Shown one piece after another: positions 1-64,000 of a DNA stretch of 64,000 nucleotides. The stretch lies in contig OZ024746.1 in NCBI GenBank assembly GCA_964016885.1, forward strand, positions 9,610,001-9,674,000. The letters run 5' to 3'. The DNA is from Eledone cirrhosa. Its lineage: Eukaryota. How positions within the stretch are numbered: the first letter of the stretch is position 1; every line of letters begins with the position of its first letter. A program made the position numbers and the translations under genes. The notes below the pieces were generated by a model that ran no database searches, was not told the origin of the DNA, and saw only the letters and a list, made by a program, of their open reading frames with translations.

Positions 1-1763
1 CTCCTAGTTCATAGTTTTAAGCTTTACTAAAGTGATGACATCCAGCTGTAAAATTTACTAATTTAGTTATATGTAATAGTAAGCATTTTCAAACTTATTC
101 CATCCGTAAATTCATGACAAAAATAAATGTTAGACAGAGCAGAACAAAACAAAATGCATATTGTAATCTGTTATACCTATTATGTGTATGATCAATACTG
201 TTAATAGAAAGTATTGTTTAAATACAACATAACAGACATTGCATAATCTATTCACTATTGTGAAAAAAATATTAATATACTTTTATATTAAAATGTCATT
301 ATACAAAATGTACATCATATTATTCTTTAAAATAATATACAAAATCCTAATAGGCAATAACTTAGAATATTGTATAATAGATTATTTAAGAATAATGCAA
401 CATATTGTATTCAGAAAAAGGAACAAATTTCATTTTATGAAATATTTAATATCAGGGAAGAATATGAGACATAAAATAATATTTCGTTCAAAAAGTTTCA
501 TTATTATATATATATATGATAAGTCAATTAATTGAGAACTAAACATGGGTTTTAAACACAGAAAGATAATTATTTATTTAAACATCACACTTAATATTCT
601 CAGCAAAAGAGAAAAATTACTTTTAATTGCTGATTACTAAAAATTACTCTCTGCAAGTCCCATGTCTAATTGAAACCAGCAAAAATGCAATATCATTTTA
701 GATATTTGAAAAGCAAAGTGATAATTGAAAAGAAATTATCTTTCAACTTAATTCAAATAATTTCTATACAATTCAATTGTTATTCTTTAGAGAATTAATT
801 TTGTTTTCATTTAATTTCAGCTATCCATGTAGCAAAATGTAATCAAACTGTAAATCAACTCCTTATGGAATGAAGCAAGATGGCTTTTCCATATATGTTT
901 TCTTTCTTCATTTATTTTTAATAGTAGCTGAAATTTGGATTGCAATCATTTATGATATCTATATAAATATTTTATTTTATTTTATTCATCATGTGTCAAA
1001 TAAAAAGTCCATACCATTTCTAAAATATTTGATAGACAGTGAGAGAATAATTATTTAAATAATATATAAGGCTGCTACAGCAAGATATTTTCTTTCTATG
1101 TCAGAAAGTACACAGGTTGTATGGTACAGTTATAAGAGATATATGATTCTATAAAGTAGAATAAAATGTGGGCAGTAAAAGCTGAATAGGGATAATTTAT
1201 AATAAAGTAAATATCAGAGAAAAATTCAAAGATTTTTTAAGAAAGCAAGAAAATGAATACAGCTTGCTGAGAAAAAACATGATTCCCTAAAGCAGTATTT
1301 GTGTTTTTGTCATCGCAATTTGTAGATAAACACTTGAAAAATCACAGTACAATGAATTCAGTTTATTTGAAAGAGTTTTACTTCAAAACAGTGGTTATAA
1401 CACCTTTTGTTTCTTATCACATCTACATAGTTTTTTTAATTACTCAGAAGAGTCATTTTAATCATTTAATTCTCAATGTCCTGTATCACATGAAACTGCA
1501 TTAGCTAGACATTCTTTGAGAAATATAAAACAGCATTATGACTGCATCACACAAAACATTACGTCATTACTGGAAAATGTTTATAATGATCTGTCCATTA
1601 GTAAAGTTACTATAAGCAAATGAATTATAAAACCTGTTTTTAGACATTTTCTGCTTACAGGATGTTCAAAGTTAAGGACACACACAAAAGTTGGTTGCTC
1701 CAGATTAAAAGACAAACTTTTAATAACTCTTTATTATATATATGTGAGATAATATATATATAT

Positions 1764-2214
1764 GCAGACGTTATATTTAATTTGTTAGGATTCAACAAGC
1801 TTAAACATTTTTATAACTGATATAAAGCACTCAACAGTTTAGTGGATTAAATACACAATATATTAATAAATGGAAACTATATTTATAAAACCATATTTAT
1901 TTTATTATATATATTTCAAGGGCAACCAAGACAAATTATGGTGCGCTTTCATCAGATAAAATACAGATTTGTTTTATAAATAAATATTGACATACCCGGA
2001 AAAAAGACAACCTTAACGGTTGGAGCTTCCCAGATAGCTATCCAGGAAGCTCCAACCGTTAAGGTTGTCTTTTTTCTGGGTATGTCAATATTTATTTATA
2101 AAACAAATCTGTATTTTATCTGATGAAAGCGCACCATAATTTGTCTTGGTTGCCCTTGAAATATATATAATAAAATAAATATGGTTTTATAAATATAGTT
2201 TCCATATTGTGTAT
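1764..2214. mobile_element. Fold-back (palindromic) Penelope-like element remnant, family A, with a hammerhead on both arms
   Basis: Near-perfect palindrome 1870-2205 centred on GATAGCTATC (2033-2042). The left arm has an unpaired ~100 bp extension (1764-1869). Flanked by TA/CA microsatellites. The same family occurs at 31763 and 34178. Confidence 0.75.
2112..2177 (+). ncRNA. Minimal type I hammerhead ribozyme (mirror copy on minus strand at 1898-1963)
   Basis: TATTTTAT-CTGATGA-AAGCGCACCA..TGGTTGCCCTT-GAAA-TATATA-TA-ATAAAATA. Helix I is 8 bp, helix II is imperfect, helix III is palindromic, and the cleavage triplet is AUA. Confidence 0.75.
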
Positions 2215-3149
2215 ATACACACACATACACATTTATACATACACACATACACGCACACACACATACACATTTATATATATGTCTGCATATACTTATATAT
2301 ATATATGTGTGTGTATATGTAGGTGGAAAATTGGTAGAGTATTACTCTATTAAATGTTCCTGCCTAGCGGTTGAGACCATGCTGGAGCTCTACAATTGTA
2401 TGTAAGTATGTGTTTAGCACAACCATACTACTTACAAAATAGATAAAAGAAAAACGACCAATGTTGACTGTAAATGATCCCTTAGCAAATTGATAAAATG
2501 TAGAATGATGAAATAAATACCAAATAGAATTTATAGAGCTAGAGCCGCTATAATTTACTAAAATCTCTGAAGTTGGTGGTGTATCATGACCTTAGTCTAA
2601 TAGATGGAATGTGTTAACAAAAATAAAACAGACATGTGAAAAAATATATTCACATTTTACCTTTTTCCAGATGTAATATTTGGCATATAGAGGTTTTAAT
2701 GGAAGTCCCTTCCATCTCCTTAGATTTGCCTTACATACACAGATAAATAAATACACATACATACACATATACATTCTTATGTACATATTCACATATACAT
2801 GCACAGCCACATTGTACAATCACAAAAGTTCCCAACTGTATCTTAACCATCTTGAAGGTATCATATATTATTTAATTTTATAAAGAATGAACAGCTTGAT
2901 ATTTGACGAGCAGCAATTTGAAAGAAAAACTGCTTGGAGAAAGAATTCCACCACCAGTGTATGACAGAATGTTGGAATGGAATTGAAAATCAGGCTATCA
3001 ACTAAGCATTTTACAATAAAAGAAATGTCATTCAGATTTAATATGAAATACCAAAGTATTCTGCGAGTATGCTATATTTGCAATACACCTAGAGATGTTT
3101 TTGTTTTAACTCCTGAAAGACTAACTCTCTCTCTCTCCCTCTCACTCTC

Positions 3150-3196
<47 letters not shown>

Positions 3197-4213
3197 TTTT
3201 CTCTCTCCTGTACACATATAGAAATAGCTGCCAAATGACTGCAACAAAATCTCCCTCACATCACAACCTATTGTCGTAAAAAGGGGGAGAAAACATTGGA
3301 TAATGTAATTCTGCATGCAATATGTCTTGATATAAAATGCAATGGTCAGGACTAAGGTGGAGCTATATAAACAACACATGCACACACACACACACACACA
3401 CTCTCTCTCTCTCATACACACATACACATACACATTCAGTTGTTCAAGCAGCTGAACCACCAACTTAATAAATTAACATAATTTCTCAGTCCACTTTAGC
3501 ATGACAATATTTGACAAGATTGGACAATTGAATTATAGATACAATCCATCCAACAGGCTTCCACACAGTTTCTATCTGCCCAATGTCACTCACAAGGCTT
3601 GAATCAACTTGAGGTAGTGATAAATGATATTTACTCAAGATACCACACAGTGGTACATGGAACATGGGACTTTTTGATTATCAAGTATTTACTCAGTTAT
3701 GCTTGCATTCACAAACTTGTTTGAATAGAAATGCAACAAAATATATTTTAACTTGTATTATTCAACATAAATGTAAAATATCAATCAAAGAATACATTTT
3801 CTTGAAGAGCAGATAATCAAAATATAAGGAAAATTACATTTGGAATATATTTTTGATCAGCATCAAATTCTAATTGGCAATGTGAAAATAATGTGTTTGT
3901 ATAACCTCAGGTCAACTCTAAGTGAGGAGGCATATGATCAAAGATATTTAAAGCTATGGTCATTCCCTCGTTTACTTAAGTATGTTGTATTTAGGACTGC
4001 ATTTTAAAGATGGTAATGTATAGTTTGAGAAATATTTTCTTTTGTTGCTATTTTTAGCACCTAGAGGTTCCATCATGTAGAAGTTCTACCCTGATGTATG
4101 GTATTCTTAGGTCTAAATGTATTTTCATTTAACCCCAAGTCAGCTCAGATTACGGAAACCTAGCCATTCTAGCCATGACCATTCCATCATGGTATGCATT
4201 GGACTATATTATT

Positions 4214-4405
4214 GAGGGCGGTGGATTGGCAGTATCGGTAGAGGGTCGGACGCCATGCTTTGAAGCAGAGTTACCTCCCTTTATGATCTGAGTTCAAATC
4301 CCGCCAAGGTTAACTTTGCCTTTCATCCTTACAGGGTCGATAAAATAAAGTACCAGTAATGCACTGGGATAATTGCTGGCCTTGTGCCAAAAGTAGAAAC
4401 AATTA
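4214..4405 (+). mobile_element. tRNA-derived SINE (family S1)
   Basis: A-box-like TGGCAGTATCGG, B-box GAGTTCAAATCC, body AACTTTGCCTTTCATCCTTAC.GGGTCGATAAAATAAAGTACCAG, and tail GTGCCAAAAGTAGAAACAATTA. Many similar copies lie in this window. Confidence 0.9.
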
Positions 4406-5262
4406 GTGAATGTGTCCTTCATATTTTTTAATATGGTAGGGTGTAATTTCTGGTATGTATAGGTTCTCACCTGATTTGCCAAACTTTGTGTGATTTATAT
4501 CAATAATGTGCAGCTTTTTTTCTGCCATAACCCACATATTTTTATATCATGTGGTACATCCAACATTCATTAAATAAAACCAAAAATCGATATTCAAACA
4601 CAAATTTAATTCAAATTGTAATAAAGTACAAAAGAAAAATATGAGATATAGGTTCAATGGATTTCTTGTTCCTGGTGTCATAATTAATTTTCCTAAATAT
4701 ACAAATGTCACCATGGCCAATCTTTATACAGTGATTGTTGTTGTAGCTATTCTGCTCTAAAATTGGTTCTGGTTGATCAAAGAGACTTCCAGCATTCATT
4801 GTCTTTGAATTGGCAGAGCCATTAGAGTATCATCATAATCAAAATCATCATCATAATCATCATCATAATCACCACCCTTTAACATCCATTTTCCCTGCTT
4901 ACATCTTGCGGTATTTGTTCTGGCTCCATGAACTTGGAGGTCAACTCTACTTTTCATATGATACAGTACCAGTTCAGGCGATGGATTGTTAGAATTGTTA
5001 AAGTATTGTGAGTTCAAATGTTTATGAGGCCTACATGGGTAGATGACTTAATTCACACTCTGGCTTAAGACTACTACCTTTAGGAAAATCCACTCTGTGA
5101 CAAGAATTCCAGTCAGGTCTCCTGTTTAAAAATACTTTCTTCCCATTCATTCACCAGTGTCATAGGCTCTACCCTTCCCTCCACCACAAAAAAATGATTT
5201 TAAAAAAAAACATGTAGTGCACCTGAGCACTGTACACAATACTTTTCATTATTATTATCATT

Positions 5263-5660
5263 GAAGGGTGGTGGATTGGCAGTATCGGTAGAGCGTCGGA
5301 CGCCATGCTTTCTAGCATAGTTACATCCCTTTACATCCCTTTACAGACTGAGTTCAAATCCCACCGAGGTTAACTTTGCCTTTCATCCTTACGGGGTCGA
5401 TAAAATAAAGTACCAGTAATGTACTGGGTAATTGCTGGCCTTGTGCCAAATGTAGAAACAATTATTATTATCATTGAATTGGCAGAATCGGTAGAGGGTT
5501 GGACACCATGTTTTGCAGCATAGAGTTACGGCCCTTTGCGTTCTGAGTTCAAACCCCACCGAGGTTAACTTTGCCTTTCTTCCTTACGGGGTAGATAAAA
5601 TAAAGTACCAGTAATGCACTGGAATAATTGCTGGCCGTGTGCCAAAAGTAGAAACAATTA
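5263..5660 (+). mobile_element. Two tandem S1 SINEs
   Basis: Copies at ~5263-5462 and ~5477-5660. The first is flanked by the 18-bp direct repeat ATTATTATTATCATTGAA (5248-5265 and 5461-5478). Confidence 0.9.
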
Positions 5661-5741
5661 ACATTTTATATAGAACCCTAATATGGGACAACATTTTCAA
5701 AATTTAATGTGCTTCCTTTATTTTTAAGATTAAAATGACAT

Positions 5742-5908
5742 TTAACCCTTTATTATTTAAAGTGGCCATACTGATGTTAAGGTATTGTTCTCAACATAAA
5801 TAATATCAAAAGTTCATAGGTTTGATATTATGTGAGATAAATATGAGGTAAAGTGTTTACCATGAAAATATAAGAGTAAATAGAGTAATGTAAATGTTAA
5901 AGGGTTAA
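5742..5908. mobile_element. piggyBac-like MITE
   Basis: TTAA-CCCTTT...AAAGGG-TTAA termini; homologous to 47360-47587. Confidence 0.75.
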
Positions 5909-7110
5909 GGGAAATTCTTTGAGTCTGCTATGTCTAGTGGCTCTAGTAACAAGTTCTGTTCTGATGTGTAATTCTCTATATGTCATTTATAAAGTAACCG
6001 TGAAATTAAAGTATACTACACTACTGAACAAACCTGATTGTTTGTTTTGAAATCTTGTTCCAACCTAATGCAGGATTCTCTATATATTATTTATACAATG
6101 GTTAGGAAGTTAAGATTTGTTAGAATAAAGTTAACTATGAAGTTAATATTACTGAACAAAACCAGTTGTTTCAAATCCTAATATCATGATTGCCCACAAG
6201 TTTCATATATTCTTAGAGAAGTACATAAATTTACTTAGAATGTTATCCTTCACACAATTAATAACTCAACCACAGTAGCTTATGCAAGGAAATGCACCTA
6301 TCTATATTTTATAGATATGCATGTACACATACACATATACACACATATGCACATAAACTTCCAGTAATTTAAATGGACGTAACCAAACTTGAAGAAACAT
6401 CTTAGCTTATGTTATCAATGAGTGAAAACGTGCATATAAAGCTGGCATAAAAGATAGTTTGATGTATCAAGATCAATGCCTTATAACTTCCTTTCATCCA
6501 TTTTTGATCAACAATTATCAATAATACAGTGTGTGGAGTGTTATGACAACTATCATAGGGATTCAAAAAGAAGCTGTATATTAAATATGTCCAATGGTTT
6601 ACATTATTGCAACTCAGAGGTATAATTATCTGATCTCTAGCTCCATCAAGTCTCATTCTCCAAATATATCTGTATTCTGCACATACTATCTCCATTTCTC
6701 CCTTTTCTATCTTTCTCTTTCTCTTTGTCAATATAATATATATATGTGTATGTATGCATATATATGTGTGTATGTCTGTATATATATATATGTGTATATA
6801 TATGTGTGTGTGTAGGTAACAGTGACAAGTAGAATGAGGGAAAGATGATTGAAGAGCACAAGGATTTAAAACAGTAAACAAAATGAAAAAATGTGAAAAG
6901 GAAGATTTGGGGGACAAAAAATATGCAGAAAATAGTAAACAATATGTGTGTAATGAAAATATACTGAGTGAAAAGGAAAGGATCAGACATCATATTTATT
7001 GAAATAGATTCAGAGACGAAAGGGATAAGATGTGTGTTAGAGCTGTACCATGTTAGAAAACAGATGTTTCAAAAGGAGGCATCATGTTTAATATATAAGT
7101 AGGTGTGTGT

Positions 7111-8200
7111 CATCATCGTATTCTTCATTTTTACCTGGATCGACTCTCTTGAGTCATGCCACTTGTGGTATTTCTTTTTTCATCTTTTGTAAGATTCAAC
7201 ATCTTAAGACTAGTTGTCATCATTCTACCCATGTTTTCCTTGGTCTTTCTCTTTTGTGGCTTCTTTCTGCTTTGAACTCCTGACAACTTCTTTACCCAAC
7301 TGTCATCATCTATATCTATTTCATTTCCATATCAGTACATCATTCTCTTGTTCATGCAAAAGTTGACTCCTCTTATGCCAAGCAGTTGTGTCAATTCATC
7401 TGTCCATCATCATTCATGCACACTGTTATACATCCAATGAAGCATGCTTACTTTATTTCTATCCAACTTTCACACATTCTCTTCATTCAATATCCATGTC
7501 TCACTACCATTCAAAATTGTACAATGTTTTGAAGAATCATACAATCTACCCTTTTCTCAGAAAGAGAATCCCAACAGAGGTAATGGGTCTCTGAGCTTTT
7601 TCAAGTCAGTTATTATTCTAACAACTATGTTTATAGACCCTCCTCCTCTGCTCCTTAGATCACTTAGGTAACAAAAACTATCAACTACTTTTATGGAGCC
7701 ATCTTTGAATTTGAAAGACTTTATTTTAATAACGCTCTCGCTGGTAACTTTGTTACATACAAAGTCTACCTTCTCTGTAATTTTGTCAGCAAAACTTCTT
7801 GCATGCCCATTGTTTATATTGAGTATACAATATGGAATTCCTATCTATTTCATTTATGCCTATCGATCATGGCCATTTCCATGATAGCAACAAGTTCTTA
7901 TCATCTTTCCTACTTACTAAAACTTCAATATTTGCCAAGTTGAGTATTTTTGACTCTAGATTCTGTTTCTGTGTCTGAAAATTATTCTCTAGTAACAATT
8001 AGAACTATCAGGTCATCAGAATACTTGAGTTACCATGGATAGTTGGGCTTAAACTCCTCTGTAATGGCCTAATATGATAAAAAGGGTGGGGCTAAGGACC
8101 AAGCTTTAATGACTACCTCATCATAAACATGTTCTTATAACTGGTGCAGCCAGTCATTGTAGGGACACACTAGATGCTTTTGTAGTCAGTTGTCACCCCC
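7111..8200 (-). mobile_element. Degraded RTE-clade LINE (reverse transcriptase to 3' end)
   Basis: Patchy similarity to the RTE copy at 30675-31718 (e.g. CATGTCTCACTACCA, the GSETW-region), a remnant of the (H)QGSVLSP motif near 8085-8110, and a CAT tail at 7111. Many stops and frameshifts. Confidence 0.7.
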
Positions 8201-8829
8201 AACTAGCATCATGTACTCTAAACTCCTCACTGAACTCATTACCAACTCCCATTTGTATGTAGCTTGCCCCACTCTCTCCAACCATTTCTACACCTTCTCT
8301 CTCTCTCTGTGAATTACAGATTTGTGGAACAAAGTTACAAAACAAATAAATGATTTATTCAAAACATTTCCACACGCCAGAAAATGTATTATTCTTATTT
8401 TCAAACAACAGCAACAAAAACAAAGAATAGAAGAACTGACCATTCCCAGAACTGGAATCTTACTTGTCAGTTAATAGTCAAAATCAACTATCTCAGTTTT
8501 TGGCATTTGACATTTCGGCAACTCAAGCATAACGACTTTGCCAACCAACTATGTTATATGTTAATAGATAAACTCTACTGTTGAAATCTGTGTAACATCA
8601 TCACCAAGACCCTTATCTACATTCTTTTTTTATCAAAAGTATGTTCCTCCTCACCTCCCTCGACATGATCTTATTTATTTAGTATTTGTATTTACACCAC
8701 TATTGACCAATATATATTTCATATGGTGAAATCAAAATCAATAATCTCTCTTCACCTTCTGCATTCTTCTTACCAGCAACAACAACAGCAAACATAGCAG
8801 TCAAATATCAAATATGTTTAGTTGGTTAT

Positions 8830-9372
8830 TAAAACACAACCGGCCTGATATTGTTGTTTGGGACTACATATTAAAAACATGTTCTGTTGGAGAAGTTAGT
8901 TGCCCACTCAATGTAAATGTAGCAAGAGGAGGGGGATATCTGTAGACCATAAATGAGGAGTTAACATAAACAGTACCCAAGATATCCATTCATCTTCATA
9001 CCTACATTCACCTTCATACCTATCAGAAGGGTCTCAAAGGCAGTACAAGACTCATTTAGGGCCCAAAGCAGGTAAAGATGTTTCTTAAAATGGCTGTTGC
9101 ATGGTTGCAGTGGGCCCAGGAACAAAATACCAGCTAGACCATCCTCTCATAGGTCCTACCTATCAGTATTGGAGCTACAGGATATATGCTAACCTATCTG
9201 AAATTAATACATAAGCTACAAGTGACTACAATATCTGAGACCTTCAAAATCTGTAAAACAATGTTCTTACCATTCAAAAGATGAATGATTACACAAAGGA
9301 TGACAAAAATTTACAACCTTGCCACCAGGAAGGTGGCCTGTCAAATATATACTCAAGACAAAAAGAACAAAA
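8830..9372 (+). mobile_element. Degraded 3' part of an R4/Dong-like non-LTR element (restriction-like endonuclease)
   Basis: Encodes KHNRPDIVVWDY.LKTCSV.EVSCP, homologous to 39605-39680. Interrupted by a ~130 bp insert flanked by TACCTATCAG (9017-9026 and 9157-9166). Ends in a (TACA)-type microsatellite. Confidence 0.7.
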
Positions 9373-9635
9373 CATACATATATACACACAAACATACATA
9401 TATACACACAAACATACATATATACATGCATACACACATACATAGGTACATACACACACACATGCATACATACATTCATATATTATACACACACACACAC
9501 TTATGAGTGTGATTGTGTGTGTCTTTATGTAGATATATATCTATTGATAGGTATACATATTCATAAATGCACTTACACAAATCTCTATCGGTCTATGCAA
9601 TATATCTCTCTATCAATCTATGACTTGTCAGTCTT

Positions 9636-9694
<59 letters not shown>

Positions 9695-10418
9695 TCTTAT
9701 TCATTCTCTGCTTCTCTTTATACCTACACATTCTAAAAACACCCACATACAAAAACACACATACCTCTGCAAGGACGCACACATACACACCTCTACAGTG
9801 ATTTCTAAAGATTTGTTGTTGTTTTTAGGATATTGGATTTTTCTTTTCTTATTCATCTGAGTTAATATGAAAATTGGCTCCCTTCCAACTGTTTATCATT
9901 GAATAAGCAACTTTGTTTTTTAGAGAAAAAAAGTGAAGAAAGCTTGGGATCAAATCTAAGACATCTGAATAAAAATATCTTAAGCAATTTCATTCATTGA
10001 AACCTCTGGAAAAAGTCCATAAGATATTTTTTCTTTCTTTCTTTTTTCTCTCTTCCTCGCTTTTTTCTTTCTTTCTTATACATCTATCTATCTGTAGAAT
10101 TCAAAATCAGTATCTTTTTCCAAGCAGAATCCAAAGTGTTATGAAGACAGTGTAACAATCGGTATCTTTATATCTTTATGTGCAGGTCAAGAACTTACAA
10201 GGAATTTTTGATGAACATGATTGCCTGCAGTTTGCCAATTTTCTACTCTCAATCTCTGAGTGTACATGTATGTGTAACGTGTGAGTTTTTTTCTGATGTA
10301 TGTACAAAGAGAGACATGTAAGTTGCTATAAGTATAGAAAGCTACAGCTAGCTATATCAACTTCTTTTCATTTCACCAAATTACAATCAGGTAAACTTCA
10401 TTAATCATAAACATACCT

Positions 10419-10730
10419 CATCATCATCATCATCATCATCCCTGTTTAACGTCTATATTCCATGCTTGCATTGGTTAGACACTTGTTTTGGTTTAGTTTC
10501 TATGGTTGGATGCCCTTCCTAATGCCAACCCCCTTACAGTGGGTACAGGGAGCATGTTTTCTATGGCTTGATACCTTTCCTAACACCAACCACTTTACAA
10601 TGTGTACTGGGAGCTTGGGTTATATAGCTGGATGACCTTCATAATACAAACCACTTTACAGAGTCTACTGGGAGCATTTTATCATGACTGACACTTCACC
10701 CTTACTGTGTGGACTGGATGCATTTGTAGT
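10419..10730 (-). mobile_element. Short (ATG)n-tailed element related to the RTE 3' UTR
   Basis: (CAT)n-..GTTTAACGTC..CCATGCTTGCAT..GGATGCCCTTCCTAA.GCCAACC, with the internal unit repeated three times. The same motif is in the 3' UTR of the RTE at 30675. Related copies at ~17254-17410, 23083-23350, 40545-40780 (+) and 49777-49893. Confidence 0.7.
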
Positions 10731-11553
10731 GGTGTGTAGGTACATATGTATATATATATATGGTAATTTCACAAGGTTATGTATAAAATGTTTTAACATT
10801 GAAATAGTTATATTGATGAAATTATGGAAAGTGACTGAAAGGATATTTTAATGAAAATCTGTAGAGTATAGCTTTTTTAATTTGTTTATCTTGCAAACGG
10901 TAATTCTAGAAGAATCTCTTGTATTTTAACTACACATAAACACCCAGTTAGCAAGACAGAGAGCAATGAAGAAGAGAAGTGTAACGGAAATAAAAAAAAA
11001 AAGCTAAACAAAATTACAACTGCAATTCTATATCTAGGCAGTTTGATGAAAGGAGAATTTGATGAGATTCCTTGTCTGCCAAGAAGGAATGTCATATGCT
11101 TCCAACATTGTATTTCCATGTACAGACTATTAGAGAAGGCTATTCTTATGAATGTCTGCTGAGTGAAGATGACTTAATGGTGATTTGACAGCTTTAAACA
11201 ACAGTGTAGTCTGCAGAATATCTGAAATCCTGTAATTTCACAATGCCATGTATTGGGCATTTTCCATATCAGAATATCAGTTATAGAGACTATTTATGAG
11301 AACTACATGAAATAAGCTATTAATGTAAATTCTCATATATATATATATATGAGAAAGAGAGAGAGATTATATATATTCAAGCATTGAAAAGCAAACGTAA
11401 AGACGTTTATGATGATATATATACCATTTATGTTGTGTGGCTAACCAATTGAAATATGTATAGTGTTTTTTGCAGATTTAAACGATTACCTCCTATGTGT
11501 GTGTGTATATATATATATATGCGTGTATGTGACGGTGTATACATGATGTTTAC

Positions 11554-11709
11554 TAGTGAATCAAATTCCAATACAGCCAGTGTCATATTTTACTTTTTAT
11601 TTTCGCTTGTGCCTTCATCTCTTCAGGTGAATGTCCGAAGACATGAAAGCGCAAGTGAAAATAATGATTAAAATGTGAAACTTCAGCTGCGTTAGAATTT
11701 GATTGACTA
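11554..11709. mobile_element. Old, diverged fold-back element with a degenerate hammerhead-like core
   Basis: Imperfect inverted arms TAGTGAATCAAATTC.. / ..GAATTTGATTGACTA next to (TA)n. The minus strand reads TTCAC-CTGAAGA-GAT-GAAG-GCAC-AA-GCGAA and the plus strand reads CCGAAGA-CAT-GAAA-GCGC-AA-GTGAA. Confidence 0.5.
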
Positions 11710-14700
11710 TTATATCATATATATATATACATATATATATATATACATATATATGTACATATCTATCTATCTATATATATAATTCATAGTCTGTTTACAG
11801 ATAATGTAACAGTCATATATATATATAGTACAGTCTCATACAAAATATAGTGAGTAGAAAAACTTCAATCAACTAAGATCGCCCTTCCAATTTCAAAACA
11901 AATTCTCCCTTTAGAAGTGTTCAAATCTAAAAACAAGCAAGAAAGAGAATTTCTAGAATATTGATTAAGCCAAATTTTGGTGAAAACTTTTTGACAATGT
12001 ATTAGGGAATGGATTTTGTCTTAATACCAACAGGTGAAAGTAGAAGACATATTACGATTTTGTTTTCTCAGTTAAATGCATTTAGTTAGCATAGTTGACT
12101 TATATATAGGAATATGTATGCATACAAGTTGACAAAAGGGTTTTTACATTGTCTCTCGATGTGTAAGAAATCAAGTTAAAAAATCTCCTTCAAATCATAT
12201 CATATCATTTTACAACAAAGAAGGACATATTGGATAATGAAGTCAAGGTTTCCCCTAAAAGTTCTAGATGGCTCCAGTTGGAATGTTTTTAGCACTTTCG
12301 TTACCATATTTCTATAGTCTATAATGGTTAACATACTTTTACAGTAAGATAAATGTATAACTATATCACAGCAGAGGACCAGTTCAATTCTTATGGAGGG
12401 AGCCAAAGCATTTTCCTAAAATACTATATTTTTAATGTATACGTGTGAATGACCTTTCTTCTTTATACTTGTTATTGTGTGTACATGTATGTTTATTTAT
12501 ACATGTATGTTTGTGTATACATGTATGTGTATAATGAGTGTATGATGAGGGTGGTAAAATTATAATGAATATCACTAATTTGATAAAGGTGAAGGAAAAA
12601 TTACTCCTGCTGCTACTAGTACAGTTAAGCTTTTATTCATATATATACTTGCATCCAATTAAGCTTTCAATCCAATACGAAATTTGTTGGAGAAAATAAC
12701 TTCTTTGATTATTGCTTATTTCTATATCCATGAAACTAATCAATTTTATCTACACTTGACATATTCAAAATAATGGTAGAACTTGTGTGAAGACTAATAA
12801 ATAAGCAATAATTGAGTTATATTGCAAAATATTAATGAAATTAATAATCTTGCTACCTGGTGTATATATTGATCATTTATCAATATAAATTGAATTTTAT
12901 GGAAATGTTATTTATATTTTTCTTAGATAATAAACAAAAATATTTTCATATAAATGATATAGTTAGAGTATTGTGATAAAAGATATTTGGTTATATGCTT
13001 ACATATTAATTAACATTGAAACTGTATATGTTCTAAAATATTGCTTTTATATATATTAACCATCAATTGACCTATCTTCCTAATGATTTGAATAACTTCA
13101 GGTTTTTCAATATCCTGCTTTCTAGCCATTAATTAACTGTAACTAATGTAAACAACTGTAAATAATAATAAAATGTCTTACTTTGCCTGCTTTGGTTTTG
13201 ATCATTTCAGTAATGTAAAGAATACAACAACGATTTCTATCATAAATTGTTGTAAAATTCCCTACTGAATATATATTCAGTAGTTAGTTACATAAATATA
13301 TGGCAGAATAAATCAAAACAATGTATCCCCTTTCAAATAGTTATTTTATTTTACAATAGTCAAATATATTTCTAGGATAAAATTACATAAAATTAATAAA
13401 GAATTTAATATTTAATCAAATATATAGAGAAAGAAAGTAGCATTGAAAAGGAATATAATTGCTCTAAATGAGAAGAAAAGGAGATAAAGGGCAAAGATTA
13501 TCTGTATATTTTAATGTATAAATTGTTTACATCACATAGGGATAACAATAATGAACAATAAATACTAAATACAAGAAATATCCTAGCAGGAATATCATTA
13601 AGTGAAATCTAATATATCTTATTCTATAGATTGTTTCTCTATAAAAAAAGTTAACTTCAAAACATTTTGTTTAGTAAAATGAAGGAATAAGTACAAAAAT
13701 CACCATATTATGGAAAGGTTACATTCCGATAAACTTTGCTGTAAAGTGGAATTCCATAACACAGAACCTATTTTTCTTTTGACTTCTAAGTTATATATTG
13801 GAATGCATTCATATGGAATTTTTTCAGAGAAAACTAAACAAACAATGAAACCACTTTTATGCATGAAAATAACTAATTCTAAACACACAGAGTACAGTAT
13901 ATGTAGCGGCATTTGAAGAGAAATATATTAAGGAATAAATAAGAATAAACATTTAGCTTTTGCTTGAATTATAATCTCATTTAGCAGTACATTACACCCA
14001 GTCAATCCACACACAGAGGGGTCATTCCACATTAAGCATCACATCAGTTCAAAACACATCAAATAATGTCTATGTAGTTAATGGAGTAGTTGCCGGTCTT
14101 TATTGTCACATTGTTTCCAAATAAACATTGCAAGCTTTAATGTTTTTTGAAATATGGCTGAGTTTTTCAAGATCAAACCTTTGTAAAACACCGATTTTAA
14201 TGTCCCCCATAATCCCTTTATGGGCTACTGCCTTCACTTCCACTTGATGGATTATGTCCAGACATCTTCAACATGAGTAATGCACTGTACTCTGTATACT
14301 GTTGGCTTGTAAAAGTAAAATCCTACAGCTGTGGTAGCAGACAGAAAATCCACACAACAGTCACAGATAGTAACTTTCTAGTAATTATTGTTTTATATAT
14401 AGATATTGCGATTTTAGTTTTCAAAATTCTTAAAATTCACCTGAATTTCCATAAAGGTAGAATTATAAGATGTGTCCTCAAATTAATTATCATACTTTCC
14501 AATTTCCATTTGTGAGTAATTCTATAATCAGAGTTTCCATAATATTGAGAATCCCTGTAATGTATAACTTTGTCACATGTACATAATTTGGGAAATGGGT
14601 GTAGTAAATTTATTTTACTAGCACTTTTTTGTGAAACAAATATATTTGATATACTTGACTGGCTCTTTTTATTTTAAACAAAATACCAATTATTCATTCA

Positions 14701-16882
14701 GCAAAGGTTTTGATAAATGTTTATTTTAATGTCAAATTATTGTAAAATATGTAATTGCAAAATTCCCCTTTGTATTCTTAACAATATTTAGACTGATGGG
14801 AAGGGCATCCTGCCATAGAAAGCTTGCCTAACAAAGAGTTAGGATTACCCTTCAGTTGTGTCAATGACATGACAACATCTCCTCTGCACTCAGTAGAATG
14901 TGAGACCATATAAAGTGAGATGCAAACCCCTGGTAATTTGTTTATGTCCGACCAGCATTAAAAAGTAAGTCTTGCAGTTTAGCAGTTCAACAAACAGCAG
15001 TTGTAAAAACCCAACTTGAAAATATAGCATGGGTTGGCATGAGAAAGGTCATCTGACCATAAAATAAAAACTCTTAGAAAGTCTCATCCAAACCATACCA
15101 GCATGAAAAAGTGGGTGTAAAACATTATAATGGTGAAAAGACTTTCTAACATTGTTTTTCTGTTTTCATAAAATTAATCTATTTGTGTTTATGCTAAACC
15201 ATTTGTATTCACTATAAATGGAGTAATCTATGACTTCAGTTAAATTATAATTTTCTTTTTAACGAAATCTTATATTATATTTTGTTTTCTGTTGGATTAT
15301 TTACCCCTTCATGGTCACTTGTTCTGCCATTTGAATTACTACAGATGCTAGTGATTACTGTCTCAAATAAGAATATTTTAAGACCAAGTATCATCAGTAT
15401 AGTTTAAAGTATTTACTTATGATGTTAAGCTATACATATCTGCAACTAACCAATTATTCATAGTAAATCAATGACTCAAGGACTTCTTATCTTTCAAAAG
15501 CATTATGTATGTATAGTTTTTTTCTACTTAAATGCATATATAAAAATATATCAGTATATGTAAGGTCTATATATGGTTGGCTGATGCATCTTTTTCATAT
15601 ACTTTAGGTTCATTCTACATATCAAGTGATAGTCACTAAAAAAATGCATTTTGAGCTTTCTTTGAGATTCATAATGTTACAATATTGACAATATTCATGT
15701 ATATATATATTTAAACTTTGAATCCTAGTAACATATTAGTAGTTTCTACACCAGTTGATTTCATGTGTTCTCTTTTTCACAGTTCTTTGGTATGACATTC
15801 ATATCACCCAGACATGTAATCTTCAAAACATTACACAATTTTTTCAAGTCTTAGTCCGATCTGTAATACTCATACTTTAGAGAAGCTTAAACAAATAGTT
15901 TGCAAATATTCATAGTTATTAAAACTGTATATGTCTTTGAAGCCGATTAGCAACTTGTATAGTTTTATCAGTATGGCATTGTTTAATATTATACTTTCTA
16001 GGAAGTTAGTACTTTGTTGACAGGTCTAGTCAGTGAATGCTGATATGTGTTATATCTTAAACAACATATTAACATTACCAACATCTATTATCATAATGTG
16101 GTTATTATAAAGAGGTTTCTATAACTTGCCTGGTCTGAGGAACAACAGAATATTCCTGTAATACTACAATAGAGTTCTGAAGACAGAAACTCATCACAGT
16201 ATTACTGTGTCATTTGGTTAATTTATTTTCCTTGAATCAACCTTGGTATCAAAGAAAGAATTCTTCATATTAAATGGTGCTTGCTTTTAAATAGTACGTG
16301 TACAATATAATAGACTTCCTCTAGCCTTTACACATTGTATTTCATTTGCACTTTTGCTTATCATCTTTTGTTGTATGCTAAACACACCCACAAGTCCTCT
16401 CTTTACACACATTTCTTCTCTCTTCAATTCACTCCTCTTTTTTTTTATTCAGCTCTTCTCTTTCTTAGCTTCTGTATATTTTTTTCATCACTTTTCTCCC
16501 TCAATATGTCAGTTGCTTTCTCTCTTTATTATTTTCTCTTTCTCAATAATGAACAATTAACACTAATCTTTATGAAATTAACCTGAATTAGGAAAAAGCT
16601 CATTCCAGAAGTAGAAGTGAAATCTTCTGATAACACCTGTTAAATTAATGATTTCAGATAAACACCAACTTCGTGTGGAATGGTTTATCAGCAGGGAGGA
16701 AAGTCTCTTTCTTCACTCTCTTAGTATTGAAGTATTATTGTGGCTTATTCAAAATCACTTAATTTTTATTTGGCACATTCCAGTCATTCATCGATAAACT
16801 TTGGCTATTTATAAAATGACTAATTGCACAAGGTTTTATGCAGTTTAGACAACAGGACACACACGTATGTATATATAATAAC

Positions 16883-17090
16883 ATGGTCGAGTGGTTAAGG
16901 TGTTGGGCTTTCAATCATAATGCCATAGGATCGATTCTTGGATCAGGTAGTACATAGTATTTTTTAGCAAAATATTTCATTGCATGCTGCTCCAATACAG
17001 TCAGCTGAAAATGAGTACCAACTGTAGTTGCAGGGGGAAGAGTTAACCCTGAAATGGACTGGCATCCTCTCTAGGTGGAGTATTGTACTC
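16883..17090 (+). mobile_element. Diverged tRNA-derived SINE (family S2, as at 42762)
   Basis: TGGTCGAGTGGTTAAGG A-box, GGATCGATTC B-box, and TCAGCTGAAAATGAG body. A similar copy lies at ~48925-49100. Confidence 0.65.
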
Positions 17091-17661
17091 TCTCTCTCTC
17101 TCTCTCTCCAAAATCCGAAGAAGACTTGATAAAGATTGTATATATAAACCCATACAGCAAATAGTTTCAGATCCTACTTCGGGTGAAAGCAGTAATTTAT
17201 TGCTTAAACTTTTAATCTGTACTAATAATTAAATTATGTATATATATATATATCATCAGCATTGTTTAATGTCTATTTTCCACACTTGCATGGGTTAGAT
17301 GAGGTGTCTTGCTCATACAGATCTGTATTTTGGCTTGGTTTTTATGGCTGGACACCCTTCCTAACACCAACCACATTACAGTGTGGACTGCATGTTTTTT
17401 ATTGTGGCACCAAAATGACCACCTTACAAGCTGAACTGGATGCTTATATATGAATATATATATATTATACAGGCAACACTACTTAATGTAATAGTGAACT
17501 AAAAACCAACTGTTAAAGAATTGAAAACATAAGTGGAGTGAGAAGAAAATTCATTAGTGTTAATGAAAATAATGTCTCACAGGAGGCAAGTGTGCAAATG
17601 TCTAACACTCAATTTAAACAAAAATTAAATTATGCAAAGTGTTAGCATCTTTCATAGGTAT

Positions 17662-17709
<48 letters not shown>

Positions 17710-17782
17710 CTTGGCACATGAATACAGAAATCTTCTAAATAACAAAAAGGTCAGTCATTGCATTTTGCAAACCCTATTTTCC

Positions 17783-17829
<47 letters not shown>

Positions 17830-17830
<1 letters not shown>

Positions 17831-18138
17831 TTCGTATTTCTAAAGGAACACGGTTTTAAGCTGTAGCTATGCAAACACTGGGGCTATCGCCCTCTGGTGG
17901 TGTCCAGCAGAAGCAAGGGGGACAACCGTCTATGCATTTCTGGATTGACTGGCCTTCCTCAGGACGGTACCTAAAATTTACAGATACGAGAAAACTATAT
18001 ATTCTCAACTGTTTTCAAATCCAGCAGTTGCAAGCAGTGGGAGGGACCGGTGTTTGCATAGCTACAGCTTCCTAAAACCGTGTTTCTTTAGAAATACGAA
18101 ATTTCTATACATATTTGTATAAAGCTATGCTTGAAGCG

Positions 18139-18143
<5 letters not shown>
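17830..18143. mobile_element. Fold-back element in (TA)n with an internal hammerhead
   Basis: Inverted arms 17830-17878 and 18050-18101, an unpaired ~40 bp tail 18102-18143, and (TA)n on both sides. Confidence 0.7.
17925..17968 (-). ncRNA. Minimal type I hammerhead ribozyme
   Basis: Minus strand ACCGTC-CTGAGGA-AGGCCAGTCAATCCA-GAAA-TGCA-TA-GACGGT. Helix I is 6 bp, the core is intact, helix III TGCA is palindromic, and helix II is weak. Confidence 0.7.
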
Positions 18144-18170
<27 letters not shown>

Positions 18171-18173
<3 letters not shown>

Positions 18174-19380
18174 TTAAGGATACTATTTATGGTTATGTAT
18201 ATACTAAAACTTTTTATAGTTATATATATTTTAAACCCTAAACAGTGAAAGACAGTAATTTATTACTACCTTATTACCAGTAAGATAAATAGCTCAATGT
18301 AATAACATCAGTTGTTCTACAGAGCAGTTATATAGAAATCACATGAATCAAAGTTCTGTTTAAACCATTTATTAGCTTACAATTGTTTCGTCCAAACCGA
18401 GGTTTGGAGTCTTCGGAGCAATTTTTCAATGATTGTTTACATACATGACCTCCTTTCCAACACAAGAGACGTACAGAAACATATGTATATATCGATACAC
18501 AGTGGGGTGACATCCATTATAATATTTTTGCATGGCAATTTAAATTCAAAAATTAAAATCATATTAAAACAAAATTAAAGTTAAAATACAACATCGGCAG
18601 TTTACGAAGATAATGCAAGAGGATAGTTTGTTAGTCAGTTGAAGTAGTTAGTGCATGCAATAGTTACATGTGGGGCATGCACGTGTGTCTTATTTATATA
18701 AGATTATTGTGCGGCAAGGTTTTATATGCAATACAAGCACTTTAAGTGGGTAATCAAGAGTATTATGGGGGTTGTAGTGGTAAAGTATTTTTTATGTATG
18801 ATAAAGAAGCTTGTGTGCAGAGAAATATTATAAATGAGAAGCAAGATAATATTATGGTTTTTGTATGCTTCTCATTTATAATATTTCTCTGCACACAAGC
18901 TTCTTTATCATACATAAAAAATACTTTACCACTACAACCCCCATAATACTCTTGATTACCCGCTTAAAGTGGTTGTATTGCATATAACACCTTGCCGCAC
19001 AATAATCTTATATAAATAAGATACACGTGCATGCCCCACGTGTAACTATTGCATGCACTAACTACTTCAACTGACTAACAAACTATCCTCTTGCATTATC
19101 TTCGTAAACTGCCGATGTTGTATTTTAACTTTAATTTTGTTTTAATATGATTTTAATTTTTGAATTTAAATTGCCATGCAAAAATATTATAATGGATGTC
19201 ACCCCACTGTGCATCGATATATACATATGTTTCTGGATGTCTCTTGTGTTGGAAAGGAGTTCATGTATGTAAACAATCATTGAAAAACTGCTCCGAAGAC
19301 TCCAAACCTCGGTTTGGACGAAACAATTGTAAGTTAATAAATGGTTTGAACAGAACTTTGATTCATGTGATTTCTATATA
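18171..19380. mobile_element. 1.05-kb palindromic element in (TA)n with a hammerhead-like motif on both arms
   Basis: Arms 18329-18843 and 18866-19380 with a 22-bp spacer and a few substitutions between arms. Unpaired ~158 bp tail at 18171-18328. The mirrored ORF-track peptides (18328-18513 and 19196-19462) confirm the symmetry. Confidence 0.85.
19290..19334 (+). ncRNA. Minimal hammerhead variant (mirror copy on minus strand at 18375-18419)
   Basis: GCT-CCGAAGA-CTCCAAAC CTCG GTTTGGAC-GAAA-CAATTG-TA-AG(T/C). Helix II is 7 bp, helix III is palindromic, and the triplet is GUA. The core has U4C in both arms and helix I is short. Confidence 0.6.
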
Positions 19381-19386
19381 TATATA

Positions 19387-19455
<69 letters not shown>

Positions 19456-21774
19456 ACTTTGAGAAAGAGAGATGGGTTTTCAAATGAAAACAAAATTGCT
19501 TTCAACACATTTTATGGGGTTTATATTTTTATAAGAAGTTTGACTCAGAATTACTTTGCTTCAAGATTTACAGGTGTGGGGAAAATACATTCTTGACCAT
19601 TCTGAAGTGAGGGTCTATATATATGTATATGGGGATCAGTTGTGTAAAATGATACCTAAGACAATGTTATTGAGTAGAGTGGTTAGAGGAGCAGAAGTTG
19701 TATATCCCTCAGGTGGTCAGCGATTGCAAATCAAAAAAGAGGGGGCACACAATTCAAAGACAAAAAAAAACAGACAGTCCCTTCTCTTCGGGCAATTTCT
19801 CGAAATCCTTCCAGTTTTGGTGCATTAAAGCTGATACTATTCATTCCAGTACACATGGGGCAATAACAGAACAAAACAGTGAGACATAGAACAAATTGTG
19901 CCATCCCACAAATAAAGCCAAAAGATATTTGCTGCAAACCAATGTACTTCAAATAAGAAAAAAAAAATTTAGGGAGAAAACATATAGGGAAAAATATATA
20001 GGGAGAAAAAAACGATTATTAGGAAGAAAAATATATTTTTTTCCTTATTTTTTTCTCTTTTTTTCTGGGTTAGAAAATGTTTAAAACAAAATATTTTACT
20101 TTGTGTGAAGTGTTAAGGTATTAGTTAATTTATTTATTAATTAACAATAGCATTGATTGATTTATTTATTAATTTATTTATTTAATGATATATATATATG
20201 TATGTGTGTGTGTGCATTAAGATGATATGGTGAGGTTTGTGGCAGATTTGGCACCATTTCTAACAGGTGAAATGATAAAGACATTGTGAGATGTTATTTC
20301 AACTGAAACAGCAGTACCAGTTGTGCTAAATAGACTGTTACAGTAATGTTAGTAGGAGGAGGAGGAATTGTTGAGTATTGTGTCTTGTGACGTGCCCACT
20401 TAGATCATTTGGTACTTTAGCAAGATCTGAGACTATCAATCTGATAATTGAATTCTAGACATTTATGATGGAAGTCGTTTTATATGCTACACACTCCTAC
20501 CATTGTAATACTAAAACAGCCTTTAAAATAACCAGATTTGTCATGAAACAAATTTTCTCTGCAGAAGTGTCTTTTTAACACTTTGAACAAACTGTCTGAT
20601 ATAAAACAGTTTGTTTTAAGATGTTTATATTCATCTAAACACCTTCCATAATAATATCTAAGAACCTTTAAGTTGTATTACAAGTTAATTATTTTACTAA
20701 ATCCCTTCAAATTTTTGACAATTTTCCAAATTATTCAAAAATTATAGGCAGTGACTTTCATTAGAAATATGGTGAAGCAAGCATTAAATCAGTAATCATG
20801 GGAGATACTAAAACTTCTCCCACTTCTTGTTTATTATAACAGCTCTATACTACTACTACTATGACACTAGCAACCACTACTACTGCAATAACACTTACAC
20901 TCTAATATCATTACCCAATAACCTATTATAAATAATGTCAAATGATTGATGTGTAATCACACTCTGTGTGTCAGCTGTTTGGCACAATATCTATCTGATC
21001 ATTACTTATGAAGTTCAGTAGACAATGAATTGGCAGAGCCATTAGGGTGCAGAACATGTTGTCTTATGGTATTTATTCTAACAGTCTGCACTCTGAGTTC
21101 GAATTGCACTGGGGTCAACTTTGCTTTTCATCCTTTGCGTGTTGATAAAATAAAGTATCAGTTCAGAGTGGTGGATTGTTGGAAGGTGTCTTATAGTAGT
21201 TTATCTAGCTCCATTTTCTAAGTTCAAATCATGTTTAATCTGTCACTCTGTTTAACACCTTAACCTGGTTTGGGGGTGCTTTTCGCCGAGTCTATTCTGT
21301 TTCAATTATTCAGACCAGGTCTATGGTTTGTGGATACTTTCTACCCTCTCACCAGCAGTCTTTGTGGCCCTGACAAGGGGTCATTGGCACAGCCCTTCCC
21401 TCCCTAACTAAACAGTAGAAAATAAACAGAGATTAAAGGCAAGATGAGTTTCTTTTTGCTTATATAGATAGAAATATGCAGATATTTGTTGAGTAGATCT
21501 ACAAATCTAAAGTTTTACTTCTGCTTGTTCATTAAATAAGCCATACAAAAATGTAAAACAAAAAAAACCTTGGTTGAAAGGTTAGTAAATCATAGTTGTT
21601 CATTATATGTGGTCTATAGTAAAGATACATATGTTATTGTTTACCACATTTTGTGAACAAATAGATTGTTGGTCCAACAAGCCAATCAATATTTCACAGT
21701 TTTTGAGATTGCAAGAGCAACATATACATATCTGTGTATGAGAGCCAGACAGAGAGATGAAATAGCTTATATCA

Positions 21775-22170
21775 TCACACATGGACATGCCCACAAAGTC
21801 AGAAAACAGCACAGTTCCCATGACTTTCGGAAACATTTTTCACGCTCAGAATTGCTGAAGCATGGAACAAACTACCTGCATCAGTTGTTAGCTGTCAAGA
21901 CAATGCATCCTTTAAAACCTACATGGAACAAACTACCTGCATCAGTTGTTAGCTGTCAAGACAATGCATCCTTTAAAACCTCCATGCTTCCTGAGATTCG
22001 CCAACACTACACCTAATGTTCCCCCTCCATACACACATGTATATCATGACTCATGCACTGTTCACTTCCCTGACATTTGTATATTATTCTATGTACTATA
22101 CATGCACCTTTGACGAGTTGTAGTGCACCTGAGCACTTTACACAATAATTTCATTATTATCATTATTATA
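21775..22170 (+). mobile_element. CR1-clade LINE 3' fragment
   Basis: Peptide HGHAHKVRKQHSSHDFRKHF..AWNKLPASVVSCQDNASFK resembles the CR1/L2 ORF2 C-terminus. Has an (ATT)n tail and an internal 60-bp tandem duplication (21861-21920 and 21922-21981). Confidence 0.8.
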
Positions 22171-22299
22171 TATTTGTGTTTACACATACACAACAAACAC
22201 ACACACCCACGACAAACACACATACACATATATGCATATATATATAGGGGGTTATATGTATAAACACAAACACACTTATGTGCTGATATATTGCCGTGG

Positions 22300-22650
22300 A
22301 AAATAGATGCAGTACCCCAGTAAGGTGGTTGTCAAAAGGAAGTGCATCCCACTGTCGAAACCATGCCGGAAGGGTTCAGAGGACACATCAGTTATGTTAA
22401 TGACATAACAACCTCTCTAATGCAGGTGATCTACATGAAAAGAACACATAGTACAGTCTGTAATGTGGTTGGTGATAGGAAGGACATCCAAATGTAGAAA
22501 GCCTGTCTAACAAATGATCAGAAGGACTTTTTAGTTGTGTGAAAGATATGACACCCTCCTTTCTCTTCTTGATCTATACCATAAAAGTACCCACTACACC
22601 TTGTAAAGTTCTTGGTGATATGAAGGACATCCAGCTATAATAAATCTGCC
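22300..22650 (+). repeat. Degenerate ~140-bp tandem units related to the RTE 3' UTR motif
   Basis: Repeated GTGGTTGGTG.TAGGAAGG.CATCCA..TGTAGAAA units. Similar arrays at ~14790-15130 and ~35330-35755. Confidence 0.55.
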
Positions 22651-22842
22651 AAATAAAGGATTGAGATGAATCGTCAACTTTATCGTGGCCAGCTTCATCA
22701 CTGTATGTGGGCAGGTTTATACACTAAATCCAGCCAACTCATGATATTACTTCTAGATGTGGGCCAAATACTATATATAGACAGATCGCATGGCTTACAC
22801 AGAGATAAATATATTCCTATTCTGATCTCCACTACTTATATC

Positions 22843-22929
22843 CACATCTGGTGAGCAAATCTCTTTCAGAGTCGAAGCTGATTGTAATTACGGCTACAAG
22901 CAGTTCATTTGTGAAACACGTGTTATGTG
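22843..22929 (+). ncRNA. Degenerate hammerhead ribozyme with a long helix II loop
   Basis: CACAT-CTGGTGA-GCAAAT..(46 nt)..ATTTGT-GAAA-CACGTG-TT-ATGTG. Helices I and II and the palindromic helix III are intact, but the core has A6G. A microsatellite follows ~45 bp downstream. Confidence 0.6.
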
Positions 22930-23479
22930 TGATTACAAACAGAATGTTAAAACTTTGATCTCTCATTCTTATTACACACACGCACATATATACACATATA
23001 TACACACATATATACACATATATATATATGTGTGTGTGTATATATATATATATGTGTGTGTGTATATGTATATATATATATATCATCATCATCATCATCA
23101 TCACCGTTTTACGTCCGTTCTTCCACGCTAGCATGGGTTAGACGGGTTGTCCTGTTGTGGGCAGTGTCTGGTCGGCTGACCATGCCTTGCTCATACAGGA
23201 ACTGATTTGGCTTGATTTCTACAGCTGGATGCCCTTCCTAACACCAACCTCGTTTACAGTGAGTGCTGGGTGCTTTTTTGTGGCGCCTACACGTCCACTT
23301 TAGAGTGTGGGCTGGGTGCTTTTTTGCCGTGGCACCTCCACGACCACCTTGCAGTGGGAGGGTGTGGAGGCATATTGTCTATATGCTTCAGCTTGTACCC
23401 ATGGGAGGTCGGGTACTCTGTATTACTATCATATATATATAATGATAACCACTATGCCTCATGTTTATTCAATTTTTAC

Positions 23480-23542
<63 letters not shown>

Positions 23543-25177
23543 TATGTGTGTACATGCATGTGTAATTGAGCAATTTCATTTTCTGAATTTGTATATTTAA
23601 AATATGAAAAAAAAATCTCCCCCAAACAGTTTCATCTGTCGAACAGTTATGAGTAATTTTACATTGATATGTTTCTGACAGCCAAATATTGTCTGATCAC
23701 TTATTGCTTGTTGGATAGATATGTAGATTTTATGTAGATTCCTTTCCACTTTCCTTCTTTTATTTATTATGTTTTTCTTATATATTGTTTAATGCTTGTT
23801 TAACTTCAGGTATATAGAATCAAGATTAATGCTTTCAAAGATAATTCTGTGAAAAGATGATGATTGCTTTCATCAGTGTCTTTGAAAACACTTTTGACAA
23901 GAGAATGTAAAAATTGAATAAACATGAGGCATAGTGGTTATCATTATCAGCAGTTCCACCAATAATTTACCATGAAGATTGATAAAATGCACAAATGCAA
24001 ATAATATGTTTTTCATGAAAATATTTGGCTTTTTTTTATGACATGTTCTCAAACTATTTTAGCTGTAATTATTATCAACTTTTTTTAAAACAGTATCTTT
24101 ACTATTAAGGTAAAATTATTTGAAAGATAGCAAACATTTCCAGTATTGCAAACTAAAAACTTCTAGTTTTACCTTATCTTGGTACTGAACGTCTGCTCTT
24201 CTGATTGTATCATTGGTTGACACATTGTGACAGCATTCTTAAAATCTGAATGCAGATGATTTCATCCAAAGAATAGGGAATAAAGGAAGAATTAACCCTA
24301 GTACTGAATTGGTGTTTATTAATTGACCTGAAAAGGATGAAAAGCAATGTTAACCTTAACTTAACAGGAATTGAACTCAGAAGGCAGACACTGCAAAATA
24401 TTCTATGTAATGTCCTAACGGTTCTGCCAGCTTGTTACCTTTCTAAACTTATAATACCTGCTCAATGGAGCACCTCTACATATAAATGGAATTCATGTTT
24501 TAACAACTATCCATTTTATTTCCTTGATTTATTCACTCAGTCTACTCTGTAAGGTGGTAGTGCTGGTGCCATGACAAAAAGCACTCAGTCCAAACTATAA
24601 GTTGGTAATGCCAGAGTATGATAAAATGCTCTCAGTACACACTGTAAAGTGCTTGGTTTAAATATATATATATATCCTGAAGAAGGGTTAAATCCTCACA
24701 CGTCAAACTTTCTTTCCCCTTTTCCATATAAAGCGTGAAATTAATAAGACTTTTTGTACCTCTGTTTGTCGTTTCCTTGAACAATATATATATATGTATA
24801 TATATATACATATATATACATATATATATATATATATACATATATATACATATATATATATATATACATATATATACATATATATATATATATACATATA
24901 TATACGGTGCCTTATGATGGTATGTGTATGTATACATGACCCAGTCTACACAGGTGCTTATGCAAGTGCTTGATCTGGGTGCTGACTCTGGGTGTGGTAT
25001 TGTGAAGTCTGTTGGTGCGTTTTAGATGGGGTTATGCTCACATATGTACTGTGAACCTGGGTATGCACAATGAATGTTGGGAAATAGTCTTCCCCTCCTG
25101 GATCGTGATGTCTATATATATATATATCATCATCATCATTTAACATCCATTTTATATATATATATATATATATATAT

Positions 25178-25334
25178 TAGTTACACAGGTACTTAAGTTT
25201 CGTTGGGTTATACACCTGAACTCATTTAGCCTGTTATATAACTTAAGTACCTGTATATGTCACTGTTGTAACTCATTATACTTAACTTGCCATATGGATT
25301 GAGTGCTCTTACATTTGCATATTTCTACCAAACT
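25178..25334. mobile_element. Small fold-back element in (TA)n with a degenerate hammerhead (minus strand, 25185-25234)
   Basis: Inverted repeat ACAGGTACTTAAGTT/AACTTAAGTACCTGT. The minus strand reads ACAGG-CTAAATGA-GTT..AAC-GAAA-CTTAAG-TA-CCTGT. Confidence 0.65.
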
Positions 25335-25355
25335 TATACTGCAGTATATATATAT

Positions 25356-25510
25356 ATCATCATCATCATAATTTTACTTCCGCTTTTTCCTGCTTGCAAG
25401 AGTGGGGTGGGTCCTATTCAGCACAGCATCTCTCCATTCGTCACCGTCCTTTGTCTTCTCCTCCATGAGATTCAGCAATCTGAGCTCAGTTCTCACCACC
25501 TCCGCCAATG
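25356..25510 (-). mobile_element. 5'-truncated RTE 3' end (second RTE family)
   Basis: The minus strand encodes AEVVRTELRLLNLMEEKTKDGDEWRDAVLNRT, similar to the C-terminus of ORF 31033-31623, followed by an (ATG)n tail. Opposite-orientation copies at 27465-27608 and 27136-27183. Confidence 0.75.
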
Positions 25511-25512
25511 TT

Positions 25513-25547
<35 letters not shown>

Positions 25548-27093
25548 GTGTGTGTGTGTTCAGTACATTTTGTAGAGTTTATTCTTTAAATCTTGTTGGA
25601 TATCTTATAGCTTTGCAAATTTTCTTGCTATTCCTGATAATTTGCTTAAGGAATCACGTATACTAAGTAGAAATAAATACACTCGCACACACACACATTA
25701 TTTGAACAAAATATTTTTTTCTAAAGCAATTTTGGATCACTGCTCATTGTATATCTATAAGATGTATTTCATCAAACTAGAGATCTTTATTATTAAGAAT
25801 CTAGTATTATACTTTAAAGCAGTAGCTGATATTTTGTATCCTTCATGCGTACATCCACATATTGTAGTCTTTATACAAACAATAAATGCTATTTGGATTA
25901 TACCTTATACTGAAAAAGCTGATTAAATACTTAAAATTTATTTTTAGAATATATTCTTGTTAAAACTTAAGTAGAATATTCTTAACCAAATATTTATTGT
26001 ATTATTCTCTCGGCATAAATGAATGGATAGATAGATGAATAGATGCATACATAGATGCTTAGCTAGACAAAGCAGATAGATGCTTGGATGGTTTGATGGG
26101 TGGATCTTTGTAGGTAGATGTATGGGATGTGGTGGGTGAGTGGTCTTTGTATAGGTAGCTATGTAGGTGCACTGGTAGTCAGTCAATCTATTTTTCTGTT
26201 TTTTATTACATTTTAAAAGATGTTTTATAAAGCATTAAATATCTTCCATAATCTCCAACAATACAGAACATAAATGAAGTTAGTTATCCGAGGCTTTTAG
26301 CTAAAGATGATCATAGCATTTTTAACTTAGTGAATCTATCTCTTTTCTCCTGCAGTGAACAGTATGGGGTAAAGTAAATAGTGTAGTTTAGAATCCCTCA
26401 TTTAATTCATACATATTGACAGTAACTTGAAAATAGTATTTTATTAACTAGAAGCAGATGGTTTCTACATTATATTTGTATTTTTTGTATTTACTTAAAT
26501 AAAAAAAAATTCTCATATTTTCCATATATTTACTTACTATCTTTAGTGAAGTGACAATGTGAAATAATTGCCATCGATATTACTAATACTCAAACTAAAG
26601 AGGGAGTTTGTATGAGGTTGTTCAGCCTGCAAGAAATACCAGCTTAATCTTTCTCAATGTTCCACTGTTTGTAAAACACATTAGATAATGAAGGACTAGA
26701 TACACTATGTATGTAAATAAAAACAAAAATTATGATAATTGTTAGAAGTTGAGGTGTGGGGGGTGGGGATAAAAATGACAAAATAAACTCACACAGATAA
26801 ACATTGATTATGGTATGATTTCAATGCAATAAATATTTCATTAAAGAGCCAGCAAGAAGGCTTTTACACATCCACTTGACCTGCTAGATATAAGAGCCAA
26901 ATCTCCCACAAATCATACCTTAATGGCTAATAAAAAATAAAAGACACATTGGACAATGGTAGGCTTAGATATACAAGAGAAGATGGTCATGTTTGTAATG
27001 CTTTTTAGATCAGACCTCTACCAAGGCTAAACAATGTAACATCCATCAAACTCTTGGATTCTATACATCATTTTTTAGGGTGATCTATATGTG

Positions 27094-27136
<43 letters not shown>

Positions 27137-27883
27137 ATTGCAAGCAGGAAAAATCAGACGTAAAATGATGATGATGATGATGATATAGATTTATGATGGA
27201 GAATCAAAGGCACTTAACATTTTTTATTCCTTACCAGTTGTTTCATCTGAATGGGCGACGCATGTGTATTCAGAGATGAATTTACAATATATTACTCCTA
27301 TTTTTTATATATATATATATACGTAGTTTAGAAAGCCACAACAATGCAGAGGGAAATCTCGAGGTAGGAAGTGAATGATAGATAGGAGAAATAGGAGAAA
27401 GTGAAAATTGAGAGAGACAAAGATGAAAACAAAACAAAGGTAGAAGGGTTACCGTAATATATATGGTGAGAGCAGACCTCAGATCGCTGAAACTCATGGA
27501 GGAGATGACAAAGGACCGTGACAAGTGGAGAGATGCTGTGCTGAATAGGACCCGTCCCACCCTTGCAAGCAGGGAAAAGCGGACATAAAATTATGATGAT
27601 GATGATGATATGTGTGTGTGTGTATGTGAGAGAGAGAGAGAAAGAATGTATGTTTGTCTGGATGGGTATATGTGCAAGCACACACAAATACTAGTTATTA
27701 GAATAGGAGTACAGTGTATCACTGCATACCATAAGAAACAAATAAAAAGGTTTATTGTCAAGAAGGGCATTCGGGGGTTAAATATTGTCTCCAGGTGTCC
27801 ATCCAACCCATGCCAAGATGAAAATTGGACATAAAGATGATGGCAATGTGAAGAAAGTACAGATGTGTGTGTGAGTGCCTGTG

Positions 27884-27934
<51 letters not shown>

Positions 27935-27938
27935 ACAT

Positions 27939-27974
<36 letters not shown>

Positions 27975-27981
<7 letters not shown>

Positions 27982-28301
27982 TGTAATAAACAACATAAGG
28001 CAATTATTTCATTTACCAGTGGTTTCTTGAAAGCAAACAAATTTTGCTTTCAATCATCAGAATGAAAAAAATCCTGGTGTATTTATTGACATTGGATTTT
28101 AAAAAAAGGTTTTTTTAAATCCAATGTCAATAAATACACCAGGATTTTTTCATTCTGATGATTGAAAGCAAAATTTGTTTGCTTTCAAGAAACCACTGGT
28201 AAATGAAATAATTGCCTTATGATGTTTATTACATAACTATTAAGCTCTGTAACCTACATAGAGCACTCTTTTTTCCTGGACCTTTCCGACGGAATTACTT
28301 C

Positions 28302-28305
<4 letters not shown>
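27975..28305. mobile_element. Palindromic element in (TA)n with an intact hammerhead on both arms
   Basis: Palindrome 27975-28240 centred at 28108-28109, unpaired ~65 bp tail 28241-28305, and long (TA)n on both sides. Confidence 0.85.
28148..28208 (+). ncRNA. Type I hammerhead ribozyme with an intact core (mirror copy on minus strand at 28007-28067)
   Basis: TTTCATT-CTGATGA-TTGAAAGCAAA ATTTG TTTGCTTTCAA-GAAA-CCACTGG-TA-AATGAAA. Helix I is 7 bp, helix II is 11 bp, helix III is short, and the triplet is GUA. Confidence 0.88.
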
Positions 28306-28367
<62 letters not shown>

Positions 28368-28556
28368 ATAGTTCAGGCACAATTCCCATAAAAATGTTCA
28401 TAACAGATTCATCAGACATCAGTACATACATTATTATTTTTCCAAATCTTTGCCTAATGAGAAAAACAACCAGCCACATTATTTACAGATGTTCAAAATT
28501 TCTCTTATTGGCAACATTATTTCCAAGTCCTGCTGCTGCTGATAACAACAATAATC

Positions 28557-28942
28557 ATTGTTTCTACTTTAGGCACAAGGCCAGCAAATACCCAGTATAT
28601 TACTGCTACTTTATTTTATCAACCCCATAAGGATGAAAGGCAAAGTTAACCTCGGTGGCGGGATTTGAACTCAGAATGGAAAGGGCCGTAACTCTATGCG
28701 TCAAAGCATGGTGTCCGACCTTCTACCGATACTGCCAATGGTTTCTGATTTAGGCACAAATCCATCAATTTTGGTGAGAGGGCAAAGTTGATTAAATTTA
28801 CCTTAGTGCATTACTGGTACTTTATTTTACTGATCTCATAAAGATGAAAGGCAAAGTTAGCTTTGGTGTGATTTGAACTCAGAATGTAAAGGGACGTAAC
28901 TTGATGCCTCAAAGCATATTAGCCGAAGTTCTACCGATTCTT
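28557..28942 (-). mobile_element. Two tandem S1 SINEs
   Basis: Reverse complement of the S1 consensus twice (~28557-28739 and ~28737-28942). Confidence 0.85.
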
Positions 28943-30674
28943 GTTGAATGCTATAACAAAATGTCTCATGAAATTTAGTTGCTACAACTATTACTACAAC
29001 AAATAATAATACTATTACTGCTACTACTACTATTATTACTACTACAACTACCAATCAAATAATGCCACAACCCACACTATAATACCACCACCATCACTAC
29101 CACTAGCCGATGCTGTATATAAATGTCAGTGCCATCAAATCCCACCCACACAACAACACCAACAACAATAACAACAACTGCTGTCATTACATAAGCACAG
29201 TAAAAAAAGATTACCAACTTATTTTCATGAACTTAAACATTCAGTGGTTTGTTTGCTTTAATTTAACAGCACAATTATGTCATAAAACTAAAATGGTAAA
29301 AGTCAAAGTTCATTATTGCAAAGAAGTACATTTGGTATTCTTCAAGCAAGCTACCAGTTTTAATGGTTGCATGGCAGATGTTGTTCAAATTGTATTTCTA
29401 TTTTGGCTTTAAATTCTTGCCCCTTTTATCCTCCCACTGCAAAAACACAACCCACCACTTGTTAATCAATGTATAACTCCCACACCCTGAGGAGATGGCT
29501 ATGGTTGAAGTTAACATGAACTGTTTGATGAATTTTCTCTCTGGCCAACGAATCAGCTTTAGCATCAGACTCCCTATCCTATAAAAATATATACACTTTA
29601 CTTTCCACAAGTATTGAGTGCTTGCTAATTTGAATAATGGTCTTATTATTCTTAAATAACATCTCATATATATAACGGATAGAACCCTTTTTAAACTAGA
29701 TAGACCATTACTTAATAGAGTACTCAATACTTGGGACAGTAGTGTATGACTAGTCTGGAACTAGCTGTTGAAACGGCAAGAGCTCAGCCCTCAGGTCCCC
29801 ACTCTTTGTAATATATATATATAAAGTTGCACACAAAAAAATGAAATAAAAAATATGAGATGAATAAACAAATGCACTGGCTGTTTGGTTACATATGCCA
29901 AGTTTGGAAAGATGGGGTGGGGGGACTGCATTTGATTTACCAAATTTGGAGGATGAGTACTGTTTGGTTTGGCAGGAGTCATGAGTTCAGTTTAAGGTGT
30001 TTGTTGAGTGTTTGTTGAGTGATTGGAGCAATAACAGTCTTATTTACATTTATATTCCTCATCAGCCATGAACTGGGAAGTGCAATTTCATGCATAGATG
30101 TTCAATTTGTCAGAGTTGTTAGAGCTGATTATTTGTTTCAAGTCTCTGCATTATGAATTCAAATCCTGTTGAGGTCCATCTTGCCTTTCGCCTTTTCAAG
30201 ATCATTAAAGAAAACACCTGCCCCAAGCTGGTTTTGTCTTCTCTCCTTAAAACTCACATTCTGGATGCTCCACTGGATCAAAGAAAATGGAAGTTGAGAG
30301 AGTATCTGTGCCTGCTCAGGTACTTAGAAGTCTTAACAAAAACAGAGTACATACTACCAAGTTACATACTTGACCACTATCGTCTTATATATATATATAT
30401 GTATGTATATGTACGTATGTATATGCACATATGTATATGTATGTATGTATATGTATGTATGTACATATGTATATGTACATATGTATGTATGTATGTATAT
30501 GTATGTAAGATTGTATGTATGCATGTAAGTATAGCTGTGTGGTTAAGGAGTTGGCTTCTCAACCACATAGTTTCAAGTCATTCTGTAGCACCATGGGCAA
30601 GTGTTTTCTGGGTTGAATAGTGGATTTGGAAGAGGGGAAACTGTAGAAGACTGTCATATATGTGTGTATGTATA

Positions 30675-31716
30675 TCATCATCATCATCATCATCAACGTT
30701 TAACGTCCGTGTTCCACGCTTGCATGGGTTTGGACGGGGGTAGTCCCACTTGAGGCAAGAGTGATTTTCTTGCTCGCATAGGACTGTCTGGCAGGTTTTC
30801 TACAGTTGGATGCCCTTCCTAACACCAACCACATTTACAGTGTGGGTCTGCGAGGTTTTTACCGTGTTGCCTACACGGCCACATTACAGCGTGGACTGTG
30901 TGTTTTTTTATCGTGACACCTACACGATCTCATTTGTTTCGGCCTGGATGGCGCGGTACCAACATAACTTTACATAGAACGGGGTGGTGTGGATGGGGTG
31001 GGGGTGGTGGTGGTGGGACGGGGTGTATTTTGTTAGAGATGCCTACTGGCAAGGCGGGTCTTCTCTATTACTGAGTACCGCCAAAGGTCTCGGTCCAGTG
31101 ACATTGTCTTGGTGAGGTGTAAGTGTGTGAGGTCGGAGTTTATCAGCTCGTCCCAGGTTTTTCTGGGTCTGCCTATTCCGTGGCTACCGTCTATCTTTAT
31201 TGCCCTGCACTTTGTTATACAGCTATCATCCTTCATGCGCATCATGTGACCATACCAACGTAGCCTTCTCTCTAGTAAACAACATCTGATCCCTCTTATT
31301 TCTAATTTTTTCCTTAGTTCGTTTATGCTTTGTCGTTCACGTATATTACTATTACACATCCAGCGGAGCATGCAAGCTTCGTTTCTCTCTAGTCTGCGTA
31401 TATCCTCTGCACACAATGCCCATGTCTCACTGCCATGCAACATTGCTGTTCGTATGCCGGCATCGTACAGCCTGCCTTTCATTTTTAGGGAGAACCCTTT
31501 AGCGGCTAATAGTGGTATAAGCTCTCTGAACTTTTTCCACCCAGTTCTGACTCTAGCTACTGTACTTTCAGAGCACCCTCCCCCACTGCTGATTTTGTCA
31601 CCCAGGTAACGGAAGCTGTCCACTATTTCTATAGAACCCTCTGCGCAGTTGAAGAGCTAGTATTTTGTGGGCACTTGCTGCTACTTATATCCCCAGAACA
31701 CCGGCCACATGTAAAA

Positions 31717-31718
<2 letters not shown>
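30675..31718 (-). mobile_element. 5'-truncated RTE-clade LINE
   Basis: C-terminal ORF part, ~340 bp 3' UTR, and an (ATG)n tail at 30675-30694. The 5' end abuts (TA)n. Confidence 0.9.
31033..31623 (-). pseudogene. RTE LINE ORF C-terminal fragment (RT thumb and C-terminal region)
   Basis: Motifs FRYLGD, KGRLYDA..R.AMLHGSETW, RLRWYGH..RM and GRPRKTW are typical of RTE ORFs. The RT catalytic core and APE endonuclease are absent. Confidence 0.88.
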
Positions 31719-31762
<44 letters not shown>

Positions 31763-31943
31763 TACGATATTAAATAAATGGAAACTATATTTATAAAACC
31801 ATATTTATTTCATAAATATGGTTTTATAAATATAGTTTCCATTTATTTAATATCGTAAATATACTCCAAATACTTGTTGAGTGCTTTTATATCAGTTATA
31901 AATATTTACTAGTTGTAACCCAACAATTTAAATATAACTTTCC
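31763..31943. mobile_element. Family A fold-back element (46-bp arms)
   Basis: Arms 31763-31808 and 31812-31857 with spacer TTC and an 86-bp tail, in (TA)n. Homologous to 1764-1910. Confidence 0.8.
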
Positions 31944-32793
31944 ATATATACATATATATATATATATGTATATTATAAAAATGTTGTACCCTACAGTTAA
32001 GCTTTTACCATTCCAATAACAGGTGAACTGATTCTAATTTGATTCAGCTTGTTTCAAAAGTATCTCTTCAGGGGCATGGTTATAGTGTGACATATACATA
32101 TATATGTACACACACACATAGTAGATTGAAAACAATTCATATTTAATTCATCTTTTGTTTTCAGTTTATCTTATGCTTGTGGCTATTGTTGGTTGTTGTG
32201 ACTGCAGTTCAATGACATTAAATGTAATTGTAATTAAATTTCCTATTGCTTTTACTGCAGTCTTTTCCTTGTTGCTCACACTGTCTCATTTTTAATGAGT
32301 TACTTTCAATAATTCCTATCACTGTCTCTGCATTACATGCACACATGTTCACACCTTCTCAAGGTGTACCAGAAGTGGAAGGTGGGGGTTGATGTGGTGT
32401 GTGTATGCAGGGAGAGGATTGGAGAGATAAGTCTGTGGGATATTTAGTGATGGGGACAAGTGTTAAGACATGGAAGCTGTTTCAAAGTGCCTTTTGGCAG
32501 GATAGATATATTATATATATGTGTGCATGTGTGTATGTAAATACACCTTGCTAAAAGAGAAAGTGTCTGTTAAACGATGATTTTTTGAAAAACATTGTCT
32601 GTGACTTTGAAGTGATAATGATTGCAGAAATGTAATCTATAATAAATATATTGATACTGACCTCAAAATTCATATATTCGTTTTATATCTAGGTTATTTG
32701 GTAATTTTGTTGATTACTGGAGGCGACACTGAAATGAGCCTTCGATGCTATAGCAGAGAGTACATATTTTGTATGAGGTAACAGTTTCACATG

Positions 32794-33033
32794 AAAATAT
32801 TTTTATTGCATATTGAACATTACATGTTTCACAAATGGTTGGCTGAAGCACCTTATCAATATGATAGACCTGACTCCAATATCAATCTGCTTACCAAACG
32901 GTTGAACTCAAATCAAACCATTGGGGGAATCTGATAACATAATTCTGAAGTCAGGTCTATCACTTCGATACAGACCTCAAGCCAATCATCTGTGAAACAA
33001 ATGTAACATTCAATATGCAATAAAAACATTTTT
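32794..33033. mobile_element. Old diverged fold-back element
   Basis: Imperfect inverted arms ~32794-32878 and ~32946-33033 (TTTTTATTGCATATTGAA/TTCAATATGCAATAAAAA and TGATAGACCTGACT/AGTCAGGTCTATCA). Each arm has a GAAA-CA(A)ATG-TA-like hammerhead 3' half. Confidence 0.55.
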
Positions 33034-33241
33034 AAATGAATCTTTGTTATCACATACATAATATATGTATATTAACAAATAAGTCTTGCAAACTGTTTCA
33101 CTTTGAAAAATTATTGGGTGTCTGGAACTCAAATAATATAAAGTTATCTCCTGAGCCATAATCTTAGACATGCTGCAAGCTATATTCTTAACATACATCA
33201 ATTTAGTAATGTTTGCTGAAGGTTTCATGTACTCTTTCATT

Positions 33242-33242
<1 letters not shown>

Positions 33243-33296
<54 letters not shown>

Positions 33297-33308
33297 TATG
33301 TATATATA

Positions 33309-33339
<31 letters not shown>

Positions 33340-33346
33340 ATATACA

Positions 33347-33377
<31 letters not shown>

Positions 33378-33458
33378 ATATATATATATATATACATATA
33401 TATGTATATATATACATACATATATATATATGTATGTATATATGTATATACATATATA

Positions 33459-33507
<49 letters not shown>

Positions 33508-33508
33508 A

Positions 33509-33569
<61 letters not shown>

Positions 33570-33662
33570 ATATATATATACATACATATATACATACATA
33601 TATATATACATATATATGTATATATATATATAAATATATACATATATACATACATATATATA
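33243..33662. repeat. Compound (TA)n/(TACA)n/(TATG)n microsatellite
   Basis: Directly visible. It is the source of the YI-rich spurious ORFs. Confidence 0.97.
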
Positions 33663-33663
33663 T

Positions 33664-34074
33664 GTCCGGGAGAGATGACCCCTTAGTCTTTGTCAAGGCA
33701 GAATTCTAGGAGAAGGAAAACTCTGATATAACACCTGCAACACTGATGGTATCCAATGATGTTGACTTGTTCTTCTTTTTGGTAAATATCATCTTGGTTA
33801 AGAGAGTGGGACTGGCTTTGTGCAGTGCCTTTGCTCACTATAAAAGCTTCACGGCACAGGCATTGCTTTATATCTGGAGATCTCTCTGCACTTGTCGTTA
33901 CATGGTACCATGGGCCCAGCACTATGTGTCAATAATAGTCACAAGTGTAGTGTTTGTACCAGAGTTTTCAAGTCGCTGGCTGGACTAAAAAGTCTCACTC
34001 GTTCAGCGCATCAGTAGGGGTTCTCCTACATGGATATAAAGTAGTGGCCGTACTCGAAAACGAGTTGGCAGCCA

Positions 34075-34076
<2 letters not shown>
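33664..34076 (+). mobile_element. Short non-autonomous RTE derivative (5' UTR motif plus 3' end)
   Basis: CTAGGAGAAGGAAAACTCTGA (an RTE 5' UTR-type motif) near the start. The 3' part encodes the C2H2-like HKCSVCTRVFKSLAGLKS(L/H)TRSAH. Microsatellites on both sides. An inverted copy lies at 39128-39435. Confidence 0.65.
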
Positions 34077-34114
<38 letters not shown>

Positions 34115-34141
34115 ATATATATATATATGTATGTATGTATG

Positions 34142-34173
<32 letters not shown>

Positions 34174-34177
34174 CATA

Positions 34178-34320
34178 TATGATATTAAATAAATGGAAAC
34201 TATATTTATAGTTTCCATTTATTTAATATCATAAATATACTCCAAATACTTGTTGAGTGCTTTTATATCAGTTATAAATATTTACTCGTTGTTAACCCAA
34301 CAATTTAAATATAACTTTCC
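34178..34320. mobile_element. Family A fold-back element (27-bp arms)
   Basis: Arms 34178-34204 and 34207-34233 with spacer TT and an 87-bp tail nearly identical to 31858-31943, in (TA)n. Confidence 0.8.
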
Positions 34321-35789
34321 ATATATATACATATATATATATATACATGAACTGCTTCAGTATTCCTTTTTGTATCAATATTTGAAGCCTGACTTATAGA
34401 ATCAATTCTCCATTGACTACACTAATCACTGTTTCATTAATAAATCTATGCTTCATTTCCATCATAACTGAGAAAAGAGGATATCTTTTGATGTGTATTG
34501 TTTATCTAGTGATTCTCACCTATTCTTCGTGTAACTCAATCTAGCTTTTGCAGTTATTTCCTCTTCAAACATGAAAGCAGAATTTTTTATACTTAGTTAT
34601 TGTGTTTATGTACTTTCAGTCTCATGGTGTGTGTGTATATGTGTGTGTGTATATGTATGTGTATATATGTATGTGTGCACATGTGTAGATGTATGTTAGT
34701 GATTAGACGGAATAATGATTTGTTGGATGAACAAGTGGGTACAAGTATTACAGGTGGATTTGTTGATAAATGGATACATTAATTTTGTATGCATTAGTAG
34801 TTTTGTATGAAATGAATAGGTTGGTAACTTTTTTTTTATTGTTATAACATATGGCTGACTGTTTACATTCATCATTGTATCCTTGAGTTTGTTACATTGT
34901 TGTTGTTGTTTGGTGTTGTTGTTGTTTTAGTATCAAACCATGGAGCCCTGTAAGGATTGTTAGGTATACAGTTTCTGTCCCAAATTCAACTGACATTGTA
35001 TTGGTCCCTTAGATCATTGTAGGAACAAAACATGTTGAATTACTCAGTATCCAGTGGGATAGATGAACAGTTAGGAAACTTAGGATACACTATTCAACTA
35101 CCCTTACCTTTTACTCAATGCTTACCCCTTACCTATCTCTCCATCACCACCCCACCCTATTAACCACATCCCTCATACCATTACATCCCCCTCTCTCCAT
35201 ATGCTAATCAGTCACCCCTAATCTTTACTCATTGCCCTGCTAAATACCCAGATACACATATAACTATACCTATCTCCCTCCCCCATTGCCCCCGCATACA
35301 GAATTGAATGCTCCACAATTGGGTCTATGACCAACAACCTCTCTAATGATGGTGCCATGGAAATGCACCTGGTACACTCTGTAAGGGTAGTTAGTGACAG
35401 GAAGAGCACCCCACTGTAGAAACCCTGCCTAAAAGCATTGAGAGGACCCTTTAGTTATGTCAAAGATACAACAACCTCTCTAGTGTTGGTGATCTACATA
35501 ATAAATACACCTAGTACATGCTGTAAAGTGGTTGGTGTTAGGAAGAACATCGAAACAAAGAGTTGGGAGGACCCTTCTGTTGGTGTTAACAGACCCCACA
35601 ACTTCTCTGCACTCAATATGACTGTACATAAGCAGGGCACAGATCCCTCCACCAGTCTGGGAGGTTAATAAACCTTGCTTCAGTACTGACTTGATCTATG
35701 TAGACTTGTCCAACCCTTGCTAGGAGGGAAATCTGACGTTATATGATGATGACGATATGTCTGTGCATATATATATATTTATATATATA

Positions 35790-35870
<81 letters not shown>

Positions 35871-36769
35871 GAGGGGGATAGATTGACAATTATTAGAGGG
35901 CTGATAAAATAAAGTACCAATCAAGTACTAGATATAAATATATTTTCTTATGTAAATGAAATGAAAATCCTTCATGTAAATGAAATGAAAATAAAAGACA
36001 AAGATTATATTCAGCATGATTTAAACCATACAAGCTTTTCGTCTTCTTCCATATTGTTGCTGTTCTTATGGAGATTTTAATCTATTGAATTATCCCAGAA
36101 TGCCAGATGATAAAAAATAGAACTCCTTTTCTTTATACCAACTCCTCAAGTTAGCTTAATATCATTTTCCTTTTCTGTTATTGAGTGGTTATGTACATTA
36201 TATTTACATATACTGATAGACAAATCACACATATATACATACATTTTATTACTTCTTAGAGTCTCCCTAAATAGTCAGACAAATATTTCCTTGACTATAT
36301 AGACTAGCAAATATTTTCTTGATTACGATGGCTAACAAGATTTTTCTTTCTTCTATCGACTTGTGTTGGACACAATGATAGACGAGACACGTATCCCATT
36401 AATTATAGGATTTGTGTGGCATTGTTCCATCAATGTGTCTTCTAAAGCTAATAATAGTTGAAGTTGCTGCTCCTCACAGGAATGCTGCAGATGCTGGGAT
36501 TTATACCATCATCTGTTCTTAAAGTGCAAGCAGCTCTAAGAAGAATTGGTCAGGATTCACAGCCAGAATTTCCTGCTTGAAGAAACAAGAAAAACACTAA
36601 TACCTGTCGATTAAATCAACCGCAGTAGTTAACTGGTACTTTACTTTATTGGCCTAGGGAAGATTAAAAGCACAGCTGACCTGAACTAAATATAACAAGA
36701 CAGTTTTCTCAATGCTCTAACAATTCTGCTAATCCATAATCTAAATGTTTAAGTTGCTTCTTCCTTAAA

Positions 36770-37052
36770 ATAATAATAATAATAATGAAATTATTGTGTA
36801 CAGTGCTCAGGTGCACCACAACCCATCAAAGGTGCATGCATAGTACATAGAACAATATACAAACGTCAGGGAAGAGAATACTGCATGAGTCATGATATAC
36901 ATGAGTGCACGTGTATGGAGGGGGAATACCAGGTGTAGTGTTGGCGAATCTCAGGAAGCATGGAGGCCTTAAAGGATGCAGTGTCTCAACAGCTAACAAC
37001 TGATGCAGGGAGCCTGCTCCATGCCTCAGCAACTCTGAGCGTGAAAAATGTT
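36770..37052 (-). mobile_element. CR1-clade LINE 3' fragment
   Basis: Reverse-complement homolog of 21830-22170 with an (ATT)n tail. A shorter tail piece also lies at 5212-5258. Confidence 0.8.
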
Positions 37053-39127
37053 TCCCTTGGCTATATAGTCTTATAGTTTCTTCTTCTTTGCCCACTTATT
37101 CCTGAGAGGATTGGTTGTATAAGTCTTATAGGTTTGTCCTTCAAATACTTGTCTAACAACTATCCCCTTCAATGTATTTCAATATATGATCCCTTATATA
37201 TATATATCTCCTTCAATTTTTGGTCTGTAAGAACTATTTCCTTTCATGTATAGATTCTAACTTCCATACATGTTTTATAACAGCTTCTATATATGATCTA
37301 TTACAGTTTTATATCCTTGTCTATGTAGTTTTGCAGTCAACTTCTGAGTATTTTCAGAAATCCTACAGTTCCTATGCTTTATCTCTTAATGTATTGTTTC
37401 CACTACAACAGTCTGGTTTTGCATTTCTTATCAACTGCTTAAATTTTAACAAAACTGAACTGTCTCTAGTTTTTTACAGAGAAGCAAGGGGTGATTCTTT
37501 TAGAATTTATAGAATTTATCAAAGATAATGGCTTCTTCGTGTAAATAAACTACAAATTAAATCTGCCTGGCATATATGTAAAAAAAAATATAATGAAGTA
37601 GGAAAGGAAAATAGAATTATTGCATTATGGAATGGAACAATGTGGCAGCACCACATCAAATCTGAAAGAATGGTGTTTTAAAACAGACATTTCAAGTCTG
37701 AAAACATATTCTGTTGGTCCATATCATGAGTGTCAGTCAAGGAATCACTCACATAGAAATGCATACTTATTTAGATAATTCCACATTAAGTGATTGTGTC
37801 TGTTTGTGCATGAGTAAACCTCTATATTTGTATGTATCTACTGGGAATAATAAATATAATATTGTGTATATGTTTGTGGCTACATTTATACACATGTGCT
37901 GCCATATTTGGATTCTAGTTGGTCTATATGATCTATTAAATTATTTCCTAGGAATTTTGCTGACCTGTTCATTATTTTATATTATTACTTTTGTTATCTG
38001 TGCATGTGTACTAAACCTTACACATACACAGATAATTAATGTCTTTTGATCAGTCACAAGGTTTCTTTCTTTTAACAATAGTTGTGGTAGTATGAGTCAA
38101 TTGAGCTGACCCTACTGCATCTCCTTCATCACCACCAGTGCCTTATATATATATATATAGCTGCTAGTCATTTTATCAACTCCTAAATGGAGGAAAAGTA
38201 AATTCAATATGGCTTCCATTCCAGTGAAAAATACATACATTACACACACATCCAATCAATTTCCACAAATATACACACACATGCATACATATAGACATAA
38301 TGAACTAATGATAGGGCCTCTATGTGGTCACTTGATATGCTAGAAATATCAAGACAAATCTTACTCTACCAATAGTCATGACTGGAATTCTTTTGATCAT
38401 GGGTATACAGTCAGGACCAATTTGGGGCTAAACAGCAATAATTATATATATAATATCACACATTGATACAGTTAAGAACAAATATTTTACTAGATGGATC
38501 AATGAGACATGCTGCATATATGTGAATGTAGCTAAAACGTTTGATATAATCAGCTATTATGGCATAGCAGGAAATCTAAAGACCTGCCATATAATTTTCC
38601 TTAAATACTGAACCAATGGGACTTTACGTGAATGGTGGTGCATTATGTGTGAAATATCTACTACCATCACCTCAACAGACTTCTTTCTCTTTCCCTTCTT
38701 CTTTCTCCTCCTCACACATAGACTCTGAGGAACACACACTCACTCACTCCTAGATCAATACTTTATAACTGCTTATCAATGAAAGGTTCACAATTAACTC
38801 CAAACATTTAGTTATCTAGTCTTCCGTGGTGATCCAGTAATCCCATAGGTCTGCAGAAATCCTGTTACACACACATGTACATACCAACTCATACATATAC
38901 ATACTTGCACACATACATCCACATGCCCACATATCTAGTTAAACACTATCATACACATATCTGCTCACTTACATATATACATACATTTAGCATGTAATAA
39001 CAGCATATAAACATGTATAAATATAGAAAAATATGTATATGTGCGCTTATAACTCAAATATATAGATCCATGCATGCAATCACATCCATATCTGCATGCA
39101 CACACAAACATACATGTATGCATGCAT

Positions 39128-39435
39128 GGTGGCTGCCAACTCGTTTTCGAGTACGGCCACTACTTTATATCCATGTAGAAGAACCCCTACCAATGCGCTG
39201 AACGAGTGTGACTTTTTAGTCCAGCCAGGGACTTGAAAACTCTGGTACAAACACTACACTTGTGACAATGATTGACACGTAGTGCTGGGCCCTTGGTACC
39301 ATGTGATGACAAGTGCAGAGAGAGATCCAGATATAAAGCAATGCCTGTGCCGTGAAGCTTTTATAGTGAGCAAAGGCACTGCACAAAGCCAGTCCCACTC
39401 TCTTAACCAAGATGATATTTACCAAAAAGAAGAAC
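39128..39435 (-). mobile_element. Second copy of the short RTE derivative
   Basis: Close reverse complement of ~33768-34076. The zinc-finger-like segment reads KSHTRSAH. Confidence 0.7.
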
Positions 39436-39519
39436 ATATATATACATATATATACATACATACATACATACATACATACATACATACATACATACATACA
39501 TACATACATACATACATAC

Positions 39520-39890
39520 AGAAAACAAACGAGGAAGAATATATTGAGACAGATGGCACTAAGGAATACTGGTGAAACCTGAAAATAAAAACGGCCACCA
39601 AATTAAAGCACAACCGGCCTGATATTGTTGTTTGGGACCACACATTGAAAACGTGTTCTGTTGTGGAGATCAGCTGCCCACTTGATGTAAACGTTGTCAG
39701 AAAAATACAGGAGAAGGAGGACATCTACGGACCATTGATGAGGAGTTTACAAATCCAGTATCCAAGATACACCTTTTGCTTCATACCCATCATTATTGGA
39801 GCTACGGGTTATATACCAACTCGTTTGGACCAAAGTATGACTGAACTTGGATTTGCGGACAAAGAGCGCAGCTCCCTAATTCATAGTCTA
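39520..39890 (+). pseudogene. Restriction-like endonuclease domain fragment of an R4/Dong-like non-LTR retrotransposon
   Basis: EYW*NLKIKTATKLKHNRPDIVVWDHTLKTCSVVEISCPLDVNVVRKIQEKEDIYGPL..FIPIIIGATG shows the RPD...E..(K..K..Y) signature. One in-frame stop. Embedded in (TACA)n. Confidence 0.8.
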
Positions 39891-40081
39891 TATACATATA
39901 TACATACATACATGTATACATACATACATGCCTTTTTGTACATAATATGTTAACAAGCCAATGAGTATACATGGATAAGATATTCCCTCAATCTACTGTT
40001 AATGCTATGTACTAACATAGCCGCCAAATGGCCTTCAAGTTATGCCCTACTGTCTTGACAAAAGAAATGACATATTAGATA

Positions 40082-40270
40082 AGAGTGGTGGTTTGGCAGT
40101 ATCGGTAGAGCATCAGACACCATGCTTTGCAGCATAGAGTTGTGACCCTTTGTGTTCTGAGTTCAAATCTGCCAAGGTTAACTTTGCCTTTCATCCTTAC
40201 GGGGTCGATAAAATAAAGTACCAGTGATGCACTGGGGTAATCGCTGGCCTTGTGCCAAAAGTAGAAACTA
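40082..40270 (+). mobile_element. S1 SINE with target-site duplication
   Basis: S1 consensus flanked by ATATTAGATAA (40072-40082 and 40270-40280), inserted in an older repeat. Confidence 0.88.
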
Positions 40271-42761
40271 TATTAGATAATGTAGTTCAAATTCTGGCTG
40301 AAAATGAAAAGACACGAGGGTCACCATTTTAATGCATTTGATCACAGGTTTGCTCGACTAGGACTGATCTGAGGCTAAACAACAACAAAATATGTTATTG
40401 ACATACATTTATTTATGTTGAATAAAAACATAAACTTATTACATATATTTGCAAGGACTAAAATTACAAAGTCATACATGCACATTCTGGAAAATTTCTA
40501 ATGAAAAAAGAAAAAGAAAAATGATAAAAAATATCTTGCCACAACAAAATGCACCCAGTCCACACTGTAAAGTGGTCATGTTGGTGTCACGATATAAAGT
40601 CATGTAGGTGTCATGACAAGTATCACCCAACACACTCTGTAAATGTGGTTGGCATTAGGAAGGGCATACAACCATAGAAACCAAGCCAGAAACAGTTCTG
40701 TATGAGCAAGACACAGTCACTTGAACCAACTTGTCTCAAATAGAACAACCTGTCTAACCCATGCTAGTGTGAAAAATGGATGATCTCTACTCTATTATAT
40801 CAACTGATAAAGGAGAAATTTTAGAATGTTTTTAAACCAATTATTTTAGGTTCAAATAACAATAACAGCACAAAACAATAGACTATCAGACTGGCAGCAT
40901 AATAATTAAGAAGTATAAAATACAGTTTGTTAGGCCCAAAATGGTGGACAGAAAACCAATTAGTATTTTAATAAACAAAATAGGCCTACTTCGAACTTTG
41001 TCAACTACAAAATAATTTTAATTAGAATCGAAAAGAAAAATATGTAAAAATCTAGAATCAGCCAATTTACTCCTTGGTGATAAATTTAACCTTGGTTGGT
41101 AAACCCTGTCTTCCCGATTTCTTCCTTCAACTTAAAATAAAATTTGGAATAATAAAAAACAATGATTCATTTTTTTTAAATTATTCTTGCCTTCTTTAAA
41201 ATCTATATATGTACATACACAAATACTCTACTACTTCTCACTCACTATTTCTCACTCTCTCTCTCTCTCTCTCTCCATCACTTTCACTTCTTCAATCTAT
41301 TAATCTTTCTTCTTCAAGTAAATATATGAGTGGGCGAAATTAAGTTATTATACTACAACACATCTTGGCTGACCTATCATGGCTGACCTTCTATACCTAA
41401 AACATCTAGCTATCTATTTGACCCACCACCAATCCAATCAACATCTTCTGGTAGTGGTGATGATAGTTACTTTCTGATGCTCTTTCTATCTTTTCTTCTT
41501 CACAAACATCTATTCTCCTGAATATTTATCTAAAAAAAAAAAAGGAAAAAGAACACCAAGCCTTTACATCCGTTAACAATTTTTATGGAGAGTTTTCAGC
41601 TTTGTTTTACTTTATAGAAAAACAATTTATAGCAAAATCTATTAATACCAGTAAATTGTATTGCGTATGTTATAGTAATTTTATATATAGTAATTTTCAC
41701 AAACTTTTCAAGAACATTTTCAGTTTTATTAAATTTCTAAAACGTGATATTTAAAAACATATCTATTTATATTTCATAAAAAATGCAATGAATTTATGCT
41801 TGAGGATATTGAACTAATGACCACAAAGAGCAAAAGGTTTTGCAATACAGAAACTATGATGTTAATTTCCAGCTGTATGTTGACAGATGCCCCACATATA
41901 CCATTAGTTAAAGCATTTGTGTGGCATTTTCCCATGATTATGTCTTTGGAAGCCAATAAGAGCTGAGGTCATTGCTCTACAGAACAATACTACTTGTTGG
42001 TGTTTACATTTTTATTCACCCTTAAGCCCAAGCTGCACTAAGAAGATTCATTTGGGATTCTCAGTCAGTTGAAGTAGCATCAAAATCCATTAATTAAACT
42101 GATCACAGTCCTTCACTTAATTCTTTATTTATTTAATTGACGGTGGAAGGATTAAAGACAAAATTTCCCTGAATTACATTGAAAATAAAGGACAAACTAA
42201 ATCCTGCAAGGCCTTTTGCCTGATACTTGCAGTTATGTACCTAGTTTAATCTTAGACCTAGTTATGTATGCTGTGTGTACCCCAGTATTTAGATACTGCA
42301 TGTATCCTGGTTTTTAGAATAGGCACATCATATCTCAGTATGTTATAAATGGTAACTGAAAAAGCTGACATGAGGAAGAGCATTTAACTGTAAAACACTA
42401 CCTTAAAATGTCCCATCCAACTTATACCAACATAGAAAGGGTGATGTAAAAACAGCACTAGGCCTAACTTTATATATATGTGAGTGTGTAGTAAACTATC
42501 GGTGGGTGTAAAAATGAAAACAAAGCTCAATCAGGTATGAGAGTTGATATATTATTTATGTTCATACATAATGTTAAGCAATGAGGGAATAAGAAAATCA
42601 AAGTAAGAAAATTAATCCATTGTTTTAAGAACATTTCAGAGAGAAATAGCTAACAATGTGCAGACTAATCGATGTTAGACAATTCCATACTATCAGCCTC
42701 AAAGATGCATATCTATTCTGCTTTCATTCCTTGTCTGTGTATATGTGTGTGCATTAGTTGT

Positions 42762-43004
42762 GTGAAGGTGCATGGCTTAGTGGTTAGAGCATTGGGCTTG
42801 CAATCGAAAGGTTGCGAGTTCAATTCTCGGACCGGGTGATGTGTTGTTTCCTTGAGCAAGACACTTTATTTCTCATTGCTCCAGTTTACTCAGCTGTAGA
42901 AATGAGATGATAGGACTGGGGTCCCTATCATTAAATCACCCAAGACACCTCCAACGAGATATAACTTGGAGGAGGCCAGCTAAACCTGCATAGGTGTGAG
43001 CTGT
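42762..43004 (+). mobile_element. tRNA-derived SINE (family S2, CORE/V-like body)
   Basis: TGGCTTAGTGGTTAGAGC A-box, GAGTTCAATTC B-box, and TCCTTGAGCAAGACACTT body motif. Confidence 0.85.
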
Positions 43005-43139
43005 CACACACATTAGTTGTTAATGTTTCCTCATTTCCCATTCCTTGTCAAAAAACTTGCTTATGTGCTACAAGGTTCCTGTGGCTTCTCACAAGGTGTT
43101 GGCTATACTAGAAGACACCTGCTAACAGTTGTTGTTGTT

Positions 43140-43372
43140 ACAGCTCACACCTATGCAGGTTTAGCTGGCCTCCTCCAAGGTATATCTCGTTGGAGGTGTC
43201 TTGGGTGATTTAATAGGGACCCCAGTCCTCTCATCTCATTTCTACAGCTGAGTAAACTGGATCAACGTGAAATAAAGTGTCTTGCTCAAGGAAACAACCC
43301 GGTCCGAGAATTGAACTCACAACCTTTCGATTGCAAACCCAATGCTCTAACCACTAAGACATGTGCCTTCAC
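43140..43372 (-). mobile_element. S2 SINE, inverted partner of 42762-43004
   Basis: Close reverse complement ending at the same 3' point, with a ~135 bp spacer. Confidence 0.85.
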
Positions 43373-43778
43373 TGCTAACAGTATCATTAAGTGAATCAAA
43401 CCCAGAAGTATGAGGTTGTGAAGTGAATCTTTTAACTACAAGGCTATACTTGTGTTAATTTTACTGCTATTTCTAACAAGAAGAATAATTGCATATGAAG
43501 TCACCCTGTTGGCTTGAATGACATGCAAATTTGTGAGATGTTCTATATTTTGCTTTCCTTTTCCTTTCCAGAAGAGATCTTAGTCTATATATAATAGTTG
43601 TTGCAACAATCCATACAAAAATAAAAACTAAACATTAATATAAAAATATATATCTTTAATCATAGTTTTAATGTAATTGAACAATGCTGAGTACACAATC
43701 AAAAAAGGACATTTTGTTTTCAACTTTAGAGATTAAAATTGCTTTTACTTAATGGAAACTCTGTAAATTGGTGTCTTT

Positions 43779-43843
<65 letters not shown>

Positions 43844-44687
43844 TACACATAGAAATATATCATGTTTTGAAGTTATTTTATAAGAATTTTATTCTTGGAA
43901 AATAACTTTGTTTCAAGATGAGAAGCATCATTTATATCTAAGTGGATAAGCTTCCAAGTTAATTGTTACTATGGATACAGGTTCATATAGTTATTTATCT
44001 ATAACCCAAGCTGTTGGTGGGGAATTGACAAAGTCATTAGAATGTCAGATAAAATTGATTGCAATATTTGTTCTGTCTCCCCATGTACTGAGTTCAAATT
44101 TCACTGAGGTCAGTTTCATACTAGGGTTTATTCTCCCTTTCCCTCTTCTTCTCTCTCTATATATATATCTATCTGGAAGAACTAGACAATAGTCTCACCT
44201 GGAATGGAAGGGTCTTTGCTGGGATTAGAATACCCTAGGCATGCCACATGTTATAATGTTGCTCCTATGAGTCCATCAGGAGTTGCAAACTCAAATAACT
44301 GTATTGATAATTGAGTAGTTATTGCCAGAATATCTATCTTCTACTATAAATGTAAATAGTGTCAATCACAAAGTTTGTTTACGTTTTAGACTGCACTAAT
44401 ATAATCAGCAATCTACTAATGAATTGTTAATAAATGAAATTTATTGGTTCAATCCTTATCTACAGCTGTCAAAAAAGACCTTGTATGACTAATTTTACAA
44501 CAACACTATATACACAGGTATATGACTGAATATATTTTAGTTACATTGTGCCTAACGTAGAAACAATTATTGTTATAGGGATTTATTTGTTCCACGCTAA
44601 AAACAAACTCTCATAGTTAAAGAAAAGAAAAAAAATTGCCAAATGTTTTCTTCTTCAACATGAAACAAATCCCCCCCACACACACAG

Positions 44688-44755
<68 letters not shown>

Positions 44756-45400
44756 TATCCCTAAAATAGCAATTCTTGTCACTAGTTTCTTATAATATCA
44801 AATTGCTGATTTAAGTGGTTTTGAAATAGAGAAAGCTGGAAAATTGAATTATTCTCAAATATATTTAGTGTTTCCACATTGCAATACCAGAGATTTGAAG
44901 TTGATAAAATGTTGTGTATATTTTTTTCTATACATAAAAGGGGAAAAAGAAAATAAGATATATTTTAGCAGAAAGCAAAAATAGCAAACCAGTTTCTTTT
45001 TTCTGCCTACACATTTATTTTAACATTTTCTGTTTTAGAAGTAGACGATAATTATATCTTTTGTTTTAGCCCTTTTGTTACCAAACATACTAAAACTGCC
45101 CCTGGTTCTGTATTATGAAGCTGTATAATTTACAATGTTTATATTTATCTAAAAAAAAAAGCACCTTCCATCATATTATGTAAGAATCTTTAAGTTATAC
45201 TCCAAAAACCAGCTTCATAAAGAAAATGTTAGTTATTCAAATCTATCCAGATTCCTAATTATTTTCTAAATTATTTGAAAGTCATAGGCAGTGGAAATAA
45301 AAGGGATAATGAGGAACTTTTACTTTTCATTTGATCTTTGGTAAATTTCAATTTTATTTTCTAAATTGTTTAATAAATTGTTAAAATAATCTTCCATAAT

Positions 45401-45582
45401 AATTGTTTCTACTTTTGGCACAAGGCCAGAAATTATCTCAGTGTATTACTGGTACTTTATTTTATTGACCCCGTAAGGATGAAAGGCTAGTTAACCTCAG
45501 CAGGATTTGAACTCAGACCATAAAGTGCCGTAACTCTATGCTGCAAAGCATGGCGTCCGACTCTCTACCAATACTGCCAATC
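45401..45582 (-). mobile_element. S1 SINE
   Basis: Reverse complement of the S1 consensus. Confidence 0.85.
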
Positions 45583-47359
45583 ATCCTTATTATCCTCTTC
45601 CCCTTCCTCATCATCTTTTTGCGTCTGGTTTCCAAGCTAGCATGGATTGGTTGTCAAGTCTTTCTCATACATCCCATATTTTAGCATGCCATCTACTCTC
45701 TTGGACGTCCTTTCTAAATCCCAACCATTTTACTGAGAATACTGGGTACATTTTATTGTAGCATCAGCACTACCACTTCACAGTCTTGCATTTTATCATG
45801 GCATAAACACTACCATTTTGCAGTACCTATTTTATTAACATGTTCTAATTTGAATGTTTATCTAATAGGGCTGATACTTACATCAGTATCATTGCATTGC
45901 ATTGCCAAGTTTTAAAAAATGACTACTGTTGTTCCACTGGTAAATTACCCAATCTGTAGTAACATGCACATAGGTTACAATTTGGTGTTTCAGTGATTTA
46001 AGAACCTGTCAACTGCCATTTGCAAAGGTGAACACATTAAAACTTTTGCTACCCTCCCTGGCAAACTGGCTCTGGTCTCATGAACTGAATCATCTCATGT
46101 TATAGGATTCATATTTGAATAAAAATCTTCCAGTATGATTTTATTTTAGAACCATATTAAGTTACTATCTTAGTAATGAAATAATTTTAATAAATCTCTT
46201 GACATTCTTGATTAATCAATTGAAATAGAGTATATTTCATTAGAAATATGATCATAAAAGGGTTAATAACAAACTTTATAATAGATACTTACTTTTGAAT
46301 TGTAGTGGAGTTCAATTACTTTGATTCAAGATTGTTTGAAAACACCTCTGATTTTATGGTACAAAACCTTTTATTCTAAAGTGTTAATATTTAAATTATG
46401 ACCTTCCTTCATAATTTTATGTTCTTTCCACTAAATCCTTCCAAATTCATAATTATTAAAACAAAATGATTACAACACATAAAAAGTGGTCTTCATTAGA
46501 AATATGTCCATAAAACATTTAAGAGTTTTAAGATAGCAGAGTGTCATATCAAGAATTTCTATCTTGTCAAGCAACTGCATCAAAGCTTCTTTGTTGGCAT
46601 GTGACTGAAGAAAAAAGTATTTAACCAAAGTTGAAAAAGGAAAGATATTGAAATATTATATTTGTGTTAATTTAATAAGCTGAGCTTCTCTCAGGGGGGT
46701 TGAGGAATATGTATGTTAATCCAAGCATTATCATGTCTCCATCATAGCATAGTACTTATATATACTTGCTTTAGTTTACCTAGCTGGAAAATTAGTATTA
46801 TAGTATAATTCAATGTTTGATGGCTTGTCCTTTGGAAAGATGATTACAAGTAAATACATCTGCAAAATCATTTTATAAAATCATCTTGCTCTTGGTAGCA
46901 TAGAAATGCTAATGAACAAAAATAAAAAGCATTCTACTTAAAAGTATATTGATGCATTTATGTTCCTGTTTTATTTTTATATTTATATTAAGTCAGTTGG
47001 TTTTATTTCATTGCCTTTTGCTAAGAAAATGTTCTCTCATACTTAGCCATATTAGACTCAACCTAAATGTCAGGTTTCCATCTAACACTGCTCCCATTAT
47101 CAATAACCTGTCCAATAGGTATAGTACTTACATCATCATTGCATTGCTAAGTTAAAAAAATGACTACTAATGTTCCACTGGTAAATCACATGATCTGCAG
47201 TAACATGTACATAGGTTACAATTTGGTATTTCAGTGATTTAAGAACCTGTGAATTGTCATTTTAAGAAGCCATATTAGAGTAAACCAACATGTCAGGTTT
47301 CCATAAGTTTAATACTGCTTCCATTATCAATAACCTGTCCAGATATTCATATCCCTCAT

Positions 47360-47587
47360 TTAACCCTTTAATATTCAAACCAGCCAAAACCGGCCATAAT
47401 TCTCTATCTTTTTCTGTTGAAACTGGCTATAACTGGTTACTCAAACTGATGTTAAGGTATTGTTTTCAAAATAAATACTTTCAAAATCTCATAGATTCGA
47501 TATTATGTGAGATAATTATGTGAGATAAAGCATTTACCATGGAAATACAACAGTATATATAGAGTAATGTGAATGCTAAAGGGTTAA
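47360..47587. mobile_element. piggyBac-like MITE
   Basis: TTAA-CCCTTTA...TAAAGGG-TTAA; internal homology to 5742-5908. Confidence 0.78.
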
Positions 47588-48148
47588 GATATGTTTCAGA
47601 TAGCGATAGCTGTAACAATGAAATATAAAGGATTCAAATACTCATCTTCAAATATGTTTTCCAACACAAACACAAAATAAGTTAAATCTAGAATTAATAG
47701 ATTATGTTTTTTGTTGATTTTTTTGCTTTGGTTTAACCAATGAGTTTTAAATACCACCAACAATCCTGGAGATCACATAGTCAGAATAAAATATCTGTGG
47801 AACGGAATGTAAAGAAGGAGAAGCTGTCAAAATGATAAATAGCTTCAACATAGATAAAATGGAATGTGATGAGCTATCAAAGTGATAAATTACATTTAAA
47901 AAATTGAGAAATGTTGGTAGTCTGATGAAAACTGACCAAATGACATTTGAAATAAAATTATACAGAGATCTAAAACACTTGTGGATATATTTACAATTGC
48001 AGGAAATTTTATGGATAGGGATTATAAAATTTACCACATTTCAATATTGTATGGAAGCCTGTAAGATGGACTGCACCTGTAATTCAAATTTGCAACCTTG
48101 TCAGGCTGTCATGCTAATTCTGCATAAGACACACATTAAGGGCAAATG

Positions 48149-48451
48149 CTGGGCTGGATTTAATGGGGGACAAAAGGAGCAATTGCCCCAGGCCCCTTGT
48201 AGTAGCCCCCACCCACTGCAAGGGGCCCAGGGCAATTTATTTGTGCCCTTAGCTGCACTTTTTAGCTTTAGTATGGTTGGATTTTTTTAAATTCAATGCC
48301 TGTGTGTATAACTTTTTAATTCTAATTACTTGTGCCAAGATAACTTTGATATGTAAAATTAGAGGGTTTGTTGTATTCTAGTTTTTTGTGTATGAGGGGT
48401 TCTCTCCAAACCTGAAGTGCCCCAAGTCCCCAAGGTCGAAATCCAACCCTG
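48149..48451. mobile_element. hAT-like non-autonomous DNA transposon
   Basis: Imperfect TIRs CTGGGCTGGATTT / AAATCCAACCCTG, GC-rich subterminal GGGGCCC motifs, and an approximate 8-bp TSD GGCAAATG / GGCACATG. Confidence 0.6.
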
Positions 48452-48818
48452 GCACATGTCTGAGGAATACTCAGCCACTTCAGATGTATCATTAAGTTGA
48501 TTAAACAACTAGACACATATATCTTTCTCAGTATATTGCACACAAAAATGAAGAAATTACTATAAAGATTATAATTATACAGAAAAATATATTCATTGCT
48601 TTTTGTTCCAGTTTATTAAATGGTAAAGAACATGTCTGACATAAAAGATGAAAAGATCTTGGTTTTTTTCCAAGAGGGCTGGAGCATGATTTAGGACATG
48701 TGTGATTTTACTCAGCTTTGAACAATATGGGTCTGGCAAATGAAGTCGAATGTTCATAGATAGGTTTGGTTTGTTCTAAATGTATTTTTGTTCAAGTTAA
48801 GGCAATTGATAGTCTAAG

Positions 48819-48856
<38 letters not shown>

Positions 48857-49610
48857 GCATAATTTTACATACATTTTTCCATTCTGACATGGGTTATAAA
48901 TTTTTTGAATGTCAATAATTATGCAAATGGTCTAGTGGTTAGGGTGCTGCTCTCAATATCATAAGATTGTGAGTTTAATCTCCAGATCGGGTGGCACATT
49001 GTATTATTGAGCAAGATGCTCTGTTTCATACTGCATCCATCCACTTAGCGGAAAATTAGTCCCAGACGCAGCTGGTGGTTAACCTTGCAATGAATTCTCA
49101 GTCCCTTAACACCACATAAAACTAGGGTCAGCTTTAATCTGATGTGCTTCAAAGTTGATTTCAAAATTTTGTGGCTCCAGCTTCAAACCCATTGTGCAGC
49201 TTTTTGAGTGCATATCTTCTACTGTAATCTCAGATTAATCAACTTTGCCTCATTCTGAGTGGAATTAGCAAGGAACACTGTTCAGAAACCTCTCATATAT
49301 CTGTATAAGTGTGCTCTTTCTTTTTTTTTTGTTTACAACAGTTTAAAAGCCAGTCTTGTATTCGTTTTGTGTTCCTTGATATCTCATAGCTTAATTGTTC
49401 CCTTAATCTTCTTTTTTCGGGGGAGGGGGGGGGGGGGTAGTGTTCATGATTCACATCCATAGAGGAGACTCAACTATTGCTTTGAATAGCCCCATTTTTG
49501 TTGTTTTAAGACTTACAAACTTACAATAAGATGATCCTGAATAGAATCAGATCATGAGAATTCAGTAAACCCAGTTGAGTACAGTCTCAATCTATGAAAC
49601 CCTACCTAAC

Positions 49611-49644
<34 letters not shown>

Positions 49645-49645
<1 letters not shown>

Positions 49646-49891
49646 AACATTCACTTCTCAAACATCTGGTTCTAGATTGGAAATGTTATATCTACTCTAG
49701 CCTTGGGTTGACCAATACCTTGTGATTAGAAGTTAGTAGGTGAAAACTGTGCAGCAGAAATCTGTGCTGTATATATCATCATCATCATCATCACCGTTTT
49801 ACATCCGTTCTTCCACGCTAGCATGGGTTAGACGGGTTGTCCTGTTGTGGGCAGTGTCTGGTCGGCTGACCATGCCTTGCTCATACAGGAA

Positions 49892-49935
<44 letters not shown>

Positions 49936-50057
49936 CACAGATTTCTGCTGCACAGTTTTCACCTACTAACTTCTAATCACAAGGTATTGGTCAACCCAAG
50001 GCTAGAGTAGATATAACATTTCCAATCTAGAACCAGATGTTTGAGAAGTGAATGTTT
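49645..50057. repeat. Perfect 126-bp inverted duplication
   Basis: 49645-49770 and 49932-50057 are exact reverse complements by eye. The spacer is a (CAT)n-tailed retroelement fragment plus (TA)n. Confidence 0.9.
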
Positions 50058-50210
50058 TACCCACACATACATTTTTCAAGGAAAATCTAGCTAATAAAAG
50101 CTGAATTTAGTAAATTACGATATGCTACTGTAAAATGCTATTTTAGAAATCCATAAAAACTACTCAAGAAATCTGTCAAGTTCAAAAGATAGAGGCTACG
50201 TTTTTCTTAC

Positions 50211-50241
50211 CTTTGTAAGGTATATTGGAAATCTATTAAAG
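50211..50241 (-). other. Candidate 31-nt micro-exon
   Basis: Minus strand tttagttttctttcacag|CTTTAATAGATTTCCAATATACCTTACAAAG|gtaagaaa: a strong acceptor and a strong donor close together. Confidence 0.45.
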
Positions 50242-52697
50242 CTGTGAAAGAAAACTAAATATTCTGATATAGAATTCTATATATATCGTCTTAAAGTACT
50301 GGCTGGTCTGGTTTTATCATTCTTTGCTAGAGCTCAAAATATTTCAATATCTATTTCATAATATGGTTGTTGTTTAGTCACAGGTCAGCTCTGACTAATC
50401 AAATCTATGATCAGGGCCATTCCTGCTTTGACCACCAACTCTTATATTCTCAGGTTGAGTGTGTGTATGTAGAAATACATTATCTAATGTGACCTGTAAC
50501 ATTCCTTTTTTCTTAAGATGGGAGAGAAATTTTTACTGCTATTTCTAACGCCACATTTAATACATTCTGTAATATTCACATCTTTCTATATTCTACATTT
50601 TACTTTCTTCCTTCCAGAATCAATGACATTAAAGTACCAATAGTATACTGAGGTTGATTGAAACAGATGTACACTCACCTCTCCAAAATTTGATCTTGTA
50701 CCATTATTTTTCTGATATTTTTGTCTTGAAATTGATATATCTTATTTATGTGTTTTAGAAATCAACTGTCATATAGGAAACTAGTGAAACAAAACATCCT
50801 TCCAGTCAGGCCACTCTTTTATAATTAACAAAATGTTCTTTAGGTGTCTGCTTTAGATGTCTTTCATGAGGTGTTTCAATTTATGCTTGTCTTGTGAAAC
50901 AACACATATTGCTACAAAATGATCAAAATATTCTAGACAATACATAATTAAATAGATAAATAAATACTGAGTGATTGATTTTATGATGGAAATTTCTTTA
51001 AACATTTGTTTTATTTCGTTTTTTTTTTCTCAGTTCTTAATGCAATAACTACAATAAAAACTATTGTCAAATAAATATATCTGAGAAAACAGATGTAGAT
51101 TTTGGAGGTATTCATTTCTTCAATTATTTATAAATAGAGAAATAAGAGTGTCACTATGTGATCACTCGGCTTGTTAAAAATAACAGCCAAATTTCTTTTA
51201 AATCACACTTTACAGTTTTAAAAGGAAGAGACACACCGAGTAATTTAGTTGTAAATATACTATTTATGAATAAAAGAAGGAAATGGTTGTGACTAGAATG
51301 ATTTTGACTGGAATGCCTTTGGTTATAGGTCCACTTGGTCAGAGTTTATATGGGAGTAAACAAGGGCCATAGTAGCACCACCACCCCACATACTTACAAA
51401 AAAATTATTATGTATAGAATGAAAGAAGAAAAATAAATAACCTTAAAATGAATATTTACTACAAATCTTAGTTCAGATTTAACTTAACCATTTCATTATC
51501 GTATTCCTAATGATGAAAGAATTGGGAGAGATTTAGTAATATATATAATTTACACATAATTAATCTGATGTTTAGAAGATAAAATGATGTTGAAAATAAT
51601 AAACATTTTAGAGGGATTAAGTAATATAACTAGGTTTCCTGCTATTAAGCTAGTATTCAAAACTTAAAGATTCTTATATAAAATTATGATAAGAGGATTT
51701 TAAATAAACATTATGATTATAAACACTGTGGTGGTTTTGTGCAATTTCAGGCAGTTTAGTATCTAAAGAGTTAATCCTTATGCCTACATACAGGCCTACA
51801 TACTTAATGAGAATTATCATTGCTTGCTTTAACATGTTCTATTCAAATTGCTTTAAACACACCTTAATTCTAAAAACAAAAAAATAATTGAATAGTCTTA
51901 GAAAGTTAGGGCTCCATGTTGTCTGCTAAAAATCAGATTTTTCTTCTTCTAACTGCATTACCTATATGCAATTTTAATTAAGTGGAACTTTAGTGCATCA
52001 AATAATTTTACAAAAGAAATTCTGTTTCATTTCAATGTTCATTTGAGTTGCTACATTTGCCTTTCTTTGGTTTTGTTAAACATTGATCAACAACGTTCAC
52101 CTCATCTCACTCCAGCTATAGTCTTGATTAATCAAAGAGATCATGGTTGCCACATTAAGTATGTTTGCACTTACTTCACTATCAATTAATTAATTATGTT
52201 GTTTTTTGTATGATAATTCACCTAATCAAAGTTATATCAGAATGTATATTGTTCTGAAAAATGAAAACTATTTAAGATAATGGTATTCTGTATAGGATGA
52301 TTTTTGATCTTTGTCTGACTAGAAAGCTTATGATATTGTGTCTATAGTAAAGAGAAAATGATAAAGAGTTTGTATTGATATGTACACCAACAGATAAGTG
52401 ATACACAGCTTACCTATTGTTCTAGGTGACAATGTAAATTGTTTAGTAGTTCAAATGTTCTTATTAGTTATCAGATGTCTAACTCATTTATGTTTAAATT
52501 CTGTCTAGTTCAACTTAGCTTGTCATCTCTCCATGGCCAATACAATTAATACCAGTCATAAATCAAGGTCAATTTTATCAGGACTAGCACCACCTTCTAG
52601 TTACAAATCATTTGTTTTACATTTAGTCAAAAGAAACATATAGTTTTAAGAAATCGAAAAAAATGCAAGATACGATTTCATGCTTATTTTCCCTATA

Positions 52698-52735
52698 CTT
52701 GAGTCTGGTGCCTTAAACCACTCGGCCATCATCGA
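52698..52735 (-). pseudogene. 5' half of a tRNA-Leu(CAA)
   Basis: Minus strand GATGGCCGAGTGGTTTAAGGCACCAGACTCAAG matches the eukaryotic tRNA-Leu(CAA) D-arm and anticodon loop. No T-arm or B-box follows. Confidence 0.7.
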
Positions 52736-53924
52736 AACAAAGAAAACATCATTAGTAATTTCTCCAAATAGAAATATTAAAAGATGATAGAATGAGCCTG
52801 CAATCCAAAGAAACTGGTGGTGATCTGCATCAACATAAGTTAATCTATAACAGTTTATAGATGACAAAAAATGATAGTTGAATCTCCATTAAGAGTAAGA
52901 ATTCCATATTTTAAACACTTGTCCTTCTAAAGAATAAGGCGAAATAAGTGGACAAAGAAGAAGAAAGAAGAAATATTTATCTCATTATTTAGCTAAAACA
53001 CTGTGAAATTCCAATTACTGTACCTATGTGAAATTCCAATTACTATTACCATAGTGTCAAAAATATACAAGTATATTCCCAACACATGACAGGTTACACT
53101 CTAATACATTCATAGATGCACAAGCAGACACAAACCAAAATTAATAAAAGTAGGATAGTAAATTAGTACACAGCCTACAAGATTGACACGTGTGTCATAC
53201 ATAATGTATACAAAGAACACATGACAATTATGACCAAGTGATATGTGTAATTAAATGATGTAGACACATACATCTAATTATAATACAACACAGATAAAGG
53301 CCACTCTTCTGGTCACCTCTGTCTGTGGGATTCTCAAGCACTTTGATTCATATGAGACCTCCAAACACAAGGAGCAATGTCCTGATCATCAACCTAATAT
53401 TTTCAGCCCTTTAATACATTTAATAATATTTTCATGGCTTTAATACAAGAATCTGAATATGCATGCCACCCCTTCACTCACATGCTTAAGCTTATGGCCT
53501 GTCTATTACTTCTCTCCAAAGAAAGACAACTGTAAGAAGCATTGACATTTTCCCTCCTCACAGCAAATCAACTCAATGAGATTATTTTTCTCTCTACTAA
53601 CATTTATAGGAAAATTATAGTCAACACATCAATCTACTTCTAATGGTAAAATAGTGTAATTCGTGGTATGGATACAGTATAAATATTTACAAAAGGTAAT
53701 GGTTACATGAGTCCTGTATAGTTAGTTGTTGTTATTGTTCCATAGCTGCTATCAGCTTTAGATGGTAAAGATTAAGGTAAAGAAGTAGAAAAAGAAATGA
53801 TCTGTAATGGTTGCATATATAAGAAAGAGTTAAGCTTTATACACCAATTTTTACATCTCAATACAACCAGATTCTTGATTAATAAAATGTTGATAGATGT
53901 CGCATTAACTGTGTTAACACTTAC

Positions 53925-54090
53925 TTCACTATTTAGTTTCCTTGCTAATGATATCCTTGAGTTATTTATCTCAGACTTTATGATGTGTTGTATCACAGAT
54001 ATATCCTTAATATCTATCTTTGGATAGTTATAATATTTTCTTGCCACTGATCTAACAGACACATGAATGGCTATGCTTTGCTGAGAAGGT
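53925..54090 (-). other. Candidate 166-nt exon
   Basis: atctttattag|ACCTTC...AGTGAA|gtaagtg, with one fully open frame (PSQQSIAIHVSVRSVARKYYNYPKIDIKDISVIQHIIKSEINNSRISLARKLNSE). No recognisable homology. Confidence 0.4.
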
Positions 54091-55049
54091 CTAATAAAGA
54101 TCAAATTATATATCCATGCATCATATTGCTTAGTTCTATTTTTAATTAATTAGGATTCTTGTATATCAACTCTATCTTTTGATTATGAGTTGTTATGTTG
54201 TGTCCACACACAGGCCAGAATGACTGATTGATTAAGAAGTCTACTTCACTATCCAATATTCTGAATTTGATTACACTCTGTGACACCATCAACAAAAGTG
54301 TCTTTTATTATAGCCTCAAGTCAACCCAAGCCATGTAAGTGAAATTGGAAAGATGATATTTCTACTGCCTCTGTCACACAATGGCATGATATTTCTAAGG
54401 CCTGTCAGATGGATTGTTCAGCTATGTAGGGTGTCATACGGATTCTGTCTAAGGGTTATACTAAGGGTACATGTGTCTGTGGAATACTCAGCCACTTACA
54501 TGCTACTTCAATAAGTAGGTAGTTCAGTAGATTGAACAACTGGCATACCAATTGTCAAAACCAACAAAGATCCACTTACTTTATGTAAACATTGTTTAAT
54601 GATCACCTTTTCCTGATACAGGTATAGTCTTGATTAATTAAAGTTATTCTGCTTGTCCCATTAAATGTGTTAGCACTTACTTCTCTATTCAATATATTTA
54701 TTTGAGTTGTCATTCTAGCTATTCTTACTCACACCTTTATTGGTACACACAGAAAGTGTCCTATCATTTAGGACTTGAATATGTAATCAATATTCTAAAG
54801 ACAGAAGGGAGTTAACTGAGGCTATTTGGTTGTTAAAATAAGTACATTAAGTAATTATACAAACTCTTTTATTGCTTTTGATGTGACTGTTCCATATAGT
54901 CTATGTAGAAGAACAGCATTGCTTTAAGCTCTACTTGTGTTATGACGATATAGAAAGAGAGAGTGAGAGAGAGAAAAAATAATGAAAGGAATGAGTAAAA
55001 GATTTCTGTTTCAAAACATTCGTATTCATCTCACAATTTTACAAATACA

Positions 55050-55870
55050 TCAGAGCTTCTTCTATTTCTGTAATATGGTATGGCTTTTCTGCTTTCTTTG
55101 CCATACCATATGATATTTCTACTGCCTCTGTCACACAATGGCATGATATTTCTAAGTTTTATTATCATATGGCACTTTCTAAATGTACAGTAGTGTTCTG
55201 CTTTATCTATCATATGATATACCTTTGCTTTAAATGCAATAAACTGTAACACATTTTTTCTATGCTCTATACAACAAAACACTTCTATTATCTCTACTGC
55301 CATGCAATATAGCACTTTTGTTGTCTCTACCATACTGTTTAATACATCTCTTGTTTGTCTGCCAAATAGTGTAACACATTTATTACCATTGACCTACAGT
55401 AATACTTCTATTGCCTCTGTCGTACATTAATTCACTTCTGTTGTCTCTATCATACAGTGTAACACTTCTTTTATCTTCACTATACACGTCTCTAATCTCT
55501 GCTGCCATATAGTGTAACACTTCTATTGTTACTGTCAAACACTATGTCACTTCTATTGTAATTTGTGTAACACTTCTCATGTTCCTTCCATATAGTGTAA
55601 CACTTCTATTGTTACTGTCAAACACTATGTCACTTCTATTGTAATTTGTGTAACACTTCTCATGTTCCTTCCATACACTGTTACCCTTCTATTTTCTCTA
55701 TCTTACCGTATCATTCTTCTGCTGGCTGCCATACATTATACCACTTCTATTGTCTCTGTCATGCAGTATATCACCCCTATTGTCTATGTAATATAGTGTA
55801 ACATGTCTACTGTCACTGCTATACTGTGTAATACTTTGTTCCTGCTCTTCAGTATAACCATTCTATTGCA
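55050..55870. repeat. Degenerate ~30-32 bp minisatellite
   Basis: Recurrent CATATAGTGTAACACTTCTATTGT(C/T)(T/A)CTG units, including an exact duplication with an 83-bp period (55505-55675). Confidence 0.8.
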
Positions 55871-56439
55871 ACACAGCATTTTCTGCTAGTTTAAGAATTT
55901 GAAATATGCTCCATTCAGATTACTTTCTCATTTCATATCTAGAAGGAATTCCTTTGACATAATTTGGATACAAATTCTCCAAAGTATTCTTATTTACTAT
56001 GGGTCATAACACCCAGATTTGGCAATCATTCTGCAATTTTAGTTGACATAATTAAATCCAACAGTTTGACAAATATAAAGAAATCTGAATGGATTAAAGC
56101 ATTCTATTGTTAGAGTTCCTAGTAGTTGTGTGCATTGCATCTTGTACAAATAATTATATATGTAATTATAAATAAAAATAAGTAGCTATAGTAAATATAT
56201 GCTATTATATCAGTTCCCCTTCCCATCAAATAAATTTAAAATAGAAAGATAGTATCACTAGATTTACACATAAGTCATTATTATTTTTGTTGTTTTATTA
56301 GCATTGATTAAATGAATCTGTTTTTAATGATCTCAGAAATCAAACTTATTGGAAAATGTATCAGTAAGATGGTCAAATCAAATACTAATAAAAGGGGGGG
56401 ACTTCAAATAAGAAACAAATCAAGCTATAGGTGTTAGGT

Positions 56440-57560
56440 ACATCATGCCACTCCCATCCCAGTTTAACACCCTCAAACACTGCATTCCTGAGTTAACTCC
56501 GATACTTATCAAGCCCTTCAATACCTCAATATCTCACTCTTGTTAACAACTGCCTATACAACTTTGTTAAAGCTAGATATCCCATTGGCCTACATTCCTG
56601 TCACTTAATAGTAAACTCTCATATGCTAGAAATTTGCTTTGTTGCCCTCAACATCAGCAAAGGATTCAACCATATCTGGCATGTGAATCTCTTAGCTAAA
56701 TTTTTATTCAATGGACATCTTTCATCTTTTTGATCAGTGACTTTCTTTCAGATTGCACTATCAGATTATATTGATAGAGCTCTGTCTGATCCACACTGTA
56801 TCAACTCTGGCATGTCTTGTGACTTAGTTTTATTACTCATACTTTTCCCCCTTTACATCAATGATCTACTTGCTGTCACCTCCAATAACAGCCACCTCTA
56901 TACAGACAACAGTCCCCCATCATTACTTCCTATCTGTCAATATGCACATATTAACTATATACAACCTAAAAACTGCATACTAATTTTTCGCTATGAACAA
57001 AGACCTCCAAAACATTCTTCCCTATGACCGTTTCACATACTAGTCCTTGTATCACTGAAGATCCTTCCTGTGAAGACCTCCAAAACATTCTTCCCTATGA
57101 CCGTTTCAAATACTAGTCCTTGTATCACTGAAGATCCTTCCTGTGAAGTACACATCCTTAATATAGAAAGGACTGTATCTCAACAGTTAGTATTCCTTTT
57201 CAGAGCCAGAAATTTCTAACACTCTGCAAAACTCAACTGAAATGTTGCTGCTACTCTACAGATGGACAACCTAGAGTGCATCCAGAGGGAAAACCACTGA
57301 GCTGATTGGTCTGAAGGCACTCACAAATATATTCTATTGGACATCCCCTTTCTACCTCTTTACAGCTATGGCAAGAACCTCTCCTCCTTAGATCTGGCTG
57401 ATCTTGTGCCACCTCCACTCAGGCACTCTGAACTCACTCATCTTTCCTCTGTCATCACTTATATTGTGTCTACTTCAGCCCTAGGTCCTACACTAACCAC
57501 TTCATTCTTTCCTTTCTTCCCAGGATGGGTTTCAAAGTAAGGGACTTACTGCAAAATCCA
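56440..57560 (+). mobile_element. Degraded LINE reverse transcriptase region (CR1/Jockey-group-like)
   Basis: VALNISKGFNHIWH (cf. DISKAFDRVWH), INSGMSCDLVL..LF.LYINDLL (cf. GVPQGSVL.P.LF..FINDL) and HLYTDNS (cf. YADD). Contains a 73-bp tandem duplication at 57000-57148. Confidence 0.75.
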
Positions 57561-58584
57561 AAAGAGACTCTATTGATTCCATATAAGTTCAGTTGGTACA
57601 TCAGGTTAGATTTGCCAAATAATATAATGAGTTAATCAGAAGATAGTATTACTTTTTACATTTAAGATTGTAAGAAAATCTTTCTAGGATAAGTGGATCT
57701 AACTCTAATGAGAAGATAGGGCTGTAATAAAACCTTCAAAATATAGAAGGAGAGATGCCAGATCTCCTTCCTCCTTAAAGGAAATATTACAAGCATTACT
57801 CAACTTGAATCATATTATGTGCCAGATTTACATCTAATGAAATTTTGAAATGCTTGTCTAAATTACACCTTATATGTTTCAATTATTATAACATCAAAGC
57901 TATAAACCATGGCTTGTGGGAGGAGCTATATTAAAATATGAAGCACAGAAGTAATCAAGCTCAATTCTAACTTTCAGATTAATATCATTTAATTAAATGT
58001 TAGAAAGGATCCACAAAAATACATTGAAAAAATAACACAAAGATATTCAGAAACCAGAATTATGATTGAGTTAGGATTAGTGTTCTTAAATAAGAAACAT
58101 AGTCATTGAAAAGCTATTTTTCATATTTAGATTATTATTAACATATTTAATGCAGGGAACATTGAAAATTTAACTAGAGATACTTAAGCATAATTAGAAG
58201 CTAAACTGAGCTCAGTTCATGACAATGGCATGAATTTTGAGAAATATGTTGGGAGGAATAAGGTACTAAATATCCTATGCAAAAACTGAATTGAAATTCT
58301 CCTCATAGTTGGAGAAAAAACACAAACCTTCAAGAAATCAAAAAATAATCTCTCAAATATAATTTTACATGTTTAGGGAAAGGATGACCTGATATTTACT
58401 TGTGGACAAGGAACTATTATGGACATGGATTTGTTAGGTTTCATTGGTGTAGTATAGTCTACTCAAGCATGTTGATCAGTTGATAAAGAACTTTACACAT
58501 GGGAAAAGAATTTTGAGCATTTTTTAATAACTAGGTATGTAGAGAAAAGAAATAAAGGTTTTTAGTGAATGATTAATAATATTA

Positions 58585-58997
58585 AGGGTGATGGATTGGC
58601 AATATCAGTAGTGTGTCGGACACCATGCTTTACAGCATAGTTACTGCCCTTTATTGTCTGAGTTCAAATGCCACCAAGGTTAACTTTGCCTTTCACCCTT
58701 ATGGGGGTTAAAGTATCAATAATGCACTGGGGTCGATTTAATCGACATTCCCCTCCTCTAAAACTGTTGGCCTTGTGCCTAAATCAGAAACCATTATTTT
58801 AATATTGAGAGTGGTGGATTGACACAATCGGTAGAGGGTCGGACGCCATGCTTTCCAGCATAGTTATGTCCCTTTACGATCTGAGTTCAAATCCCGCCGA
58901 GGTTGACTTTGCCTTTCATCCTTACGGGGTCGATAAAATAAAGTACCAGTAATGCACTGGGTAATTGCTGGCCTTGTGCCTAAAGTAGAAACAATTA
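58585..58997 (+). mobile_element. Two tandem S1 SINEs
   Basis: Copies at ~58585-58795 and ~58806-58997. The second is flanked by ATTATTTTAATATTGAGAG (58793-58811 and 58994-59012). Confidence 0.9.
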
Positions 58998-59357
58998 TTT
59001 TAATATTGAGAGAGAATTTGCTATAGAAATTGGGCTATTGTTGTCTTTCTATGAAGAGTTCTTCTGCATTATAAATCTTAAAAGCATCACATTGTTGATA
59101 CACACAACTTTCACTCTTTCTATTTTCAAAGTGAAAGAACATATAACTTTTTAAAAATTTATATAACATTATCTTAACAAGAATTTTTAATAAATACTTT
59201 TTTAAAATGTCGACAAACAATAAATTCTTAATTTTTGTTGTTTGAAAAATATCAATGATTATATATAAATTATAAATCTTAGATATTAATTTTAGATTTA
59301 AGTGTTTTAATTGCAACCACAAATCTATAACTTTCAATTTGTGTATATATATATGTA

Positions 59358-59542
59358 TAATATAGAAATAGCTTCTACAGGACTAGAACTGTTTCATTTG
59401 GGAGAAATCATCAGATTTTTTCTCCCAAATGAAACAGTTCTAGTCCTGTAGGAGCCATTTCTATATTAAATATTTATACTCTGCTATGAATTGAGTACCT
59501 TAATTACTGTGGTTACCCCCTGATTGCACCCAGGATAAACTT
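59358..59542. mobile_element. Fold-back element in (TA)n, truncated within its hammerhead
   Basis: Arms 59358-59407 and 59419-59468 with a ~74 bp tail. The minus strand reads CTGATGA-TTTCTCCCAAAT-GAAAC-AGTTCTA-GTC-CTGTAG, with the 5' strand of helix I missing. Confidence 0.7.
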
Positions 59543-59861
59543 TATATATATATATATATATAAAATTTATATATATATATATAAACTTTATATATATATA
59601 TACATATTCTATTAAATAACACTATCCTTGATATCCCAATAATTGTTAGACATTTAATGTAGAGTACTCAATGTTGTGAATGAGTTGTAAACATTTCATT
59701 GGCTCTTTTCCCTCTATGTGTGCAGTTATACATTTAAATAATTTCAATTAAGCTTATTTGTTATCCATTTCTTATCTGTTCCTTTCACCTGACCACAAAT
59801 ATTTGCATTGTCTCAACTACTATATATATTGACTGCATACTTAAAATTGTTTTTTACATAC

Positions 59862-60004
59862 TCTTCTTGGGAAATTGTATGAGACCACAAATTGAATGAC
59901 CACAAGCCACTAGCTGGTAGCTGAAGATGAAATGACAGCATGTGTCTAGTTGCTGCACGAATAGAGATGGTCTGAATCCTTGAAAGGTGAAACAAAGGTT
60001 TCCA
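59862..60004 (-). other. Candidate 143-nt exon
   Basis: ttcctttattttcag|TGGAAA...GAAGA|gtatgt. GC content is higher than the flanks and two frames are open. No recognisable homology. Confidence 0.45.
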
Positions 60005-61699
60005 CTGAAAATAAAGGAAATCAGAATTTGAAATGATATATATATATATATAATCCAACACTTGCTAGCATGGAGAATGAACATTAAATGGGAATGAATA
60101 TATTACACATGTACACACAAACATTCACCTTCAAGTATTTTTTATCATAAATTTCATTTCTAGTTATTTCCTTTAGATCATTATATTTCTAATTATGCAA
60201 ATTATACTGGCCAAAAATTATAAATCTATTTCAATATGTTAAAATCTATATCAACTGTTTAGACTATACAATACTGAAGAGATCTGAATAAAATATGTCC
60301 ATAGTTGCTCTTTGCCTGCAAACAAATATCGGATTCTTTCTCTGAAGTGTAAATAAGCTTCTAGAAATTAATTCTTAATTTCTTCAAATTATCTCCCCTT
60401 TCTTTTGAGAGTCACAAACAAAAACTGCTAGCATTGTGTTTTCTTTCTCCAGCTTAAGGGGAAATTTCAATTAATAATTTTGTGTGTATCATTTAGTACA
60501 TAATCCTGTAACATAATTATTGAAATTCATGTATTTGGTTCATTTGAATTATTTCCTTAGTCCAGTTTATTTTAAATTTATACATTAGATATAGATTATG
60601 AATTAATTTGGCAGAAATATTTATATTGGATTGGTTTTAGTTGTTGATCATTCACCTTCATTGTTCTTTTTTGTTCCATGTTTTAAAAACTAATAATAAT
60701 AAAAAGAGTTGCAGAGTATATTTTGACCAAGTAAGATTTTTGTTTATTAATCTTGATTTTACTTCTATTTTCCCTCTATCTCTTCTCAGTCTCTGTCTTT
60801 TTCTGAACTTCATACTAAATCTGTTACTGCCTATCTTAATTTAAATCATGCATGCCGCTTGCTTTTATAATAAACCAATATGGCAGATGTGTACAACAAG
60901 TGTGTAAACATAGAGGTGTCTGCTTTATTATACTATCTTATCAATATTCTAATATCCATCTCTTCATACTGGCATGGGTTGGTTGGAGATAATATTTTGT
61001 CATTTTCTCAGTTTACCATTTTTTCTCATATATTCCTTGATCTTACCATGGGTATCCTCAATTTATTTTATTTCAAATTTTATTTTACGGTGTTTGTCAG
61101 GTGGTAGGGGTTGTACTCATGACCATTGCAAAGGCCCTGGGACTGGTGTGATTGGTTCACTTGGTGATTATCTTGAACAGCTTGCACATTGATAATTTAC
61201 AGAAAAACATGGATCTGGAAGAAAATCCAGAGATCAAGGTTTTATAGTTACTTCTCTCTAATGCATCTCCCTTGTTGTTAGTGTGGTACCTTGGTGAGGA
61301 AACTCAGTGTGGGTAAGGAGCCTGTGTAGAGGTGCTACTCAATCAGGTGTTTCCAAGAAACAAAGACATTATGGTCATGGTAGGTTGGGGAGACAGCAGC
61401 TCGTCTGTTTGGCTAGTGATTCTATACAAAACAGCCAAGCATAATCATCTTTTAGATCTGGTCTATGAAGTTGCTGAATTTAGCAGCAGTACTGTCATAG
61501 ATGTGGGAGCTGTATTTCATTAAAGGACTCATTTGTAAAGAATATCACTTTTTGACTAAGATCTCCTGATCCACTCCCATCACATATTGATAGTTACACA
61601 GTTGACTCACCTGCAAACATTGGCTAAAGTATTTAATACTCACATGCTCTCTGAGTTCACTTGTGCTCTGCTTTCATTCAGGTTGAACACCATGCTTAC

Positions 61700-62300
61700 C
61701 ATATTTTTTCTTTCAAGGTTCCACAAATTCCCAACATCTAATGCCTATGCTTTCTATCATACAGCCTCACACTTCTAATGAAGCTTTCTATCATCTATGA
61801 CCATCCTCAAAGAGAACCGATTTATTGTCAATACAGGCTAACTATCAACTTAGTAAATTTCTTTCACTGCATCTATACTTTAGGATATATGTTGTTGTTG
61901 TTGCAAACAACAATTCACTTACATAATAGGAACTATCACCTAAATCTAAAGATCTCATGTATAAGGGACTTCTACTGATAACTATTATTCCATTACATCC
62001 ATCATACCAAAGTTTTTGTTCTCTATTAGCCTGACACTAGAGATCATATTTCATCATTTGTGTACATAACATTTCTACTAAACACACAGTATTGAGTTCT
62101 AATTATATTTGTAAGTTTGAAACTTATTCCAAAACACTTCAACTATATCTACAATGAGAGTTAAGGCTTCAACCTACAAAGCTTCCCTGAGACAACCATT
62201 CCTGCATCTGTATTATAGTTTCAAGAACTACAGTAAATAAATGTGAGCTGAGGACAAGCCTCTGATGGACACCTACCTGTACATAGAATTCTTTGTGTTT
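61700..62300 (-). mobile_element. Degraded RTE reverse transcriptase fragment
   Basis: The minus strand at ~62215-62292 encodes EFYVQVGVHQRLVLSSHLFTVVLE (cf. GVHQGSVLSPLLF). Confidence 0.6.
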
Positions 62301-63639
62301 GTTGCTAACTTTAAATTTTATAACAATAGTTGACTGTCTGACTATAAACTAGAGTAATCATCTACATAGTTGATCAATCTGTTAGAAATAGCAGTTAAAT
62401 CTCCCTCAACATCTTACATTAAAAAAAGGCAACAGACATTGGATAATGGAGTCAAGATGAGATATTCACAGCTAGGGTACCTTTGGTCATAGGCTCAGCT
62501 CAAACATGGTTGATCAGAGGTTAAACAAGAACAATGACAACCTGATTAAGCAAATAATTCAAGTAGTGGTTATCTAGCCTAACAAATTTAAAATCTTAGC
62601 AACTATTTCTGTTGGACTTGATACTTTTTCTACCTTTAAACCTTTAATATCCTTATTAAAATATACTGGAGTTGTTTTCTTACCTCAGTAGCTGACCCTT
62701 TGTTCGTTTTACTTAGGGGCTCTCTCACTATCTCAAAATTATTTTTTGGTTCTTTTCTTTCACTGTCATTATAATAAATTGCACCACTATCTTTAGGATA
62801 CAGATCACGCCAGTGATTTTGTGGCTCATGCAAATACACAGCTTTATAATTCAAAATAATTCACATGCTCGCAATTCAAAACAATAGCTTTTTCCTTGAC
62901 TAAATAAAACCTAACATCTTGCTTTCCACCAAGCTTCTTAATATTTCTCTTATGCTTTCTATGCCTCTAACTCTTATAGTTATTTCCTTCATTGTCATAC
63001 CCAGTCAAGTCACCCTCTACCTGGTTGGATTTCTGCTTTATCTTTAGAACTGATAAGAGGTTTGCAGCACGTTGTTCACTAAAGATTCATCATTTAATGC
63101 TGTTATAAGATTTGCCTAAACAAAAACAATCTTTATAACTTCTACACACTCTTTCTCTTACTTGTGTATTGCTTCTCAACCTTCCTCAGCCTCAGGACAA
63201 AGTTTCTAACCATTATAATCTCAAGCATCTGACATTTCATTTCTTGTTAAATACAGAATCAATCTTTCTTGCATGCCCCCTTGAGGGGTAGGCACCAGTT
63301 GGACAGATGGTTTTCTGAAATCTGTGTTGAAAATGGTAAGGTCATTTGCATTATATGACTTTGATAATTCTTAATTACTTGTGATACAGCCTCAAGCTAC
63401 TAAATTTTCTGTCCCAAATATAAATTTCAGGTATTTCCTGGATAAGACTGTTAAAATTACCATTTATAATGGCACTATCTCATGCATTAATTCTTGAGAT
63501 AGTCTGCTTATGGTAGTCTCATAGAATCAGTAATTTACCTAAACCAGTAATCCTCAAGGTAAGATATAAGTAAATATCCTAGTTGTTGTCACACTGACTT
63601 ATTATTTGAGCTACATCAGTCAAAGCAGCCTCTGTGTGT

Positions 63640-63992
63640 TTTCTTTATCTACTAGAAAGAATAGCAATCAGATCTCCCTCAAATCACATTCTACCATCTT
63701 TGAAAAAGTGAGGACACATTAAATAATGTAGTTCAAGTTATGATATTTCTAGAGAAAATGATGTGATGGTCATGATTGCAATGTCTTGAAGCATACGTCT
63801 GCATAATCAGAGCACAACTTCAATCAAGATAATGCCTGATAGCAATAGCAACGAAATTCTGTCACATTACAACCTACCATCTAAATAATGTGGTTCTGTA
63901 GTTCCAGGACATGGAAAAACGACAAGATTGCTATAGCTGGAATGCCTTTGGTCATAAGTCTCCTTGATCAGAGCTGACCTTCAGCTAAACAA
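63640..63992 (+). repeat. Old dispersed repeat family (probable SINE tail)
   Basis: TAGAAA.AGCAG.CAAATCTCCCTCAAATCAC...GGATAATGTAG...GGAATGCCTTTG.TCATAGG...GCTAAACAA. Diverged copies near 3220, 3900, 26870, 38330, 40000, 50370, 51160 and 62380. Confidence 0.65.
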
Positions 63993-64000
63993 AAGTAGCA

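Follow-up and report, generated by a model that had tools for sequence, protein, structure and literature searches.

Ten fold-back insertions at an Eledone cirrhosa locus as probable 5'-truncated ends of hammerhead-bearing Penelope-like elements, with three of eight families joining ORFs that have Hydra-clade motifs

The window analyzed here, a 64,000-nt stretch of the Eledone cirrhosa genome (contig OZ024746.1, positions 9,610,001 to 9,674,000), carries ten insertions with inverted arms. All ten sites reported in the initial annotation are real, and their coordinates and arms were confirmed. Its view that several families are present also stands, although the ten insertions represent eight families and not ten: those at 1764, 31763 and 34178 belong to one family or to close subfamilies. 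The insertions are as follows, with the position by which an insertion is cited below given in brackets where it differs from its start.

1764..2205, minus strand: family 1; a tailed arm (2037->1764) meets an inverted arm (2038->2205) head to head
11554..11718, unstranded: old fold-back of family 2; hammerhead decayed in both arms
17830..18142, plus strand: family 3, an ORF-less 323-nt unit; tailed arm 17976-18142, inverted arm 17972->17830
18171..19380, minus strand: family 4a; a tail of 158 nt (18171-18328) followed by arms at 18329-18843 and 18866-19380
25178..25345, plus strand: family 5 insertion; tailed arm from 25240 (in helix III), inverted arm 25241->25178
27977..28303, plus strand: family 6 insertion; arms 27977-28240, 63-nt tail 28241-28303
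31764..31943 (31763), plus strand: stump of a family 1 subfamily; fold centre 31812-31813, both arms starting 3' of the ribozyme core
32687..33067 (32794), minus strand: old fold-back of family 8; arms 72% alike, tail on the left
34181..34320 (34178), plus strand: stump of a family 1 subfamily, without ribozyme
59348..59542 (59358), plus strand: family 10; the fold is centred on the ribozyme core, and the tail is 64 nt long

Families 1, 3, 4, 5, 6 and 10 have tails of approximately 84-90, 35, 158, 65, 63 and 64 nt, respectively, and at 32794 a tail of roughly 75 nt begins at 32687, beyond the coordinate given previously. Flanking (TA)n tracts, which had been attributed to most of the insertions, are clear at eight of the ten and weak at 11554 and 32794. 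The ribozyme at 17830 has been deleted from the tailed arm and is present in the inverted arm; at 25178, the inverted arm extends further 5' than the tailed arm and contains the ribozyme. Family 2 has only five further matches in the genome, one of which (L159) has the full motif.

The statement that most of the insertions contain a hammerhead holds only when variant cores are counted, since the motif is strictly canonical in two of the ten elements. A strict descriptor found four motifs in only two elements (1955-, 2120+, 28060- and 28155+), and relaxing the core and helix II gave seven motifs in five elements (adding 17962-, 18416- and 25229-). These numbers are far above the means of 0.01 strict and 0.08 relaxed motifs (maximum of 1) in 100 block dinucleotide shuffles of the window, and the fetched loci likewise gave 260 motifs against 1, 0 and 0. 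Thus, the excess over shuffled sequence on which the initial annotation depended is present. The hammerheads located in the window are listed below.

1898..1963, minus strand: type I hammerhead of family 1; core CUGAUGA at 1955, helix III insert TATATA
2112..2177, plus strand: type I hammerhead of family 1; the mirror copy, lying in the inverted arm with its core at 2120
17925..17968, minus strand: hammerhead of family 3; core CUGAGGA at 17962, helix III insert TGCA
18375..18419, minus strand: variant hammerhead of family 4; core CCGAAGA (U4C) at 18416, helix III insert CAATTG
25185..25234, minus strand: variant hammerhead of family 5; 8-nt core box, helix III insert CTTAAG
28060 (minus) and 28155 (plus): hammerheads of family 6; helix III insert CCACTGG

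Two elements are therefore canonical, three are variant or damaged, and in the other five the hammerhead is lost, cut or decayed. The elements at 31763 and 34178 are truncated 3' of the ribozyme, the hammerheads at 11554 and 32794 are decayed, and the element at 59358 retains the core CUGAUGA at 59414 (minus strand) and is missing the 5' strand of helix I. A mirror copy of the family 4a hammerhead lies near 19293 (plus strand). The core at 25178 has a base inserted family-wide and one extra copy-specific mutation, and helix II of family 3 is damaged in the 17830 copy and intact across the family. In other genomic copies, the hammerhead is present for all eight families. The earlier assignment of the motif to the pLTR is borne out by genomic copies, with the sense orientation established for families 1, 4 and 5. 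The five helix III sequences named previously (TATATA, TGCA, CAATTG, CTTAAG and CCACTGG) were recovered in the window scan, CCACTGG being a palindrome with one unpaired centre base; further forms are GTAC- or GGTC-like in family 2, CATATG-like in family 8 and a 14-nt interrupted palindrome in family 10. The family 8 hammerhead, which has a long helix II, is intact in L165 and L176 and decayed at 32794; the length limits for helices II and III in the first window scan exclude families 8 and 10, and the later scan of the loci caught both. An Rfam scan of the window at E<=1 gave 133 matches, none of them to a hammerhead family; almost all were miRNA models placed on microsatellites or hairpins and scoring below their own cut-offs.

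Compensatory changes, which the initial annotation had named as a test for helices I and II, were found in helix II and also in helix III, helix I having served as the anchor of the count. Among 58 distinct motifs of the family 1 clan, helix II pairs in 168 of 174 cells (124, 109 and 90 in slid controls) and helix III in 173 of 174. Double changes in helix III yield TATATA, TGCGCA and TACGTA in this clan, and the family 4 clan has CAATTG and CAGCTG. The predicted minimum was the dimeric hammerhead fold in five of ten motifs and another fold in the other five, and helix III was predicted to be unstable as a monomer in nine of ten. The hammerheads would then be built to fold as dimers via the palindromic helix III. 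The core is altered in two families: family 4 fixes U4C (4,584 versus 53 exact matches), and the family 5 core carries an inserted base in 16 of 16 cases. The U4C and A6a core variants are reported to have low activity (Perreault et al. 2011, PMC3088659), and they are the same kinds of change, the U4C substitution in family 4 and an insertion after A6 in family 5. However, the variants of Perreault et al. were viroid or isolated cases, whereas thousands of copies share the fixed U4C of family 4, intact young elements among them. On this comparison, families 4 and 5 have likely spread with ribozyme cores of a weakened type. No description of a fixed U4C core in a PLE was found in the literature searched, which covered few subscription papers.

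The ends of genomic copies were then scored. Because these copies were the top matches to queries that included the tail, the counts over-represent copies with a tail. The long 3' end lay at a single base in 26 of 29 copies of family 1, 22 of 24 of family 4, 26 of 29 of family 6, 16 of 19 of family 10 and 16 of 34 of family 5. In agreement with the TA preference proposed earlier, (TA)n or (CA)n followed in 27/29, 21/24, 28/29, 16/19 and 28/34 copies of these families, respectively. An adjacent inverted copy was found in 14/29, 6/24, 8/29, 13/19 and 19/34, and the 3' ends of the inverted copies clustered at a second site in all five families. The layout of inverted pLTRs with a tail was thereby recovered in five families plus family 3, and the two recurrent 3' end points of these six families correspond to the Penelope 'tail' signature. 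Symmetric TIR ends were not seen: the ends are asymmetric and fixed within a family, the position of the fold centre changes between copies, and an inverted arm is lacking in many of them.

No Penelope-type ORF lies within the 64,000-nt window, as had been noted. Elsewhere in the genome, three families (1, 4 and 5, accounting for five of the insertions) join ORFs with RT and GIY-YIG parts, as read from their sequences. Family 1 continues into a 741-aa ORF between two pLTRs (L216), which has substitutions at catalytic motifs and a deletion just after the linker, and the family 1 3' UTR is present at 28 of the 30 loci found by the family 1 nuclease part. Family 4a lies downstream of a family 1-type ORF in L209 and L210. 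Its sister F4b, with a pLTR 79% alike, has intact 818-aa ORFs between copies of pLTR plus tail that are identical at 305 of 305 positions (L245 and L246). Partial tandems of the form pLTR-ORF-pLTR were found in L117, L216, L245, L246 and L247, with a pLTR-to-pLTR period of ~3.8 kb in L216 and 4.2 kb in L245 and L246. The family 5 hammerhead is 238 and 244 nt behind the nuclease C-terminus (L242 and L230), a link made through two weak matches (2.6e-5 and 4.7e-5). A single ORF with RT plus a GIY-YIG nuclease at its C-terminus is thus found for families 1 and 4 and in part for family 5. For families 2, 6, 8 and 10, searches of 6, 35, 15 and 20 loci, respectively, most of them reaching 1.5 kb to either side, gave no link to an ORF. 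A walk of 8 kb upstream at five family 6 loci gave ~0.6-1 kb of shared microsatellite-rich sequence with no ORF of its own. For these four families, we infer the clade from the ribozyme, tail and target alone.

The ORF motifs place the coding families. The Hydra clade comprises Penelope-like elements with a C-terminal nuclease (EN+) and includes Hydra-1_Obim of 2,507 bp (Craig et al. 2021, PMC8557442); its definition is RWK near the N-terminus, DKG replaced by DKT, a CxCx5C linker and no CCHH in the nuclease (PMC8557442, section 11), together with CxxC and CxH around conserved E and N and a (TA)n target (PMC8557442). The family 1 and F4b ORFs carry RWR, DKT, YRDD, CxCx5C and CxxC..E..N..CxH, with one Cys between VIY and YVG; the L246 protein has C677, one Cys between VIY696 and YVG711, C775xxC and C803xH, and the linker and nuclease Cys motifs were also present in the family 1 copies L065 and L217. 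The N-terminal motif is RWR here versus RWK in the clade, and RWK or RWR was found in 8 of 10 database homologues. Profile resources gave less: Pfam returned no family for the family 1 or F4b ORF, whole or in pieces, with RVT_1 in 1 of 13 aligned proteins, and sequence searches of the PDB with the ORFs gave no match. Among Atlas look-alikes (0.95-0.98), GIY-YIG (PF01541) occurs in 26-50% of members and RVT_1 (PF00078) in 18-92%. The Penelope-like identity proposed earlier is in agreement with these ORFs, and their motifs refine the clade to Hydra; on the same motifs, the insertion at 1764 can be read as the pLTR end of a Hydra-clade element and that at 18171 as the 3' UTR plus pLTR of another. 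A Neptune-type reading of the ORF was dropped on comparison with the published Hydra definition.

The elements share with the Hydra clade the order of RT then GIY-YIG, RW[KR], DKT, CxCx5C, the lack of CCHH, (TA)n targets and a sense hammerhead near the 3' end, and with the Hydra ribozymes (supplement file S2) a mismatch at the base of helix II and an unpaired centre base in helix III. They differ in size, as Hydra elements are 'generally <3 kb', a general and not a diagnostic trait, with tails of 30-40 nt (PMC8557442), whereas here the period is ~3.8 or 4.2 kb, the 3' UTRs exceed 1 kb and the tails reach 158 nt. The printed Hydra-1_Obim ribozyme matched none of the eight families by eye, and neither the U4C core nor a base inserted after A6 occurs in any Hydra row of file S2. 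A further known system that we compared also has a palindromic helix III and a dimer arrangement, with many families in one genome and opposite-strand pairs 100-700 bp apart; however, helix III is longer here (4-14 nt insert), and the conserved G10.1-C11.1 pair of that system is missing in several families. Overall, the system is mostly known already, as new families of the published Hydra-clade type of PLE, although these eight families were not described in the literature searched, in which few subscription papers were covered.

We consider it very likely that the fold-backs are 5'-truncated, head-to-head ends of elements from eight hammerhead families, three of which join Hydra-motif ORFs, probably inserted by TPRT into (TA)n. 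The initial annotation called them non-autonomous or truncated; the truncation stands, but a mainly non-autonomous population does not, as at least three of the eight families are truncated autonomous elements and only family 3 was shown to be ORF-less. In the proposed mechanism, the GIY-YIG nuclease of the element would nick both (TA)n strands, and from each nick cDNA synthesis templated by the element RNA would begin at either of two fixed positions that lie downstream of the hammerhead; pairing of 3-6 bases to a UA run at the start site may assist. Both cDNAs would stop early and be joined at their 5' ends, leaving one tailed arm, in which the tail is the stretch between the start sites, and one tail-less inverted arm. 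In Poseidon PAc, two RT start sites define the tail, and both strands are cut and extended (PMC11167929). PAc of Anolis is alike in these bounding start sites, in its AT-rich target and in a hammerhead in the pLTR just upstream, but its ORF starts inside the ribozyme and not after the tail, and its start site has no target homology, whereas the ends here overlap short TA runs. This overlap of insertion ends with TA runs in the element RNA (3.1 vs 1.1 nt, P=0.0016, 9 sites) is a lead that may point to target-template pairing; the commonest short end of family 1 has only 1 nt of TA overlap, and such pairing in Hydra elements was not described in the literature searched (few subscription papers covered). 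Hammerhead cleavage is dispensable and protein-assisted in Poseidon PAc in vitro (Frangieh et al. 2024, PMC11167929). Cleavage by the hammerheads here is probably slow or dependent on protein assistance, and insertion probably does not require it. Among 25 incidental family 1-clan pieces from 178 loci, a set of low power, an accumulation of 5' ends where cleavage is predicted had no support: starts within 5 nt of that site came solely from the 31763 element of the window itself, which entered the count four times.

Self-priming has also been proposed for such palindromes (PMC3846280). In a fold-back alternative of this kind, the inverted arm would arise when one cDNA or antisense template primes on its own truncated 5' end and is copied back as far as the pLTR boundary. 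The spacer-free perfect palindromic centres at 1764 and 31763 fit this, as do arms that match at 165/168 (1764) and 503/515 (18171) positions. However, the two arms often begin at different points of the element, and the end of the inverted arm falls at a site that recurs within the family and corresponds to a second RT start. In addition, the tail-less arm extends further 5' than the tailed arm at 25178, 59358 and L065 (2.7 kb vs 1.6 kb in L065), which copying back along one cDNA cannot yield; two RNA-templated primings are therefore favoured, and twin priming from the longer tail-less arms is a lead. Self-priming is thus an unlikely general explanation, though it may still explain the perfect palindromes. 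Far less probable are MITE-like DNA transposons or chance hairpins with ribozyme motifs as AT-rich accidents. The oldest elements, 11554 and 32794, are indeed nearly symmetric and without an intact motif in the window, but the motif excess over the controls, the varying fold centres, the copies without an inverted arm and the upstream RT-nuclease ORFs contradict that origin, which is refuted for families 1, 3, 4, 5, 6 and 10. That the palindromes are sequencing or assembly fold-back artefacts is the least credible reading, as the arms differ by point changes and end at family-recurrent sites, the flanks differ, and opposite-strand joints of family 3 occur in short-read contigs from two of three runs.

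Family 3 is a closed 323-nt unit with no ORF and one type I hammerhead. It might not be a separate unit but an autonomous element's pLTR, truncated and observed in partial tandems, since it shares the two-end, inverted, (TA)n-flanked layout with families 1 and 4, and only 25 loci were examined from 2,412 first-look candidates. We regard this as quite improbable: the tail reads straight into the unit start at one junction in 14 of the 25 loci, no sequence is shared between any of 50 flanks and another locus, and the junction recurs in 9-10 contigs in each of three sequencing runs (of one sample, possibly the assembly's own), whereas the tails of family 1 and F4b run on into the ORF start. Non-LTR retrozymes have units of 170-400 nt (Cervera and De la Pena 2020, PMC7229834; Li et al. 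2026, bioRxiv 10.64898/2026.07.22.740005), and family 3, as a non-coding head-to-tail unit with one type I hammerhead, is retrozyme-like in layout. It differs in that, in the 25 loci, it was seen as dispersed stretches whose longest arms reach ~1.5 units and which have (TA)n flanks, tail ends and inverted arms, in contrast to the long tandem arrays of retrozymes with two or more consecutive complete hammerheads. Family 3 may thus be a non-autonomous circular or tandem RNA of 323 nt moved by Hydra-type proteins.

A wider reading, which we put forward tentatively and hold to be doubtful as a whole, would join these observations in a recent Hydra-clade radiation. In it, an autonomous lineage with a near-dead U4C core would have reached thousands of copies with the dimer helix kept by compensatory change, and the hammerhead would act as an RNA dimer or protein-binding scaffold, not as a cutter. 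UA runs would pair with the (TA)n target in telomerase style for twin priming, and the 323-nt circle would be a retrozyme passenger on the same machinery.

L245 and L246 are intact young elements of the Hydra clade, for which no biochemistry was found in the literature searched. The U4C core, fixed across a young family, is a natural test of whether PLE hammerheads must cut, and short target-template pairing would be a testable account of (TA)n targeting. An ORF-less family with a PLE insertion signature offers structural support for the idea that retrozymes derive from PLEs. That idea has so far been argued from distribution and trees. In annotation work, stumps of this kind are readily mistaken for MITEs or genes for hairpin RNAs.

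All ten sites at which inverted arms had been claimed in the initial annotation are inverted-arm elements, and they sort into eight families. The window has a G+C content of 33%, is rich in microsatellites, and belongs to an assembly of 3.0 Gb in 1,796 contigs; its repeats appear octopod-like.

Fold-back insertions in the window, by family
1764, 31763 and 34178: family 1 (F1)
11554: F2
17830: F3
18171: F4, subfamily 4a (F4a)
25178: F5
27975: F6
32794: F8
59358: F10

The claim that most of them contain a hammerhead holds only in part. With a strict type I descriptor, 1764 and 27975 were the positive elements, at two motifs apiece (four in all), and a relaxed core plus helix II descriptor added motifs at 17962, 18416 and 25229; five of the ten elements are positive, and the remaining five lack the motif or hold a cut-off or decayed version of it. 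The expected excess over shuffled sequence was found, as 100 block shuffles gave means of 0.01 (strict) and 0.08 (relaxed) with a maximum of 1. The hammerhead is present in other genomic copies of every family, including 27/29 (F1), 28/29 (F6) and 15/24 (F3) loci. Own-genome searches returned first-look candidates, which are not copy numbers and of which at most 40 were scored for each query: 1,636 (F1), 6 (F2), 2,412 (F3), 2,644 (F4), 2,127 (F5), 1,661 (F6), 415 (F8) and 2,855 (F10). A wider descriptor, run over 244 loci that total 888 kb, gave 260 motifs compared with 1, 0 and 0 in three shuffles, a count that provides no density estimate because the loci were retrieved with ribozyme-bearing queries. 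A nuclease query gave 74,130 first-look candidates in the genome, and the radiation is far larger than eight families. Many more hammerhead families were chance finds in the flanks of genomic loci L013-L232; their palindromic helix III carries other inserts (CTAG, CCATGG, CTAATTAG, CCCATGGG, CATG, TGCGCA).

No Penelope RT or GIY-YIG ORF was found in the window, as had been stated initially. Walked upstream, F1 leads into a 1.3-kb AT-rich UTR, present in 28/30 loci retrieved with the nuclease part, and beyond it into RT and nuclease frames. The F1 locus L216 has the order pseudo-LTR (pLTR)-tail, 741-aa ORF, UTR, pLTR, and its ORF has substitutions at the catalytic motifs. In L209 and L210, F4a follows a related ORF. 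In its sister F4b, the 818-aa ORFs of L245 and L246 are intact and lie between pLTR-plus-tail copies identical at 305/305 bases; the F4b protein is 41% identical to the F1 protein. The F5 ribozyme lies 238 and 244 nt past the nuclease C-terminus in 2/36 loci, both weak hits. ORF linkage was looked for in the retrieved loci of F2, F6, F8 and F10, and none was found. The proposed Penelope-like identity is thus borne out by RT and GIY-YIG-type frames joined to F1 and F4, with F5 linked through weak hits. Upstream of F6 (L211-L215), the element's own region is largely (TA)n, (TG)n and mixed microsatellites; therefore, F6 spreads simple repeats along with itself.

The parent proteins carry RWR, DKT, YRDD and CxCx5C motifs, have no CCHH, and show CxxC/CxH around E and N. 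These motifs match the definition of the Hydra clade, in which nearly every member has (TA)n as its insertion site and bears a hammerhead (PMC8557442). Searches of Pfam and of PDB sequences with these proteins gave nothing informative; their Atlas look-alikes carry GIY-YIG and RVT_1 families.

The arms lie head to head, as the reading direction of the ribozyme is in every case away from the fold centre, and fold centres differ from copy to copy. The tail is the stretch on one arm between two recurrent 3' end sites. The long 3' ends mostly abut (TA)n or (CA)n, in agreement with the suggested preference for TA tracts, and most inverted copies that do not end exactly at the second site end near it.

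Ends by family (copies are best matches to tail-bearing queries, so tailed copies are favoured): long 3' end on one single base; (TA)n or (CA)n after it; inverted copy adjoining; distance of second end site upstream; inverted copy ending exactly there
F1: 26/29; 27/29; 14/29; 84 nt; 7/14
F4: 22/24; 21/24; 6/24; 158 nt; 2/6
F5: 16/34; 28/34; 19/34; 65 nt; 9/19
F6: 26/29; 28/29; 8/29; 63 nt; 5/8
F10: 16/19; 16/19; 13/19; 64 nt; 8/13

This layout is that published for Penelope-like elements (PLEs), a pLTR with an adjacent inverted 5'-truncated copy and an optional tail (PMC8557442; PMC3846280), and the recurrent ends also agree with the inverted pLTR and tail claimed initially. In the PLE Poseidon, the tail is the interval between two RT start sites (PMC11167929). 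In 19 F10 copies (L138-L156), the common sequence ends within ~10 nt upstream of the ribozyme core, an end that the query favoured; F10 may be a 150-nt mini-element, or the RT may stall at helix I. At the 3' end in L247:4795-4950, a short unit is repeated ~4x at the first start site and followed by (TA)n, a pattern that resembles slippage or priming several times over.

In 25178, 59358 and L065, the arm without the tail extends more to the 5' side than its tailed partner; L063 and 17830 have arms that begin at different points. Because copying back along one cDNA cannot yield a longer second arm, we consider two RNA-templated primings, one per nicked strand, which would make the two arms, a better reading than copy-back, although perfect palindromes such as 1764 could be made by fold-back. 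In vitro, the protein of Poseidon cuts both strands and extends them, and its start site is described as having no homology to the target (PMC11167929). The end sites here, in contrast, tend to overlap (TA)n: at the nine seen in at least two copies (sites seen once were omitted), the RNA runs on in phase with (TA)n for 6, 1, 3, 6, 1, 3, 4, 0 and 4 bases, a mean of 3.1 versus 1.1 expected (P=0.0016; the sites are few and non-independent). The commonest short end of F1 has an overlap of only 1 base. Short pairing of the RNA end site with the (TA)n target may be involved, and we offer it as a lead. The 5' ends, other pieces included, were examined for pile-up at the predicted ribozyme cut site and showed no enrichment; in a single case, the 31763 stump (window 31812-31819), the inverted arm begins at most 2 nt from that site. 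At window 17664-17830, 17830-18142, 18143-18170 and 18171-19380, F3 and F4 lie back to back with just (TA)14 between them, and a further short piece (17706-17785) lies between two TA tracts; the TA tracts here are landing pads for successive insertions.

In 58 distinct F1-clan motifs, with the count anchored on helix I and core alone, helix II was paired in 168/174 cells, compared with 124, 109 and 90 in slid controls, and helix III in 173/174. Helix III inserts are TATATA, TATGTA, TGCGCA and TACGTA in the F1 clan and CAATTG and CAGCTG in the F4 clan. The check for compensatory changes gave helix III double changes among copies and helix II pairing above slid controls; the double changes suggest that the palindromic helix III is under selection, though related copies are non-independent. 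As a monomer, helix III is predicted to lack a stable fold in 9/10 motifs, and the predicted minimum is a dimeric hammerhead in 5/10 and another fold in 5/10, in line with the dimer model for PLE hammerheads and with their low activity in vitro (PMC4209133). The F4-clan core CCGAAGA has 4,584 exact matches, versus 53 for CTGAAGA, which could be CpG decay; in the intact elements L245 and L246, CCGAAGA stands in both pLTRs. The F5 core has an inserted base in 16/16 exact matches. Since hammerheads with U4C, or with a base inserted after A6, occur naturally and have low activity, although U4C still permits viroid infectivity (PMC3088659), the F4 and F5 ribozymes are likely to cut weakly.

A 323-nt unit, read from L102, accounts for all F3 pieces. 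F3 is ORF-less in the sample seen, because its tail joins the unit start directly in 14/25 loci, flanks common to different loci number 0/50, and each of three runs of one sample, maybe the assembly's own, has the junction in 9-10 contigs, whereas the tails of F1 and F4b lead into an ORF start. Its length lies within the 170-400 nt of non-LTR retrozyme units (PMC7229834), but F3 is inserted with the PLE signature of two ends, an inverted copy and (TA)n. A 2026 preprint has argued from distribution and trees that units of the retrozyme type derive from PLEs and are non-autonomous (10.64898/2026.07.22.740005).

Published work already covers the clade and its layout, ribozyme and target. The Hydra clade listing includes one octopus Hydra family (PMC8557442), the printed ribozyme of which, compared by eye, matched none of the eight families. 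A 2026 octopus repeat annotation lists PLEs, and neither the word Hydra nor the word ribozyme occurs in it (PMC13282606). No description of the eight families turned up in the published papers searched. Three features merit testing: the probably weak cores fixed in F4 and F5, the lack of an ORF in F3, and pairing with TA.

The window also holds other repeats.

Other repeats in the window
49645-49776 and 49926-50057: two inverted copies of 132 bp, 99% alike; another repeat is inserted between TA tracts
42762-43372: pair of SINE-like copies derived from tRNA, in head-to-head or tail-to-tail order; the inverted repeat inside is 83% alike, and 42773-42830 weakly matches a tRNA
31033-31656 (-) and 39576-39953 (+): non-LTR retrotransposon ORF fragments, from translations
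4207-4405, 5248-5660, 28553-28941, 40072-40283, 45398-45582 and 58569-59009: ~190-bp dispersed repeat

No hammerhead was seen in the 132-bp pair; its arrangement is like that of an element inserted in (TA)n, the flanks being duplicated or inverted. Of the two ORF fragments, we take one to be an RTE-like C-terminus and the other to be a restriction-like endonuclease end. The ~190-bp repeat is partly tandem, its copies being 75-91% alike.

Follow-up and report, generated by a model that had tools for sequence, protein, structure and literature searches.

The mirror-image pair of hammerhead motifs described here is best explained by a single retrotransposon insertion, in which two head-to-head, 5′-truncated ends of a Penelope-like element (PLE) would have entered a TA microsatellite by twin priming on a capped, uncut RNA. 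We give this reading a probability of roughly 0.7. The pair lies in a window of 64,000 nucleotides of the Eledone cirrhosa genome (assembly GCA_964016885.1, contig OZ024746.1, positions 9,610,001 to 9,674,000 of the forward strand), to which all coordinates below refer. Alone, the locus is of little weight, being one among thousands of copies. The statistics of its family bear on an open question, namely how the inverted ends of PLEs are built and what role their hammerheads have.

A mirror-image insert with two type I hammerhead motifs

The whole insert is ~330 bases long, and its palindrome (27975–28240) consists of two arms of 133 bp each, which differ by one T/A substitution and in the lengths of homopolymers. 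The left arm (27975–28107, minus strand) is an inverted, 5′-truncated pLTR that lacks a tail and ends at the family's upstream end site, as do 35 of 91 copies; the (TA)n target microsatellite beside it (27949–27977) shares a few bases with the end of the arm. The right arm (28110–28240, plus strand) is likewise a 5′-truncated pLTR, with 96% identity to the 5′ pLTR of the long copy L047, and is the only one to carry the 64-bp PLE tail (28241–28304, plus strand), which in long copies runs into the leader and ORF. Between the arms stand two G residues (28108–28109, plus strand), a recurrent 5′ stop base and one extra G that is absent from the parent. The right-hand microsatellite follows at 28305–28364, and a target-site duplication is not readable within (TA)n.

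Each arm carries a 61-nt type I hammerhead motif, at 28148–28208 on the plus strand, with the predicted cut 3′ of A28201, and, identical letter for letter, at 28007–28067 on the minus strand. Helix I (7 bp, 28148–28154 with 28202–28208) and helix II (11 bp, 28162–28172 with 28178–28188) close the core, and the ends of the motif are joined in helix I, as expected of type I. The consensus CUGANGA / GAAA / NUH is matched by CTGATGA (28155–28161), GAAA (28189–28192) and the GUA that comes next, in which A28201 is position 17; helix III (28192–28200) is palindromic and reads ACCA-C-UGGU. The initial annotation had described the intact core, both helices and the mirrored copy, and we confirm every coordinate; it was also correct that read-through RNA from either direction holds one ribozyme motif together with its antisense. 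The annotation had passed over three points, namely the short helix III, the one-sided 64-bp continuation on the right, and pair 10.1-11.1, which is U-A and not the usual, although not universal, G10.1-C11.1; many of the Hydra hammerheads listed in PMC8557442 also lack G-C at this position.

The 61-mer folds into a three-way junction with a minimum free energy of -13.6 kcal/mol (z -2.33; 5 of 200 shuffles were equally good). A hammerhead descriptor returned four hits in the real window against none in 60 block-shuffled windows, the four being the 28007/28148 pair and a second pair at 1955/2120. Rfam produced no hammerhead match at the gathering threshold and none among 69 matches at E<=10; its hits below threshold are generic hairpin models. 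The sole Rfam hit at the gathering threshold, a tRNA, comes from two inverted copies of a tRNA-derived SINE at 42762–43372.

Helix III has a computed energy of +0.4 kcal/mol as a monomer hairpin and -8.2 kcal/mol as an intermolecular duplex, and two same-strand 61-mers cofold as a swapped dimer at -36.2 kcal/mol, versus 2 x -13.6 kcal/mol for separate molecules. With so short a helix III, these models suggest that cutting likely needs a same-strand dimer partner, a part that the mirror copy is unable to play. Dimers of PLE hammerheads are reportedly treated by Lunse et al. Swapped dimers are described for PLE hammerheads, with weak cutting in vitro. The minimal metazoan PLE hammerheads of Cervera and de la Pena 2014 (PMC4209133) are alike in their short palindromic helix III, long helix II and predicted dimer, but differ from the present motif with its U-A in place of the usual G10.1-C11.1, its 11-bp helix II and its 7-bp helix I. 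The same source noted in 2014 that Schistosoma has hammerhead pairs on opposite strands, 100-700 bp apart.

The arms belong to a Penelope-like retrotransposon family

A search of the 3.0-Gb genome yielded 1146 candidate copies of the arm, the best 40 of them at 97-100%, and exact matches numbered 529 for a core 27-mer and 3413 for a downstream 29-mer, with reversed controls giving 0. The arm is thus a young dispersed repeat, the pLTR of a Penelope-like retrotransposon family. Copies end at two sites, unit position 133 (35/91) and positions 195-197 (42/91), and these two end classes reflect a 64-bp tail that is optional on one end, as in PLEs. Sequence upstream in the copy L017 is an endonuclease-like fragment; it served to choose 20 long loci, and in 16 of them, by our own reading, the arm lies within 10 kb. 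L047 has the direct order pLTR-hammerhead-tail-ORF-pLTR, and in L036 and L033 the pLTR is followed by the tail and leads into the ORF.

The frame in L036 has 710 codons, with two internal stops, and contains RWK, DKT, YRDD, CxCX5C, VxY..YVG and CxxC; CPH is present in L047 and others, and altered in L036. As judged from these motifs, a single ORF codes for a reverse transcriptase (RT) together with a GIY-YIG endonuclease at the C-terminus, the arrangement of EN+ PLEs. A protein search gave 2908 homologues at E<=1e-20, nearly all without a name, and a Pfam scan of seven proteins gave no RT or GIY-YIG family and only weak, unrelated matches. The pLTRs bear hammerheads, as PLE pLTRs do, and are arranged directly in L047 and inverted in 59 pairs.

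Several features are those by which the Hydra clade was defined by Craig et al. 2021 (PMC8557442): RWK, DKT, the CxCX5C linker, CxxC with CxH instead of CCHH, and insertion into (TA)n. By our own rule, TA/CA repeats follow 86 of 97 precise ends, and three of the remaining 11 run on into the leader. Hydra elements tend, not strictly, to be <3 kb; the pLTR starts of L047 are 4.35 kb apart, a distance that takes in a 3′ part rich in microsatellites and probably a nested insertion. On its motifs and its by-eye likeness to Hydra-1_Obim of Octopus bimaculoides, the family would belong to the Hydra clade.

According to PMC8557442, Hydra-1_Obim shares RWK, DKT, CxCX5C, CxxC/CxH, the (TA)n target and a canonical hammerhead near its 3′ end, with a helix III of the same form (acca-a-tggt, against acca-c-tggt in the present family), and the N-terminus of L036 resembles that of Hydra-1_Obim by eye. 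However, helices I and II are different, and its protein has clearly diverged, as seen by eye and not by computation. Moreover, that source lists Hydra-1_Obim as 'no pLTR' and it is <3 kb long, whereas the present family has a pLTR and tandem forms, and L047 is ~4.35 kb. As far as sequence can tell, then, this is a separate, new PLE family of a known kind of element.

Two other assignments were rejected. The Naiad clade, which was first suspected, is out, given the C-terminal endonuclease and the canonical hammerhead. A non-LTR retrozyme is made of head-to-tail tandem units, each with a hammerhead (bioRxiv 10.64898/2026.07.22.740005), but the arms at the locus are head-to-head and form no tandem array.

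Mirror pairs carry a tail on exactly one arm

Two samples of loci were drawn. The 100 core matches listed first, out of 529, represent 89 distinct loci, of which 88 made up sample 1; with flanks of ~1.5 kb, it contained 32 inverted pairs, one direct pair and 55 single arms. Sample 2 added 62 loci, taken from the 87 downstream matches listed first out of 3413, with the loci of sample 1 excluded and flanks of 0.6-1.5 kb, and contained 27 inverted pairs and 35 single arms. Inverted pairs thus occur at 59 of the 150 sampled loci, and all 59 are head-to-head, or divergent, with variable junctions. Exactly one arm bears the tail in every one of the 54 pairs that could be classified (two tails 0, none 0; five unclassed), for which p is ~1e-16 against independent ends. 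The mirror is a by-product of insertion. Four copies with an identical junction and a spacing of ~28 kb (L129-L132, G000:C1:399.28-399.36 Mb), entered as four singles in sample 1, are a segmental tandem duplication and not independent insertions.

An inverted, 5′-truncated copy with a one-sided tail is a published PLE layout (PMC8557442, PMC3846280). In these sources, as in the legend to Fig. 2 of PMC8557442, the inverted pLTR copies are likewise head-to-head, with a tail at one end and a simple-repeat target. Their tails are 30-40 bp long, compared with 64 bp here, and their one-sidedness is worded as 'often' or 'optionally', in contrast to the strict 54/54 found here. A further difference from the copies in PMC8557442 and PMC3846280 is the fixed 5′ stop with an extra G, a feature of the present family.

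A recurrent 5′ stop, an extra G and a probably uncut template

The 5′ ends of arms are clustered, with 20 of 96 lying within 10 nt of one G that is 45 nt upstream of the core; the same 20 are drawn from 61 arms whose stop falls inside the reference. The parent has a T before this stop G. Among 58 arms, genome-wide, with a base other than T at that place, the base is G in 51, A in five and C in two, by our own count, and the GG at the centre of the insert (28108–28109) is one case of the stop G with an extra G. Some such arms adjoin (TA)n directly, and in some pairs both arms have the G. On inspection of 42 arms with the extra G, neither the partner arm nor the parent could be its source in 19, one or other was a possible source in 15, seven were unclear and one was a point change.

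In L1 and SVA, untemplated 5′ G residues have been interpreted as copies of the RNA cap (PMC4859970). By this analogy the extra G is likely to be a copied RNA cap and the stop G the start of the RNA, so that the sister copies would probably record the RNA start of the element. Alternatively, a fixed stop may have had one base added to it by a brief fold-back. The ATG lies 312 nt downstream of the inferred start. Both pLTRs of L047 (minus strand) have a strong polypyrimidine tract whose last letters are CAG, in the manner of a 3′ splice site, and which precedes the inferred RNA start by ~30-40 nt; some PLEs keep a pLTR intron.

Arms that begin at the cleavage site, after A28201, are nearly absent: among 96 arms there is one, in L254, which is doubtful, and three more begin inside helix III. 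The RNA that was copied was therefore likely uncut. Two further loci, L194 and L258, have direct junctions: within a few codons of the start of the ORF the upstream copy breaks off, and the join falls at or close to the inferred 5′ end of the RNA, with an extra G in L194. This suggests template jumps that build tandems.

How the mirror could arise

Under the preferred reading, the RT-endonuclease would nick both strands of the (TA)n target, and cDNA would be begun at two sites 64 nt apart, which in RNA coordinates are ~+131 and ~+195. The two cDNAs would pass the intact hammerhead toward the RNA 5′ end, the second would displace the first, and their 3′ ends would afterwards be joined. PLE RTs are not known to have RNase H, and one RNA could hence be copied twice. 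The hammerhead would belong to the life cycle of the parent, in which it is predicted to cut weakly as a same-strand dimer or with the help of protein.

Variants shared between arms argue for one source per insertion: at 28186, a C/T variant site, the two arms agree in 26 of 26 pairs (chance ~0.51 each), and at 28214 they agree in 25 of 27, where the source means one locus and not necessarily one RNA molecule. Such sharing of subfamily variants in 26/26 pairs would also follow if, to make the mirror arm, one cDNA (or else an antisense template) had folded back and primed itself at the weak TTTTAAAA palindrome that lies close to the 5′ end. This alternative has something like a one-in-five claim on the data. 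A junction at the TTTTAAAA quasi-palindrome does recur (11 clear cases among 42 arms), the partner arm could supply the G at 15 of 42 GG junctions, and the nearly equal arm starts in 15 of the 29 sample 1 pairs are predicted by fold-back as well. Moreover, self-priming has been proposed for rotifer PLEs in PMC3846280, which favors it.

However, if a tailed first strand had folded back, the tail-less arm would be contained within the tailed one, yet in 16 of 54 pairs it extends further 5′ by more than 12 nt (8/29 in sample 1, and 8/25 in sample 2, whose 25 pairs were counted by hand), and the tailed arm does so in 6/54 (three in each). In several cases the tailed arm starts at the tail or within it (L123, L137, L145, L240, L257), and some back-to-back ends 0-2 nt apart both have the extra G (L195, L209, L215). 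This pattern favors two primings, one per end site.

An experimental parallel for two primings is PAc, a Poseidon element of Anolis carolinensis (Frangieh et al. 2024, PMC11167929), which uses an AT-rich target, primes both strands in vitro at two start sites that bound the tail, and copies uncut RNA. No strand difference in start site was seen there, a result that does not bear out strict one-tail coupling in vitro. PAc differs in belonging to another clade and in having a hammerhead that overlaps the ORF start, whereas here the ATG follows the inferred start by 312 nt.

A stricter version would hold that every insertion uses each RT start site once, on opposite target strands, on one capped and uncleaved RNA that starts 45 nt upstream of the hammerhead; we put its chances at even. 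If it is true, a transcription start has been mapped from DNA alone, twin priming with strand displacement is favored over self-priming, and an apparently conserved ribozyme leaves the copied RNA uncut. The exact RNA start, the two priming sites and the one-tail rule are all checkable in the existing in vitro PLE system. In a literature search that left most subscription papers outside, no report was found of a cap-derived G or an obligate one-tail rule in PLEs.

The hammerhead within the long hairpin

The initial annotation had proposed that a long hairpin competes with the ribozyme fold, and that folding kinetics or RNA editing might decide between self-cleavage and long dsRNA. The competition is real in our models, but lopsided. 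With arms of 133 bp, the whole element pays ~73 kcal/mol when it is constrained to the hammerhead fold, compared with ~2 in a single arm, these being equilibrium computations and not kinetics. Because the arms diverge, the antisense copy is transcribed first from either direction, and in folds of successive prefixes the hairpin zips from its centre before the core has been transcribed, which lends no support to a fine kinetic balance of the kind suggested. Hence, if the locus is read through, the hammerhead in the RNA is predicted to be trapped within a long duplex.

Co-option as a regulatory element whose outcome is set by folding kinetics or A-to-I editing is accordingly very improbable. In its favor, neither motif is damaged, the 133-bp arms can form a nearly perfect hairpin, and a duplex of this length, if transcribed, would be an ADAR substrate. 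Against it, the antisense copy precedes the ribozyme in transcripts of either direction, the two folds lie 73 kcal/mol apart, the same arrangement recurs at 59/150 loci, and an intact motif is expected in any copy 2-4% from its sisters. Divergence between paired arms, 79 of 2735 bases in 27 pairs (2.9%), is like that between loci (3.0%, or 2.2% once three polymorphic columns are dropped); 75 arm differences are private, and non-majority letters common to both arms number 9. Paired arms start alike and then drift apart, and since they come to differ like unrelated copies, the hairpin looks unselected. In a look for a host gene, the 28 long frames of the window are, by eye, microsatellite or retroelement fragments. 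Four sequencing runs from one study had very high depth for the family, with no listed contig bridging the centre of the locus, and so speak neither for nor against its assembly. A search for expression listed no RNA data set, which weighs neither way. The locus is likely to be ordinary insertion debris, and a regulatory switch is unlikely. If transcribed, such stumps may supply this genome with long dsRNA in large amounts.

Selection on the hammerhead itself was assessed in 49 copies chosen by sequence downstream of the motif, with variants counted if they occurred in at least 4 copies. Shared variants occupy 6 of 29 columns before the motif. Inside it, the only places with such variants are loop II, the pair closing that loop, position 7 and two sites compatible with G-U pairing; those at 28186 and 28206 give G-U wobbles, and the 11 invariant core positions have none. 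Fisher tests give p = 0.007 for disruptive columns and 0.16 for the core alone, where columns are non-independent and homopolymers cannot be aligned with certainty. The tests give modest evidence for upkeep of the hammerhead fold in active lineages, and not at 28007–28208. The copies ending at positions 133 and 195-197 were left unused as evidence on selection because they had been picked by motif matches.

A MITE or fold-back DNA transposon with a hammerhead-like motif in its terminal inverted repeats by chance would be short, palindromic, TA-flanked and of high copy number, as this insert is, but it can practically be dismissed, as the ends are asymmetric and the centre varies between copies, where a MITE would have a constant centre between fixed, symmetric terminal repeats, a single arm stands at 90/150 loci within the flanks examined, and in L047 and L036 the arm sequence flanks an RT-endonuclease ORF.

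Other elements in the window

A second, unrelated hammerhead mirror pair spans 1756–2205, with cores at 1955 (minus strand) and 2120 (plus strand) and 1439 candidate copies. Its tail of ~90-110 bp is on one arm only, and a one-tail pattern was found in the pairs seen among 14 loci. A 1052-bp palindrome at 18329–19380, TA-flanked and with 96% identity between its arms, has a variant hammerhead-like motif on both arms; the core reads CTCCGAAGA, followed by a stem and CGAAAC, and the palindrome probably represents one more PLE family, the third, whose core is altered. Sequences at 31033–31656 (minus strand) and 39576–39953 (plus strand) are, by eye, like the C-terminus of a non-LTR retrotransposon RT and a restriction-like endonuclease. 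Finally, short inverted-repeat inserts lie near TA repeats at 17783–18171, 23439–23947, 32764–33064, 49645–50057 and 59348–59478, the last of which bears, at 59414, a minus-strand core of hammerhead-like form.
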